A stretch of 64,000 bases of DNA from NCBI GenBank assembly GCA_963829055.1, contig CAWHHI010000016.1, positions 1,056,001 through 1,120,000 on the forward strand, read 5' to 3'. Below, piece by piece: positions 1-64,000 of this stretch. Under the pieces are notes generated by a model. That model did no database searches, was not told where the DNA came from, and was given only the letters and a program-made list of their open reading frames with translations. Each line of letters opens with the position of its first letter. Position 1 is the stretch's first letter. Made by a program: the position numbers and the translations under genes. This DNA comes from an uncultured Gemmatimonadaceae bacterium. GTDB lineage: Bacteria; Gemmatimonadota; Gemmatimonadetes; Gemmatimonadales; Gemmatimonadaceae.

Positions 1-542
1 CTCGAGCAGCTGCGCTTCGCGCACGACGTCCGTCGAGCGCGAACGAGCGATGCTTGCCGCGCATGAGCGGAATCGCGCAGAACGCGCAGCCGTGATCGCA
101 CCCTTCGCTGATCTTGAGATAGCGGACGTGCGGCAGGTCGCCGGAGAAGAGCGCGCACGCCCGGATGGTCCACGAGCGGATCGCCGAGCAGCCCGCGCTC
201 GCTCGAGCTCCGGAATGCAGCCGATCCATCTCGGCGGCACCGAGGAAGAGATCGACCTCGGGGAGCGCTTCGGCCAGCTCGTCCTTGTGACGCTGAACCA
301 TGCACCCGACGGCGACGACGGCCTGACACACGCCCTCCTCCTTGTAGCGGCCGGCCTCTACGATCGCGTCGATGCGATTCCTTCTTCGCCGCGTCGATGA
401 AGCCGCAGGTGTTGACGATGATCACCTCGGCCTCGTCGAGATCGACGGTGTACTCGGCGCCGCGGGCGACGAGCTCAGCGAGGTAGCGCTCGCTGTCGAC
501 GGTGTTCTTGTCGCAGCCGAGCGTCAGAAGACCGACTTTCAC
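1..542 (-). CDS. rimO: Ribosomal protein S12 methylthiotransferase (N-terminal part; runs off window; apparent frameshifts)
   Basis: Minus-strand translation from GTG at 542 gives [24 protein letters not shown]...[16 protein letters not shown]...[25 protein letters not shown], the UPF0004/MTTase N-terminal motifs typical of RimO. Not in the ORF track because of indels. Confidence 0.85.
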
Positions 543-584
543 AGTACGGTGAGGTGCACAGTCATCCGACAAAACTAGCTGGTA

Positions 585-626
585 GCTGGGTGGTCGTGCT
601 GGCTGCTGGGTGACGCTGGGCGCTGG
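585..626. repeat. Copy 1 of a ~40-bp dispersed element upstream of rimO
   Basis: GCTGGGTGGTCGTGCTGGCTGCTGGGTGACGCTGGGCGCTGG; near-identical copy at 2383-2424. Confidence 0.75.
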
Positions 627-737
627 GGCGGGCCTGGCTCTCTATTACGAAACGGTTAAATGCGGACCCGTGCGGTGGCAGGGCTCGGGACGTGCGGTCA
701 CATTCGACGTTAGGGACAATCCGATGAGGGACGCCTC

Positions 738-1840
738 ATGTTCAGCACGTGCCTGTTCTGCCACAGTCGCCTCGGCAAGAACGAGGTAGTCGAGCACTTT
801 CCCGTCGGCTCGCGCCTCGCGTTCGACAGCGCGCGAGGCCGGCTGTGGGCGGTGTGCCCCGGGTGCCGCCGGTGGAACCTGTCGCCGCTGGATGACCGCT
901 GGGAGGCGATCGAGGAGTGTGAGCGGCTGTTCAGAAGCACCCGTGCCCGCGTCTCGACCGAGAACATAGGCCTGGCGCCGCTCGCGAGCGGCGTGGATCT
1001 CATCCGGATCGGACAGCCGCTCCGACCCGAATTCGCGGCGTGGCGCTATGGATCGCAGCTGAAATGGCGGCGACGTCGCGCTGGGTATCGCTGCCGGCGT
1101 CGCCGGCGCCGCGGGCCTGGCCGCGATGGCCGTGACCGCGCCACCGCTGCTCGCGGCGCTTCCTCTCCTCTCACCGGCGTTCCTTGGCCTCGGCGTGAGC
1201 GCTCCGCTCTGGGTCGTGCCCGGAATGATCGCGATGGACATCAAGGACCACTGGCAGTGGGAGCGCGTCGCGCTCCGAGTGGCTGGGCCGCAGGGTCGGC
1301 CTCTCACCGTGCGGGTCCGTCATCTCTGGGAGTCGGCGTACTACACCGACCGCCACACCGACGAGCTGGCGCTACGCCTCGTGCACGACGGCGGCGTGAC
1401 GCAGTACGAAGGCGATCCCGCGCTCTCCGCCGGCGGGCGCCTGCTCGCGCGCGCGAACTGGCTCGGCGGCGCGAGCCGGATCGTGCAGCGCGCCGTCAGC
1501 CAGATCGACGAGAGCGGCGACGCGGACGGGTTCCTGCACAAGACCGCGTCGCGGTTCTCGCGGTTTCATGGGAAGCGCATGATGGCGCAGCTACCGTCGC
1601 GTCGGGGCGATGAGCCTGCTGCCGGTGGAGCGACTCGCGCTCGAGATGGCGGTCCACGAGGAAGCGGAACGCCGCGCGCTCGACGGCGAGCTCGCGCGCC
1701 TCGCGGAGGAGTGGAAGGAGGCGGAGGAGATCGCGGCCATCGCCGACGACATGTTCGTGGAGCCTAACGTCAGCGACTGGATCAGCGACCGCGCCGCGGC
1801 TCGCCAGGCACTGACGTCCGGACCCGACGCTCAGCCGTAG
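738..1840 (+). CDS. Hypothetical protein: N-terminal Zn-ribbon (CxxC...CxxC), hydrophobic segment, C-terminal helical domain; two apparent frameshifts
   Basis: ORF pieces 738 (MFSTCLFC...VCPGCRRWNL), 1126 and 1610 join end to end. A GAGG RBS precedes the ATG at 738. Confidence 0.7.
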
Positions 1841-1841
1841 T

Positions 1842-2342
1842 TCAGCGGTAGTTGCCGAACTTCAGCTCCACGCCGAAGTCCTTGCCGCGCAGGAGCTGCA
1901 TAACGAGTTGCAGCTCGTCGCGCGACGGCGAGGTGACGCGCACCTGCTCGCCCTGAATCGCGGCCTGGACCTTCTTCATCTTCGCGTCCTTGATGGCGGC
2001 GACCACCTTCTTCGCGGTGTCGCCGTCGAGCGACATCTTGAGGCCGATGTCGCGACGCACCATGTCGCCGCCCGCGGCCTTGATGTCGCCGATGTCCAGA
2101 TTCTTCACCGGCACGCCGCGCTTGATCAGCTTCGCCTGGAGCACGTCGAACAGCGCCTGCATGCGAAACTCGCTGTCGGCGGCCAGCAGGATCTTCCCCT
2201 CCCCGCGCTGGAAATCGATCGTCGCCTTCGAATCCTTGAAGTCGTACCGCTGCGTAATCTCCTTCTGCGCCTGGTTGATCGCGTTGTCGACTTCCTGCAG
2301 GTCGACTCCGGTGGTGACATCGAAGGAATTCTGCTGAGCCAT
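1842..2342 (-). CDS. yajQ: YajQ family c-di-GMP/nucleotide-binding protein
   Basis: SFDV...VDLQEVDNAINQAQKEITQRYDFK...KVQAAIQGEQVRVT...RDELQ...FGNYR matches the YajQ signature. Confidence 0.95.
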   Translation of the reverse strand: MAQQNSFDVTTGVDLQEVDNAINQAQKEITQRYDFKDSKATIDFQRGEGKILLAADSEFRMQALFDVLQAKLIKRGVPVKNLDIGDIKAAGGDMVRRDIGLKMSLDGDTAKKVVAAIKDAKMKKVQAAIQGEQVRVTSPSRDELQLVMQLLRGKDFGVELKFGNYR

Positions 2343-2382
2343 GATCGGGACTCGGAGACGAGGACGTTGAACTGCGCTTGTT

Positions 2383-2424
2383 GCTGGGTGGTCGTGCTGG
2401 TGGCTGGGTGACGCTGAGTGCTGA
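2383..2424. repeat. Copy 2 of the ~40-bp dispersed element, upstream of yajQ
   Basis: GCTGGGTGGTCGTGCTGGTGGCTGGGTGACGCTGAGTGCTGA. Confidence 0.75.
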
Positions 2425-2439
2425 TTGCTTCCCGTTAGA

Positions 2440-2470
2440 GCTGATGGCTGATGGCCAATGGCTGATGGCT
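2440..2470. repeat. Short 7-bp tandem repeat (GCTGATG x3 plus GCCAATG variant)
   Basis: gctgatg gctgatg gccaatg gctgatg gct read directly. Confidence 0.7.
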
Positions 2471-2473
2471 AGC

Positions 2474-2952
2474 TCAACTAGTTCGTCCGGTGTCACTGGG
2501 CGAAGTAAAATATCGAACCCGAGCCAGGCCAGCTTCGAGAACGGGAACAGCACGAATGGCGCGGCAGCCATCGCCAGCGGCGCCGCCCACTGCAGCGTAT
2601 CCCAGGGCACGTTAGGCCACGTGACCAGCAGCGTCGTGACGAAGCCGACGGCGAACAGCATCTCCGACACGACGAGGTTGAACAGCATCGAGCCGATGAA
2701 GTAGTCACGCTCTCCGCGCTCGATGGCGAGGCCGCAGTTGCCGCATCGCGCGCGCATCTTGAACCAGTGCACGAGCACCGGGCCTCGGCCGCAATGCGGG
2801 CACCTGATACGCATGGCGCGCCAGAGCACCTCGAGAACGCGCCGCGAACCGGGCCACGACATTGCGCGCGACGACTCGATTCGTTCCGCGGCGATCGGCT
2901 GCTGGGGCGAGCGCGGATCGCGTGGATCCGCGCGAGGATCGCTTGAAGCCAT
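2474..2952 (-). CDS. DUF983-like membrane protein with Zn-ribbon (3' end uncertain)
   Basis: RCPHCGRGPVL..WFKMRARCGNCG followed by two TM helices and PFSKLAWLGFD. The ORF-track read-through to 1831 is probably a lost stop. Confidence 0.7.
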
Positions 2953-2986
2953 GCTTGGAAGCCTAATCGTTCAGCACACGGATGCA

Positions 2987-3016
2987 CGATGGGCGGGTCC
3001 GCGGACCCGCCCATCG
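2987..3016. terminator. Perfect 30-bp palindrome downstream of the sigma factor gene (terminator or REP-like hairpin)
   Basis: CGATGGGCGGGTCCG|CGGACCCGCCCATCG. No clear U-tract. Confidence 0.5.
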
Positions 3017-3041
3017 ACCACCAGAGTCACACAGCGGCTGC

Positions 3042-3899
3042 TCAGCCGAGGAAGCTCTCCAGAGCCCGCGCACGTGATACGTGGCGCAGGCGCGAGAGCG
3101 CCTTCTCCTTGATCTGTCGGACGCGCTCGCGCGTGATACCGAGCAGTGAACCGATCTGCTCCAGCGTCATCGGCTCCTCGCCGTCGAGGCCGAAGTACAG
3201 GCGGAGAATCTTCGCCTCACGCTCTTTCAGGCTCGACAGCGACTCCTCGATGGCCTCGGTGAGCGCCTTCTCGAACGTCTGCTCGTCAGGCGTCGGGTTG
3301 ACGTTGTCGGCGAGGTAGTCGAGCAGCTTGTTGTCTTCGCCTGGCGTGAGCGGCGCGTCGAGGGAGAGGTGGGTCTGCGAGATGGACATCGTCTTCGCGA
3401 CCTCTTCCTCGGTGATGTCCATCCCCTCAGCGATCTCGGCGTGCGTCGCTTCGCGGCCCAGCTCCTGGAGCAGCGAGTTCGCGCGCTTGCCGATCCGGTG
3501 CAGCGTGCCTGCGCGGTTGAGCGGCACGCGCACGATGCGCGACTGTTCAGCCAACGCCTGCAGGATGGCCTGCCGGATCCACCACACCGCGTACGAGATG
3601 AACTTGATGCCCTTCGTCTCGTCGAATTTGTGAGCGGCGCGAATGAGCCCGAGGTTGCCCTCGTTGATCAGATCCGAGAGCGAGACGCCCTGGTTCTGAT
3701 ATTTCTTCGCCACCGAGACGACGAAGCGCAGGTTCGACCGTACCAGCTTGTCGAGTGCTTCCTGATCGCTCTTGCGGATGCACTGGGCGAGCCGGACCTC
3801 CTCATCGCGACTGATCAGCGGATACGCGCTGATGTCGCGGAGGTACTGGTCGAGCGAGCCTTCCTCGTAAGAACTTTTTTTCGGCGGGGTGGCGGCCAT
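3042..3899 (-). CDS. RNA polymerase sigma-70 factor, RpoD/SigA family (short form lacking region 1.1)
   Basis: Region 1.2 LDQYLRDI, region 2 NLRFVVSVAKKYQNQG...DLINEGNLGL...KFISYAVWWIRQ, region 4 MTLEQIG...TRERVRQI. AAGGAG RBS precedes the ATG at 3899. Confidence 0.93.
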   Translation of the reverse strand: MAATPPKKSSYEEGSLDQYLRDISAYPLISRDEEVRLAQCIRKSDQEALDKLVRSNLRFVVSVAKKYQNQGVSLSDLINEGNLGLIRAAHKFDETKGIKFISYAVWWIRQAILQALAEQSRIVRVPLNRAGTLHRIGKRANSLLQELGREATHAEIAEGMDITEEEVAKTMSISQTHLSLDAPLTPGEDNKLLDYLADNVNPTPDEQTFEKALTEAIEESLSSLKEREAKILRLYFGLDGEEPMTLEQIGSLLGITRERVRQIKEKALSRLRHVSRARALESFLG

Positions 3900-3994
3900 A
3901 CGACCAGCGGCTCCTTCGGTGTTCCTCTTTTCCCACCGCGCCTTCGCGCGCTTCGTGAGACGATCGGAGGGATTGTCCATTTCGGGACGGGAGG

Positions 3995-4776
3995 TCAACG
4001 GACGCGCTCCCCGATGCGAGTCCAACGGATTCTAGTCAGCCACGACATCCGATCCAGCGAGTCGGGATCGTAGCTGTAATAGACGAACATCGGGCGTCCG
4101 CGGATGAGCGAATCAGGAACGAACTGCCAGTATCGACTGTCGAGCGAATTATCCCGATTGTCGCCGAGAACGAAATACTCGTCCTTCGGGACGACCAGCG
4201 GACCCCAGTTGTTTCGTGACGGCGTCGAACCGGTCGCCGCCTGCGGCCGACTGCACCAGGTACTTCTTCTGCCACTCGAACTCGACGGAGGTCGGATCCA
4301 TCTCCGGCTCGCTGTGAGTTACGTAGAGCTCCTTCTGCTGCACTCCGTTCAGAAAGAGCTCGCCGGATCCTCATCTCGAGCGTATCGCCCGGAACGCCGA
4401 CGAGTCGCTTCACGAAGTTCTTCGTGGGATCGACCGGCCATTGGAAGACGATGACATCGCCGCGCTGCGGATGACGAATCGCCGGAAGATGCTTGCCGGT
4501 GAACGGCACTTCTGCGCCGTACACCATCTTGTTGACCAGCAGAAAGTCGCCGACGAGCAGCGTCTTCTCCATGCTCCCGCTCGGGATCTTGAACGCCTCG
4601 ACGAGGAACGTTCGCACGAACAGGAACAGGATGATCGCGATCGTGAATGACTTCGCCCATTCGAGGAACAGCCCCCAGTGCAGGCCGGGGCTCCGGTTCA
4701 CGCGCCTCAGCGCTTCCGCGCGATGCTCCTCGCTGACCGGCGGACGGACCGGCGTCGTATGGGCGGCTTCGCTCAT
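3995..4776 (-). CDS. lepB: Signal peptidase I (apparent frameshifts near 4370 and 4215)
   Basis: FKIPSGSMEKTLLVGDFLLVNK (catalytic Ser), NFVKRLVGVPGD (catalytic Lys), then in other frames YFVLGDNRDNSLDSRYW. Stop at 3995. Confidence 0.92.
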
Positions 4777-5189
4777 TGCGAGGATGTCAGAGAAGGCGAA
4801 TCAGGAACGAACGAAACGATCGCCGAGAGTCGCGTCGCGACGCGCTCGGCAGCAGCGCGCGATGCCGCAGCCAGACGAACCGTCGCGACCGTGTGACGTC
4901 CCGAAGTACTGGTCCCCATTCCGAGCGGCGCGATCGACTCCGCTGCGAGAGCGGCGCGAACGCGTGAGCCGAGATCAGGTGCTGATGGCGCGGTGAAGAC
5001 AGCCACAATCGCCTCGGTCGCTGTATCTGCAAGGCCACCGGACGGCGCAGCCGAGAGCGACTCGAGCGCGTCGCCAACGCGCGCGACAGCGTCTTCGATG
5101 AGGTGACGAGGCACGCCCCGTCCCTCGACTCTTCGTTGCACCCGCTCTGCGAGCGCGCGACGCATGTCGTGTGTCAGCGCCATTGCCAC
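4773..5189 (-). CDS. Hypothetical protein with ACT-like C-terminal domain
   Basis: 138-aa ORF overlapping the lepB start by 4 bp. IVAVFTAPSAPDLGSRVRAALAAESI..LGMGTS has an ACT-like pattern. Confidence 0.55.
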   Translation of the reverse strand: MAMALTHDMRRALAERVQRRVEGRGVPRHLIEDAVARVGDALESLSAAPSGGLADTATEAIVAVFTAPSAPDLGSRVRAALAAESIAPLGMGTSTSGRHTVATVRLAAASRAAAERVATRLSAIVSFVPDSPSLTSSQ

Positions 5190-5273
5190 CCGGTCAATTA
5201 ATTCGCGGAATCAGACGTTCGCAAGCGAGCCAGGACCGCGCTCGCGATTGCCCGCACAGAACGTCGCCAGCGC

Positions 5274-6774
5274 TCACGTCGGACTGCCAGCGTAGTTGTC
5301 GATCTGGGCGCGCTGCAACGATCCCGAGAAATCGATGTAGCCGACCTTCGTTTCCGAGTAGAACTCGTAGACCTCCCACCCACCTTCGCGGTGGCCGTTC
5401 CCCGTCTGCTTTACCCCCCCGAACGGGAGGTGTGCCTCAGCGCCAATGGTCGGCGCGTTGATGTACGTGATGCCGTTGTCCAATTCCACCAGCGCGCGAT
5501 ACGCCACGTTGACGTCCTGCGTGTACACCGACGACGACAGTCCGTACTTCACGTCGTTGTTCACCGCGAACGCTTCCTCCGGGGTCGACACGCGAATCAC
5601 CGACAGCACCGGACCAAAGATCTCTTCCTGCTCCAGACGACTGCCAGGCTCCACACGGGCGAAGATCGTCGGCTCGAAGAAGAAGCCCTTCGACAACGCT
5701 CGCGCTTCGGGCCGCTTTCCTCCGCACAGCAGGTCCGCGCCCTCGGCCTGACCGATGTCGATGTACTGCTCGACCTTTTCGCGGGATGCCTCGTGGATCA
5801 GCGGACCGACGTCGGTTCCCTTCTTCCGCCCGTCTCCAAGTCGCAAACCTCTTGCCTTATCGACGAGCAGCCCGAGGAAGTTGTCATGAATTCCGCCCTG
5901 AAGGATGAGCCGGCTCGTGGCCGTGCAGCGCTGGCCGGCTGTGCCGAACGCGCCCCAGAGGACGCCGTCCAGTGCCAGCTCGAGGTTTGCGTCATTCAGC
6001 ACGATCTGCGCGTTCTTCCCGCCCATCTCGAGCGAGAGCCGCTTGTGCATCCGACCGCACACTTCGCCAACAACGCGGCCCGTTTCCGTCGAGCCCGTGA
6101 ACGAGATCACCGGAATCTCCGGATGTTCGACGATCGCTGCACCCACAGTCTCACCACGCCCATGCACGAGCTGGATCACTTCGGGCGGTAGCCCTGCCTC
6201 GAGCAGTATCTCGACCAGCACCGTCGCGGTATGCGGCACGTCCTCGGCTGGCTTGAGGATCACCGAGTTTCCGCAGAGCAGCGCCGGAAACATCTTCCAC
6301 GTCGGGATGGCCATGGGGAAGTTGAACGGCGTCACCAGGCCACATACGCCAATGGGACGCCGGAAGCTCATCGCCCACTTCGCCTGCAACTCACTAGGCA
6401 CTGTGTGGCCAAAGAGGCGGCGTCCTTCAGTGGCGGCGTAGTACGCCGTGTCGATGCCTTCCTGTACGTCGCCGCGCGTCTCCTGGAGTGGCTTCCCCAT
6501 CTCGCGGGTCATCAGGTCCGCGATCTCTTCCTTACGGTTGGTCATGAGATCGCCGACCCGTCGCAGCACGTCGCCACGTGCGGGCGCCGGTGTGCGACGC
6601 CAGATCTCGAACCCACGCTTGGCGGATACCACCGCGTTGTCGACGTCGACGCGACGTCGAGAGCGGAAACCGGCCGATGATGTCTGTCGTATCGGCCGGG
6701 TTGACATTCTCGAAGTGCTCGCCGGAGGACGGCTCAGACCAGGCCCCAGCAATAAAATTGCGGAAAATCTTCAT
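5274..6774 (-). CDS. Aldehyde dehydrogenase family protein (frameshift near 6660)
   Basis: TPFNFP, KPAE, FTGSTETG, LEMGGKN, GQRCTA (catalytic Cys), EEIFGPV, PFGGVKQTG. True N-terminus MKIFRNFIAGAW is in another frame. Confidence 0.95.
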
Positions 6775-6856
6775 GTTGAAAGCTATCGGTGGTGGGCTCG
6801 AGCGTCTGGAAGTGTAGCCGCTGCCCGCGTGCGGGCAAAACGCCACCACCCGGCGG

Positions 6857-7297
6857 TCACGGGCACATCCACCCGGGGCGTGTCGGGTCGGGCTTCGCAT
6901 AGCCGGTACGCGGAAGGATCTCGATCGCGCCCAGGACGCCACCCCAGAGCACGAGCAGCAGCGCGAGGACGTGGCCGCGCGACGAGCGATGCCGCCACGT
7001 CCATACAGACGTCCATACGCCTGCTCCGATGACCACACCGACCGCGGCGAGATAGCCGGCGAGCGCGAGCCCGCAGCGTGTCTCATACGGCCAGAAGACC
7101 ATCCCGATGCCGAGCGCTACCGCGAGAACCAACCGCGCCATGACACCGAGCGTCGACGTGCTCTGCTGCTTCGCGACCGCCTCGGCGCGAGCCTGCGGTG
7201 TCTTCGCCGATTTCGCCGGGAGCAGCGCCTCGTCCGATGCCCCTTCGAGCATGCGGTCGATCTTCTTCATCTCGGTGTCCCAATCTTTCCCGCTCAT
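6857..7297 (-). CDS. Hypothetical membrane protein (3 TM helices)
   Basis: 146-aa ORF with three hydrophobic stretches. Start overlaps the stop of the upstream regulator. Confidence 0.75.
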   Translation of the reverse strand: MSGKDWDTEMKKIDRMLEGASDEALLPAKSAKTPQARAEAVAKQQSTSTLGVMARLVLAVALGIGMVFWPYETRCGLALAGYLAAVGVVIGAGVWTSVWTWRHRSSRGHVLALLLVLWGGVLGAIEILPRTGYAKPDPTRPGWMCP

Positions 7298-8665
7298 CAG
7301 ACTGTCTCTCTCGTTAGGCCGTACCGCTCGATCTTCTTGTAGAGATTCGATCGCGGCATCTCGAGTGCACGTGCCGTCTCCGACACGTTCCAGTCGAATT
7401 CACGAAGCTTGGCCAGCAGGAACGCACGCTCCGCGGCGTGCTTGAACTCTTCGAACGTCTTGCAGTCCAGCAGCGATCCGAGACTGGCGTTGTCCGTGAC
7501 GCGACGGCCAGCCAGGCGCTCGACGTCGGCAACCACGATGCGCGGGCCCGACGACAGGATGAGCAGGCGCTCGAGCGTGTTGCGAAGCTCTCGCACGTTG
7601 CCGGGCCAGTCCATGTTCGTGAGCACGTCCACCGCGGCCGGATCGAGCACGCGCGGCGGCACGCCCTCGCGCTCGGACAGCGTGCGCACGAAGTGCGACG
7701 CGAGCAGCGGGATATCTTCGCGCCGTTCACGAAGCGGCGGGATGTGGACCGGCACGACGTTGAGTCGGTAGTAGAGGTCTTCGCGGAAGCGTCCCGCGGC
7801 GATCTCCTCTTCCAGATTCTTGTTCGTCGCGGACAACACGCGCACGTCGACCTTCACCGGCTTCGCGCTGCCGATGCGCGTCACCACGCCATCCTGCAAT
7901 ACGCGCAGAACCTTCGCCTGCGCGGACTGGCTCATGTCGCCGATCTCGTCGAGGAAGAGCGTGCCGCCGTCGGCCTGCTCGAACTTCCCTGGCCGATCTG
8001 ACACCGCGCCAGTGAACGAGCCTTTCATGTGGCCGAACAACTCGCTCTCGATCAACTCGCTCGGGATCGCCGCGCAATTGACTTCGACGAACGGCTTCGA
8101 GGCGCGTGGCGACATGCTTGTGAATCGCGCGCGCCACGAGCTCCTTGCCCGTCCCGTTCTCGCCGGTGATGAGCACGCGCGCTGGCGTCCCGCCGACCTT
8201 CTCGATCTTGTCGATGACCGCGCGAATCGCGAACGAGCGGCCGACGATCTCATAACGCGACTCGATCGTCTGCTTGAGCCTAACGTTTTCTTCCTGCAGC
8301 TCGAGATGCTGCAGTGCGTTCCGCAACAGCACGAGAATGCGATCGGTGTCGAGCGGCTTCTCGAGGATGTCGTACGCACCGAGCTGCGTCGCCTCGACGG
8401 CCGTCTGGATGGTCGCGTGTCCGCTGATCATCACGACCGTAGCCGACGGGTCGATCTGCTTGATGCGTCGCAGCCCCTCGAGGCCGTCCATGCCGGCCAT
8501 CTTCACGTCCATGAACACCAGATTCGGACGCCACTTCTCGTACTCCGCGATGCCGTCCGCGGCGTTGCCCGCGGTCCTGACCTCGTACCCCTCGAACTCC
8601 AGCAGCTGGCCGAGCGCGGCCCTGATGCCCTGCTCGTCGTCGACGACGAGAATCCGGCGGCTCAC
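7297..8665 (-). CDS. Sigma-54-interaction-type response regulator, NtrC/NtrX family (frameshift near 8117)
   Basis: Receiver ILVVDDE...[14 protein letters not shown]+ [47 protein letters not shown]-terminal Fis-type HTH. Confidence 0.93.
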
Positions 8666-9333
8666 TTGACCGTCTTGTAAAGGGTGACTTTGCCATTGGC
8701 GACGCGGGTGTCGCCGATGTACGTTGGCAGCACGAACGGCAGGCCGTTCTCCAATACGCCATCCGGTCGGGTACCGCGCCGAATCTGACGGAGCAGTTTC
8801 GGAATGGCGCCGCGCGGAATCGGCAATTCGCCGAGCTTGATGTCTTCCACGAGGAATTGCGCGAGGCCGGGTCGGATGATCGCGAATGTTCCGCCCATCT
8901 GCAGTCGCTCCCTGCGCCCCACCATACCAGCGAGGGGTCCGAGAGCATCAGCGGCCTTGAAGTCATCGAGCGAGATGACCGCGCGGACGTACATCCGGTT
9001 CGCGATCGTGGCCGCCTCGATGCTGTCGGCCGACGGTGGCAGCTGCGCGGCGAGTGCAATGTAGAAATAGGACGCGACGTCCCCGGGTGGCAGGTTCACG
9101 AACACCGGCCCGCTGCGCCTGCCTAACGACTCGATCGTGCGTCGCGCGCGCGCGGCAGCTTCGTCACTCACCGGTTCCCACGTCGGGCCCCCGCTGGCGG
9201 CGACGGTCGTGCCCGAGCGTGGCACCTTCGCGCTGATCAGCGGCAACCACCGGTCGCGCAGGAAATACGCGGCGACCGCAACAACGCACAGCACGAATAG
9301 ACAGCCGATCCTCCGGAAACACCCGAACATCAC
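8662..9333 (-). CDS. Hypothetical membrane-anchored protein
   Basis: 223-aa ORF with N-terminal TM/signal anchor; overlaps both neighbours by 4 bp. Confidence 0.7.
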   Translation of the reverse strand: MMFGCFRRIGCLFVLCVVAVAAYFLRDRWLPLISAKVPRSGTTVAASGGPTWEPVSDEAAARARRTIESLGRRSGPVFVNLPPGDVASYFYIALAAQLPPSADSIEAATIANRMYVRAVISLDDFKAADALGPLAGMVGRRERLQMGGTFAIIRPGLAQFLVEDIKLGELPIPRGAIPKLLRQIRRGTRPDGVLENGLPFVLPTYIGDTRVANGKVTLYKTVK

Positions 9334-9900
9334 GTTCCTCGTGCGTGAAGGGGGACGGCAGCCATCGTGGAATACCGAGACCCACCTGGGCCCAGCTCGC
9401 TACGCATCAAGTCTATCGTCTGCACCGTGAAGCCGCCCACCGCCCTGAACGCCCGGGCGGAGGCGGCCAAGGTCGCGGCTTCCGCGGGCGTGAGCTCCTG
9501 TCGCACGCGCCCGAGCGTCAAATGTGCCTGAAACGCGCGCCCCTCGGGAGCAATCCCCAGGGGCGCCAACGCCTGATCGATGTCTCGCACGAGTGCCCGG
9601 AGCGCGTCCTCGCCAGTCATTCCGACCCATACGACACGTGGCCTGCGGAAGTTTGGGAATGCGCCAGCCTCCGTGAGGCGAATGTCGATCGGCCCATGAC
9701 GCTCGGCCGACCGTTCCGATCGTCCGGCGCACGTCGTCGATCACGCGCTCATCGCACTCGCCAAGAAATTTGAGTGTGATGTGAAGTGACGGTGCAGCGA
9801 CCCACCGGACCGCAGGTGCCGCGTCACGGAGCACCGCCGCATCGGCGTGGATGGCATCGCGAACGTTCGCCGGGAGATTACCCGCGATGAATAGCCGCAT
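9330..9900 (-). CDS. thpR: RNA 2',3'-cyclic phosphodiesterase (2H phosphoesterase, LigT/ThpR); apparent frameshifts near 9660-9710
   Basis: MRLFIA..., first motif HITLKFLG, second motif FQAHLTLGR, C-terminal LMRSELGPGGSRY. Confidence 0.88.
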
Positions 9901-11023
9901 CGGCAACCGTGAGTCCGAGATCGAGCGCGACGTGCGTGAAACCATACCCGCGCGCGACCTCGAGCACCGCGGTTCGCGTCCGCGGGTCCACGAGCCGATC
10001 GCCCTCCACCTGCTTCGCACCGGTCAGCACGGCCAGGCGTTGTCGACCCTCGACCTCGAATGCAAAGCCCAAACGCTGCAGCTCACGCGTGAGGCCAGCG
10101 GGATCGCCTGAATCGACACTCGATCGCGCACGCACGAGCGGCTCGGCAACGACTCCTCCGAGCACATTCAGCGATCCGGATCGAAAGCCACGGACGTCGA
10201 GCGCGACGCGGTCGAACCCGGCCGAGCGTACAGCGACTCGCAGTCGATCGCGTGCGCTCGCCTCGAGCCACCCGTTCAATGCATCGGCCGCGATCTCGAT
10301 GCGCGCCAGATCGCCGTGATAGCGAACGCGCAGATCACCGATCACGCCCGCGTGGCGCAGTGCACGCTCGGCCACTTCGACCTGGCGCAGCCGATCGATC
10401 GTCACCGCAGTTCCGTACGGAATGCGAGAAGACAGGCATGGCGACGCGGGTTGCGACCACGTGGGGATACCGCGCGCGCGCGACAAGCGACGGATCGCGG
10501 CTTTCGTGAAGCCAAGCTCCGCGAGTGGAGAGCGCACGGCGTGTTCAGCGGCCGCGCGAGCACCGGGCCGGTGATCGCCTAGGTCGTCGGCGTTCGTGCC
10601 GTCGACCACTACCGCGAGATCGCGATCGCGAGCGATGGGCGCCAGCGTGTCCCAAAGCTCGGTCTTGCAGAAGTAGCATCGGTTCGAGGGATTCGCCGCG
10701 TACCGCGGATCGCTCACTTCGTCGGTGTTCACCTCGAGCACGGGAATGTCGAAGCTCAGCGCGACTTCGCGCGCGCGCTCCCACTGCTCCGCGGGATATG
10801 ACGCGCTGCGTCCGATGACGGCGAGCACTCGCTCGGCTCCGAGCGCATCGACGGCGACGCATGCGAGATACGCCGAGTCGACGCCGCCGCTGAAGCCGAT
10901 CAGCGCGGAGCCATGGTCACGGAACCACGCGGCAAGCCGCGCCTCCGCCTCACGGTCGTCCGTCGAAGGCGATTCGATGTCAGGGCGTTCGACGTCCACC
11001 ACCACTGCGCGCGACTGCGTCAT
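9878..11023 (-). CDS. larE: ATP-dependent sulfur transferase LarE (PP-loop), with C-terminal extension
   Basis: FSGGVDS PP-loop, NPSNRCYFCK, DGTNADDLGDHRPG, SPLAELGFTK, SPCLSSRIPYG, LRVRYHGDLARIE, GFRSGSLN. Confidence 0.9.
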   Translation of the reverse strand: MTQSRAVVVDVERPDIESPSTDDREAEARLAAWFRDHGSALIGFSGGVDSAYLACVAVDALGAERVLAVIGRSASYPAEQWERAREVALSFDIPVLEVNTDEVSDPRYAANPSNRCYFCKTELWDTLAPIARDRDLAVVVDGTNADDLGDHRPGARAAAEHAVRSPLAELGFTKAAIRRLSRARGIPTWSQPASPCLSSRIPYGTAVTIDRLRQVEVAERALRHAGVIGDLRVRYHGDLARIEIAADALNGWLEASARDRLRVAVRSAGFDRVALDVRGFRSGSLNVLGGVVAEPLVRARSSVDSGDPAGLTRELQRLGFAFEVEGRQRLAVLTGAKQVEGDRLVDPRTRTAVLEVARGYGFTHVALDLGLTVADAAIHRG

Positions 11024-11032
11024 GCGGAGAAG

Positions 11033-13105
11033 TTAGTCCGCGCGTGGAATGCGCGGCACTCGACGCGACGACGCGCCGCGAATCGACACGGCGTGCTCTC
11101 CGGTCGTCGGCCGAGCGTCGGGTACGAGCTCGCGCTCGATGCCGCGGAGCGTGCTGGTATTCTCCTCGTTGACACCGAACTCCGCCGCCGCCTGCGCCAG
11201 ATGGGCGCGCCGAACGCGGACGATGCGGCCGAGCGCCTCGCACCCATCGGGAGTAACGCCGAGGTGCCAACCGCGCCTCTCGCTGCCGTTGGACGACGCG
11301 ACGAACCCGCGAGCCGACAGCTCGTCGATCGCATTCGAGATGCGTGAGGCGTCGATCGCGTGCGTGGCACCGAGCGTGGCGGGATCGACGCCGGGCTCTT
11401 GCTCGAGCCTCACGAGTAGCCACGCCGCGGCGGGTGTGAGGTCCACCTGCGCTTCGGCCGCGATCTGTCGGAGATAGCGGACCTGCGCCTCACGACTCGC
11501 GAGCGAGGCCAGACCTCGACGCAATTCCGCCAGCGAGTCGGGCGTTACGGGCATCGCGAAGGCTTCGCCGACTTTGCCGGTCGTCTCCGCCGAGAGCGTC
11601 GCACGCAGTGGACGCTCGGGAAGCAACAGCGCGAGCAGGAATCCGAGGAGTGCCACCGTCGTCGCGACGAGGAACACCGTCGACAGCGATGATGCGAACG
11701 CCTGCGCGTACGCGGCGCGGACCGATGGAGAGAGAGACGCGAGCATCCGCGTCGTGATTTCCGCGCCACTCGGCGGCGCACCCGATGCGCTCGCGGGAAC
11801 GAGTCGACCGAGCTCGCCAGCGAGACGCGCGCCGAAGATGGCGCCGAGGACCGCGGTGCCGACCGACCCGCCGATCAACCGAAACAGCGTCGCGCCCGAG
11901 GTAGCAACACCCAGGTCCCCGTAGTCGACCGCGTTCTGCACCGCGATCACGAGCACCTGCATCACCATGCCGAGCCCCAGGCCCATGACGAGCATGATGC
12001 CTGACGCGGCGAGCGTGCTCGTTTGCGGCGTCATGTGCGACAGCAGGAAGAGGCCGATCGTCATCACCGCCGTGCCGATCACGGGGAAGATCTTGTAGCG
12101 CCCGGTGCGACTGATGATCTGCCCCGAGGAGATCGAGCTGACGAGCATGCCGCCCATCATCGGCAGCATCTGCAATCCCGACCCGGTCGGCGTCGCGTTC
12201 TTCGCGACCTGCAGGAACAGCGGGAGATACGTCACCGATCCGAACAGCGCGAACCCGACAATGAACCCGACACTCGACGTCACGGTGAACGCGCGATTCC
12301 CGAACAGGCGGAGCGGCAACACCGGCTCTGCGGCTCGGCGTTCGACGACGAGAAAGCCAATGGTCGCGACGATCGCCGCAGCGATCAGTGAGATCGTGAA
12401 CGGCGACGACCAGCTGTATGTGGTGCCGCCAAGATCGGCCAGCAGCACGACTGAGCTGAGCGCCACCGCGAGCAGCGATGCGCCCACGTAGTCGATCGCG
12501 TGACGCACGCGCTCCGTGCGCGATGGCAGCGTGAACGCGAGCACCGCGAGCGCGATCGCACCGAGTGGCAGGTTGATGTAGAAGATCCAGCGCCACGACA
12601 GATGCGTCGTGAAGTAGCCTCCGAGCAGCGGCCCGGCGACGCTCGAAACGCCGAAGACTGCTCCGAAGATCCCCTGGTAGCGACCGCGCTCTCTTGGCGG
12701 GACGATATCGCCCACGATGGCCTGCGTGGTGACCATGAGGCCACCGCCCCCAAGTCCCTGGATCGCGCGGTAGATGATGAGCTGTGTCATGTTCTGGCTC
12801 GCGCCGCAGAGCATCGAGCCAACGAGGAACAACACGATCCCGCCCTGCATCACACCCTTGCGTCCGTACAGATCGCCGAGCTTTCCGTACAGCGGCGTTA
12901 CGACGGTTTGCGCGAGCAGATAGGCCGTCACGACCCACGAGAGATGCGCGAGGCCTCCGAGCTCGCCGACGATCGTCGGCAAGGCGGTGGACACAATGGT
13001 CGAGTCGAGCGCCGCGAGCAGCATCGCGAGCACGAGGCCGCTGAATACGACGAGGACCTGCTTGTGCGTTACGGGTACTGTGGGCGGGCTGGCGACTGCG
13101 GTCAT
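11033..13105 (-). CDS. DHA2 (EmrB/QacA) 14-TM MFS efflux transporter fused to a C-terminal MarR-like wHTH domain
   Basis: [37 protein letters not shown]-terminus [12 protein letters not shown]...[14 protein letters not shown]...LGVTPDG. Confidence 0.9.
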
Positions 13106-13232
13106 TCCAATGCGGCGGACGAAGGAGCGCGCACTCACGGCTCGCGTCCGCGTAGCCCAGTGCGTCAGGGACCTCCTGCAAAGCAAGATGAGTGCTGCGT
13201 GGGATTCCAAACGCAGGAGCCTGTCTCTGGAA

Positions 13233-14861
13233 TCACACAGCGGCACGAGGCACGTTCGTGGCAGGTCCGGTTGCCGGACCACTCGTGGTGCCCGACACAT
13301 CGGGCTCTCGCAACTCGAGTGGGCGGTACCGCAGCGCTTCCGCCACGTGCGTCCACGCGACCGCCGCTGAGTCGTCGAGGTCGGCGATGGTGCGCGCCAC
13401 CTTGAGCACGCGATGATACGCCACGCGCCGAAAGCCCACTGCGCTCGGCAGCGGACGCGAGCAGATCGCGAGCGTCGGCGTCAACGGGCGTGCGCGTGTC
13501 GAGCCAACGACCCGCCGCGTGTGCATTGCAGCGGACGCGCGAGACGCCACGGTACCGTGCGCGTTGGCGTGCCCGCGCGCGCTCCACACGCATGCGTACC
13601 GCCGCGGACGGTTCCCCACCGTCCTTGCGCCCGAGATCGCGCAGCGGGACAGCCGAGAGTCGGACCTGCATGTCGATGCGGTCTGCCAGCGGACCAGAGA
13701 GACGGGACTGATGGTGCGCGATCTCCGACGACGCGCACGCGCATCCGCCACGCGGGTCCCCCGCTCGGCCACACGGACACGGGTTCATCGCTCCGATGAG
13801 CGTGAACTGCGCGGGGAACGTGACCGCCGTCGCCGCGCGCGCGATCATAACGCGGCCATCCTCGAGCGGCTGACGCAGCGCGTCGAGCACGTGGCGCGGG
13901 ATCTCCTGCAACTCGTCGAGGAACAGCACGCCGTGGTGGGCGAGGCTCACCTCGCCGGGTCGCGGATTGCTGCCTCCGCCAATGAGCCCAGCGGCAGAGA
14001 GCGTGTGGTGCGGGGCGCGGAATGGCCGTCGGACGGACGCAACGCCGTTTGGCGGGAGGAGACCGGCGACAGAGTGGATCGCGACCACCTCGAGCGCTTC
14101 CTCTTCGGTGAGCGCCGGAAGAATGGTGGGCAGGCGCCGTGCGAGCATGGTCTTCCCCGCGCCTGGCGGCCCGATCATGAGCAGCGCGTGCGCGCCGGCC
14201 GCGGCGATTTCCAGCGCTCGTTTCGCGACGTCCTGTCCGATGACCTCCGCGAGATCCACCGTATCCGCCAGCGGTCCGATGCCGCGCGTCGTCAACGGAT
14301 GCGACTGGCGGGAGCAGGCGACCACTGTTGAGCTGCGCGACTACGTCCGCGAGCGTAGTCGGCGCACACAGCGCCAATCGAGACACCAGTGACGCTTCTG
14401 CCACGTTAGGCGGCGGCAGGATCAGCGTGACAGGAGCGGCGCGTTGTCTTTTGTCCGCGTCCTGGTCCACTGCCGGCCAGGCGCCTCGCGACCGACAGCG
14501 TGCCGCGAACCGGCCGCAGCATCCCGTCCAACCCAAGCTCGCCAACGGCGACGACGGACGCGAGCGCGTCGGCGTCGATCTGGCCGGTCGCGGCGAGGAA
14601 GCCTAACGCCACGGGGAGATCGAATGCCGTCCCCTCTTTACGGACATCACCGGGCGCGAGATTTATTGTTACGCGCCGCGGTGGCACCATGAAGCCGGAG
14701 TTCACGAGCGCGGCGCTCACCCGCTCTCGACTCTCTTTCACGGCTCCCGCGGGCAGCCCGACGATCGTCCAGCCGGGCAACCCCAACGCGACATCGACCT
14801 CCACGAGAACATCGTAGGCGTCGATGCCGAGTACGGCGGCGGAGCGGACGGCGGCGAGCAT
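13233..14861 (-). CDS. comM: YifB/ComM family Mg-chelatase-like AAA+ ATPase (several frameshifts)
   Basis: [95 protein letters not shown]...EALRYR, spread over three frames. Confidence 0.93.
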
Positions 14862-14908
14862 GGGGTGATAGTAGCGCGCCGTGCGATGACTCCCGCCATC
14901 GAAACAAC

Positions 14909-14937
14909 GCGGGCCGGGGCATCATGCCCCGGCCCGC
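14909..14937 (-). terminator. Probable intrinsic terminator after the SMP-30-like gene
   Basis: GCGGGCCGGGGCAT-C-ATGCCCCGGCCCGC hairpin, followed on the minus strand by GTTGTTTC. Confidence 0.6.
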
Positions 14938-14991
14938 CCTGTGAACGCCAACGATCCGCTGATCTCTGCCAGACGCGGAGATCAGCGCCCG

Positions 14992-16022
14992 CTACGGAAC
15001 CTTCACCACCGACACGGTGAACGGCAGCATCGGCGTCAGTCCCGGGCGCGCGCCGGTCGAACTGCGAGTTCACCACGAGCAGACGTCCGCGTGCGCCGAC
15101 GAGCGACGTCGGGTACATGAACGACGGATCCGTCGTCTGGCTCACGAGCGTGCCGCTCGCCTGGTTCTGCTGCAGACGGATTTCGTTGATGGTCTCCTGC
15201 TGGTTCTGCAGGACGTACAGCGAGTTGCCCTGAAGCCACAAGCCATCCGCGTTAGGGAACACTCTGCCGCCGACGTCGACCTGGACGATCTCCTTCGTCG
15301 CGATCTCGATGCGATAGATCTTGCCCGTGTTCGACTGAACCGTGAACAGGTACCTGTCGTTCTGCGAGACGACGATCCCGTTCAGATTGAACTGGCCGGG
15401 GGTGTACACGATCGGCGTGCCCGTGAGCGTGAGCCATCGCTCGAGTGTGTAGCCACCCGCACCGTTCGGCACGACGCGGTAGATGACCGGACTCTGCGAG
15501 TCGGTCACGTAGCCGACTCCATTCCTGGTCGACGGCAATGTCGTTGATGAACGTCGGCGACGACCCGCCCGAGAGCCGCGCGAGGAGCGCACCCGTGAGC
15601 TCGTCGTAGACGAACACCTGACCAGTGCCGCCGCCGGCCACGAACAGATGACCTTCGTTGTCGACCTCGAGTCCGATCGCCGTCGTCCGACCGTCGGCGC
15701 CACCCGCGAGAAACGGCGTCAGCGTTTCGTCGCTCGACTGTCCACGAAAGATCGTCCCGTCTGTCGTGCTGCTGACGAACACGAGGCCCGTGCGCTCATC
15801 GTACGCGATGCCTTCGGGAAAGACGCTCGAGCCCGGAAGCACATAACGAGTCGGCAGTGGGCCGCCACCGTGAGTCGAGCTCTTCGCGAGTGATGCGGTG
15901 AGTGGCGCGTCCGGCGCGGTCGTGGGCCGATCGCAGGCGGCGAACGCCGCGACGGCACCGAGAGTGAATGCGCGTGCGAATGCGCGAGCAACGGGCTGAC
16001 GGTTCACGAACACGACTGACAT
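14992..16022 (-). CDS. Exported SMP-30/gluconolactonase-like beta-propeller lipoprotein (frameshifts near 15525 and 15035)
   Basis: Lipobox-like FAAC; VFPEGIAYD, FINDIAVD, YVTDSQSP, FNLNGIV, PNADGL, PTSL, VVNSQFD repeats of this propeller family. Confidence 0.75.
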
Positions 16023-16175
16023 GCGAGCCTCCGCGTAAACGGTGCAACACTGATGCGGCCACCGTCGATGGCCGGGCGCCACCGTGACGCCGCGGCGGAG
16101 CGTCCGCAGGTTGCACGCCAACGACCGGCGGAGTCGCGAATTCCTTGCGACCGCGACGCCATGCGCGCAGCGTGC

Positions 16176-17168
16176 TCAGCGAATGTGCAGGAGGTGAATG
16201 ATGCCGATGCCGAGCACGACCAACACCAGCAGCGATAGCGACACCGCGCCGATCACTCGCGAACCCGCCTTCGCCACGGTGCGCACGTCGGCGCTCAAAC
16301 CGAGCGCCGCCATCGCGATGATCGTGAGGTTCGTCGACACCACGCGCGTTGGCGCGACCCAGCTCGATGGCACCGCACCGCCCGCACGTAACGCCGCGAG
16401 CACGAGAAACCCGACAATGAACCAGGGCACGAGCTTCGTGAGCGACGGGGCGCGACCGAATCCACTACCCGAGCGGAGTGCGAAGAACAGCACCACGGGG
16501 CCGAGCATCAACACGCGCACGAGCTTCACGAGCGTGGCGACATCACCAGACAGGACGCTCACGGGAAACGCCGCGGCCAGCACCTGCGGCACAGCATACA
16601 CCGTGAGACCGGCAAGGACGCCGTACTGGTAATTCGTTAGGCCCAACGGGTGAATGAGCAGCGGCAGACCGAGCACGACGATCACGCCGAGGATCGCGGT
16701 GAACGCGATGGACGACGCGACATCCTCGGCATTCGCACCGATGACAGGCGCCACCGCGGCGATCGCCGAGTTTCCACAGATGGCATTGCCGGTCGCGACG
16801 AGGATCGCCAGCCTCGGTCGCAGCCCGAGCGCACGTGCGATGAGAACGCCGACGCCGAGTCCGACGACGACGATCCCGACGATGGCAACGGCCAGCGCGG
16901 GGCCAGCGCGAATCAGCAGCGGCAGGTCAACCGACACGCCGAGCAGCACGATCGACAGCTCGAGCAGTTCCTTCCCCGCGAACCGGATGCCCGGCTCGAA
17001 CACGGCACTCGGCCGCCAGACGAACCGCACGATCATACCGAGCAGCAGCGCAACGACGAGCGCCTCGATCACGGGATGCCCGAGGACGCGCGTCTCACCC
17101 GTGGCGACCGCGATGGACGCGACGGCCACGAGCGCCGCCACCAGTACGCCGGCGGGAAGTCGCCTCAA
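16176..17168 (-). CDS. YeiH/UPF0324 putative sulfate exporter family membrane protein
   Basis: LLELSIVLLG, GNAICGNSAIAAVAPVI, GLTVYAVPQVLAA, KLVRVLMLGP, IAMAALGL. Start codon uncertain. Confidence 0.88.
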   Translation of the reverse strand: MRRLPAGVLVAALVAVASIAVATGETRVLGHPVIEALVVALLLGMIVRFVWRPSAVFEPGIRFAGKELLELSIVLLGVSVDLPLLIRAGPALAVAIVGIVVVGLGVGVLIARALGLRPRLAILVATGNAICGNSAIAAVAPVIGANAEDVASSIAFTAILGVIVVLGLPLLIHPLGLTNYQYGVLAGLTVYAVPQVLAAAFPVSVLSGDVATLVKLVRVLMLGPVVLFFALRSGSGFGRAPSLTKLVPWFIVGFLVLAALRAGGAVPSSWVAPTRVVSTNLTIIAMAALGLSADVRTVAKAGSRVIGAVSLSLLVLVVLGIGIIHLLHIR

Positions 17169-17208
17169 CGCGCTGCCGGGTCGAGCACGACTCGGTGCGA
17201 GCGTGTAC

Positions 17209-18391
17209 TCACGCCGCGCGACGCGCACGTCGCGCGCGACCAACCTCCAGCGCCGCGGGCGCACGCCACAGTCGCACCAGCGTCACCTCGGGCAACGCCC
17301 CGATGCGGAACGGAATACCCCAGTAGCCGGTGCCCGGATTGATGTAGAGCAGCGATCCCTGTTCGCGGTAGGCGCCCATCGCATGCTTGAGGAACGGTGA
17401 CGCGAGACTCCACCCGAGCGACGGCAATGCGAACTGTCCCCAGTGCGTGTGGCCGCTGAGGGTGAGTGCGACGCCGCGTTTGGCGAGTGCTGGCCAGAGA
17501 GCGGGATTGTGCGCGAGCGCGATCACGGTTGCCCCGTTAGGCGCCCCGGCCAGTGTCCGGTCGACGTCGGGCGCCCCTCCGCTCTGCCCACGACGGCCAC
17601 CCGCCGGATCACCCGTACCAGCAAGAACGAGCGTCGCGTCGCCACGCTGAATGATGTGCGCCTCGTTGACCAACAGCCGCGCGGGCACGTCGCTGCGGAG
17701 GCGGCGTTCGACCGCTTCCCATCCGGCGTACACGTCGTGGTTGCCGGGGATCATGAACACGCCGAGCGGTGCGGTGAGCTGGCCGAGCGCGGACGCGTAC
17801 GATGCGACATCCTCTGCCCTGTCGTCGACGAGGTCGCCAGTGACGGCAATGACGTCCGGCGCAAGACCGCGAATGGTGCTCGACGACCCGTTCGAGAAAC
17901 CGACGCGACGTGTGCGGCCCGACGTGAAGATCCGAGACCTGAGCGATGGACAGTCCGTCGAACTCCGCCGGCAGATCGGGAATCGACGCGTCCACTTCTC
18001 GCACGACGAGTTGCTTGGAACCGAGGTAGCCGGCGATCAGCAACGTGCCAACGACGGTCAGAACGATGCCAGCGGCGATGCGCCCGCCAAGAAGCGGGAA
18101 TCCGAAGATCGCGCCCACCAGCACGCCGACCGTCGATCCGATACCGATCAGCGGCAACATGAGCTGCGTGTACCAGAACGGGCGGACCACCAGCAGGCGG
18201 AATGCCGCGTTAGGGTAGAACGGCCAGCCACGCCAGCGCGCGAACGCGGCGACCGGCAGCGTCGTGTAGAGTGCGAGCGCGACCACCACGAAGACGGCGT
18301 GCGGGAACAGACCGTTCGCCAGCACGCCGATAGTGAGCCAACAGGCCGCGAGGTAAAGCCCAACGCGCGCCGCGATGACCATTGGTTTCAT
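17209..18391 (-). CDS. Membrane-anchored calcineurin-like metallophosphoesterase (YkuE/YaeI-like; frameshift near 17875)
   Basis: N-terminal TMs, then SDLH, TGDLVD, PGNHD, LAHNP, SGHTHWGQ, YINPGTG motifs. Confidence 0.88.
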
Positions 18392-18477
18392 GCCCGAAAG
18401 CTAACCGCTCTGGTCATGGCCGCACTCGGCCCAAAGGCCGACTGGTCGAGGCCTGCTACCAGGCTGCTACCCGGCCG

Positions 18478-20142
18478 TTACCGTGTCGGCGGCGCGGTCG
18501 GTTGCTCCTGAAACCGTTCACGGAACCGCTCGCGAAGCACGGCCTTGAGATACTTGCCAGTCCCCGACCGAGGGATCGATTCGACGAGCACGACGTCATC
18601 CGGCAGACACCACTTTACGAAATTGGGCGCGAGGTGCGCACGCACGGACTCGAGCGTCGGCGTGCAGCCCGCGCGGGGGACGATCACGGCGAGCGGCCGC
18701 TCGTCCCATTTCGCGTGCGGTACGGCGATCACGACGGCTTCGGCTACGTCCGGGTGCGACAGGAGCGCGCCTTCGAGCGCGACGCTGCTGATCCATTCGC
18801 CACCCGACTTCACGAGGTCCTTGGCCCGATCCTGAATCGTTATGCAGCCCCGACCATCGATCGTGACGATGTCGCCGGTTCGAAACCAGCCATCATCGGT
18901 GAATCGATCGGCAGACTCCGGCGCGTCGTAGTACGACGCCGCCACCCACGGACCACGGACCTCGAGCTCGCCCATCGTCTCGCCATCCCATTCGGTGAGC
19001 ACACCATCGTCGCGGCGAGCGCGAATCTCGACGAATGGCAGCGGGAGCCCTGCCTTCGCTCGATACGCGAACTGCGCATCGCTCGGCGAGTCCGCAAGGT
19101 CGCTCGGAACCTTGCTCACCGACGCGACGGGACTCGTTTCCGTCATGCCCCAGCCCTGGTTGATGTGCAGGCCGTGGCGGTTCTGAAATGCGCGAATGAG
19201 CGGCTCGGGAACCGGCGCCCCACCAACCAGCATCGATCTGAGCGGCGTTAGGTCGTGACGCGTCGGATTGGCGTCGAGGTACTGAAGAATTCCGAGCCAG
19301 ATCGTCGGCACGCCGGCCGTCATCGTGACGCGCTCGCGCTCGAACAGATCCACCAGGCTCGCCGCATCCAGGTGCGGTCCGGGCATCACCTGCCGTGCCC
19401 CGATCATTGCAGCGCTGAACGGCAGGCCCCATGCATTCGCGTGAAACATGGGGACTACCGCGAGCACGGTGTCGCGCTCCGTGAGGCCGGTGACATCGGA
19501 AATGAGCGTGCCGAGCGTGTGCAGGCACAGGGAGCGATGCGAGTATAGCACGCCCTTGGGCCGCCCCGTCGTCCCCGATGTGTAGCACATCATCGCCGCG
19601 TCCGACTCGGCCAACTCGGGATAGGCGTAGGACGGGTCGCCGGATGCGACAACGGCCTCGTAGTCCAGCGCACCGTCCGGAACCGGAATTGGAGTGCCGG
19701 TGTCATCTCGCACGACGATGACGTGCCGGAATGGCGTGCGTCCCCTCAGCTGTTCGGCCAGCGGGACGAGCGACTGGTCGACGATGAGCGCGACGTCGCC
19801 CGCATGGGTCGCGATGTACGCGAGCTCGTCGGGGTGCAGCCGCAGGTTCAGCGTGTGGAGCACGGCGCCGGACGACGGTACGCCGAAGTACGCCTCGAGA
19901 TGCCGCAGGTGATTCCAGCACAACGTGGCCACACGGTCGCCACGTCCGATGCCGAGCTGTTCCAACCCCGACGCGAGGCGACGTGCTCGGCCGAGGGCTT
20001 CGCCGTACGTCGATCGCTCGAGCGTCTTGTCTACGCGGCGCGAGACGATCTCCTTGTGCCGGAACATCGACTCCGTCCGGCGGAGCATGGCAGTGATGGT
20101 CAGCGGATAGTCCATCATGAGGCCGTCCATGCATACCTCCAA
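18478..20142 (-). CDS. Medium/long-chain fatty-acid--CoA ligase (AlkK/DmdB-like)
   Basis: YTSGTTGRPKG, PMFHANAWGLP, WGMTETSP, WFRTGD, DRAKDLVKSGGEWISS. Confidence 0.93.
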   Translation of the reverse strand: MEVCMDGLMMDYPLTITAMLRRTESMFRHKEIVSRRVDKTLERSTYGEALGRARRLASGLEQLGIGRGDRVATLCWNHLRHLEAYFGVPSSGAVLHTLNLRLHPDELAYIATHAGDVALIVDQSLVPLAEQLRGRTPFRHVIVVRDDTGTPIPVPDGALDYEAVVASGDPSYAYPELAESDAAMMCYTSGTTGRPKGVLYSHRSLCLHTLGTLISDVTGLTERDTVLAVVPMFHANAWGLPFSAAMIGARQVMPGPHLDAASLVDLFERERVTMTAGVPTIWLGILQYLDANPTRHDLTPLRSMLVGGAPVPEPLIRAFQNRHGLHINQGWGMTETSPVASVSKVPSDLADSPSDAQFAYRAKAGLPLPFVEIRARRDDGVLTEWDGETMGELEVRGPWVAASYYDAPESADRFTDDGWFRTGDIVTIDGRGCITIQDRAKDLVKSGGEWISSVALEGALLSHPDVAEAVVIAVPHAKWDERPLAVIVPRAGCTPTLESVRAHLAPNFVKWCLPDDVVLVESIPRSGTGKYLKAVLRERFRERFQEQPTAPPTR

Positions 20143-20252
20143 CCGGGGGTGGCCAGGATCGTTGGGAAGTCACCAACCTGCCGCCGCTCACGCATCCTGT
20201 AAAGCTCGATCCGACCCCTCAGGGCGCCGACACTCCGTCGTCCTATTCGAGC

Positions 20253-22115
20253 CTACAGCGCACCGCGAGTAGCTCGTGGGGCCCGCAGCGCGTCGGTCTC
20301 TGGCACTGGCACCGGAAGGAAGTCCTCGCCGGGGTTGATGAATTGGTCCCGCTCGACGTGATACTGTTTGTCGTACAGTTGACGATACCGGCCATTGGCC
20401 GCGATCAGCTGGCCATGGGTTCCGCGCTCGATGATCCGGCCGTCCTCCATCACGAGGATCTGGTCCGCGCTCTCGATGGTCGACAAGCGATGCGCGATGA
20501 CGAACGTCGTTCGCCCTTGGCGGAGCGAGCGCAGGCCGTCGCGGATGAGCGCTTCGCTCTCGCTGTCCAGGCTCGACGTCGCCTCGTCCAGAATGAGAAT
20601 GCGCGGATCCGCGAGGATCGCGCGCGCGATGGCCACGCGCTGCCGCTGTCCGCCCGAGAGCTTTACGCCGCGTTCACCGACGATGGTGTCGTACTTCGCC
20701 TCGAACTTGTCGATGAACTCGTCACAGTGCGCGATCCGGCTCACCGCGCGAACCTCGTCGTCGGTGGCGTTAGGCTTCGCGAACGCGATGTTCTCCTTGA
20801 TCGTGCCGTCGAACAGGAAGTTGTCCTGCATGACGACGCCGAGATTCCCGCGATAGTCGCGAAGCCTGAGCGTCGCGATGTCCGCGCCGTCCACGAGCAC
20901 GCGGCCACTCGTCGGTCGATTGAACGCGGTGACGAGCCCGATGAGCGTGCTCTTGCCCGCACCGCTCGATCCCACGAGCGCCGTCGTCGTGCCAGCCGCG
21001 GTCGTGAACGACACGTCGCGCAACACGGGAACACCAGGCACGTACTCGAAGCTCACGTGCTCGAACGCGATGTCGCCCCGCACCTCGCTGATCGGCTCGC
21101 GCTGGGTGTCCTCCTGATCTTCGGTCGACGTCTGCCTGATCTCGCGGATCCGATCGAGGCCGGCGAACGCTTCGCTCACCTGCGTCCCGATGGACGCGAT
21201 TTGTACCAGCGGCGCGGCCACGAGCCCGATGAAGAAGATGTACATGACGAAGTCGCCGAGCGTCATCGTGCCGCCCACAATGGATCGCCCGCCGACGATG
21301 ATCATGAGCACGCCGATCACGCCGACGATCACGGTCGTGGCGGCGCCCACCGCCGACGTGCCCGTGATGGTGTCTGCAACATTCTTGAACAGCCGCTGAA
21401 TCCCCTCGGCGAAGATTCGCTCTTCGCGCTGCTCGGCCGTGTACACCTTGACCGTGCGAATCCCGCCTAACGCCTCACCGAGGCGGCCGGTCACTTCGGC
21501 GTTGATCTCACTGCGTTTCCGGAAGAGCGGACGTAGCCGCTTGAAGGCCACCGCCATCATCGCACCGAACGCCGACAGCACGATGATCGTCGACGCCGTG
21601 AGGTGCCAGTTGAGGTAGAACAGCACGCCAAGCGCGATGATCGCGGTGAGGAGCCCGCCCACCAGCTGCACGAGCCCCGTCCCGATCAGGTTCCGGATTC
21701 CTTCCGCGTCCGACATCACGCGCGAGATCAGAACGCCGGACTTGGTCGAGTCGAAGAACGACACCGGCAGGCGCAGGACGTGGCGCTGCACGTCGATGCG
21801 GAGGTCGCTGATCGCACGCTGCGCCGCGATGCTCACCGTCTGCGCCAGCAGGAACGAGGTGATCGCCTGAATGACCGTGGCGCCCCCCACGGCCAGCGCG
21901 AGCGGAACCAGCTTCGTCAGATCGTGCTTTCCAAGGACGTTGTCGATGAGGTACTTCGACGACGCCGGCAGTACCAGCCCGGCGAGTCGGTTCACGAGCA
22001 TCAACACGAGCCCGAGTCCGAGCGAGCGGCGGTGCTTCCAGATCAGCGCACGGGCTTCGGGCCAGGCACGCGCCATGTTGACGCGTGGTTTTTTCGGCGG
22101 GACGGGATCAGCCAT
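20253..22115 (-). CDS. ABC exporter, fused permease/ATP-binding protein (MsbA-like)
   Basis: Six TM N-terminus; [33 protein letters not shown]. Confidence 0.95.
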   Translation of the reverse strand: MADPVPPKKPRVNMARAWPEARALIWKHRRSLGLGLVLMLVNRLAGLVLPASSKYLIDNVLGKHDLTKLVPLALAVGGATVIQAITSFLLAQTVSIAAQRAISDLRIDVQRHVLRLPVSFFDSTKSGVLISRVMSDAEGIRNLIGTGLVQLVGGLLTAIIALGVLFYLNWHLTASTIIVLSAFGAMMAVAFKRLRPLFRKRSEINAEVTGRLGEALGGIRTVKVYTAEQREERIFAEGIQRLFKNVADTITGTSAVGAATTVIVGVIGVLMIIVGGRSIVGGTMTLGDFVMYIFFIGLVAAPLVQIASIGTQVSEAFAGLDRIREIRQTSTEDQEDTQREPISEVRGDIAFEHVSFEYVPGVPVLRDVSFTTAAGTTTALVGSSGAGKSTLIGLVTAFNRPTSGRVLVDGADIATLRLRDYRGNLGVVMQDNFLFDGTIKENIAFAKPNATDDEVRAVSRIAHCDEFIDKFEAKYDTIVGERGVKLSGGQRQRVAIARAILADPRILILDEATSSLDSESEALIRDGLRSLRQGRTTFVIAHRLSTIESADQILVMEDGRIIERGTHGQLIAANGRYRQLYDKQYHVERDQFINPGEDFLPVPVPETDALRAPRATRGAL

Positions 22116-22120
22116 TCGGG

Positions 22121-24334
22121 TCAGAACCTCGCGCGGATCGTCACGAACACGTTCCGCTGCGGGAGAACGTAGTAGTAGGACGTCGTGCCGTCGGTGTAAC
22201 CACCGGTGTAGAACGGCGTGTTCGTCAGATTGTTCGCGCGGATGCCGAGTGTGTAACGCAGGATCGTCCAGCCGACCGTGCCATCGAGCGTGGCGCGTCC
22301 CGGCGTCGTGAACCGGGCATCACTCGTGTTGGCGAGATAGGATCGGCCGACGAATCGCCCGTCGAGCGAGGTGGTGAGCCCGCGGCCTAACGCGTAGCGG
22401 AGCGACGCGTTCGCGATGACGCGCGGCGTGAGCAACGGCTCGACGTCGCGGTACGTGACACCCGCGGCGTCATCGGTGTAGGCATCGATCCGGTTCTGAC
22501 TCACCGTCGCGTTGAGCGTGCCGGTGAGTGCCGCGGTCGCGCGGAAGGCCGCGTCTATCTCCACACCACGCCGGTAGCTGCTCGCCACGTTCTTCCGCAG
22601 CGGGAGGCCAAGGTAGCTGAGCTCTCCGATCGGCGAGATCTCGTTGTGGAAGTCCATCGAGTAGAGGTTGGCCTGCACGCCGAAGCGGGCAGTGCGCAAT
22701 GCTATCCCCGCTTCGAGATCTCGAACGGACTCTGGCTTGACGCGCGCGAAATCGCCGACGAACTCGACGTTCGACGTGTCGAGATTGTCGAAGCCGGCCA
22801 GCATGTCGTTGCGCGCGGGCTCGCGACCGTTGCGGCCGTACGAGGCGTACAACGCGCCAGGCGCTGTTCGCCTGCCACGTCACACCGATCTTTGGGTTCA
22901 CGAACGTCCAGTCGATGCTGACGACTGGTGATGCCGGCATTCACGTCGGGCTCGTACCGGAAGGCAGCGTACCGAACCTGCAAGTCCCCGAGGATCGACC
23001 ACGCGCCCACGCCATACGTCGCTTTCGCGAACGCGCTCGCATCGTCTTTCTCGCCCGTGTTGTCGTAGAGGCGGGTGTCGAGGTCGGGCCTGACGACGGC
23101 GTAGTGCGATCGTCGATACCCGTTCGCGTGAGCACCGCCGAGCAGCTGCAATCGACCAACGCGTGCGCGCGCGGTCGCGATCGCACCGCACGGCGTTGGA
23201 TGCGAGGTTGAAGTTCTCGAGATCCGGATCGACGCGAACGTCGTAATTGCCGTCCGACCACATCCCGTACGCGGTCACGCCGACGCTGGCATCGGGGCCA
23301 AGGAGACGAGTGTATTGGGCGCTCGCGAAATCCTGGAAGAAGTCATCACGTTCGGACTCCGTGAGCGGATTCGCGCGCGGATCCGCTGCCAGGTCTTCCG
23401 CGGACGCCGCGAGATACGCGAGCCCGTTGCGCGCGCGTCCGCCGAACGCGACGAGCTTCACGATGTCACGGTCGCCGAAGTAGCCGCCGCTCAAAAAGAA
23501 CGACTCTGACCGATTGCTCGAGTTGCGGCGATAGCCTTCCGTCTGCTGCACCGATCCGCGCGCGTACAATGAAAGGCGCGAGGGCAAGAGCCCCGTCGCA
23601 TACTCGAGGCTACCGCGATTCGAGTCGAACGATCCTCGCTCGAGTTGCACCTCGCCCCCGCGTTGCCCACCTGCGAGGCTGACCGACTCCATCATCAGCG
23701 AGCCCGCATACGACGCGACGCCATTCGAGCTCGCCCCGACGCCTCGCTGCAGCTCGACCGATTGCAGGCTATTCGTCAGATCCGGGAAGTTCGAGAAGTA
23801 GACGAAGTGATCTTCCGGGTCGTTGAGTGGAATGCCGTCGAGCGTGATGTTGATGCGAGTCTGGTCGATGCCACGCAGCCGCATGTACGAGTACCCGGAG
23901 AACGACCCGGCATCCGAGTACGCCGTGACCGACGGTGCCGTCGTGAGCAGCAGCGGCAACTCCTGTCCGAAGTAGCGACGATCGAGCTCGGCCTCGTCGA
24001 TCGTCGCGCGCGTGACCGGCGCGGCATCGTCACCGCGGACCGCCGTGATCGTCGACGCTTCCAGCGTGCGAGCCGTGGGCGTCAGGACCACCAGGAGCGT
24101 GCTATCGCCGGGCGCCGCGACAAGCTCACGAGGCGTGTACCCCGCGCGAAAAAACCGCAAGCGGGTGGTCGTTGACGTCACCAGGCGGAATCTGCCGTGC
24201 GTGTCTGTGCGAACCGTGTCGCTCCCACCGACCGCGCTGACGATCACGCCAGCGATGGGTTGGTCGTTCACCGCGCTTCGTACTTCGCCGCCGACATCGG
24301 CGGCGATCGCCAGCGCGAGAATCAAATGCACCAC
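22121..24334 (-). CDS. TonB-dependent receptor, thiamine/vitamin-precursor (Omr1-like) type (frameshifts near 23190 and 22855)
   Basis: Carboxypeptidase-regulatory-like N-domain; plug GQELPLLL..PSV..YSDAG..GYSYMRLRGIDQTRINITLDGIPLNDPE; C-terminal NNLTN...RNVFVTIRARF ending in Phe. The substrate class is inferred from plug similarity only. Confidence 0.85.
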
Positions 24335-24342
24335 CAGGGGTT

Positions 24343-24437
24343 CTCCGGCCGTTCAGGTCGGCAGCCGACAAGCCATGACGCTCGACGTCGTATCGCGGGC
24401 CGCCACGCGCGGCTCTCGTGGAGTGCCGAACGCGGAG
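24343..24437 (-). promoter_or_regulatory. Candidate structured 5' leader (riboswitch-like) sequestering the receptor RBS
   Basis: Minus strand CTCCG-CGTTCGG...CTGAACG-GC-CGGAG closes a stem that includes the GGAG RBS, with internal hairpins. No match to riboswitch consensus sequences I recognise. Confidence 0.35.
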
Positions 24438-24485
24438 CGAAAGCTAACTGCGCGTGCTGCCAAGCACTCTACTGTCGAGTCGACA

Positions 24486-24884
24486 CTACGCGTCGTCGAC
24501 GACGTCATGCCCCGCTGCTCTCAGAGCGGTGAGCGCACGCTGCAATGCAGAGGCGCGGACGAGCACGTAATCCGTGTCGTACGTGCCGATAGCCAGAATC
24601 GGAATCGCCGCGTCGGCAAGCGGACCGGCGAGCGAGACCAGCACGCCGACGAGGTCCGGCGCGAGCGGCCCTTCCACCGCAATCGCCACGTAGCCTCGCT
24701 CGGCTCTCACGACCGCGGGAACGCGATCATCGGCGCACACGATCGACAGCTCACTCCCCGCTCGCGTGACGGAGACAAACCCCGGGCCGTTTGCCCAAGG
24801 CGGAATTGGAGCGTTGCCATCCAGGCGACAGACGGCGAGCGGCTCAGGTGACACGCGGAGTCGCATCCGGGGCGCCGGCGTCAC
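24486..24884 (-). CDS. ACT domain protein (ACT_7/CASTOR-like)
   Basis: FVSVTRAGSELSIVC...VEGPLAPDLVGVL..LAGPLADAAIPILAIGTYDTDYVLV. Confidence 0.88.
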   Translation of the reverse strand: MTPAPRMRLRVSPEPLAVCRLDGNAPIPPWANGPGFVSVTRAGSELSIVCADDRVPAVVRAERGYVAIAVEGPLAPDLVGVLVSLAGPLADAAIPILAIGTYDTDYVLVRASALQRALTALRAAGHDVVDDA

Positions 24885-25645
24885 GCCGAGCGGGCGATGA
24901 ATCCCGCGCGCACGTGAATGGGCCAGCGCACCAGGTGCGTGGATTCGTCAGCGCCCCAGTGCGCCCGCAGTTCATCTCGCACCGCGATCACCGGGTCACG
25001 ACCAATGGCCGCCGCGAGATTACGCGTCGCGGACCATGTGCGGAGATACCCCGCGAATTGATCGAGCGTCAGCTGCACTTCGATGTCGAGCGGCGGTGCT
25101 GGCACATCGTCGAACGGCATGGCAATCGTTCGATAGCCATCGTCGACGAGCCGGCGTTCCGGCGACCAGTATGGCCTGCACGTTTCCGAGTAGTATCGCT
25201 CGACGACGTCGTCGATGGCGCCGGACAACTGTGGACGCGTGTAACACCAGACGGCGAGCGCGCCACCGGGCGTCAACACGCGCCGGACCTCGGCGAAGAA
25301 GCGGTCGAGCGGAAACCAGTGAAGCGCCTGCGCGACCGTCACGAGATCAACAGACCCCGCTTCGAGCCCGCTCGCGTCCGCCAGCGCGACGGCGTACGAC
25401 ACGCGCGCGTGCGGCGTCGCGTGAGCGATCTGCTCGGGGCTCGCGTCCGTTGCGACGACGCGTTCGAAGTGATTCGCGAGCGGTACAGCAGCCTGCCCGC
25501 TACCGGTCGCGCAATCCCACGCCGTGTGGCGCGCGGCTGGGAGCGACGCGACGAAGTCGAACAGCGCGGCCGGATATCGCGGTCGGAAGGTCGCGTACTC
25601 CGCCGCGCTCGACGAGAAGTAGTCTTTGAAAGTGGGCGCCGTCAT
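24881..25645 (-). CDS. Class I SAM-dependent methyltransferase
   Basis: FKDYFS...YATFRPRYP, WDCATGSGQ, DLVTVAQALHWF, YLRTWSA. Confidence 0.9.
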   Translation of the reverse strand: MTAPTFKDYFSSSAAEYATFRPRYPAALFDFVASLPAARHTAWDCATGSGQAAVPLANHFERVVATDASPEQIAHATPHARVSYAVALADASGLEAGSVDLVTVAQALHWFPLDRFFAEVRRVLTPGGALAVWCYTRPQLSGAIDDVVERYYSETCRPYWSPERRLVDDGYRTIAMPFDDVPAPPLDIEVQLTLDQFAGYLRTWSATRNLAAAIGRDPVIAVRDELRAHWGADESTHLVRWPIHVRAGFIARSA

Positions 25646-25780
25646 GTCGATTGATTGACGCGGATGATATCTCGCTGCACCATCACGCGCGAGTTGGCGT
25701 GAACAAGCGCGACGGTGACGCGCGTCACTCGTCAAGAGATTGCACGGTGTCGCACAAGGTTCCCTCGGCCCAAAGGTGCA

Positions 25781-27484
25781 GTGTTCGTCCCGAAGCTGTT
25801 CACGACCCTCGAGAACTACGACCGCCAGCAGTTCACGAACGATCTCACGGCCGGCGTGATCGTTGGCATCGTGGCGCTGCCACTGGCGATCGCGTTCGGC
25901 ATCGCGAGCGGCGTGACGCCGGCACAAGGCCTCTACACCGCAATCGTCGCTGGCTTCCTCATCTCCGCACTCGGCGGCTCTCGCGTGCAGATCGGCGGCC
26001 CCACCGGGGCGTTCGTCGTCGTGGTCTACGCGATCGTCCAACGGTACGGGGTGTCCGGGCTCGCGGCCGCGACATTCATGGCCGGTGTGATTCTCATACT
26101 GCTCGGGGTGTTCAAGCTCGGAACGCTCATCAAGTTCATTCCGCACCCGTTGATCACCGGGTTCACATCGGGCATCGCCGTGATCATCGCGTCGAACGAG
26201 CTCCGCGACTTCTTTGGCCTGCAGGTCGCGACGATGCCGTCCGAGTTCGTGGAGAAGCTCGACGTATTGTGGGGAGCGGCCGGTAGCGTGAATCCATGGG
26301 CGGTCGCGGTAGCCTCGTTCACGTTAGGCCTGCTCATCGGGTGGCGCCACCTCAACTGGCGACTCCCCGGCCCATTCGTCGCGCTCGTCGTCACGACGGC
26401 CATCGTGCAGCTGTTTCACCTGCCGGTGGAGACCATCGGAAGCCGGTTTGGCGCGCTCGATCTCGCCTTCCCCGCCCCGTCCATTCCGTCCATTTCGTTC
26501 TCGGATGTGCGCGGTCTCGTCGGACCAGCATTCACGATCGCCGCGCTCGGCGCCATCGAGTCGCTGCTCTCGGCCATGGTCGCCGATGGCATGATCGGCG
26601 GACGACACCGATCGAACATGGAGTTGGTCGCGCAGGGCATCGCGAACATTGCGTCGCCGATGTTCGGCGGCATTCCCGCAACGGGCGCGATCGCGCGCAC
26701 CGCGACGAACGTGAAGAATGGTGGCCGCACGCCGGTCGCGGGAATGATTCACGCGTTGACGTTGCTGCTGATCGTGCTCGTGTTCGGGAAGTGGGCTGCG
26801 CTCATTCCGATGGCGACGCTCGCCGGCGTGCTGATGCTCGTCGCGTATCAGATGAGCGAGTGGCGCGTGTTCCGCGCCGAGCTGCGAGGGCCGCGCGAGG
26901 ACGCGGCGGTGCTCGTGACGACATTTCTGCTCACCGTCATCGTGGATCTCACGGTGGCCATCGGCGTCGGAATGGTGCTCGCATCTTTCCTGTTCATGAA
27001 GCGGATGGCCGAAGCGACGAACGTATCCGCCGTCACGCGCGAGTTGCGAAAGGATGGCGACGACACCACGTACTCCGCGCCCGGCGCGATCAGTCAGCGC
27101 AGCGTCCCGGAGCGCGTCGAAGTATTCGAGATCAGCGGCGCATTCTTCTTCGGTGCGGCGGAGGCGTTCAAGGAAGCGTTAGGCCAGATCTCCGGCCGTC
27201 CGTGGGTGATCATCATCCGGATGCGCGACGTGAGCGTCCTCGATTCATCGGGTCTGCATGCGCTTCAGGAAGTCGTCCGCCGGTTTCGTCGCGACCGCAC
27301 CGTGGTGTTGCTGGCCGAGGTGCATGCGCAGCCGCTCGCGGTGATCGAGGCATCCGAGCTATTCACCGAGATGGAGGACGACATCTTCATGGACATTGAC
27401 GACGCGCTGGACCGGGCCCGCGGTCACGTGGCTACGCGTACCACCGGCACCGTCCCCGCCGTAGCAGCGAATCCCACTCAGTAA
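25781..27484 (+). CDS. sulP: SulP/SLC26 anion permease with STAS domain
   Basis: DLTAGVIVGIVALPLAIAFGIASG, QIGGPTGAF, IESLLSA, GGIPATGAIART, STAS FFFGAA...LDSSG. Confidence 0.95.
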   Translation: MFVPKLFTTLENYDRQQFTNDLTAGVIVGIVALPLAIAFGIASGVTPAQGLYTAIVAGFLISALGGSRVQIGGPTGAFVVVVYAIVQRYGVSGLAAATFMAGVILILLGVFKLGTLIKFIPHPLITGFTSGIAVIIASNELRDFFGLQVATMPSEFVEKLDVLWGAAGSVNPWAVAVASFTLGLLIGWRHLNWRLPGPFVALVVTTAIVQLFHLPVETIGSRFGALDLAFPAPSIPSISFSDVRGLVGPAFTIAALGAIESLLSAMVADGMIGGRHRSNMELVAQGIANIASPMFGGIPATGAIARTATNVKNGGRTPVAGMIHALTLLLIVLVFGKWAALIPMATLAGVLMLVAYQMSEWRVFRAELRGPREDAAVLVTTFLLTVIVDLTVAIGVGMVLASFLFMKRMAEATNVSAVTRELRKDGDDTTYSAPGAISQRSVPERVEVFEISGAFFFGAAEAFKEALGQISGRPWVIIIRMRDVSVLDSSGLHALQEVVRRFRRDRTVVLLAEVHAQPLAVIEASELFTEMEDDIFMDIDDALDRARGHVATRTTGTVPAVAANPTQ

Positions 27485-27522
27485 GAGCCACGGGGTGGCG
27501 GAATAGAAACCGCAGGAAACAG

Positions 27523-27557
27523 CACCGCCGCGCTCGAGCAAATCGAGCGCGGCGGTG
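27523..27557. terminator. Bidirectional terminator hairpin between convergent genes
   Basis: CACCGCCGCGCTCGA-GCAAA-TCGAGCGCGGCGGTG, 15-bp stem. Confidence 0.7.
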
Positions 27558-27586
27558 TTCGTTGCGCCAATCGACTGACTACTCGA

Positions 27587-27865
27587 TCACCCAGGCGGAA
27601 GCTGCTGACGGACATTCTTGTTTCCCGCCGCGACTCCCAGCGCGACGCTGAGCCCGAACGCGATCGCGCTCCCGGCACCAACGAACGGAAGTAGCCACAC
27701 GATCGGCGCAGCAATGATAGCCGCGCCTATGCCGGCGACGAACGGAGCCAGTGGGCTGCGCGCCGCATCCACGTACCGGAGACGACGGGCGACAAAATCC
27801 TTCGCCTGCGTAAAGCCAATGATCACCGCTGCCGTTGACAGCGCGAATGCGAGCAATCCGAACAC
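27587..27865 (-). CDS. Small hypothetical membrane protein
   Basis: 92-aa hydrophobic ORF with a strong GAGGGGG RBS before the GTG. Confidence 0.75.
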   Translation of the reverse strand: MFGLLAFALSTAAVIIGFTQAKDFVARRLRYVDAARSPLAPFVAGIGAAIIAAPIVWLLPFVGAGSAIAFGLSVALGVAAGNKNVRQQLPPG

Positions 27866-28006
27866 GTGTACCCCCTCGTAACGTTGCTACGTTAGTAACC
27901 TTGGTGTCCGTACGGCGCCTGCGCGAGGCGGGTTTCGGCGCGAGCGGTCGGAGGCGGGACCGAGCATGCGGGCGATCGATCGATTCACATCTAGCATACA
28001 TCGAAA

Positions 28007-28990
28007 ATGCGAGCCGCGGTCATTACTCGTCCAGGCGGACCGGACGTTCTCGAGATTCGTGACGTCGATCGACCCACCCTGGCGGCGGATGGCGTGCTCG
28101 TGCGAGTACGTGCATCGGCGATCAACCGCGCTGATCTCATGCAACGACGCGGCGCGTATCCCGCCCCACCGGGTTCTCCGCGTGACATCCCCGGCATCGA
28201 ATACGCGGGCGAGGTCGTCGAGGTTGGCGCGACAGTGACCGACCTGCGGAGCGGCGATCGCGTGTTCGGTATCGCGGGCGGCGGTGCGCACGCTGAGTTC
28301 ATCGCTGTCCCGGCGAGCACGGCCGCGCGAATTCCTGGTGCGCTTTCGTGGACGGACGCTGGCGCCATTCCCGAAGCGTACATCACCGCGCACGACGCGA
28401 TGGTCACGCAGGGTGGGCTCGGGCGCGACATGCGCGTGCTCATCCATGCCGTGGGCAGCGGAGTCGGACTCGCCGCGGTGCAGATCGCGCGCGCCGTGGG
28501 TGCGATCCCCTACGGGACGTCGCGGACCGCGGACAAGATCGAGCGCGCAGCCGCATTCGGACTCGAGCATGGCGCTACCGTGCGAGACGCGTCCGACCTC
28601 GGCGCCGCAGTGCGAGATTGGGCACCGGCTGGCTTCGACGTCGTCCTCGACCTCGTTGGCGGGGCCTACACCCCTGCAAGCATCGACGTGTTGGCGATGC
28701 GCGGGCGGCTCATGCTCGTGGGCCTGGTGGCCGGCGCAACCGCATCAGTCGACCTCCGGCGCATTCTCTCACGGCGCATTGCGGTGATCGGAACAATGCT
28801 GCGCGGACGCTCCGTGGATGAAAAGGCCGCGGCGACCCGGGCGTTCATGCGTGACTTGGCGCGTGGCTTTGAGACTGGCGCCCTTCGCGCCGTCGTCGAT
28901 CAGGTGTTCACGCTCGACGCCCTCGCTGATGCGCACCGACGCGTGGAATCGAACGAGACGTTCGGCAAGGTCGTGGTCGTCGTCCCGTAG
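28007..28990 (+). CDS. NAD(P)H-quinone oxidoreductase (PIG3/zeta-crystallin MDR family)
   Basis: INRADLMQRRGAYP, PGIEYAGEV, IPEAYITA, HAVGSGVG, FGKVV. Confidence 0.92.
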   Translation: MRAAVITRPGGPDVLEIRDVDRPTLAADGVLVRVRASAINRADLMQRRGAYPAPPGSPRDIPGIEYAGEVVEVGATVTDLRSGDRVFGIAGGGAHAEFIAVPASTAARIPGALSWTDAGAIPEAYITAHDAMVTQGGLGRDMRVLIHAVGSGVGLAAVQIARAVGAIPYGTSRTADKIERAAAFGLEHGATVRDASDLGAAVRDWAPAGFDVVLDLVGGAYTPASIDVLAMRGRLMLVGLVAGATASVDLRRILSRRIAVIGTMLRGRSVDEKAAATRAFMRDLARGFETGALRAVVDQVFTLDALADAHRRVESNETFGKVVVVVP

Positions 28991-29170
28991 CGCCTGCCGC
29001 GATTTATCTCGCCCTGCACCTCCGTTCGAGCGCCTTGTCACGCGCGCAAGGCGATCCGGCGCGTACGGCAGTCATACTGATAGCGAGCCAATCTCTCTGA
29101 TTGTACGCGCCGACCGGCGTACCGGGACGTCGCTCGCCGCAGTGGCCACCATCACAGCGCGGAGGAGGCT

Positions 29171-29716
29171 TTGAATCCCGGTTCGATCGTGCTGGCAACA
29201 GTCCTGACGCTCGGTGGACCCTTCTTTCCCGCTTCACTCGTCCACTCGACGCCACGCGCTGACGCCCGCCGTTGTTCCATCAGCGCCCAGGGAGCGCAGA
29301 GCGACTGCGCCGTCATTGGGGCGCAGTGGGTCGTGACTACGGCCAGTGTGGTCGCGAGCGCTCGCGTCGTCGGCGGCCGCGTGCACGTCACCATCGGGGA
29401 CGATCAGTACGCCGTTGACCAGGTCGTGTATCACCCGCAATGGACCGGCGGCGTCAAGTTCGACGTGACGCTGCTCAAGTTGACCGAGCAGGTTCGCTCC
29501 TTTCCGCTCCTGGCGCCGCCTGGCGAGTTCCCAATGAACGGCGAACGCATAGCGCTGCGCGCTCTCGCTCAACGTGAGTGGGTCACGCAGACGATCGGGC
29601 CGTCGGCACTCTGGGACAGTCCCCGATCAACCACGCTCGTCGCGAAGCAGTCTGCGCTCCTCACGAGAGTGCGATCGCTGATGGACGCGTGGGTTGGACG
29701 AACGTCGAACGATTGA
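29171..29716 (+). CDS. Exported hypothetical protein with degenerate trypsin-like N-terminal barrel
   Basis: Signal peptide; CAVIGAQWVVTTASVV and VVYHPQW...DVTLLKL resemble chymotrypsin motifs. GGAGG RBS before the TTG. Confidence 0.55.
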   Translation: MNPGSIVLATVLTLGGPFFPASLVHSTPRADARRCSISAQGAQSDCAVIGAQWVVTTASVVASARVVGGRVHVTIGDDQYAVDQVVYHPQWTGGVKFDVTLLKLTEQVRSFPLLAPPGEFPMNGERIALRALAQREWVTQTIGPSALWDSPRSTTLVAKQSALLTRVRSLMDAWVGRTSND

Positions 29717-29779
29717 ATCGCCCTGAGCGCACGTCGGAGGACCTCCAAAGGCGCGAGCGCTGCTCGCGCCTTTGACGTT

Positions 29780-30745
29780 CTACGGGTCCGTTCGGCCGTC
29801 TGCAACGAAAGCGATCCGATCGCCGCGCCCGCTCACCGCGATACGTGTGATGCCCTTCACGCCCGCCGAACCCAGATCCGCGATCTCGCGCCAATCGTCA
29901 CCGCTGTTGCCTGACCACCAGAACAGCCGAGAACCGCGACCGCACACGATCGAGCCTCCGGGCAACCAGGCGTAATCCTCGACGGTCTCCGGGAGTCGGA
30001 CGAGCCGCGCGGTCGCGCGGGTCGCCGGATCGAGCGACTCGATCCACCATTCCGTCGCTGAGACCTTCCGCACGAAGCTGATGCGCCGGCTGTCGGGAAT
30101 GCGATGGAGAGAACGCCCAATGCCCGAGGCGATCGTGTCCGCGACGCCTGTCCGGGTATCGGCGAGCTGCAACGTATTAGGAGAGCCGAGCACGAACAGC
30201 GCGAGCGTGTGGTCGTCGGCCCAGGCGTGATAGCCGACGGGCTTCACGCGCTCGAGAATCACGCTGGGAGGGCTCCCGTCGAGCGGGAAGCGCCAGAGTC
30301 GCTGTGCCGAATCGCGCTCGACACGCACGACGGAGATCGCGCGTCCCTGGTCCATCGCCGTCGCCGAGTACTCACTCTCGGGAGCAGTCGACGTAACGCG
30401 GGACGTCCCCTTCGTCGCAATGTCGTAGCGATATATGTCGGCTTGTGCATCATTCCGGACGGACGTGAAGAACACGCCCGATTGGTCCCAGCTGAAGCTT
30501 GGCTGGTTGTCGTAACCGGGCCGATCAGTGATGTTGATCGGTGCGCCGATTTTCGGCGTTCCCGCAGTTCGCGTTATCGACGCCAGGTATATATCTGGCG
30601 GCGGCGCGGGCCGCTCCGCGGGTCTGGTCGAAGCGGGTTGCTGCGCATTGGCGGGCTCGCCATAACACGCGACGGCGAGGCAGCAGGCGGTCGCGAATGC
30701 GGTCCGAGAGCGCAGGCGAGGGAACTTTTGCCGAAAAGCGAACAC
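29780..30745 (-). CDS. Exported TolB-like (PD40/WD40-like) beta-propeller protein
   Basis: Signal peptide; ITDRPGYDNQPSFS, ESEYSAT, VKPVGYHAW, ITRIAVSGRGDRIAFVA. Start approximate. Confidence 0.8.
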   Translation of the reverse strand: MFAFRQKFPRLRSRTAFATACCLAVACYGEPANAQQPASTRPAERPAPPPDIYLASITRTAGTPKIGAPINITDRPGYDNQPSFSWDQSGVFFTSVRNDAQADIYRYDIATKGTSRVTSTAPESEYSATAMDQGRAISVVRVERDSAQRLWRFPLDGSPPSVILERVKPVGYHAWADDHTLALFVLGSPNTLQLADTRTGVADTIASGIGRSLHRIPDSRRISFVRKVSATEWWIESLDPATRATARLVRLPETVEDYAWLPGGSIVCGRGSRLFWWSGNSGDDWREIADLGSAGVKGITRIAVSGRGDRIAFVADGRTDP

Positions 30746-30946
30746 GGCGGGGATTGGGGGTAACAGTGCGTGGAGGTGGACCACGTGGTCCGTCGCTGCG
30801 CGAGCATCGTACGATACCGATTGGCGGCAGCGCAACTCGCTGGTCTGGCTTTCTGAACGACGTTGGGGGTGGTATGCCGCTTGCCCCCCTTCGGGCACGC
30901 GGCCGGCTACACGCTGGTCGCCACGATACACCACACGGAGATCCAC

Positions 30947-33900
30947 ATGCGTCGGTTCGCGGGAATGGGAACGCGGTCGATGATGCTCGTTGCCGTCCTG
31001 GCAGCGGCCGCGCCGTCCTTGGTCGAGGCGCAGTACTTCGGGCGCAACAAGGTGCAGTACCAGACGTTCGATTTTCGCGTCCAGAGTACCGAGCACTACG
31101 ACCTGCACTTCTACCCCGCGGAATCGCTGGCGACGGCAGACGCTGGACGGATGGCCGAACGATGGTATACGCGGCTGTCCGGGATCATGCGGCACCAGTT
31201 CAATCGGAAGCCGCTCGTGTTTTACGCCGACCACCCGGACTTCGAGCAGACGAACGTCATCGGTGGATTCATCGATCAGAGCACCGGCGGCGTCACGGAA
31301 TCCGGGCGTAGCCGCGTCATCATGCCGTTCACCGGCGTCTACGAGGAGAACGACCACGTGCTCGGCCACGAGATGGTGCACGTGTTCCAGTACGACATCG
31401 CCGAGAATCCCACGAGCGGCGGGTACCAGGGACTGAATCAGTTGCCGCTCTGGCTCATCGAAGGTATGGCCGAGTACCTGTCGGTCGGCCGGCAAGACCC
31501 GCACACCGCAATGTGGATGCGCGACGCGGCACTTCGAAACGATCTGCCGTCGATCAAGAAGCTCACGACCGACCCACGGTATTTCCCGTATCGCTACGGC
31601 CAGGCGCTGTGGGCGTACATCGGCGGCAAGTGGGGCGATCAGGGAGTGAGCGACGTGTATCGCGCGTCGCTCCGCGGCGGCTGGGACGCGGCACTGCGCC
31701 GCGTGATCGGCATCTCGAGCGACTCGCTGTCGAAGGAATGGCTGGCGTCCATCCGCGACACGTACATGCCGTTGATGGAAGGGCGGACGAAGCCGCAAGA
31801 CGTCGGTCAGCCGTTGCTCGGCAATCCGAATGAGCCCGGGGACATGAACGTCGCGCCGGCCGTGAGCCCGGACGGCAAGTGGGTCGCGTTCTTCGCACGC
31901 CGTGGCCTGTTCACCGTCGACCTGTTCGTCGCCGACGCGAACACGGGAAAAGTCGTCAAGAAGCTCACGGGGCCTAACGCGGACCCGCACTTCGACGCGC
32001 TCAGCTTCGTCAACGCCTCAGGCTCGTGGTCGCCGGATGGGAAGAAGCTCGCGTTCATCTCGTTCGAGCAGGGTGACAACCGCGTCACGATCTTCGATGT
32101 CGGCCGTAAGAAGGAAGAACGAAGCATCGCCATCAAGGGAGTTGGCGCTATCAGTGACGCCGCGTGGAGCCCCGACGGCACTACGATCGCGGTGGCCGGC
32201 ATGTCCGGTGGCATCAGCGATCTGTACCTCGTCACCCTCAAGGGCGGCGCGGTTCGGAGGCTCACGAACGATCGTTATGCGGAGCTGCACCCGGCGTGGT
32301 CGCCGGACGGGAAGACACTCGCGTTCACGACGGACCGCGGCCCGGGCACCGACTTCGACGCGCTCAAGTACGGTCCGATGAACCTGGCGCTGATGGACCT
32401 GAGCAGCGGCACCGTCCGCCAGCTCGACATCTTCCCCGGCGCGAAGCACATCAATCCGCAGTACGCGCCCGACGGCCGGCAACTGTACTTCGTGTCGGAC
32501 CGCGAGGGGTTCAGCGACATCTATCGCCTCGACCTCGCGAGCAATCAGGTCTTCCAGGTTACGCGGACGGCCACGGGAATCAGCGGCATCACCTCCAACT
32601 CACCCACGCTCAGCGTGGCGCGAAAGACGGGCCGCATGGTGTTCTCGATCTTCCATGACGGCGGCAACCTGATTCACGCGCTCTCGCCGGAGCAGGCGCA
32701 GGGCACGCCGGTGCCGGCTGCGGGGCAAGCCAATCCGCAGGGAAGCCCGGCGCCGGCAACACCCACTCCTCCACCACCGGCTCAAGCGAGCCCGTCTCAA
32801 GCAATCCCCGCCCAAGGAACGCTACCCGTCGCAGGTATCCTAACGCCGGTCGACGCGGTGTCGACGAGCATGGTGCAGGCGTATCTCGCTGACGCCACGA
32901 CCGGTCTACCGCCGGTCATCGCCTCGCGGCCGAAGTCCTACAACCCGAAGCTCTCGCTCGCCTACCTCGGCGCACCATCCATTGGCGTTGGCGTGAGCAA
33001 CCAGGCCTATGGCAACGGCATCTCCGGTGCGGTGTCCGCCGGGTTCTCCGACATGCTCGAGACGCGCCAGGTCGGCGCAGCACTCGCCGCGCAAGGGACC
33101 TTCAAGGACATCGGCGGAGAGGTCTATTACAAGAACAGCAAGCGTCGGTGGAACTGGCTCACGGGATTGAGTCACATCCCATACGTGCAGACCTATCAGA
33201 CGTACAACGAAGACGTCGTTGGCAACACGCCCGTCGTTAGGGTCGATCAGATCCTCCAGCGCGTCTACGTCGAGAACGCGTCATTCACGACACAATACCC
33301 GTTCTCACAAACGAAACGCATCGAGTTCAGCGCCGGGTTCAATCGGTACGCCTACGGCAATGAAGGGTTCTCGTACTTCTACACGCCGACCGGCGAGTAC
33401 CTCGGGCAGGATCGCAGCAACATTGAGGGACCGCCCAGCCTCTCGTTCGGTCAGGCGTCCATAGCCTTCGTCGGCGATTACTCGTACTTCGGGTTCACGT
33501 CCCCGGTCGCCGGGGGCCGCTACCGGTTCGAGGTGTCGCCGTCGATCGGGCAGATCAACTTCACCACGCTGCTCGGTGATTACCGGCGATACTTCTTCCT
33601 GCAGCCGTTCACATTCGCCATGCGTGGGATGTACTACGGCCGGTTCGGCCCGGACGCCGAGGACCCATCGCGTCTCTCGCCGCTGTACATCGGCCAGGAG
33701 ACGCTGATCCGCGGCTACGACGCGAACAACATCGAACCGAACGAATGCTCGCAGACCGGCAACGCATCCACGACCGGCTGCCCGGCAGATCGACCGGCTT
33801 CTCGGCAGCAGGATCGCTGTCGCGAACTTCGAGATGCACTTCCCGTTGTTCGGTGTGCGCGAGTTCGGCCTGATCAACTTGCCGTTTCTCCCAACCGACA

Positions 33901-34121
33901 TCGGACCGTTCTTCGACGCCGGTCTGGCGTGGATGAAAGGTGACCCGGTCGACTACACGGTGAGCCGAAATGCCACGGGGCGATCGCCAGTGTTCAGCAC
34001 GGGAATCAGCGCTCGCATGAACATTCTCGGGTACATGGTACTCGAGGCGTACTACGCCTATCCGTTCCAACGCCCCGAGAAAGGTCCGCACTTCGGCTTC
34101 GTACTGTCGCCAGGCTGGTAG
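30947..34121 (+). CDS. Omp85/BamA-TamA-like outer membrane protein with N-terminal zinc-metallopeptidase-like and PD40 propeller domains (frameshift near 33785)
   Basis: Signal peptide, QYFGRNKVQY, HEMVH plus WLIEGMAEY (gluzincin-like), repeated W/VSPDGK, barrel with IRGY lid motif, C-terminal FGFVLSPGW. Confidence 0.8.
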
Positions 34122-34147
34122 CGCCCGTAACAATCACGTCAGGCGTC

Positions 34148-34182
34148 GAAACCCGGGAGCGCGAGGCGCGCTCCCGGGTTTC
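34148..34182. terminator. Bidirectional terminator between convergent genes
   Basis: GAAACCCGGGAGCGCG-AGG-CGCGCTCCCGGGTTTC, 16-bp stem. Confidence 0.75.
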
Positions 34183-34187
34183 GTGCA

Positions 34188-35736
34188 TCATGGCGCGGTG
34201 GTCGCTGTCGCGCGTGCGGCCTGCACCATCCCGCGGATGTCCGTGAGCAGCGAAGCCACGTCGAATACGACGCCGTCCTTGATCGTGTACTTCACGCCGC
34301 CACGCTGAACGAGCTTACCGTTCTCCTCGACCTGCAGCCCGGTCGCGTAGAGCACCTTCATGTTGTGCAGCGGATTGCCGTCCACGACGATGAGGTCCGC
34401 CTTGAAGCCGGGTCGCACGACCCCCGTATTCGTTAGGCCGAGGAGCTTCGCGCCGTTGGATGTCGCGTGCTGGATGACTTCGAGGGGATGGAACCCAGCC
34501 TCCTGCTGCATCTCCATTTCCCGGATCGTCGTGAAGCCGTAGAGCTGGTAGATGAACCCGGCGTCCGACCCCACCGTGACGTTCCCACCGCGACGCGCGT
34601 ACTCCCGCACCCACTGCATCCAGATGCGGTAGTTGTTGCGCCACATGATCTCGTCAGCGGTCGTCCAGTCGAAGTGATAGGAACCGTGTCGTGTCGCGTC
34701 GGGCTCGAAGTTCTGCATTACCTGCGGCAACGCGTAGTCGCGAAACCAGGGCTGCGTCCTCGCGCGCTGCAGGTCGCGATTCGCTTCGTAGATCGCGAAC
34801 GTCGGGTCCCAGGTCATGCCATGCGCGAGCATCGTGTCGAGCACCGCGGACAGCCGCGTCGAATCCGCCTGCCGCCAGATGTCGCCTGCCCAGCGGAATC
34901 GGTCGAGCTCGTTGTCGTAGTTGTACGAATCGGGAAAATTCTGCGGACCGGGCGTCGCCGCATCGGGAATGCCGTACCAATGCTCGATGCTGCGCACACC
35001 CAGTCGCGCCGCGTCGAGCGCGTCGAGTTCCTGAAGCTTCATGTCTGTCGCGATAGGGAGCCCCTGCCGCTTCGCTTCGTCGGCGATGGCTTCCCAGACA
35101 TCCGGCCGGTTGATGAACACCTTGAGGCCGAGCGCGCCCTGCTGCTTGAGGCGACGCACGAGCGCGTGAGCCTCGTCAGGCGTGTTCGCGGCCGCCACCG
35201 CGTACGGGATGATGGTCGGGGCGGCGATCTTGTTTTCGGCCGAGAGTCGCGCATGCGCGACGATGGTGTCGATGCCTTCCGTCGATCCAGGATCTCGAAC
35301 GGTCGTGATGCCGTGCGCAAGCCAGAGTTTGTAGACGTAGTCCTTGGGCATTGGCTTGCCGCCGCGACTGAACTGGATGTGGCCGTGCACATCGATGATC
35401 CCGGGCATCACCGTCATCCCTGTGCCGTCGATGACGCGATCGGCACTCCCGGTGATGCGGCGATCTCCGGGGACGCTGCTACCGGAGAATTCCGACGGCC
35501 GTGACGGCTCGATCGCGACGATCGTGCTGCCTTGCACGAGAATGTCGAACGGTCCACGAGTCGGATTGCCCGCGCCATCGATCACATTCGCGTTGCGGAT
35601 GAGCAGACGCGCATAACGTTGGCCCGTCGACCGTGCGGGCGCTTGGCGCCTGAGCAACGGTATGGGCAGCTGACAGGCTGGTAACGAGGACCGCAAGCGC
35701 GACTCGAATAGCGGCGGTCCGACGAGCGATAGGCAT
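34188..35736 (-). CDS. Exported amidohydrolase family protein (frameshift near 35640)
   Basis: Signal peptide MPIARRTAAIRVALAV...; MPGIIDVHGH, GITTVRDPG, VGSDAG, ADLIVVDGNPL. Confidence 0.88.
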
Positions 35737-35927
35737 GGGGGCCCGCAGGGTTTGGATAGTGAACAAGGTGCACTCGCGCCCGATCGTTGACGAGTGGGGA
35801 TCGAGCATGACATCGCCTTGCGAGCTCGACCACTCGACCACGGAAGCGCTTGGTGGAATGAAAGGTGCTCGGCTGCCCCGTGGGCGGCGCACGACGTGTC
35901 GCCCATGGACATGAACGGGTAACACCC

Positions 35928-36857
35928 ATGGCACAGTTAGTCCGAAGCGCTCGAGGCGCAGTCATCGCACTCGTGACCCCGTTGGCGCTCGCATTCCTCT
36001 CGGCGTGCAACAACGATGACGATTCGCCGACAGGTACCGGTAGCAGCACGCAGATCGTGTTCTCGTCGGATCGGAACTCGACTGACGGGAGTCTCGATTT
36101 GTATTCCGCGAACGCGGACGGCTCGGATGTGCGGCGGCTGACCACGAGTCCTGAAGACGACTACGAGCCTTCGTGGTCGTCGACCGGGCGCATCGCGTTC
36201 ACGTCCTCACGTGACGGCAACGACGAGATCTACTCCATGAACGCGGATGGATCGGACGTCAAACGTCTCACGAATAACACGTTCTTGGACGAATTGCCGT
36301 CGTGGTCACCGGACGGCTCACGCATCGCGTTCACGAGTCGTCGTGATGGCAATCTCGAGATCTACGTCATGAACGCTGACGGAACCGGGCAGACACGGCT
36401 GACGAATTCGCCCGCCACGGAAACCGGGCCGCACTGGTCGCCGAACGGTTCGCGCATCGCCTTCCAAACGGATCGCGATGCCAACAACTTCGAGATCTAC
36501 ATGATGAATGCCGACGGCACGGCGCCGACTCGTCTGACGAACAACCCGGGCGTCGATCTCTTCTCGTCATGGGCGCCCGACGGCCAGCGCTTCGCGTTCC
36601 AGTCGACGCGCGACAACCTGACTACCGGCAGCACCGAGATCTACACCTCGAACGTCGACGGCACGGGTATAACGCGACTGACGCAGAATTCGTTCTTGGA
36701 CAACTATCCGCAGTGGTCGACGGATGGCAAGCGCATCGCCTTCCATTCCAACCGCGATGGGAATTCCGAGATCTACACGATGGCGGTGAATGGATCGGAC
36801 GTCGTGCGCGTGACGAACAACGCGGCGTCCGACGTCTTCGCAGCGTGGCGGCCATAA
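35928..36857 (+). CDS. TolB-like PD40-repeat lipoprotein
   Basis: Lipobox FLSAC; six repeats of the form PxWSPDG-RIAF-S-RDGN-EIY-MNADG. Confidence 0.9.
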   Translation: MAQLVRSARGAVIALVTPLALAFLSACNNDDDSPTGTGSSTQIVFSSDRNSTDGSLDLYSANADGSDVRRLTTSPEDDYEPSWSSTGRIAFTSSRDGNDEIYSMNADGSDVKRLTNNTFLDELPSWSPDGSRIAFTSRRDGNLEIYVMNADGTGQTRLTNSPATETGPHWSPNGSRIAFQTDRDANNFEIYMMNADGTAPTRLTNNPGVDLFSSWAPDGQRFAFQSTRDNLTTGSTEIYTSNVDGTGITRLTQNSFLDNYPQWSTDGKRIAFHSNRDGNSEIYTMAVNGSDVVRVTNNAASDVFAAWRP

Positions 36858-36881
36858 TTCTCCGGCGCTAGCTTGACGTCA

Positions 36882-36910
36882 CGCGCGCCGCCGACGTCCG
36901 GCGGCGCGCG
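36882..36910. other. 12-bp GC hairpin just upstream of dinB
   Basis: CGCGCGCCGCCG-ACGTC-CGGCGGCGCGCG; no U-tract. Confidence 0.45.
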
Positions 36911-36923
36911 ATGCCACGTCAGC

Positions 36924-38171
36924 ATGCCCGTAGCCGACCACCGCTCACCCGCCCTTCCCCGACGCATCCTGCTCGCCGACGCCGACGCGTTCTTCGTCGC
37001 GGTGGCGCGGCTCGTCGACCCCGAAGGCGCAGGCCGCGCGCGCCTGTTGATCGTCGGCGGCGCACCAGGTAGTCGCGGTGTCGTCTGCTCCGCGTCATAC
37101 GAAGCGCGTCGCTTCGGCGTGCGGTCCGCGATGCCGATCTCGCGCGCGCTGCGGCTCTGCCCCGGCGCCATGTGCGTGCCCGTCCCACGGTCCGCATGCT
37201 CGGTGAAGAGCCGCGAGATCGCCACGGTCCTGGCGCGGTTCGCGCCAGTCGTCGAGTGCGCGAGCATCGATGAGTGGTACCTCGACCTCACCGGCACCGA
37301 GGGCGTGTACTCGGGCCGTACGGTCGAAGACGTTGCGCTGTCCATTCGCGCCGCCGTGCAGGCGGAGACGGGCCTGACGATCTCGCTTGGCGGCGGGACG
37401 TCGCGCCTCGTCGCCAAGCTCGCGGTCGAGCTCGCGAAGTCCAAGCCCGGCCGGCCGACCGCCGGCGTGTTCGTCGTGCCTAACGGCGGTGAGGAGGAGT
37501 TCCTTCAGCGCTTCGAGCTGGGTGATCTGCCGGGGGTGGGCCCGAAGTTCCGCGAGCGACTCGACCGGCTCGGCATGCGCACGGTGCGCGACGTCGTCCC
37601 GCACGACATCCCGACGCTCACGCGCATCGTCGGCGAGCGCGAAGCGGCGTGGCTCTGGGAGCGTGTACGCGGCATTGATGCTACGCCGGTGTCCGAGCGT
37701 GACGTCCCCAAGGGCTTGAGCCGCGAGGACACGTTCGAGCACGACGTTGAAAGCGACGAGGATCTGGAGCGCGAGCTGTTGCGGCTCGTCACGCGCGTCG
37801 CGTCGGACCTGCGCGAGCAGGATCTCGCCGCTCGCACGGTCACGGTCAAATTGCGCGACGCGGACTTTCGCACGCGTCAGGCAAGTCGCACGCTCCCACA
37901 CCCTGTCATCGCCGACCGCGTGATCCTCGCGACGGCGCGCGCGCTGCTCGCCCGCCTGCGTCGCGAACGGCGCGTCAGCGCCCGCCTGTTGGGAGTGGGG
38001 CTCTCGTCGCTCGACGTGCCTGATCAGGCCGCGCAGCTCTCGCTGTTCGAGACGCCGGGGGCGTCGCTCGAGACGGCGCGTGATCGCGCACTCGCCACCG
38101 CGGTCGACCGACTGCGGGCGAAGTTCGGTGACCGGGCCATCGTGCCGGGTGGCCTCACTCGTCCAACATAG
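36924..38171 (+). CDS. dinB: DNA polymerase IV (Y family)
   Basis: LADADAFFVAV, SASYEARRFGVRSAMP, ASIDEWYLD, LPGVG HhH, VTVKLRDADF, and clamp-binding motif QLSLF. Confidence 0.93.
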   Translation: MPVADHRSPALPRRILLADADAFFVAVARLVDPEGAGRARLLIVGGAPGSRGVVCSASYEARRFGVRSAMPISRALRLCPGAMCVPVPRSACSVKSREIATVLARFAPVVECASIDEWYLDLTGTEGVYSGRTVEDVALSIRAAVQAETGLTISLGGGTSRLVAKLAVELAKSKPGRPTAGVFVVPNGGEEEFLQRFELGDLPGVGPKFRERLDRLGMRTVRDVVPHDIPTLTRIVGEREAAWLWERVRGIDATPVSERDVPKGLSREDTFEHDVESDEDLERELLRLVTRVASDLREQDLAARTVTVKLRDADFRTRQASRTLPHPVIADRVILATARALLARLRRERRVSARLLGVGLSSLDVPDQAAQLSLFETPGASLETARDRALATAVDRLRAKFGDRAIVPGGLTRPT

Positions 38172-38198
38172 CGGTCGCGATCCTCGGACGGACGCGGG

Positions 38199-38924
38199 TC
38201 AGCGGCCTTGTGCGACGGCGTGCAGCTCGTCGCTCCCGACCGTCGCGTTTTCCGCCGACGCGTCGAACGCGTGCCTAACGAGACCATCGGCGAGCTCGGC
38301 TCCCGTCAGCGAATGCAGGCTGCCGGCAAGTCGGTCGGCGCCCACGACCCGCGCGACCGCCGCCACCCCGTTCGCAACGGCGGCGCTGACGCGTTCCAGC
38401 GGGCGAGCCTCGTCACGACCCGGGCCCGTGATGAACGACGGCCGAGCGATCGTGTACGGCAGCCCGCTCGCACGCAACAACGACTCCGCACGCCACCGGG
38501 CCGAGAGATACGGATTCGATGCGTGCTCGCGGACACCGAGGGCGGACAGATAGATGAAGCGGGGCTTGCTGCCTGACGCGACCGACGCCCGGATCAGCAT
38601 GGCGGTGAGCCCGAAGTCGATGGCCTCGTAGCTCTCCGCCGCCTCGCCGCGCGCGGCAGACTCCCGGCGCCGCGCGCGGGTGGTGCCCAGCAGCGAGAAG
38701 ACGTGCGTCGGCTGGAGCGTCGAAAGCGTGTGCACCATCTCCGCATCGCCCCACGGCGAGGAGTCCACCGCAGCGCCCATGGTCTCGAACCGCTGGCGCC
38801 ATTCGTCCAGCCGCCGCGAATCGGGACGCACGTGCGCGACGGTTCGCACGCCGCGAGCCACCAGCACGCGAACGACTTCGCGACCCGTGTACCCGGTGGC
38901 CCCAGCGACGAAAGCGATTTGCAC
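38199..38924 (-). CDS. NAD(P)-binding Rossmann protein (atypical SDR)
   Basis: FVAGATGYTG, LLGTT, YLSALG, YTIARPSFITG. Confidence 0.85.
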   Translation of the reverse strand: MQIAFVAGATGYTGREVVRVLVARGVRTVAHVRPDSRRLDEWRQRFETMGAAVDSSPWGDAEMVHTLSTLQPTHVFSLLGTTRARRRESAARGEAAESYEAIDFGLTAMLIRASVASGSKPRFIYLSALGVREHASNPYLSARWRAESLLRASGLPYTIARPSFITGPGRDEARPLERVSAAVANGVAAVARVVGADRLAGSLHSLTGAELADGLVRHAFDASAENATVGSDELHAVAQGR

Positions 38925-39016
38925 GTGATGCGGAAACGAAAGGGTGGGACTCGCTATGGCGCGTTAGGCTCCGATGCGAGCAGAGCGAGTCAGCCGCGCG
39001 TCAGGCGCGCGTCACG

Positions 39017-39616
39017 TCAGCGGGCCGCGCTCGGCAATCCCGCCGTGATCGCGTTCTGCACACGCTCGATGAGTCGCCCGTTGTCACTGATGAGTACCGC
39101 CGCGAGGTTGTTCGACGTGATCAGTGTATGCGGCGTCGGCCAGGTCGCAACACCGCCGCGAGGCGCGATGGCCACCGTGTCGATGCCGGCGATCGCCGTC
39201 TCACGAGCCTTGGCTGACGGGAAGAGATAGACGTGCAGCTCGGCTGGGCCGAGCATGTACGTTGTGCCGGCAACCTGGAACACGCCCGTCGGCGACGCAC
39301 CCTTCTTGATCAGTACGAAGCCCGCATCGATGAGTCGTCGCTCGAGGCTGCACGATTGCCACGCGTCCTCGGACACGCAGTTCGGCGTGATGGCGACGAC
39401 CTGCCCGCCCGACGGTCCCGCCGTTGCTGGTCGGGTACTAGCGACGGGGGTGGAGTCGCCACGGCCGCTCGGCGCACTCACGGCCGGCGCCGGCTCGCCG
39501 CTGGCGGAGTCCGCCGGAGCTGGCTGCTCGCGAGCGCATGCGGTGGCCGCCGTAAACGCGCAGGCCACCAGCGACGGAACGAGTGACCTCGTGCGCCGGC
39601 AGGGTGTAACGATCAC
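39017..39616 (-). CDS. Hypothetical lipoprotein
   Basis: Signal with ATAC lipobox-like site and Pro/Ala linker. Start overlaps the apaG stop. Confidence 0.65.
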   Translation of the reverse strand: MIVTPCRRTRSLVPSLVACAFTAATACAREQPAPADSASGEPAPAVSAPSGRGDSTPVASTRPATAGPSGGQVVAITPNCVSEDAWQSCSLERRLIDAGFVLIKKGASPTGVFQVAGTTYMLGPAELHVYLFPSAKARETAIAGIDTVAIAPRGGVATWPTPHTLITSNNLAAVLISDNGRLIERVQNAITAGLPSAAR

Positions 39617-40023
39617 TCGAACGCCGATCCGAATCCCGCCGTCGCGTCGAGCTCGAAGCGCGGGATCTGGGCGTCGAACGAGGAATCGTCGTTGCGCACG
39701 AAGTGATAGTCGCCCTCCATGTGACCGCTAGGCGACTTGAGGATGATGAAGCTCTGGTATTCGTGAACCTTGCCGGGTGCGATCACCGGCTGTTCGCCGA
39801 TCACGCCTTCACCCTCGACCTCGCTGTCTTCGCCGATCGAGTCGTGTATGCGCCAGCGCCGGCTCAGGAGTTGTGCCGGTAGCTGCCCCACGTTCTCGAT
39901 GCGAACGTAGTACGCAAACACGTAGTGCCGCGCGTGTGGGCGCGACTGTTCCGGCAAGTACGTCGGCCGAACGGTCACACGGATGCCGTGTGATTCTCGA
40001 TAGAAGAACGGGCGCCGGGACAT
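39613..40023 (-). CDS. apaG: ApaG/CorD protein
   Basis: YVFAYYVRIEN, QLLSRRWRI, EVEGEGVIGEQP, EYQS...GHMEGDY. Confidence 0.95.
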   Translation of the reverse strand: MSRRPFFYRESHGIRVTVRPTYLPEQSRPHARHYVFAYYVRIENVGQLPAQLLSRRWRIHDSIGEDSEVEGEGVIGEQPVIAPGKVHEYQSFIILKSPSGHMEGDYHFVRNDDSSFDAQIPRFELDATAGFGSAFE

Positions 40024-40099
40024 TGTTCCGGGAAATTAGGGCCGTGAGGACGAATCGGGAATCGGGGCGGCGGCGCCCACGCTTCCATCACGGATGACC

Positions 40100-40807
40100 T
40101 TAGACACCCCCGTACCACTCGTACCCGCGGTCGCTCCAGTAGCCGCCGGCACGCGACGGCATGAACAGAATGCGCGTGAGGTATTTCGTGTTCTTGTACC
40201 CGAGCTTTACCGGCGAATGGACGCGGGCGGGCGCTCCGTGCCCCGGCCCGAGCATCGCGCGATCCATGCCGTAGGCCACGAGCGTCTGCGGATGCAGCGC
40301 GCTGTCGATGTCCCACGACTCGTGATAGTCGGAGTCGAACGACTGGAAGTCGACGTACTGCGCGTCCGACGTCGCACCGGCGACGCGCGCCAGCTCGCTC
40401 ATGCGCACACCCGTCCACTCTGCGCGCGCTGTCCATCCCTCGACGCAGAAGTGATCGACCTTCTGCGTGATGCTCCGCATCTTCGTCAGCTCGTCGAGCG
40501 TGAGCGAGAGTGGGGTGCGCACCGCGCCACCCACTTCGAGGCGCCAGACGCCGCGCTGCTTCTCGTCCCACATCGGAATCGTTTTGGATATGAAGTAGCG
40601 CGGGAACGACCGCCCACTCAAACGCGCGCCGGCCTTCACGCTGTTGCGCGAACCGTTGCTGAACAACCATCGCTCGAGCGTCTCGTTCTTGCGCTCGGCG
40701 AATTTGAGCAGCGACGTGGCCGACTTCGGACCGAAGGAATCACACGCGCCGAGCGCTGCGGCCGCGACCGAGCCCGCGCCGAACGTCACGAAGCGACGGC
40801 GGTTCAT
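40100..40807 (-). CDS. Molybdopterin-dependent oxidoreductase (sulfite oxidase family, MsrP/YedY-like), Tat-exported probable lipoprotein
   Basis: MNRRRFV Tat motif, LGAC lipobox, HFCVEGW, WTGV, HPQTLVAY, HGAPARV..PVKLGYKNTK. Confidence 0.9.
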   Translation of the reverse strand: MNRRRFVTFGAGSVAAAALGACDSFGPKSATSLLKFAERKNETLERWLFSNGSRNSVKAGARLSGRSFPRYFISKTIPMWDEKQRGVWRLEVGGAVRTPLSLTLDELTKMRSITQKVDHFCVEGWTARAEWTGVRMSELARVAGATSDAQYVDFQSFDSDYHESWDIDSALHPQTLVAYGMDRAMLGPGHGAPARVHSPVKLGYKNTKYLTRILFMPSRAGGYWSDRGYEWYGGV

Positions 40808-41602
40808 GAGTTCGTCCCTCCTCTGCTGCGCGGCGCCGCGGGTTGTCGCCAGAAGAACGGCCTCGCGTTACGCGCCTCGGGCGACTTCGATTCGTCGTAG
40901 CCGCCGGTGACCATCGACCGAATGGAGTACGGGTCCACGGCGAACACCATGACCACGTGGACCACCGTGAGCGCGACGAGCGCCAGCATGATGAGGAAGT
41001 GCCAGTAGCGCGCCCAGACGTAGCCGCCGAATAGCCGCGGTGAGCGGCGCGAACTGAACCGGCTTCCAGATCGCGATACCGGTGAGCACGGCGAGCGCGC
41101 CGAGAATCGGCATCGAGAAGTAGGCGGATTTCTGCAGCGCGTTGTGCTTCCCCTGGTGCGGATGATCCGGCCGCGCGAAGACGTAGAACTTGATCATCTC
41201 CCAGCTGTCGCGGATGTCCCCGCGCCGGGGCACCAGGTCGCGCCACTCGCCGTGCAGGTAGATGAAGCCGACGTAGACCAGACCGTTCAGGAACAGCAGC
41301 CACATCGCCGCGAAATGCCAGTTGCGTGCGCCTGCGAGCCAGCCGCCGAACGTCAGGCTGGACGGGATCGGCTTTCCGGCAAACGGATAGCAGCAGAACG
41401 ATTCACCGCGGCGCGCGAAGGCTGGATAGGCGTTGAAGATGCGGAGCCCCGTCGTGACCATGAGGCCGAGGGCCACGACGTTCACCCAGTGCGTGACGCG
41501 AACGATCCAGTGGTGCCGCGCCGCACGCCGACGAACGCGTGGCGTCGTTGCGGCGCGCGCATCGTGGGTGTCGCCTAACGCCTGTCCGGCCGCTGTCGTC
41601 AT
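40804..41602 (-). CDS. Di-heme cytochrome b membrane subunit (frameshift near 41035)
   Basis: VRVTHWVN, GLRIFNAYP, ARNWHF, KHNALQKSAY, ARYWHF...VVHV. Stop overlaps the molybdoenzyme start. Confidence 0.88.
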
Positions 41603-42071
41603 CGCGATCACTCCGCCTGTGTATGGAGCACTGTGGGTAGCGCTGTGTGACGCTGCGAGTCGCCGCTGTAGAAGCCGCCGCATCGCGCGCCAGTTCCCGC
41701 CTGCGCTCCCCGCCGGCCATCACAACGCTAGCGCTCAGCGAAGCGTGGCCGCAATCGCCAGTCGCGAGTCATTTGCCGTGTGTGGCGCGGGAGTCGCCTT
41801 CGAGTTCGCGCAGGGGTACGTCTCGGTGTATGACATTGCCGCCGACTGCGCCGGAGCGATCCGTGCGGCCACGTGGCAGAGTTGGCGCGCCAGACGAAAG
41901 GCACGCGCCGCGAGCCAGCGCCGCACCGACTGAGCCCTCGCGCCAGACCTACCGGCGCAAACCACCGCTGTATTCATTTCGCCCTGCATCACGCGCGCAT
42001 CGCGGCGCGCGTGTGGCCGGTGGCAATCTCACGCGCATCGGCCGCGCCATTTACCGACGCATGAGGAAGCA

Positions 42072-42863
42072 ATGGCGGACGAGATCGATTACAAGCTCAT
42101 CGGCGATGACCTCCAGGGCGTGATCGTCACGCTCGATCCAGGCGAGGCCGTCGTGGCGGAAGCCGGCGGCATGATGTTCATGCAGGACGGCATTCGTATG
42201 GCCACCAGTCTCGACATGACGGGACGCGGCGGCGGACTGTTCGACAAACTGATGTCGGCGGGCAAGCGCGTGCTGTCCGGCGACTCGTTTTTCGTGACGT
42301 GGTTCACAAACGAGTCGAACCGTCGCCGTGACGTCGCGTTCGCCGCACCATATCCCGGGAAGATCCAGCCGATCGACCTTGGCGAGATCGGCGGAACGCT
42401 CATCGCGCAGAAGAACGCATTTCTGTGCGGCGCGCGTGGCGTCGACGTGACCATCGCGTTCTCGAGAAAGTTCGGCGCCGGTTTCTTCGGCGGCGAGGGC
42501 TTCATTCTGCAGAAGCTCAGCGGCGACGGTCTCGTCTTCCTGCATGCCTGCGGCACGCTGCACACGATGGATCTCGGACCCGGTGAGGTGCTCAACGTCG
42601 ATACGGGTTGTCTCGTCGCGTTCCAGCCATCGGTCGACTACGACATCCAAAGCGTTCCGGGCGTGAAGACAGCGCTATTCGGCGGCGAGGGATTGTTCTT
42701 CGTCAAGCTCACCGGACCAGGCCGCATCATTCTCCAGACGCTTCCGTTCTCGCGGCTCGCCGACCGCATCATCGCGGCGTCGCCTCGCGCCGGTGGCTCG
42801 CGTCGTGAAGAGGGTGGAATGCTCGGAATGCTCGGCGGCATGCTCGACGGAGATAATTCCTGA
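42072..42863 (+). CDS. TIGR00266/AIM24 family protein
   Basis: LDPGEAVVAEAGGM, FAAPYPGKI, GFFGGEGFILQKL, VDTGCLVAF, GPGRIILQTLPF. Confidence 0.92.
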   Translation: MADEIDYKLIGDDLQGVIVTLDPGEAVVAEAGGMMFMQDGIRMATSLDMTGRGGGLFDKLMSAGKRVLSGDSFFVTWFTNESNRRRDVAFAAPYPGKIQPIDLGEIGGTLIAQKNAFLCGARGVDVTIAFSRKFGAGFFGGEGFILQKLSGDGLVFLHACGTLHTMDLGPGEVLNVDTGCLVAFQPSVDYDIQSVPGVKTALFGGEGLFFVKLTGPGRIILQTLPFSRLADRIIAASPRAGGSRREEGGMLGMLGGMLDGDNS

Positions 42864-42894
42864 CGCGCGCCGCTACACAACTGCACCCGCGCCA

Positions 42895-44275
42895 ATGCCC
42901 ATCGCCACCATCAATCCCGCAACAGGCGAGACGCTCCGCGTTTTCGACGCGCTGAGCGACAGCGATCTCGACTCGCGTCTCGAACGAGCCGTCCACGCAT
43001 TTCAGCACTGGCGCATCACACCGGTCGCGGATCGCGCCGCGGTTGTTTCTCGCGCCGGCGCAATTCTCGAACGCGAAAAGGATCGCTACGGGCGTCTCAT
43101 GACGCTCGAGATGGGCAAGCCACTCAAGGCAGCCGTCGAGGAAGCCGCGAAATGTGCGCTCGCGTGTCGCTACTACGCCGAGCACGCGAGCGCGTTCATG
43201 GCGCCGGAGCACGTCGCCGGCGACGATGTGCTCTACCAGCCGATCGGCCCCGTGCTCGCGATCATGCCGTGGAACTTCCCGTTCTGGCAGGTCGTCCGCT
43301 TCGCCGCGCCCGCGTTATGTGCCGGCAACGTCGGCCTGCTGAAGCACGCGTCCAACGTTCCGCAGTGCGCGCTCGCACTCGAGGAAATATTCAGCGAGGC
43401 GGGAGCGCCGGACGGGTGTCTTTCAGACACTGCTCGTCGGCTCCGATCGCGTCGATGGCATCATCAGTGATCGTCGCATCGCCGCCGTGACGCTCACGGG
43501 AAGCGAGCCTGCTGGCCGACAGGTGGCCGCGACCGCCGGACGAAACATCAAGAAAACGGTCCTCGAGCTCGGCGGGAGCGATCCTTTCATCGTCATGCCG
43601 TCGGCCGACATTGAAGCCGCCGCGCGCGTCGCCGTGAAAGCACGCACGATCAACAACGGGCAATCCTGCATCGCGGCCAAGCGCTTCATCGTTCACGACC
43701 GAGTCGCCGACGACTTTACGCAACGCTTCGTGAACGGCATGCGCGCGCTGTCGGTGGGTGATCCGATGTCGGGCGACACCGATATCGGCCCGCTCGCCAC
43801 CAGGCAGATCGCGGAGGACCTCGAGAAGCAGGTTGACGAAAGTGTGCGACGTGGCGCGAAAGTGCTCACCGGCGGAAAGCGAAAGTCCGGCCCGGGGAAT
43901 TATTTCGAGCCGACGGTGCTCACGGACATTCCCGTCGATAGCCCTGCCTACCGCGACGAGATGTTCGGTCCGGTGGCATCCCTCTTTCGTGCCCGCGACA
44001 TCGACGACGCCATTCGCCTCGCGAATGACACGACGTTCGGCCTCGCATCCGCCGCATGGACGCGCGATGAGGCGGAAGCCGACCGATTCATCCGCGATAT
44101 CGAAGCAGGGTCTGTCTTCATCAACGGCATGGTGGCGTCCGACCCGCGCTTCCCGTTCGGCGGCGTGAAGCACTCAGGCTACGGCCGCGAGCTCGGGCCA
44201 TGGGGACTTCGGGAGTTCGTGAACGTGAAAACCGTTAGGCGTCAGACCCCACCGGCGAGCGCGAACACGGAGTGA
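42895..44275 (+). CDS. NAD(P)-dependent succinate-semialdehyde dehydrogenase (Sad/GabD type; frameshift near 43420)
   Basis: IATINPATGE, IMPWNFPFWQ, LKHASNVP, TLTGSE, LELGGSDPF, NNGQSCIAAKR, PFGGVKHSGYGREL. Confidence 0.92.
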
Positions 44276-44362
44276 TGCTCGACCGTCACCCGGGGTGACG
44301 GTCGAGCATCATCCTGAGCGAAGCGAGGGATCTTCCATCATCCCGAGCGAAGCGAGGATCCT
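44273..44362. repeat. REP-like cluster: 18-bp perfect hairpin plus two tandem CATCATCCYGAGCGAAGCGAGG(G)ATC units
   Basis: TGATGCTCGACCGTCACC-CGG-GGTGACGGTCGAGCATCA at 44273-44311; units begin near 44307 and 44336. Confidence 0.7.
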
Positions 44363-44391
44363 CCTTAATTTGTCGTTGGCAGCCTAACGCG

Positions 44392-46194
44392 TCAGCGGCC
44401 GATCACGCGCCGCCACCATGACGGGCGCGCCGTTTCCGCTCCGTTCGAGTCCGACGACTCCACGAGACGCGCGTGCGCCTCGGCCGCCTGCATGAGTGCT
44501 CGCCATTCCGCCTTCATCACCGTAGCGTCCGGAAAGCGCTGCTCGACATCAGGCGCCAGCCCGCGGCTGAGCCACGCCGCGAATTCCGGCTCGAAGTCGC
44601 TGAGGTCGAGACGCCCGGAAAGCTGCTGTGCGAGAATCGCCGGACCGGTTCTCCCAGGGAACGGCGCGTGGCCGCGAAGCACGTACACGACGATCGCCGC
44701 GACCGCGAAGCAGTCGACGCCCGGGCCCTGCGCTTCACCGAGCAACTGCTCGGGAGCGGCGAACGCCGGCGTACCACTGGCGCCACCAGCGTCTTCGCCC
44801 GCGACCTTCGCGATGCCGAAGTCCGTGATGCGCCAGCGCCGATAGCGATCGATGAGAATGTTTTCCGGCTTGAGGTCGCGATGGATGATGGAGTTCGAGT
44901 GCGCGGCAACCAGCGCATCGAGCACCGCTTCGATCTGCGGCGCGATCTCGGCGAACGGGCGCGGCCCGTTGCGCGTGATGAGATCAGCGACAGACCCGCC
45001 CTCCGCCAACTCCATCGTGTACCACGACACGTCGCCACGACTGTCCCAGTCGTAGATGGGTACGATCGCCGGATGTGCGAGCTGCGCCGCGAGTCGTGCT
45101 TCGCGCCGAAAGCGCGCCACGGCCGCGTCGTCGCTGGCGACGACCGGATGCAGCATCTTGAGCGCGACTTCGCGCTCGAGCGAGAGATCGCGGACTCGCC
45201 ACACCGTACCGAACGTGCCCTTTCCGAGCATCGCCAGCACGTCGTAGTCGTCACCCACAGCCCAGCGAAGCCGCGCTTCTTCCGACTGCCATTCTTTGTC
45301 CGGGGTGATACCGCTACTGACGATCACGCTTCGCGACGAGGAAGAGCGATCGAGTGATCGCAGCAGAGACACCATCGAGCGATGACGCTCGCCGGGGTTC
45401 TCGCCGAGCGCGCGGTCGAGTGCGGAGGCGACCGTCTGCGGAACGTCGGGGCGCACGAGTCGCAGCGGCGGCGGGTCGCTCGACGGCGGCAGCTCGCCGG
45501 TGAGCGCAGCAAAGCACGTCGCCGCGATCTGCCACTGGTCGCTGGCGGGAGTCGGCGCCCAGCCGCCCACGGCCCACTCGGGCGCCATCGGCGTCCATCG
45601 GCGATCGGGTGCGACGCCGGCCGGAAGGTCGGCGCGCGGAATCGCCCACTGCCAGCCGAGCAGCCAGATGCGTCCAGTGGGAGCAACCCAGATGTGCTCG
45701 GGAGACAGCGCGCCGTGCGCGACGCCAGCATCGTGAAGGTACGCGACCGTCGAGCCGGCCGCGCGCAGCAGGCGCAGCATGTACGGCACGTCCTCGGGCC
45801 CGGTACGCCTAACGTGCGCGCCGACGGTTTCGCCTTCGATCCAGCGCCGCAGGTACCCGGGCCCGCGACGCACGTCGCGGTACTTCGTCCAGTAGTGATA
45901 CGTCGTCGGAATCGACGGATGGTTCCGATGCCCCAGATACCGAGCCTCGGCGGCGAGCCACGCGTTATGCGCCGGGTCCGGCGCGGTCACGAGCGAGAGG
46001 GAGCGGCCGAGCGCGTCGATGATCTCCTGGTAGTGCCGGTACTCCGAGACGACGCCTTCACCGCCCCAGCGCCAGTCCGGCGGGAGCTGCCAGTCAGCCA
46101 GGTGGAGCGGTAGTTCGGTGGTGAGTCGGTTCGGCCGCGGGTGATCCGCGCTCACGCGCATCGCACGCACGCCGTCGACGGGAGTCAGCGCCAT
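44392..46194 (-). CDS. Hanks-type Ser/Thr protein kinase with tandem domains (N-terminal pseudokinase, C-terminal active kinase)
   Basis: C-domain has GKGTFG, VALK, HRDLKPEN, DFG, APE. N-domain has HPSIP, YLH..GVAHGALSPEHI, LLGWQW, APE, SDQW. Confidence 0.9.
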   Translation of the reverse strand: MALTPVDGVRAMRVSADHPRPNRLTTELPLHLADWQLPPDWRWGGEGVVSEYRHYQEIIDALGRSLSLVTAPDPAHNAWLAAEARYLGHRNHPSIPTTYHYWTKYRDVRRGPGYLRRWIEGETVGAHVRRTGPEDVPYMLRLLRAAGSTVAYLHDAGVAHGALSPEHIWVAPTGRIWLLGWQWAIPRADLPAGVAPDRRWTPMAPEWAVGGWAPTPASDQWQIAATCFAALTGELPPSSDPPPLRLVRPDVPQTVASALDRALGENPGERHRSMVSLLRSLDRSSSSRSVIVSSGITPDKEWQSEEARLRWAVGDDYDVLAMLGKGTFGTVWRVRDLSLEREVALKMLHPVVASDDAAVARFRREARLAAQLAHPAIVPIYDWDSRGDVSWYTMELAEGGSVADLITRNGPRPFAEIAPQIEAVLDALVAAHSNSIIHRDLKPENILIDRYRRWRITDFGIAKVAGEDAGGASGTPAFAAPEQLLGEAQGPGVDCFAVAAIVVYVLRGHAPFPGRTGPAILAQQLSGRLDLSDFEPEFAAWLSRGLAPDVEQRFPDATVMKAEWRALMQAAEAHARLVESSDSNGAETARPSWWRRVIGR

Positions 46195-46206
46195 CTTCGA
46201 AGGATG

Positions 46207-49200
46207 CTATGCCTGAGGGTCCGCGGCCAGCGCAATGACGACGCTGGTCCCCTGTCCGCGCGAGCTCGACACATTGATCTCGCCACCCCACGCGTCCACC
46301 AGACTGCGACTGATCGCGAGTCCGAGCCCACTGCCACTCGTTCGCGTCGAGAAATGCGGCTCGAAGATCTTCGGCATCACGTCGTCCGGAATGCCGACGC
46401 CGTCATCCGATACGGTAATGCGGACACGGTCCTCGACGCGCTCGACGACGACGTGGACATGACGCGCGGTCGCGAGCCGTGCGTTCTCGAGGACGTTCAG
46501 CAGTACCTCACGCAACTCGTCGCCGCTGGCGATCGCCATCGCCGGCGCGTCCGCGCCGCTGACGCGCCAGACAACGTCGCCCTCGCCCATGCGCTCGAGC
46601 TCCACGACGTCCCGCACGATGGCCGCAACGTCCATCGCCGTCCCCGGCGGACGTTCGGCAGGCGCCGTTCCGTAGCGGCTGAACGCGCGCGCGATCTCGT
46701 CCAGCCGGTCGATCTCGGCGAGAATGCGTCCGACGTTCTGATCGAGCACGCGCTCGTAATCGACACGCCCGTCGCGATGCGCACGCTTGAGATGTTGCAC
46801 GCCGAGGCGGATCGGTGTGAGCGGATTCTTGATTTCGTGCGCGACCTGACGCGCCATCTCTCCCCACGCCAACACGCGTTGCGCTCGCGCGAGCTCGGTG
46901 ACGTCGTCGAGCGTGAGCACGGCGCCTGTGTTCCGTGCGAGCCGCGCGAGCCGGCCGTGAATCTGCCTCCCGCGCAGCTCGAGATCGAACTCCTCTTCGT
47001 CGTTACCCTGCTCGCTCGCCAGAAACGCCCGCACGCGCTCGGAGATCTCGCGGTCCGCGACGCGCTCGAGCTGTGTGCCTGGCGGCAGGGGCTCTCCCAG
47101 GAGCGCATCCGCCTGAGGATTCGCCAGTGTGACGGCCACGGTGGAATCGACCGCAATCACGCCGCTCGCGACGTTTCGGAGCACCGCGGCGGTTCGCCGC
47201 TGTGCCTCTTCGAGAGCCGACCGGCTCGCCGATAGATCCGAAGCCATTCGGCGAAATGCGGAGAACACCGGCCGGAACTCGAACAACGGCCGCTCGGCGA
47301 GATCCGGCTCGCGTTCACCGGCCGCGATCGCGAGCGCAGCTCGCTGGAGCGCTCCGATGGGACGCGCGAACGTCCGCGCCGCGATTCCGCTCAGCCAGAG
47401 CGCCGCGAGCGCGCCCGCGGCCGTCGCGAACAACACCAGGATGCCGAGGTCACGTCGCTGGCGGTCGAGCGCCAGTTCATCGGTACGCGCCGGCGCCGCG
47501 ACGACGACGCGCAGCGCGCCGTTCCCGATCGGTGCCGCCCGGTATCCGACCAGGGTCGGCACTCGACCGACAGACGCGCGCGCGCTACTCGCCACCTCCT
47601 CACCGAGCGACACGGTGAGCGCGATGTCGCGCGGCAGGAAGCGTCCGAGTGGCGCGACCTGTTCGTAGAGCGGATCGCTCGTGGCGCGAAGCTCTCCGTC
47701 CGCGTAGAGAAACAACGGCGCACCGAGCCGCTCTTCCTCGTCCGCGAGGCTGTCGAAGCGGCGAGAGGCGGTGAACGTCCGCAGCGTCTCGCGCACCAAC
47801 AGCTCGCGCGACTGGCGATCATCGCTCCGAAGACGCTGGTAGGACCACACCGCGAACACGACGGCCGGAACGACGAAGAAGCCGAACAGCGAGAACGTGA
47901 GCCGCGCACGATAGCTCTCCACCCACCTGCCCACGCGCGCGCTGCCCCACCGCAGGAGCCCACCATCGGCCGCCGCGTTGAGCGTCCAGATCGCGGTGAC
48001 GATGATGAGATCGAGCAACACGACGAGCACGCCGCGCTGGATCAGCGCGGCGGGAGACCGGAGCTCCACTTCGACGTGAACGCGCGTCGGCCCGCTCGCC
48101 GCGCTGATGACCCAGTCGCCGTGCAACTCGTCGCGAATGCGCTGCCACTGTGTCGCGCGCGGGGTCCGGGTGTCTACGACGTTAGGCGCGACCGTGAGCG
48201 AGTACGGTGGGTCGGCCGCGGCGGGCGGGACGAGCCCGATGAGCGCGCTGAACGGGTCATCACGGATGAGACGCGTACGTGGTGGCACAGCCACGGACGT
48301 GATCCTCCCGTAGCCGTGCGGAACGGCCAGGACGAGATGCGCGCCCGACGCGCCACGGCCAGCCCGCATGACGGGAGCGCCCGTCCGGCGCGCCTCGGCC
48401 ACCACGTTCGCCACCTCCAACAGCTCGGGCTGAAATTCGGACAGCACGAGCGACGCATCGGCGCGCAGCCCTTCGTCCTCGGTCCACGACCACGTGGTGA
48501 GCTCGGCGGAGTAGCCCGCGTCGTCCAGATCGGATCGCACGTACCGGTCGAGCAGGTCTGCGCGAGTCGATGGCGGCGCACCTTGCTCGAGCTCGCCCGC
48601 CATGCGAGTGAGGAGATCCTGCGCAGCTGGATCAGGCGCGTTCAGCCCGGCTACGTCGCGCTCGGCAAGCTCGACGCGTTTCTTCGCGACGGTTCCCCAC
48701 ACCAGCGTCGCCGCGCCGCATGCCGCGACTATCGCCGCGGTGAGCACAAACCCGCGCGAGCGTTTCGCCAAGGCCAGGGCCGCGATCGCCAGAATCCACA
48801 GGGCCGGATACCACTCGGGCCATTCGCCGGGAGCGCGCCATAGCAACGGAAGTGGGGCGATGGCAGCGGCAAGCGCCGCGATCGTCGGGGCAATCACCGG
48901 CGAGAGACCACGCTTCCGACCAAGCAACGCCTGTCCGGCCGAGACACCGGCCAGCAGAATCGCCACGCCCGCAAGAAACAGCGCGACCTCCCACGCCAGC
49001 CACAGCCCCGATGTCACGCCCCATGGCGGCGGGCTGATGCCTCTGGCGAGATCGCGAAGCAGGAACGGACCGAGTGCGGCGATCGACCAGGACGCCCAGC
49101 AGCGCCAGCCAGCGCGAACGGACGCGCACGGGCGATCGCAGCACCGCGAGCAGTCCGAGAAGCACGAGCGCGCTCGTCAGCATGAGGGCGCCCACGCTAG

Positions 49201-50213
49201 CGGTCAGCGGCCCCCCCAGCGGCGCGAGATAGACGACAGGATCGAATAGACGCGTGACGCTCGAGAACGTCGGGTTGAGCGGCACGAGCCCCACCGCCGC
49301 GACGGCCGCGGCAACGCAGACCAGGCGTTGCGCGAGTGGCGACGGCCGCGCCCATGCGCCGATCAGGAGGAAGGCCAGCGCCGTCGCCAGCAGAACGGCG
49401 CCGCGTCGCGTTGCCTCCTCCACCGATCGCAGGCGCGCTTCCAACGCCGTGATCGGTGCGGGACGCGCGCCGAACAACGTGTCCGTCCTCGACGCGAACA
49501 TCGTGAACCCACTCGGAGCGTCGGCCGATGGCTCGTACTCGAAATCGCGGACGCCAGCCGCTCGGGCGACCGCGGCGTCGAGCGGCTGCGAGAGTCGATC
49601 AGCGGGCGGCTCGGCGTGAACGAGCGCCGTCGCGACCGCACGAACGCTCCCGCGCGTAGCGGTCGCGTACAACGTGAGGTAAAACGGCGTAAACACCGCT
49701 CCGAGGCGTGATTGAAGCGTGTCAGTTGAGATGCGGACTGATCCTGCCCACGCCGTTGGCCGACCGCCTCGATACAGTATGATGCCGCGCTCGCCAATGC
49801 CTTCGGCGAGTGGCACGAGTGCGTTCGAATGCCGCAGTCGGCTCTGCAGGCGCGTCCAGCGCGCGCTGGGCGGCGGCGGTCAACTCCGCCGCGACATCGA
49901 GCAATCCGCGTTCGAGTCGGGCAGCCGCGCCGAACTCGATCTCCGCCCGATACGCATCCCATGAGCGGTCGATACGAGCGACAGAGCGTTGGGCGATGGC
50001 AGCCGCGATCGCGAACGCCGCCATTGCGACAACGAATCCGATCGCCCACCGCCGACGGGCACCGAAGCGGAGCGCTGCAGCGAGCGTTAGGGCGGTGGCG
50101 ACGATGGTGGCGACGAGATAAGGTACGGACGGAGTCCGCAGCCACTGCGCCGCTGCCAGCACCGCCGCCGCGCCGGTCGCCAGCCAGAGCGCTCGCCCCC
50201 AGACCGACAGCAA
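46207..50213 (-). CDS. Very large NtrY-like membrane sensor histidine kinase (multi-TM, HAMP, PAS, HisKA, HATPase; frameshifts near 49820 and 49085)
   Basis: AWGEMARQVAHEIKNPLTPI H-box, LNVLENA, DDGVGI, FEPHFST, GSGLGL. Three ORF pieces join to about 1330 aa. Start codon uncertain. Confidence 0.88.
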
Positions 50214-50235
50214 CGCCCCTTCAGCTCGTGTTCGA

Positions 50236-50985
50236 ATGACTCTTCCCTCTCCGTTGCCTGCGGCGAAGCCACGTCGCCTGAAGGAAATGATCCCGTCCGA
50301 AGTCGCGGCGGCGCAGGCGGCGGACCCGAGATTGATCGTCCCCGTCGGCACCTGCGAGCAGCACGGTCCTCATCTCCCGCTGTCCTGCGATACACTCATC
50401 GTCGAACGTCTCGCCGATGATCTCTCGGCCGAGTTTTGCGTGCTGCGCGCACCGACCATCGAGTACGGCGTGAACTCGACCACCGAGCGCGTGTTCGCGG
50501 GCAACGGCTCCGTCCGAAAGAAGACGCTGCATCGGATGCTCAATGACCTGCTGGACTCGTGGGAGTCGTGCGGGTTCGAGGAGTTCATCCTGCTCACCGC
50601 GCATGGGCACGATCCGCATCAGGAAGCGCTCGCCACCGTCATCACGAAGCGCGCGCGTGTGCGCGTGGTCGACCTGTTCGCGGTGAATCTGTCGGATCTC
50701 CTGGAAGGACAGAATGAGGCGATGCACGGCGATGAGGCGGATACCTCCATCCTGCTGTACATCGCGCCGCACCTCGTGCGGATGGAGCTCGCCGAGGATT
50801 ATATGGTGTCGCGTGAGGCGCTGCGACGATACCGTCGCGGCTGGCTTCGGGTTCCAAAAGGGAGCGCGGGATCGATCGGGCGACCGTCCCTCGCGTCGGC
50901 TGCCAAGGGACGCGCGATGTACGACCGCATTCGCGAGCGAGTGAGCGAGCGGATCTTCAGAGCGCCGCCGGCCGACGATGAATAG
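50236..50985 (+). CDS. Creatininase/amidohydrolase family protein
   Basis: PVGTCEQHGPHLPLSCD, PTIEYG, TAHGH, MHGDEADTS, AKGRAMY. Confidence 0.85.
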   Translation: MTLPSPLPAAKPRRLKEMIPSEVAAAQAADPRLIVPVGTCEQHGPHLPLSCDTLIVERLADDLSAEFCVLRAPTIEYGVNSTTERVFAGNGSVRKKTLHRMLNDLLDSWESCGFEEFILLTAHGHDPHQEALATVITKRARVRVVDLFAVNLSDLLEGQNEAMHGDEADTSILLYIAPHLVRMELAEDYMVSREALRRYRRGWLRVPKGSAGSIGRPSLASAAKGRAMYDRIRERVSERIFRAPPADDE

Positions 50986-51099
50986 AAACCACATCAGTGC
51001 GAACAGCGTAAGCCAGCTTCACTGCGCGAATTATACAACATACGTCCAGCCGTTTATCCGATACTGAACGAGACGGACCGGGCGGTGTATATTCTTGCC

Positions 51100-51780
51100 A
51101 TGAAATCGCTCACGCTGGTTGCACTCGCGGCGATCGCCGTCACGCGTACGCTCCCGGGCCAGGTCGCGACACTGGACGAAGGCAGCTTCACCATCACGAT
51201 CAACGGCGAACGCGTCGGTCGTGAAGACTTTCGCATCCGCAGCACGCCGGGCTCGAGTGGCCCCGAGGTCGTCGCGACCGCGAGCGTCTCGTACGCGAAC
51301 CGGCGCATCCTCCCGCAGATGCGCTCGGATTCGGCCGGTGCCCCATCGCGCTACGTCGTGCAGGTCAAGGACGGGACGGGCACTGATGAGAGCGTGACTG
51401 GTATCGTCGGGCGAGGACGCGTGAGCGCCAGCGTGAAGAATGCTCGGGGAGAATCGGCGAACGAGTTCGTCGTGTCGCAGGGCGCGGTCGTCATCGACGA
51501 TGACGTCTTTCACCAGTATTATTTCCTGACGCGTCGCAAGGCACTTGGTCCTGTGTCAGTGATCGTGCCGCGGCGCAATACGCAGGTCACGATGCGCGTC
51601 TCCGACTCTGGAGCCGACAAGGTGACCATCGGCGGAACGGCGCTCGATGCGCATCACTACACGATCGCCGATCCCGGCGGCGCCGATCGCGAGGTCTGGG
51701 CCGATGCCTCAGGCCGTCTGCTCAAGGTTACCATCCCGTCGCGAGGCGCCGTCGCGCTTCGGGATGATCCGCCGCGCTGA
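51100..51780 (+). CDS. Exported beta-rich hypothetical protein
   Basis: Signal peptide; GERVGREDF...EVWADASGRLLKV pattern of LolA-like beta-sheet DUFs. Confidence 0.7.
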   Translation: MKSLTLVALAAIAVTRTLPGQVATLDEGSFTITINGERVGREDFRIRSTPGSSGPEVVATASVSYANRRILPQMRSDSAGAPSRYVVQVKDGTGTDESVTGIVGRGRVSASVKNARGESANEFVVSQGAVVIDDDVFHQYYFLTRRKALGPVSVIVPRRNTQVTMRVSDSGADKVTIGGTALDAHHYTIADPGGADREVWADASGRLLKVTIPSRGAVALRDDPPR

Positions 51781-51807
51781 CGGTCGATCGCTGAACCTGG
51801 CGACTCG

Positions 51808-51840
51808 AAACGCTCCGCTCCGCGCGGAGCGTTTTGTATT
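51808..51840 (+). terminator. Intrinsic terminator
   Basis: AAACGCTCCGC-loop-GCGGAGCGTTT followed by TGTATT. Confidence 0.6.
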
Positions 51841-51911
51841 GTTGGACCCATGAAACCGCTCGTTAATGTCCGCCGTACGACCAGCCAGCCTTTCGTCCAG
51901 GATCCCGTCTA

Positions 51912-53400
51912 ATGCGATTTGTCGCTTGTGCGCTCCTCGCGCTCGCGTCTGCCGTTCCAGCGTCCGCTCAGTCCCGCGATTCCTCTGCCGCCGGTGCACC
52001 GATCCTGTCACTGCAGGATGCCATCGCCATCGCGCGCCGCAATAACCCGATCTTCCTGCAAACACACTCGGCGCGTCAGCGCGCGGGCGCACAACTCCGC
52101 TCGTCGTATGGCGCGCTACTGCCGGACGTCTCCACGAGCTTCTCGAGCGCGTATCGTGAAGGTCGCCCTCAGTTCTTCGGCGGTCAGGAGTTCGGTTCCA
52201 CGTCCGATGTCACGTCCTCCGATGCCGCGCTCAACGTGAGCGCCGTCTACAGTGGCAGCAATCTGCTCGCGCCCAAGGCACAGCGCGCCAATCTCGACGC
52301 AGCCGAGAGCGACCTCACGAACGCTGACGCGATCCTGCGCCTCGCCGTGACTGGGCAGTACCTCAACGTGCTGGCCGCACAGGCGCGGGCGCAGCTGAAC
52401 GACACGCTGCTCACCAGCGCGCAGGCGCAACTCGATCTCTCACGTGCGCGCGCCGCAGTCGGCGCAGCCACGACGCTCGATGTGCGACGCGCCGAGGTCC
52501 AGGTCGGCCAGGCGCGGGTGGCTGTGCTTCGCGAGCGCAACAACATCGAGACTGAAAAGCTTCGCCTCTTCCAGCAGCTCGGCGTCGAGCAGCCGACGAG
52601 CGTCAACCTGACGACCGGATCTCCCGGTCGTCGAGCCGACGCTCGTGTTGCAGGATCTTCTCTCCAGCGCGCGCAAGGCGAACCCCGCCCTCGCTGCCGC
52701 ACGGTCGCGCGAATCCGCGGCCGGCGTCGGCGTACGCCAGGCGCGGAGCGCCTACCTCCCTACCCTGCGCCTGCAGACCGGGGTCAGCGGCTACACCAGC
52801 CAGGAAACCGATATTCAGGCGGCGATCGACGCGCAGCAGACATCGTCAGCGCAGCAACTCTCCGCCTGCCTCGGCACTGATTCGCTGCGGGTTCGCGCCG
52901 GAATGTCGAGCATCGCGACCAACTGCAGCGGACGCTTCGCGTTCACCGACGCCGACGCGGAGCTCATTCGCAAGACGAACTCGAAGTATCCGTTCGACTT
53001 CACGCGCGACCCGATCACGTTCTCGGCGTCACTGTCGGTTCCGATCTTCAACGGCTTCCAGCGCGAGCAGCGCACGCAGGAGGCGGAAGCCACGCGCAAC
53101 GACGCCAAGTACGCCGTCCGCGCGCAGGAGCTCCGCATCACGCAGGAAGTCACGAGCGGCTATCGAAACCTGATTACCGCGTATCAGGCCGTTCAGATCC
53201 AGACTCAGAATTCCCAGGCCGCGCGCGAAGCGCTCGCCCTGGCGCAGGAGCGGTTCCGCGTCGGCGCGAACACCTTCGTCGACGTCGTGCAGTCCCGCGC
53301 TGATTTCGAGCGCGCCGAGAGTGATCGAATCACCGCGATCTACGAATTCCACCGGGCCTACGCCACGCTCGAGAGCGCGGTCGGCCGCCCACTGCGTTAG
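51912..53400 (+). CDS. TolC family outer membrane efflux protein (frameshift near 52620)
   Basis: Signal peptide, LSLQDAIAIARRNNP, YLPTL, SVPIFNGF, ERFRVGANTFVDV, LESAVG. Confidence 0.9.
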
Positions 53401-53414
53401 GCATAGAGGAAGAA

Positions 53415-54701
53415 ATGAGCAAATGGCTCAAGCGGGGCATCGGCGGCGCGGTCATTCTTGGCGTTGGCGCGTTCGTCGCGATCACGGCGGCAAAGCGTAA
53501 CACCAAGGGCACCGAAGTCCGCATGGAAACGGTCCAGAAGCGCGACCTCGTCGCGTCTGTCACGGCCAGCGGCCAGGTGCAGCCGCAAATGAAGGTGGAC
53601 GTCGCCGCCGACATCAGCGGCCGCATTGTTCGGCTCGCGGTGAAGGAAGGCCAGACGGTCACGAAGGGTCAGTTCCTGCTCGAGATAGACCCGTCACAGT
53701 ACATCGCCGCGGTGCAGCGAGCCGAGGCGGCACTGAGCGCGTCGAAGGCGCAGGAAGCGCAGGCGAAGGCCAACCTGATCCAGGCGCAGCGCAACTACCA
53801 GCGCTCGGCCGAGATCAAGAAGGCCAACGCGCAGCTCATCTCCGATGAACAGCTGGAGCAGCTCAAGACGCAGGCCGAGGTGCAACAGGCGCTACAGGAA
53901 GCGGCCACGCACCAGGTCGAGCAGTCTGCCGCGCAGCTGAACGATGCGAAGAGCAGCCTGGCGAAGACGACGATTCTCGCGCCGATGAGTGGCCGCGTGA
54001 CGCGTCTCGCCGTCGAGCAGGGTGAGACGGCGGTGCCGGGCACGTTCAACAAGGACGCGGCCACGCTGCTCACGATCGCGGACATGAGTGTGCTCGAGAC
54101 CAAGGTAAAGGTCGACGAGACGGACGTCGCTCGCATCGAAGTCGGCGACTCCGCCATCGTGCAGATCGACGCCTTCCCCGACACGACCTTCCTCGGCCGC
54201 GTCACCAAGATCTCCAACAGCTCGGTGAAAGCCGCTGCTGCTTCGGGGTCAGCCGATCAGGCGGTCGACTACGAAGTCACCATCCAGCTCGTCAATCCGC
54301 CGAAAGACACGCGGCCTGACTTCTCGGCCACAGCCAAGGTGGTGACGGATGCGCGCACGCAGGCGCTGTCCATTCCGATCATCGCGCTGACGGTGCGAGA
54401 GAACGAGAAGCTCGAGAACGCCGATACGGCTGCCATCGCGCTCGGACGGACGACTAACGCCAAGCAGGTCGGCAAGAAGGACGTCGAGGGCGTGTTCGTG
54501 GTCGGCACCGACAACAAAGTGTCGTTCCGGCCCGTAAAGGTTGGGATCGCCGGCGAGAAATACTTCGAGGTCCTCACGGGCCTGAAGGATGGCGAGAAGA
54601 TCGTCGGCGGGACTTACCAGGCCATCCGCGAGCTGAAGGACGGCGCGCTGGTGCGCGAGCCCAAGAAAGATGACAAGAAGCCACAGGTAACCAAATCGTG
54701 A
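53415..54701 (+). CDS. Periplasmic adaptor subunit (MacA/HlyD family)
   Basis: N-terminal [27 protein letters not shown], coiled hairpin, [21 protein letters not shown]. Confidence 0.93.
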
Positions 54702-55531
54702 CCGCACAAACAACGGGCGAGCGCGCGGACGACTCGCTCGCGACAACGGGCGAGCACCCGATGAGCACGACCGCCGAACGCAAGGCGGTCGTCGAGCTGG
54801 CCGGACAGGCGCCGAGCAAGGAGTGGGTGATCGTCACGCGCGGCCTCAAGCGTGAATACGACATGGGTGGCGAAATCGTCCGTGCACTTCGCGGCGTCGA
54901 CATCGCCATCCGCCGGAACGAGTACGTCGCCATCATGGGACCGTCGGGGTCGGGCAAGTCGACGCTCATGAACCTCATCGGCTGTCTCGACACGCCTAAC
55001 GAGGGCGAGTACTGGCTCAACGGCGCGATGGTGTCCACGATGAGCGACGACGCGCTCGCCCGCGTGCGCAACAAGGAAATCGGGTTCGTATTCCAGACGT
55101 TCAACCTGCTCCCGCGCGCGACGGCGCTGCACAACGTCGAGCTGCCGCTCGTGTACGCGGGCGTTCCGTCCGACGAACGGAAGCGCCGCGCCCGGGAAGC
55201 GCTCGAGCGCGTGCAGCTCGGCAACCGCATGGATCACAGACCTAACGAGCTGTCGGGCGGACAACGCCAGCGCGTCGCCATCGCGCGCGCGCTCGTGAAC
55301 AACCCGTCCATCCTGCTCGCCGACGAACCGACCGGTAACCTCGATTCGCAGACGTCCGAAGAGATCATGCGCGTCTTCGAGTCGCTGGCGTCACAGGGGC
55401 AGACGGTCATCATGGTGACGCACGAGCCGGACATCGCGGCGCATGCTCGCCGCGTGGTCGTGCTTCGTGACGGCGTCATCGCAAGCGACGACCGCCGAGC
55501 GGCGTTCGCGGCGCGCGTAGGCCTCGAGTGA
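54698..55531 (+). CDS. ABC transporter ATP-binding protein (MacB/LolD-like)
   Basis: [39 protein letters not shown]. Alternative start at 54761. Confidence 0.95.
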
Positions 55532-56769
55532 ACTTCCTCGAGGCCGTTCGGCTCGCATTGTCCCAGATCAGGGTGCAGAAGCTGAAGAGCTTCTTCACCC
55601 TGCTTGGTGTTGTCATCGGCGTGATGTTCCTCATCGCCGTCGTGTCCATCGTCGAGGGCATGAGCCGGTACGTCGAGGAAGACTTCGCCGCCAAGATCAT
55701 CGGCAAGAACACGTTCTCCTTTCGACGTCGCCCCGATGTGAACGTCGGCAACGTGAGCGAGGAGACGTGGCGCGAGTATTCGCGGCGCCCGCGAGTGTAC
55801 GAGCGGGACGTCGCCGTCGCGCGCAGTGCCCTGCCCCCCGGCACGCTGTCGGCCGTCGAGAACATGACGTTCGCCTACGCGAACTCGCAGTTCGCGCGGC
55901 CGCGCCAGGTGCAGGTGATCGCCACCGAGTCCGACTACTTCCGCATCAAATCGTACAACCTGACGAGCGGCCGTCTGTTCTCGCCGCAGGAGGCAGAGCT
56001 CGGAACACCGGTCGTCATCATCGGCACCGAGGTCGCGAGCCACTTCTTCCGCGGGCTCGACCCCGTCGGCCGCGAGCTGCGTATTGGCGGCACACCGTAC
56101 GCCATCATCGGCGTCCTCGAGAAGCAGGGCAACGTGTTCGGCTTCTCGCTGGATCGTATGGTGATCGGCCCCTACAAGTCTGCCCTGTCGCGCGTCACGA
56201 ACCCGCGAGGTGACGTCGATGCGCTGGTCGTGCAAGCGCCGTCGCGCGAGATGCTCGACGACGCCCTCGAGAGCGTTCGTGAAGTCATGCGTGGCTTCCG
56301 TCGACTGCCGCCGTCACGACCGGACAACTTTGCGCTCGAGACGTCCGATGCGGCGCTGTCCTTCTTCGATGAGCTCAAAGGAAAGTTGATTCTCTTCGGC
56401 ACTGCCCTTCCCGCGATCGGTCTCGTGGTAGGCGCCATGGTCATCATGAACATCATGCTTGTCGCAGTGGCCGAGCGTACGCGTGAGATCGGCATTCGCA
56501 AAGCGCTCGGGGCGAAACGTCGTGATATTCTGTCGCAGTTCCTCGTGGAGTCGGCGACGCTGAGCGTCATGGGTGCAGCGATAGGCATCGGACTCGGTAT
56601 CGCTCTCGCGAAAGTCATCGCCGCCGTGTCGCCGCTTCCGGCGAGCGTCGCGCCGTGGTCCATCCTGCTCGCGCTTGGCGTGGGTGCCGGCGTCGGAATC
56701 CTCGCCGGGATGTATCCCGCGAGCCGCGCGGCGCGGCTCGATCCCATCACCGCCCTCCGTCAGGAATAG
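55528..56769 (+). CDS. MacB/FtsX-type ABC permease 1
   Basis: [53 protein letters not shown]. Confidence 0.95.
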
Positions 56770-56772
56770 CCG

Positions 56773-58039
56773 ATGCGATTTCTCGATCGGCTGACGATCA
56801 TCAAGGAAGGCGTCGGCATCGCCATCGACGCCATTCGCGCCAACAAGGTGCGCGCGAGCCTAACGATCATGGGTGTTGCCGTGGGCGTGTTCGTGGTCAC
56901 CGCGATGGCCGCCGCCGTGCACGGCATTCGCGCCAGCTTTCAGGGGGACGTCGAGGCATTCGGTGCGTCGTCCTTTCAGGTGCGGCGTCGCGGCATCCAG
57001 CTCGGTGGCTGCGACGGAAGCGACGACACCTGCCCCGAGCGACGCAACCCCGCGCTGACGGTGGGTGAGGCGGCTGCAATGCGTCGACTACCGAGCGTCG
57101 CCGCCGTGACCGTCCACTGGTCGGACTCGCGCCCGTTCCGCTTTCACGATCGCTACCTCCAGGATGTGGGGTACGACGCGATGAGCGCGGAATGGCTCGA
57201 GACTGACGCGGGCGACATCTCGCCAGGCCGCAATTTCTCTGCACTCGAGGAGCAGGCGGCGGCTCGTGTCGTGATCATCAACGACTCGCTCCAGGCGCAG
57301 CTGTTCGCCGAGGGTGACCCGATCGGGAAACAGATTCAGATCGCGTCACAGCCGTTCACCGTGATCGGCGTCTACCACACGAGCGCCGGCTTCCTCAAGA
57401 CGATGGACGGCCGCGGGCCGGACAAGCCGCGGGGTATCATCCCGTTCATGACGGCGCGACGTCACCTCGGCCTCTGGGATCGTGGCGTGAGCATGATGGT
57501 GAAGCCGCGTCCGGATGTGGATCAGGCGCAGGCCATGGACGACGTCACGGCGCTCATGCGCGGCATGCGCGGTCTGCGACCCGCGTCAGCCTAACAACTT
57601 TGCGCTCGTGACATCCGAGCGCATGATGGAAACGTTCGACAAGATATTCGGCGCCATTTTCATGGTCGGCCTCGCGCTCTCGGCGGTTGGGCTGATGGTG
57701 GGTGGCGTGGGCGTCGTCGCGATCATGATGATCAGCGTCACCGAGCGCACGCGCGAGATCGGCGTGCGAAAGGCGCTGGGCGCGACGAAGGGAACGATTC
57801 TCTGGCAGTTTCTCGTCGAGGCCGCGACACTGACATCGATTGGCGCGGTGATCGGTCTCATTGGCGGCGCCGGTGTTGCCGCGCTCATGAAGGCGTTCTC
57901 GCCCATCCCCGCGGCGGTGCCCGGACAGGCGATCCTTGCGGCGCTCGTAGGCAGCGCGCTAACCGGGATTCTGTTCGGCATGATGCCGGCTGCACGGGCG
58001 GCCCGACTCGATCCCGTCGAGGCGCTGCGATACGAATAG
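56773..58039 (+). CDS. MacB/FtsX-type ABC permease 2 (frameshift near 57585)
   Basis: RASLTIMGVAVGV...VGGVGVVAIMMISVTERTREIGVRKALGA...ARLDPVEALRYE. Confidence 0.92.
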
Positions 58040-58077
58040 GCCCCGACGCGAAGCTTCAGCACATGCGGTGTTCGTTG

Positions 58078-58114
58078 AAGCGGGGCGCGTCGAGACGACG
58101 CGCCCCGCTTTCTA
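58078..58114 (+). terminator. Intrinsic terminator after permease 2
   Basis: AAGCGGGGCGCGTCG-AGA-CGACGCGCCCCGCTT followed by TCTATT. Confidence 0.75.
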
Positions 58115-58163
58115 TTGCCAGCGTCTCACGAACGATGGATGCTTCAGCATCGGTCGATCACGG

Positions 58164-58192
58164 TTGAGAATTTAGGCGTAACTAACTATATC
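58164..58192 (+). promoter_or_regulatory. Candidate sigma-70-like promoter for the permease 3/4 unit
   Basis: TTGAGA-17 nt-TATATC in a locally AT-rich intergenic patch. Confidence 0.4.
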
Positions 58193-58312
58193 TTTCCGCG
58201 GTCCTCAGATTGGGCGATCCCTCGCGATGGCGTATCTTACTTGTGAATCTTTTCACAAGAACGAGATCGCACAGGGTTGGTATCTCTCCTACCGGTAGGC
58301 GTCCCCCGACGC

Positions 58313-59555
58313 ATGCGATTCACTGACGTTCTCGGCATTGCCCTGGGACAGATCCGAGCGAACAAGCTCCGCTCGTTCTTCACCCTGCTCGGCATCATCG
58401 TCTCCGTCGCGTTTCTCGTCGCTGTCGTTGCGATCATCCAGGGGATGAACGCGTACGTCCGCGAGAACATCGCCGGCGCAGTCGTCGGCGCGAACGCGTT
58501 CCAGGTACGGCGAACTCCGCTTCAGCTGGCGCCAGTCGAGCGACGGAGATATGGACCGGATCCGGCGACGCCCGAGAATCACACAGCGTGACGCCGCAGC
58601 CGTCGCAGCGGCGCTCCCCGACGCGGCCGCCATCAGCATTCAATCCGGATGGCCGACACCGCAGGCGGATGTCGTCTGGCGCGACAAGACGCTCGCTGAC
58701 GTCCCCATTTTCGGCGTCACGCCGTCGTATCAGGAAGTCCAGGACTACCGGATCGCCGACGGACGTCCGCTCACGGACGTCGATCTGGCGCAGCGCCAAC
58801 CGGTCATCGTCGTCGGCGCCGAGATCGCGGAGAAGCTGTTCGAGAACATTCCGGCGGTCGGTCGCGACGTCCGCATTCTTGGCGAGCGCTACACCATCGT
58901 CGGTGTGATCAAGCCCAAGGGCCGAGTGCTCGGACAGTCGTTCGATGCGTTCGTGCTCATGCCGCTCAACCGCTTCGAAATGTTGTACGGCCGGCGCAGC
59001 ACCACGACGATCTCGGTCAAGATGAGCGAGGCGGTGGACGTCGCGCCCGCGATGGCTCGGGCCGAAGAAGCGATGCGCATCGCGCACGGGTTGCGGCCTA
59101 ACGAGGACAACGACTTCTCCGTCGAGACAGCCGATGCGCTCGTCAACTTCTGGAAGACGCTCACGCGCGTGCTGTTCAGCGTTATTCCCGCGGTGGTCGC
59201 CATCGGCATCGTCGTGGGCGGTATCGTCATCATGAACATCATGCTGATGGCCGTGAACGAGCGCACGCGCGAGATCGGCATCAGGAAAGCCGTCGGCGCG
59301 ACGCGCTCGGACATCAGCCGCCAGTTCTTCGTCGAGACGATCACACTCTCGAGCCTCGGTGGCGCGATCGGGGTTCTCGGCGGATGGATCTTCGCCATCG
59401 TCATCGCGTTCGCGTCGCCGCTTCCGGCACGCGTGAGCTACTGGTCCGTGATTCTCGCGCTGCTGCTGGGCGCCAGCGTCGGCGTGCTGTTCGGCGTGTA
59501 TCCGGCGAGACGCGCGGCACGCCTCGATCCGATCACCGCGTTGCGCGCGGAGTAG
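58313..59555 (+). CDS. MacB/FtsX-type ABC permease 3 (frameshift near 58535)
   Basis: KLRSFFTLLGIIVSV...[22 protein letters not shown]...[12 protein letters not shown]. Confidence 0.92.
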
Positions 59556-59587
59556 ACCATGCGGCGTATCGTGACGAGGACCCTAAC

Positions 59588-60832
59588 GTGAAACTTCTCG
59601 ACCAGCTCCGCGAGAACATCGGCATCGCGTTCGACGCCCTGCGCACGAGCAAGCTGCGCTCGGCGCTCACGATTCTCGGAGTGGTGATCGGCGTATCGAC
59701 CGTCATGTCGATGGCGGCCATCGTGCGCGGCATCCAGAAGCAGATCGTGCGGACGATCGAGATCGCCGGCCCCACGACGTTCTACGTCGTGAAGGTGTAC
59801 TCGCAGACGCCGTTGAACCCGGACGCGCTGCCGAGGTGGGTGCGCGTCCGCCCCAATCTGACGAAGTACGAAGCTGACCGGATCGCGGCACTCCCCGAGA
59901 TCTCGTACGGCGCGATCTGGGCGCAGATCGCTGGCCGGCTCGAATACCAGGGACAGCGAACGCAGGTAACCCAGATCTTCGGCGCCGACGACAGGTACAC
60001 GGAGATTCAAGGCGGGGAGTTGACCTCGGGGCGCTGGTTCACGCGCGCGGAGTTGGCCGCCGGATCCTCCGTCGCCGTGGTCCAGGAGAACGCGGCGCGT
60101 CGGCTGTTCGGCCGCGAGAATCCGGTCGGAAAGACCATTCGGCTCGGCGGGCGTCCAGTCGAGGTCATTGGCCTCTACGTCCCGCCGGAGAACATCTTCG
60201 CGCCGCCGGGTGCGGAGACGGGCGCCATCGTTCCGTACGTGCTGCTCGATCACCAGTTCACGATCGACCATACGAACGGTCAGTACATCGCGATCAAGCC
60301 TCGCGCGAACGTCACGGTCGAACAGGCCCAGGAGGCCGTCACCGTGCTGCTTCGCGAGCTACGGCACCTCCGGCCCGCGGACAAGAACTCGTTCGACCTG
60401 ATGACGCAGGACCAGATCCTCGACATCTTCGACAAGCTCACTGGCGCGTTCTTCCTCGTCATGATCGTGCTATCATCGGTCGGGCTCATGGTCGGAGGCA
60501 TCGGCGTGATGGCGATCATGATGGTGTCCGTCACGGACCGCACGAGGGAGATCGGCGTCCGAAAAGCGCTCGGTGCCACGCGAGGCGACATCATGCTCCA
60601 GTTTCTCATCGAGGCGGCCACGCTGACCGGGATCGGCGGGGTGATCGGGATCGCGCTCGGGCTGGGTATGGGCGGTATCGTGACGAAGCTGATGAAAGTC
60701 GATGCGGCGCCGCCTGCGTCTCTTACGGCGATCGCCGTCACGGTGTCGATCGGCATCGGCGTCATCTTTGGCCTTCTGCCCGCCCGCCGAGCGTCACGGC
60801 TGGACCCGGTCGAAGCCCTCCGGTACGAGTAG
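59588..60832 (+). CDS. MacB/FtsX-type ABC permease 4
   Basis: KLRSALTILGVVIGV...VGGIGVMAIMMVSVTDRTREIGVRKALGA...SRLDPVEALRYE; GAGGA RBS before the GTG. Confidence 0.93.
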   Translation: MKLLDQLRENIGIAFDALRTSKLRSALTILGVVIGVSTVMSMAAIVRGIQKQIVRTIEIAGPTTFYVVKVYSQTPLNPDALPRWVRVRPNLTKYEADRIAALPEISYGAIWAQIAGRLEYQGQRTQVTQIFGADDRYTEIQGGELTSGRWFTRAELAAGSSVAVVQENAARRLFGRENPVGKTIRLGGRPVEVIGLYVPPENIFAPPGAETGAIVPYVLLDHQFTIDHTNGQYIAIKPRANVTVEQAQEAVTVLLRELRHLRPADKNSFDLMTQDQILDIFDKLTGAFFLVMIVLSSVGLMVGGIGVMAIMMVSVTDRTREIGVRKALGATRGDIMLQFLIEAATLTGIGGVIGIALGLGMGGIVTKLMKVDAAPPASLTAIAVTVSIGIGVIFGLLPARRASRLDPVEALRYE

Positions 60833-60851
60833 CTCGTGTTAGGTTCCGCGC

Positions 60852-61571
60852 ATGTCTGATTTGCACGTTCTCGCGATCTTCGCCCACCGAGACGACGCCG
60901 AGCTCACATGCGGCGGCACCTTGATCAAGCTCGCCGGTCAGGGGCACCGAGCCGGGATTCTCGATCTCACCGCCGGCGAGATGGGATCACGCGGGTCCGC
61001 CGATCTGCGCGGGGCGGAGGCGGATCGCGCGGCAGCGATCATGGGCCTCGCGGTGCGCGAGAACCTCGGGCTGCCTGACGCGGGCATCATGAACACGCCG
61101 GAGACCCGTCGTCTCGTGGCGCGGGTCATCCGGCGGCTTCGTCCGACGATCGTGATCGCGCCCGCTCAGCAGGGGCGACATCCCGATCACCGGATTGCGT
61201 CCGAGCTCGTGCGCGACGCGTGCTTCATCTCGGGGCTCGCCAAGATCGAGCCCGATCTGCCGAAGCACCGTCCGCGGAAGGTCATTCACTGCCTTTCGTA
61301 TCGCGAGGATCATCTGCGCCCGACGTTCGTCGTCGACATCTCGGCCGAGTTCGAACGGAAGCTCGAAGCGATTCGCTGCTACGGGTCACAGTTCGATAGC
61401 GTCACGCAGGCGGGCGAAGTGTACCCGAACGGCGATCCGCTGTACGACATCGTCCGTCATCAGGCCGCGCACTACGGTTCGTTGATCCGCACGCGCTACG
61501 GCGAGCCATTCTTCACGACCGAGACGATGCGCGTCGACGACATCACCACGCTCGAGGTAGCGACGTTTTGA
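60852..61571 (+). CDS. bshB1: Bacillithiol biosynthesis deacetylase BshB1 (PIG-L family)
   Basis: AHRDDAELTCGGT, LDLTAGEMGSRG, RHPDH, PTFVVDIS..FERKLEAIRCYGSQF, YGEPF. Confidence 0.82.
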   Translation: MSDLHVLAIFAHRDDAELTCGGTLIKLAGQGHRAGILDLTAGEMGSRGSADLRGAEADRAAAIMGLAVRENLGLPDAGIMNTPETRRLVARVIRRLRPTIVIAPAQQGRHPDHRIASELVRDACFISGLAKIEPDLPKHRPRKVIHCLSYREDHLRPTFVVDISAEFERKLEAIRCYGSQFDSVTQAGEVYPNGDPLYDIVRHQAAHYGSLIRTRYGEPFFTTETMRVDDITTLEVATF

Positions 61572-62380
61572 CCCCTCCCGACGAGTCGCACGCTGCCGCT
61601 CCCGTATCGTACGGGTCCTACCTCGCGCTCGACGAGCTTCTCTCGCTGCAGCGGCCGCGCGCGGTGCCGGAGCACCCCGACGAGCTGCTGTTCATCGTCG
61701 TGCATCAGGCGAGTGAGCTGTGGTTCAAGTGCATTCTCCATGAGATGGACCAACTCGTCGCGGCGATGGAGCGCGGTGAAGTCATGTACGCCGTCCTCAC
61801 CGTCCGGCGTATCAACGCGCTCGTGCAGATCGTTTCGTCGCAGCTCGCCGCGCTCGAGACGATGCCGCCCCAGCACTTCGCGCAATTTCGCGGCTACCTC
61901 GGCACGTCGAGCGGTTCGCAGAGCGTGCAGTTCCGCGCGCTCGAAGCAGCGTCGGGATCGCGCGATCCACACTTCATGCACGTGATCCAGGAACACGGTG
62001 AGGTTCCGGATCTCATCAAGCAGGCGCTCGGGCGCCCGACACTGGAGGAGCTATTCGAGCGCCTGGCGGCGCGCGAAGCCGTGACGGTGGAGTCGCTCTA
62101 CACCGGTCCCGCTCCCACGCCGCTGTTTCTGCTGGCCGAGGGGCTGTTGGAGTACGACTCGGGATTTGCCAGGTGGCGATTTCTGCACGTGCAGCTGGTC
62201 GAACGCATCATCGGGCCGGCCACCGGCGGAACCGGCGGTACGTTAGGCGCGCGCTATCTCCAGCGAACGATCGCGCAGCGATTCCTGCCACGCCTGTGGG
62301 CAGTGCGGGCGAAGTTCTACAACGCGACATCGCCGGACACCGCGGGCGGCGATTCGACGGGGGACGCGAGTCCGCGGTGA
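61568..62380 (+). CDS. kynA: Tryptophan 2,3-dioxygenase
   Basis: YGSYLALDELLSLQ, DELLFIVVHQASELWFK, FRGYLGTSSGSQSVQFR, WRFLH..LVERIIG..GTGGT.G..YL. Confidence 0.92.
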   Translation: MTPPDESHAAAPVSYGSYLALDELLSLQRPRAVPEHPDELLFIVVHQASELWFKCILHEMDQLVAAMERGEVMYAVLTVRRINALVQIVSSQLAALETMPPQHFAQFRGYLGTSSGSQSVQFRALEAASGSRDPHFMHVIQEHGEVPDLIKQALGRPTLEELFERLAAREAVTVESLYTGPAPTPLFLLAEGLLEYDSGFARWRFLHVQLVERIIGPATGGTGGTLGARYLQRTIAQRFLPRLWAVRAKFYNATSPDTAGGDSTGDASPR

Positions 62381-63003
62381 TCCGGGACATCAGCATCGCG
62401 CTGCGAGAAGGCACGCCTGAGTGGCCCGGCGATACGCCGTTCGCCTGCCGATGGGCGACGCTCATCGCCAACGGCGAGAGCGTGAACGTGTCGGCAGTGA
62501 TCGGGAGCCCGCACGTCGGGACGCATGCTGACGCGCCGCTCCACGTGCGCGATGGCTGGCCCGGTTCGCATGAGCTGCCGCTCGAGGCGTTCGTCGGCCC
62601 GGCGACCGTGGTGGACGTCAGCGGGCATTCGGGCGTCATCGAGGCCGACGCGTTAGGCTACGACCCCGAAGCCCACGGCGAACGGCTGCTGCTGAGAACC
62701 GGCAGGACGATCGCCGGCGGCCAGTTTCCTAACGAGTGGCCGACGCTGAGCGAGGCGTGCGTGCGCGCGCTGGTCGGGCGTGGACTGCGGCTGCTGGGCG
62801 TTGATGCGCCGTCGGTGGACACGAGGGAAAGCAAGACGCTCCCGGTGCATCACATGCTGTTCTCGGGCAACGCATACATCCTCGAGAATCTCGATCTGCG
62901 CCGCGTGCCCACGGGGCCATACGAGCTGATCGCGCTTCCGCTCAAGTTCATGGCGCTGGATGCCGCGCCCGTGCGCGCCGTTCTCCGCGACGTACAGGGC
63001 TGA
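62377..63003 (+). CDS. kynB: Kynurenine formamidase (cyclase family)
   Basis: WPGDTPF, PHVGTHADAPLH, RLLLRT, GVDAPSVD, ILENLDL, YELIALPLK..DAAPVRAVL; adjacent to kynA. Confidence 0.9.
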   Translation: MIRDISIALREGTPEWPGDTPFACRWATLIANGESVNVSAVIGSPHVGTHADAPLHVRDGWPGSHELPLEAFVGPATVVDVSGHSGVIEADALGYDPEAHGERLLLRTGRTIAGGQFPNEWPTLSEACVRALVGRGLRLLGVDAPSVDTRESKTLPVHHMLFSGNAYILENLDLRRVPTGPYELIALPLKFMALDAAPVRAVLRDVQG

Positions 63004-63012
63004 GACACGCGG

Positions 63013-63984
63013 GTGACCACGCCGCCCGGCTACGCGATTCGCGCCGACCAGCTCACGTGTGACTTCGGCCCGGTGCGAGCACTCGACTCCCTCTCGCTCG
63101 AAGTGCCCAGCGGGATCGTGTTCGGATTTCTCGGACCTAACGGCGCCGGGAAAACCACAGCCATCCGCGCGTTCCTCGGTCTCATCGATCCGAGCGCGGG
63201 CCGGGCCGAAGTCCTCGGCTTCGACACCCGCCGGGAAGCGACGACAATTCGCACGCGCTGCGGCGCGTTGCTCGAGCATCCTGGCCTGTACGAGCGACTC
63301 ACAGCGAAGGCGAACCTCGACTTCTATGGGCGTGCGTGGCACATACCGCGGCCCGTCCGGCAGGATCGCATCCGCGAGTTGCTGACGCGGTTCGGACTGT
63401 GGGACCGACGCGACGACCCAGTCGGCCGCTGGAGCCGTGGCATGAAGCAGAAGCTGGCGGTCGCGCGCGCTGTGCTGCATCGCCCCGCTCTGGTATTTCT
63501 CGATGAGCCGACGTCCGGGCTGGATCCGGTGGCGACCGTGGGCCTGCGTGAGGATCTCGCCGCGCTCGCCGCCCAGGAAGGCGTCACCGTGTTCCTGACC
63601 ACGCACAATCTCAACGAAGCCGAACGGCTGTGCGCGCAGGTCGGTGTGATTCGCGGCGGGAAACTGCTCGCCGTCGGTAGTCCCGAGTCGCTCCGTGCGC
63701 GACGCGATTCCGGACGCGTGCGCATCTCCGCCCGCGGATTGACCGAGGAGCTACTCATGTCGCTCCGGGCACGGCCGGACATCCAGTCAGCGGCGGCGGA
63801 CGACGGTCAGCTGTCGCTCGCCCTCCGGAATGGCGCGAACGTCGCACCGATCGTGGCGTGGCTCGTCCAGCACGACGTCGAGGTGGAGGAGGTCGTGAAG
63901 ACGCGCGCGACACTCGAGGACGCGTTTCTCGATCTCATGGGGCTGGACGCCGCCGGACCGGCGCTCGGCAGGGGTGACGCGTGA
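63013..63984 (+). CDS. ABC-2 type transporter ATP-binding protein
   Basis: GPNGAGKTT, WSRGMKQKL, FLDEPTSGLDP, TTHNL, TLEDAFL. Confidence 0.93.
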   Translation: MTTPPGYAIRADQLTCDFGPVRALDSLSLEVPSGIVFGFLGPNGAGKTTAIRAFLGLIDPSAGRAEVLGFDTRREATTIRTRCGALLEHPGLYERLTAKANLDFYGRAWHIPRPVRQDRIRELLTRFGLWDRRDDPVGRWSRGMKQKLAVARAVLHRPALVFLDEPTSGLDPVATVGLREDLAALAAQEGVTVFLTTHNLNEAERLCAQVGVIRGGKLLAVGSPESLRARRDSGRVRISARGLTEELLMSLRARPDIQSAAADDGQLSLALRNGANVAPIVAWLVQHDVEVEEVVKTRATLEDAFLDLMGLDAAGPALGRGDA

Positions 63985-64000
63985 TCGCGGACATCTGGAC
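63981..64000 (+). CDS. Start of a probable ABC-2 permease (truncated by the window edge)
   Basis: GTGA overlap with the upstream stop; reads VIADIW. Identity inferred from context only. Confidence 0.35.

Follow-up and report, generated by a model that had tools for sequence, protein, structure and literature searches.

A hyper-abundant non-palindromic word in a Gemmatimonadaceae genome and its candidate reader, a small basic protein with a predicted AP2-like fold

Why a single 7-mer, CCTAACG, recurs throughout a bacterial locus is the question raised by the window analysed here, a stretch of 64,000 nucleotides from an uncultured Gemmatimonadaceae bacterium. The window holds 41 exact copies, 30 of which extend to an 8-mer. 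Twenty-one read CGTTAGG on the forward strand, with the word on the reverse strand (708..62657; copies at 708, 2610, 7312, 14404, 15250, 16635, 17535, 18208, 19246, 20768, 26322, 27177, 33235, 34431, 38962, 44233, 48180, 50085, 53395, 62241 and 62651; 15 extend to CGTTAGGC), and 20 read CCTAACG on the forward strand (1763..63142; copies at 1763, 8279, 9122, 14602, 21466, 22386, 31973, 32839, 37479, 38274, 41574, 44383, 45808, 54995, 55241, 56859, 59097, 59582, 62728 and 63136; 15 extend to GCCTAACG). A recount returned exactly the coordinates of the original prediction, while its chance estimate of about 7 copies proved too high, as shuffling synonymous codons in the 56 called genes of the window gave 2.05 +/- 1.35 copies (maximum 6 in 300 shuffles) against 31 found there. 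This excess over an amino-acid-preserving null agrees with the earlier view that the cause lies at the DNA and not the protein level. One copy (53395..53402, reverse strand) supplies with its TAG the stop codon of a forward-strand open reading frame (ORF) ending at 53400, which bears out the ORF part of an earlier reading of this TAG as a TolC stop; genome-wide, 608 of 6,391 copies overlap called stop codons. A 428-aa ORF at 53415..54701 (forward strand) was used as the anchor for fetching 80 orthologous loci.

In the whole genome (G000; 7.78 Mb, 20 contigs), 6,391 CCTAACG, 5,004 GCCTAACG and 7,103 CCTAAC were counted, with the word present on both strands and on all 20 contigs. It ranked first among 7/8-mers against Markov nulls of order 2 and order 3, a masked-Markov null predicting 16-120 copies of the 8-mer, and 4,201 copies in 6,565 called genes compare with 264-291 in three synonymous-codon shuffles, a ~15-fold excess; the word thus stands far above both types of null proposed at the outset. 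Within core genes it is written in rare synonymous codons, where the context permits, TTA accounts for 44.5% of Leu codons, against 0.3% in controls, and 40% of Pro-Asn pairs are spelled CCT AAC. Genes of native composition carry 1.0 copies per kb versus 0.6 in others, and foreign stretches of 36-48 kb with similar GC carry none. Gaps of 10-16 kb exist in native DNA as well, and densities in the different genomes span 34 to 1,247 per Mb without a break, thus regular coverage is not required. A base-calling artefact is ruled out by 2,501-5,112 copies in all six other genomes of the genus and by four independent runs, whose contigs span a number of the window sites at ~98-99% identity and, in the 40 listed of 954 difference rows, show no change within a site. 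The word also occurs in a second phylum, Verrucomicrobiota, and among the matches listed no RNA was found to hold it. No paper on CCTAACG was found, judging by title, nor anything relevant on iterated octamers in Gemmatimonad/Verrucomicrobi, in a literature search with thin coverage of subscription journals.

The word has a grammar consisting of a CCTAAC core, a preference for G at both ends and tolerance of C-to-A at position 3, with most one-off variants at background level and lineage dialects across genomes. As had been anticipated, it differs from HIP1 in being non-palindromic and from Chi and KOPS in not being polarised about dif (C16:560799), orientations counting 154/202 to the left and 186/179 to the right, where a KOPS-like word flips. 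Comparison of orthologs revealed conservation beyond codons, with 8 shared sites versus 1.0 expected for G001 and 11 versus 3.4 for G014. These results support the word as a lineage-specific DNA-level signal, neutral to orientation and replichore and conserved between genera.

Two features had been missed by the original prediction, identity with the core of integron attC sites and short-range exclusion. Against a codon-opportunity null, close pairs inside genes were found at 0.10, 0.24, 0.40, 0.49, 0.66, 0.80, 0.89 and 1.0 of expectation from <50 to 400 bp, and this mutual avoidance reaches ~380 bp, is equal in all orientations and is limited to enriched variants of the word. Inverted terminator pairs were absent, pairs <50 bp standing at 0.2-0.4 of expectation in every orientation, and copies showed no helical phasing (10-12 bp). 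The closest window pair (62651..62734, 77 bp apart) is of a kind depleted about four-fold inside genes genome-wide. In Verrucomicrobiota-like loci the exclusion check covered 102 sites only, from loci selected by a paired pattern.

The cognate protein had been placed outside the window, and a candidate was indeed found on another contig (G000:C3:271467-271769, forward strand; L602:9467-9769). It was chosen, ahead of any profile search, on a single criterion, the number of word sites in the 250 bp upstream of 9,022 called genes. Five sites occur only upstream of this gene and its divergent neighbour, which share one upstream region, and this region alone in the genome has three sites within 40 bp and a tandem of the word with an 8-bp period. 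One site overlaps the -35 box of a predicted sigma-70-like promoter, with the tandem just upstream. Arrays of 8-bp period lie at about -45 to -90 in 7/7 genomes of the genus. The upstream regions of 24 orthologs, 6,000 bp in total, contain 53 sites, compared with a density of 1.04 per kb in G000. Of 17 orthologs from other genera, 6 (some with misplaced starts) have no upstream site.

The candidate has 100 residues, a charge of +18 (26 K+R versus 8 D+E), Lys/Ala tails and no hydrophobic segment or export signal, and is predicted to be cytoplasmic; its size and charge would fit a nucleoid-associated protein. In the structure model (core pLDDT about 84), strands 20-25, 30-41 and 47-56 form a three-stranded sheet packed on a C-terminal helix (63-85), the arrangement of AP2 domains. 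The best structure match reached Z = 7.9, a value that unrelated folds commonly attain; a DNA-bound apicomplexan AP2 repeat (6sy0) ranked fourth (Z 6.2, rmsd 3.1, 60 aligned) and 2gcc gave Z 4.2. Foldseek returned no match at E <= 0.001 and Pfam none for the candidate itself, while PF00847 (AP2) was matched by 14 of 37 scanned relatives, 4 over the cut-off. From the promoter arrays we infer that the sheet probably binds double-stranded DNA sequence-specifically. Among the literature matches listed for AP2 domains and the nucleoid, subscription journals being thinly covered, no paper on the word was found.

Co-distribution, suggested earlier as a check, supports this AP2-like basic protein, which tracks the word, while methyltransferases and the tested pilins do not. 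A single-protein search gave strong matches (E <= 5e-19) in 24/28 word-rich or intermediate genomes and 0/52 word-poor genomes, with one weak match (2.7e-4) in the latter. These 52 happened to include 0 of 21 order-level homolog holders, thus a profile search of 251 genomes sampled from the phylum is the fairer count, with homologs in 13/14 word-rich genomes (at least 33 copies per Mb) and 22/237 others, 13 of the top hits being themselves in the profile; within the family the figures were 8/9 word-rich versus 1/45 word-poor. Fisher P values for this co-occurrence are overstated because kin are not independent. Several sister comparisons on an rpoC tree (G018/G137, G077+G257/G011 and G171/G035) show the protein and the word changing state together. 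Four word-rich genomes yielded no homolog even by profile, namely G239 (974 per Mb, 96% complete) and G036, G038 and G040 (87-98%), and G239 may use another reader, since its tolerance spectrum differs. Among the 22 word-poor genomes with homologs, the 18 examined differ at a conserved Tyr or at the Arg of a W-R-P motif, a split drawn after seeing the data, and have no arrays. A scan of 400 kb taken from 8 word-poor genomes that carry homologs found no replacement word; one 20-kb stretch there holds a cassette array and one a local repeat. Verrucomicrobiota carry homologs as well, which were not matched to word-rich genomes there, and viruses showed 4 weak loci.

The three options of the original prediction can now be ranked: a nucleoid or partition protein site is favoured, an uptake sequence less so, and a methylation-maintained motif found no support. 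We propose that the word is, somewhat more probably than not, bound by a sequence-specific nucleoid protein that regulates its own synthesis. GCCTAACG would be the double-stranded site of a small chromosomal protein, its AP2-like three-strand-plus-helix domain reading the word and its Lys/Arg/Ala-rich tails gripping or bridging adjoining DNA over a few hundred bp, so that the protein would organise the nucleoid by sequence address. A bound site may confer a small local benefit to which a second site within ~380 bp adds nothing. Selection would therefore use synonymous changes to place the word roughly every kilobase, whichever way it reads, and would retain the copies, and this non-additivity would keep close pairs rare, while the tandem array over its own promoter would limit the protein's synthesis. 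Such a protein is predicted to prefer GCCTAACG over ACCTAACG, GCATAACG and GCCTAACA, bound more weakly, and over GCCTCACG, GCCGAACG and GCCCAACG, not bound. That the word is identical to the attC core points to integron sites as the original target of this protein family. More tentatively, soil Gemmatimonadales and, separately, some Verrucomicrobiota may have recruited an AP2-fold protein with histone-H1-like tails from attC cores into a sequence-addressed chromatin protein, thousands of synonymous codons being rewritten as an address code with a footprint of ~350-400 bp.

A DNA uptake sequence, for which a surface or periplasmic receptor would prefer word-bearing DNA, uptake and recombination would spread the word and the AP2-like protein would be a later passenger, seems rather unlikely to us, although the word shares with DUS/USS a strong over-representation on both strands in coding frames. 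Its neutral orientation, lineage dialects and enrichment in native-composition genes would suit uptake, as would the full competence set in G000, and the linear exclusion ramp to ~380 bp fits short fragments. It is reported that two Haemophilus uptake sequences within 100 bp add no uptake (PMC7811141), that uptake tracks the strongest single site in any orientation (PMC1939737) and that transformation supplies cassettes to integrons (PMC12614218), all in keeping with this reading; the receptor could possibly have evolved to fish integron cassettes, which have the word at both ends. However, ComEC, ComEA and DprA occur in word-rich and word-poor genomes alike (5/5 each), none of the three pilins checked (two orphans and PilW) tracks the word, and the word-tracking protein has no export signal. 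Inverted terminator pairs are absent here, while 23% of Haemophilus sites lie <100 bp from another (PMC7811141), and most one-off variants are not enriched, unlike those of USS (PMC2817400). The orphan pilins and the minor-pilin cluster follow the species tree and were set aside as well. Alternatively, the AP2-like protein or IntI might bind attC cores to regulate cassette shuffling, genomic copies being decoys or by-products. This fits attC sites of related word-poor genomes, which start with GCCTAAC and end with CGTTAGGC, the resemblance of tolerated variants to attC ends, and homologs kept in word-poor f2 genomes, one directly behind an attC-like site. It appears quite improbable, however, given that IntI matches in 45/65 genomes, rich and poor alike, that G014 has an IntI of another clade yet the dialect of G000, that some 10-15 real attC hairpin sites face 7,103 cores in G000, that attC-like inverted pairs are depleted as much as others, that attC follows 0/44 homolog genes examined, and that RYDTAACG, which covers common attC variants, is hyper-abundant in 0/251 genomes. 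A domesticated IntI as reader was dismissed as well: the G000 copy lacks two catalytic residues that its orthologs keep, and IntI does not track the word. XerC/XerD were set aside on account of dif arms that differ from the word. An Rfam search of the attC arrays gave no match.

A mark of self, in which the bound protein labels native DNA, word-less DNA is silenced or degraded and phages copy the word, draws on the foreign stretches free of copies and on a provirus with 26 copies in 25 kb and a second phage record with 16 in 21 kb, both in host-like dialects, a relative of the latter having 2 in 20 kb; most other finds of the viral pattern scans were cassette arrays and chance pairs. The 10-16 kb gaps in native DNA and densities down to 34 per Mb in genomes with the protein make it very doubtful; moreover, the candidate is not tied to any co-occurring nuclease, and ordinary amelioration also yields proviral copies. 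Ssn-type hairpin repeats, also considered, occur only within the genus, and their distribution does not follow that of the word. Finally, a methyltransferase with directed repair might create the word by biased mutation, for which HIP1 offers a precedent in abundance and in conservation beyond codons (PMC5861425) and G000 one orphan D12-class methyltransferase. We regard this as extremely unlikely: G014, G164, G120 and every f2/f3 genome searched lack the D12-class enzyme, yet it occurs in word-poor genomes, PF02384, PF01555 and PF00145 have no match in G000 (86% complete), the Gemmatirosa methylome has three motifs, none the word (PMC3974934), and graded flanks and mutual exclusion misfit independent site creation. 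Across four families searched in incomplete assemblies, methyltransferases did not track the word and were rejected as its cause.

Hyper-abundant words have previously been described in cyanobacteria (HIP1) and in two competent families, and to our knowledge the function of HIP1 has stayed open for three decades. The word adds another case in abundant soil phyla, one that visibly bends coding sequence and links integron sites to chromosome biology, with a named candidate of 100 residues as likely reader, which points to a mode of chromosome organisation not yet described in bacteria. If true, this would be a bacterial case in which hyper-abundant word, reader and spacing rule can be studied together, and the question of what makes genomes bear the codon cost of so many copies, thousands of them, would become testable. 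In practice, the word is a tag for binning, chimera detection and phage-host assignment.

Compared with known systems, the word resembles DUS/USS of Neisseriaceae and Pasteurellaceae as a short non-palindromic word with thousands of copies in both orientations and in preferred frames of genes, scarce in foreign DNA, with dialects and non-additive close copies, but it lacks terminator pairs, avoids close pairs, has most one-off variants at background and co-occurs with a predicted cytoplasmic protein, not a pilin. Like HIP1, it is an octamer that recurs roughly every kilobase, is conserved more than codon constraint explains and is patchy among relatives, and a chromosome-structure role has been proposed for both; unlike HIP1, it is non-palindromic, has a candidate reader and no cognate methyltransferase found, and shows exclusion, examined at short range, where HIP1 shows kilobase periodicity. 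The attC core consensus is RYYYAAC / GTTRRRY, and the word is identical to the R'' and R' boxes of Gemmatimonadales attC, whereas genomic copies are single boxes in core genes, free of the R''-L''...L'-R' hairpin behind a cassette gene, stricter than attC variation and independent of IntI presence; the literature search on Gemmatimonad integron attC, thin for subscription journals, found no paper on the word. AP2/ERF and ApiAP2 domains (PF00847) read 6-8 bp words, and the candidate shares their predicted three-strand sheet and helix, the conserved Arg/Trp in the sheet and, through its relatives, the Pfam match, but it has a longer beta-hairpin, no direct match and Lys/Ala tails, stands alone as a bacterial protein and has putative sites spread across the genome, most of them in coding sequence. 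Nucleoid-associated and histone H1-like bacterial proteins and MatP/SlmA/ParB-type organisers resemble it in small size, basic charge, Lys/Ala tails and probable autoregulation. Known abundant nucleoid proteins are weakly specific, and known site-specific organisers of the MatP/SlmA/ParB type use tens of palindromic sites, whereas here thousands of copies of the word are written into codons.

The word CCTAACG/CGTTAGG is a real and strong signal selected at the DNA level. All 41 positions originally listed in the window were exact, and the excess held against a codon-shuffle null both in the genes of the window (31 copies versus 2.05) and genome-wide (4,201 versus 264-291). In total, CCTAACG occurs 6,391 times and its 8-mer GCCTAACG 5,004 times in the genome under study (G000). 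The core CCTAAC is strict and the flanks are graded, with first-position counts of G 5,004, A 827, C 428 and T 132 and last-position counts of G 5,004, A 435, C 112 and T 79; GCATAACG is the sole clearly enriched inner one-off variant (583 copies, 12-16-fold), and GCCTGACG is enriched 2-3-fold. Genes were called with a dicodon caller made for this analysis (9,022 genes, 83% coding), and because single-base indels are frequent in the assembly beneath these calls, gene-relative positions are approximate: 4,521 of the 6,391 copies fall entirely within called genes, in four open frame/strand classes, 608 overlap stop codons, 17 overlap starts and 1,245 are intergenic. The argument for a DNA-level rather than protein-level cause was borne out in rpoC, where the word arises at invariant residues via synonymous changes, its copies frequently lying two steps away from the preferred codon. 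TTA makes up 44.5% of Leu codons in permissive context versus 0.3% in controls, and CTA 53.8% versus 1.3%.

High-GC3 genes carry 1.0 copies of the word per kb and low-GC3 genes 0.6; the density is 0.81 per kb between divergent genes versus 1.48 between convergent genes, and both 23S genes contain no copy. Density is also 0 in contig-end stretches of 36-48 kb with genes that, to the eye, look foreign by their protein starts. Word-free contig ends with such genes (C6:6854-55038, C6:598000-623330, C11:7377-44055 and C4:1-2850) are probably chimeric joins, one of which truncates a second intI. Within the window, positions 7001-27000 differ from short-read contigs by several single-base indels, so some ORFs of the window are split by assembly errors. 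No polarity of the word about dif was found in G000, as expected from the claim that it is not replichore-polarised; a dif-like site lies at C16:560799, at the GC-skew maximum, and genes up to about 450 kb from it are 76-90% co-oriented towards it. At positions permissive in both genomes of a pair, conservation of sites among relatives was recovered with G001 (8 shared versus 1.0 expected) and G014 (11 versus 3.4, at 53% third-position identity), and G239 shared 1 versus 0.7.

Copies of the word avoid each other. In long genes, under a codon-opportunity null, observed/expected pairs rise as 0.10, 0.24, 0.40, 0.49, 0.66, 0.80, 0.89 and 1.0 from below 50 bp up to 400 bp, similarly in direct and both inverted orientations, and a linear ramp over about 380 bp describes the rise slightly better than a 225 bp exponential does. 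Enriched variants are likewise avoided near GCCTAACG (0.28-0.52 under 100 bp), whereas non-enriched one-off variants show no exclusion (0.87-1.2). The range is the same, and the exclusion shallower, in G014 (838 sites, 435 kb) and G239 (397 sites, 260 kb). This suggests that neighbouring sites are redundant on double-stranded DNA.

Since copies repel each other, genes were ranked by sites directly upstream, and one gene, C3:271467-271769 (+), was unique; it encodes a 100-residue hypothetical protein with net charge +18. The 250 bp upstream contains 5 sites, as no other such window of the genome does, and nowhere else do 3 sites fall within 40 bp or form a tandem of 8-bp period; one upstream site overlaps the -35 box of a predicted promoter. 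Orthologs in the six other genomes of the genus have 4-7 upstream sites with tandems; for the 17 orthologs outside it, 4,250 bp contain 20 sites, and six of these orthologs have none. Co-occurrence was searched after this choice: the protein was found in 24 of 28 word-rich or intermediate genomes versus 0 of 52 poor ones (one weak match), and profile homologs in 13/14 word-rich genomes (at least 33 copies per Mb) versus 22/237 others, namely 8/9 versus 1/45 within the family and 5/5 versus 21/108 within another family of the order. Neither single-protein nor profile search gave a homolog in G239, G036, G038 or G040. Of the 22 word-poor holders, 18 were inspected: nine homologs have His replacing a conserved Tyr, eight lack the Arg of W-R-P, one is a distant two-domain type, and none of the 18 has a promoter array. 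Two-domain AP2-like paralogs in G164 and G120 (L629, L630) each have a variant site directly upstream.

The protein has 250 close homologs and 943 representative relatives at E <= 0.001, and three of ten homolog clusters looked up contain named Verrucomicrobiota proteins. Its predicted fold consists of three strands plus one helix, and its basic tails are disordered; the structural neighbours ranked highest for the model are three chains of the Toxoplasma mitoribosome (Z 7.3-7.9), which we take to be AP2-type, and the DNA-bound AP2 domain of Plasmodium SIP2 (Z 6.2). PF00847 is matched by 14 of 37 relatives, and AP2 is annotated in 10% of the members of an atlas cluster drawn mainly from Verrucomicrobiota.

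The window is C16:1056001-1120000 of G000, and titles of 80 orthologous loci are almost all Gemmatimonadota, chiefly Gemmatimonadaceae. All seven genomes of the genus are word-rich, as are genera scattered over three families of the order. In a sample of 251 phylum genomes, 14 reach 33 copies per Mb (sizes rounded; unpublished G013, G084, G123 and G202 enter solely as word-poor rows), none outside the order. Rich and poor taxa interleave in an rpoC tree of 30 genomes. A metagenome scan revealed a second word-bearing group of seven loci (GC 0.53-0.60) with the dialect GCCTAACGA, one protein of which has its nearest clusters in Verrucomicrobiota; both phyla are reported to carry integrons (PMC8618304). 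Two phage records carry the word; in the phage records L226 (provirus G273), L338 (G274) and L517 its density and dialect appear host-like, and a relative of L338 is word-poor.

Several other elements were met. A hairpin repeat with core GTCATYCYGAGC has 1,020 copies in G000, and hundreds of copies in this genus only; three flank a 99-codon GIY-YIG frame (L529:889-1188, on C3), resembling NTS/SRM repeats with the SsnA nuclease (PMC11893778). An orphan D12-class methyltransferase (L194, L196, L197) lies between CoA-transferase and ECF sigma genes; 25 of 65 genomes, all of one family, gave a match to it. At L178-L182, comEA is immediately upstream of pilB in 5/5 genomes viewed.

The few copies in word-poor genomes belong to cassette arrays; the attC sites of these arrays open with GCCTAAC and close with CGTTAGGC, and about 10-15 sites of this kind lie near a degenerate intI in G000. 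That integrase (L084:12008-12985, i.e. C20:208008-208985) lacks the catalytic Lys and the first His; some 15-45 kb past its 3' end lie about five attC sites. Integron control, with genomic copies acting as decoys, is nevertheless quite unlikely: IntI occurs in 45 of 65 genomes irrespective of the word, and the dialects group by species tree, not by IntI clade. The promoter array, the co-occurrence and the fold, three partly independent lines, indicate that the 100-residue AP2-like protein is probably the reader of the word. A self-mark is very unlikely, and a methylation ratchet hardly credible.

With somewhat better than even confidence, we infer that the protein binds the word via its sheet and uses its tails to organise the surrounding few hundred base pairs; the purpose of such binding is less firmly supported than the protein's role as reader. 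We propose that selection for anchors would saturate locally, countered by codon and promoter constraints, which would account for the observed density, frames and spacing, and that the promoter array on the reader gene may form a feedback loop. Our literature search found no publication on the word or this protein. An uptake tag we consider unlikely. Among known systems, the word behaves partly like DUS/USS (PMC2817400, PMC1939737, PMC7811141) and partly like HIP1 (PMC5861425, PMC13756078), but it fails some of the tests that define each of them, and likewise some that define Chi/KOPS and attC.
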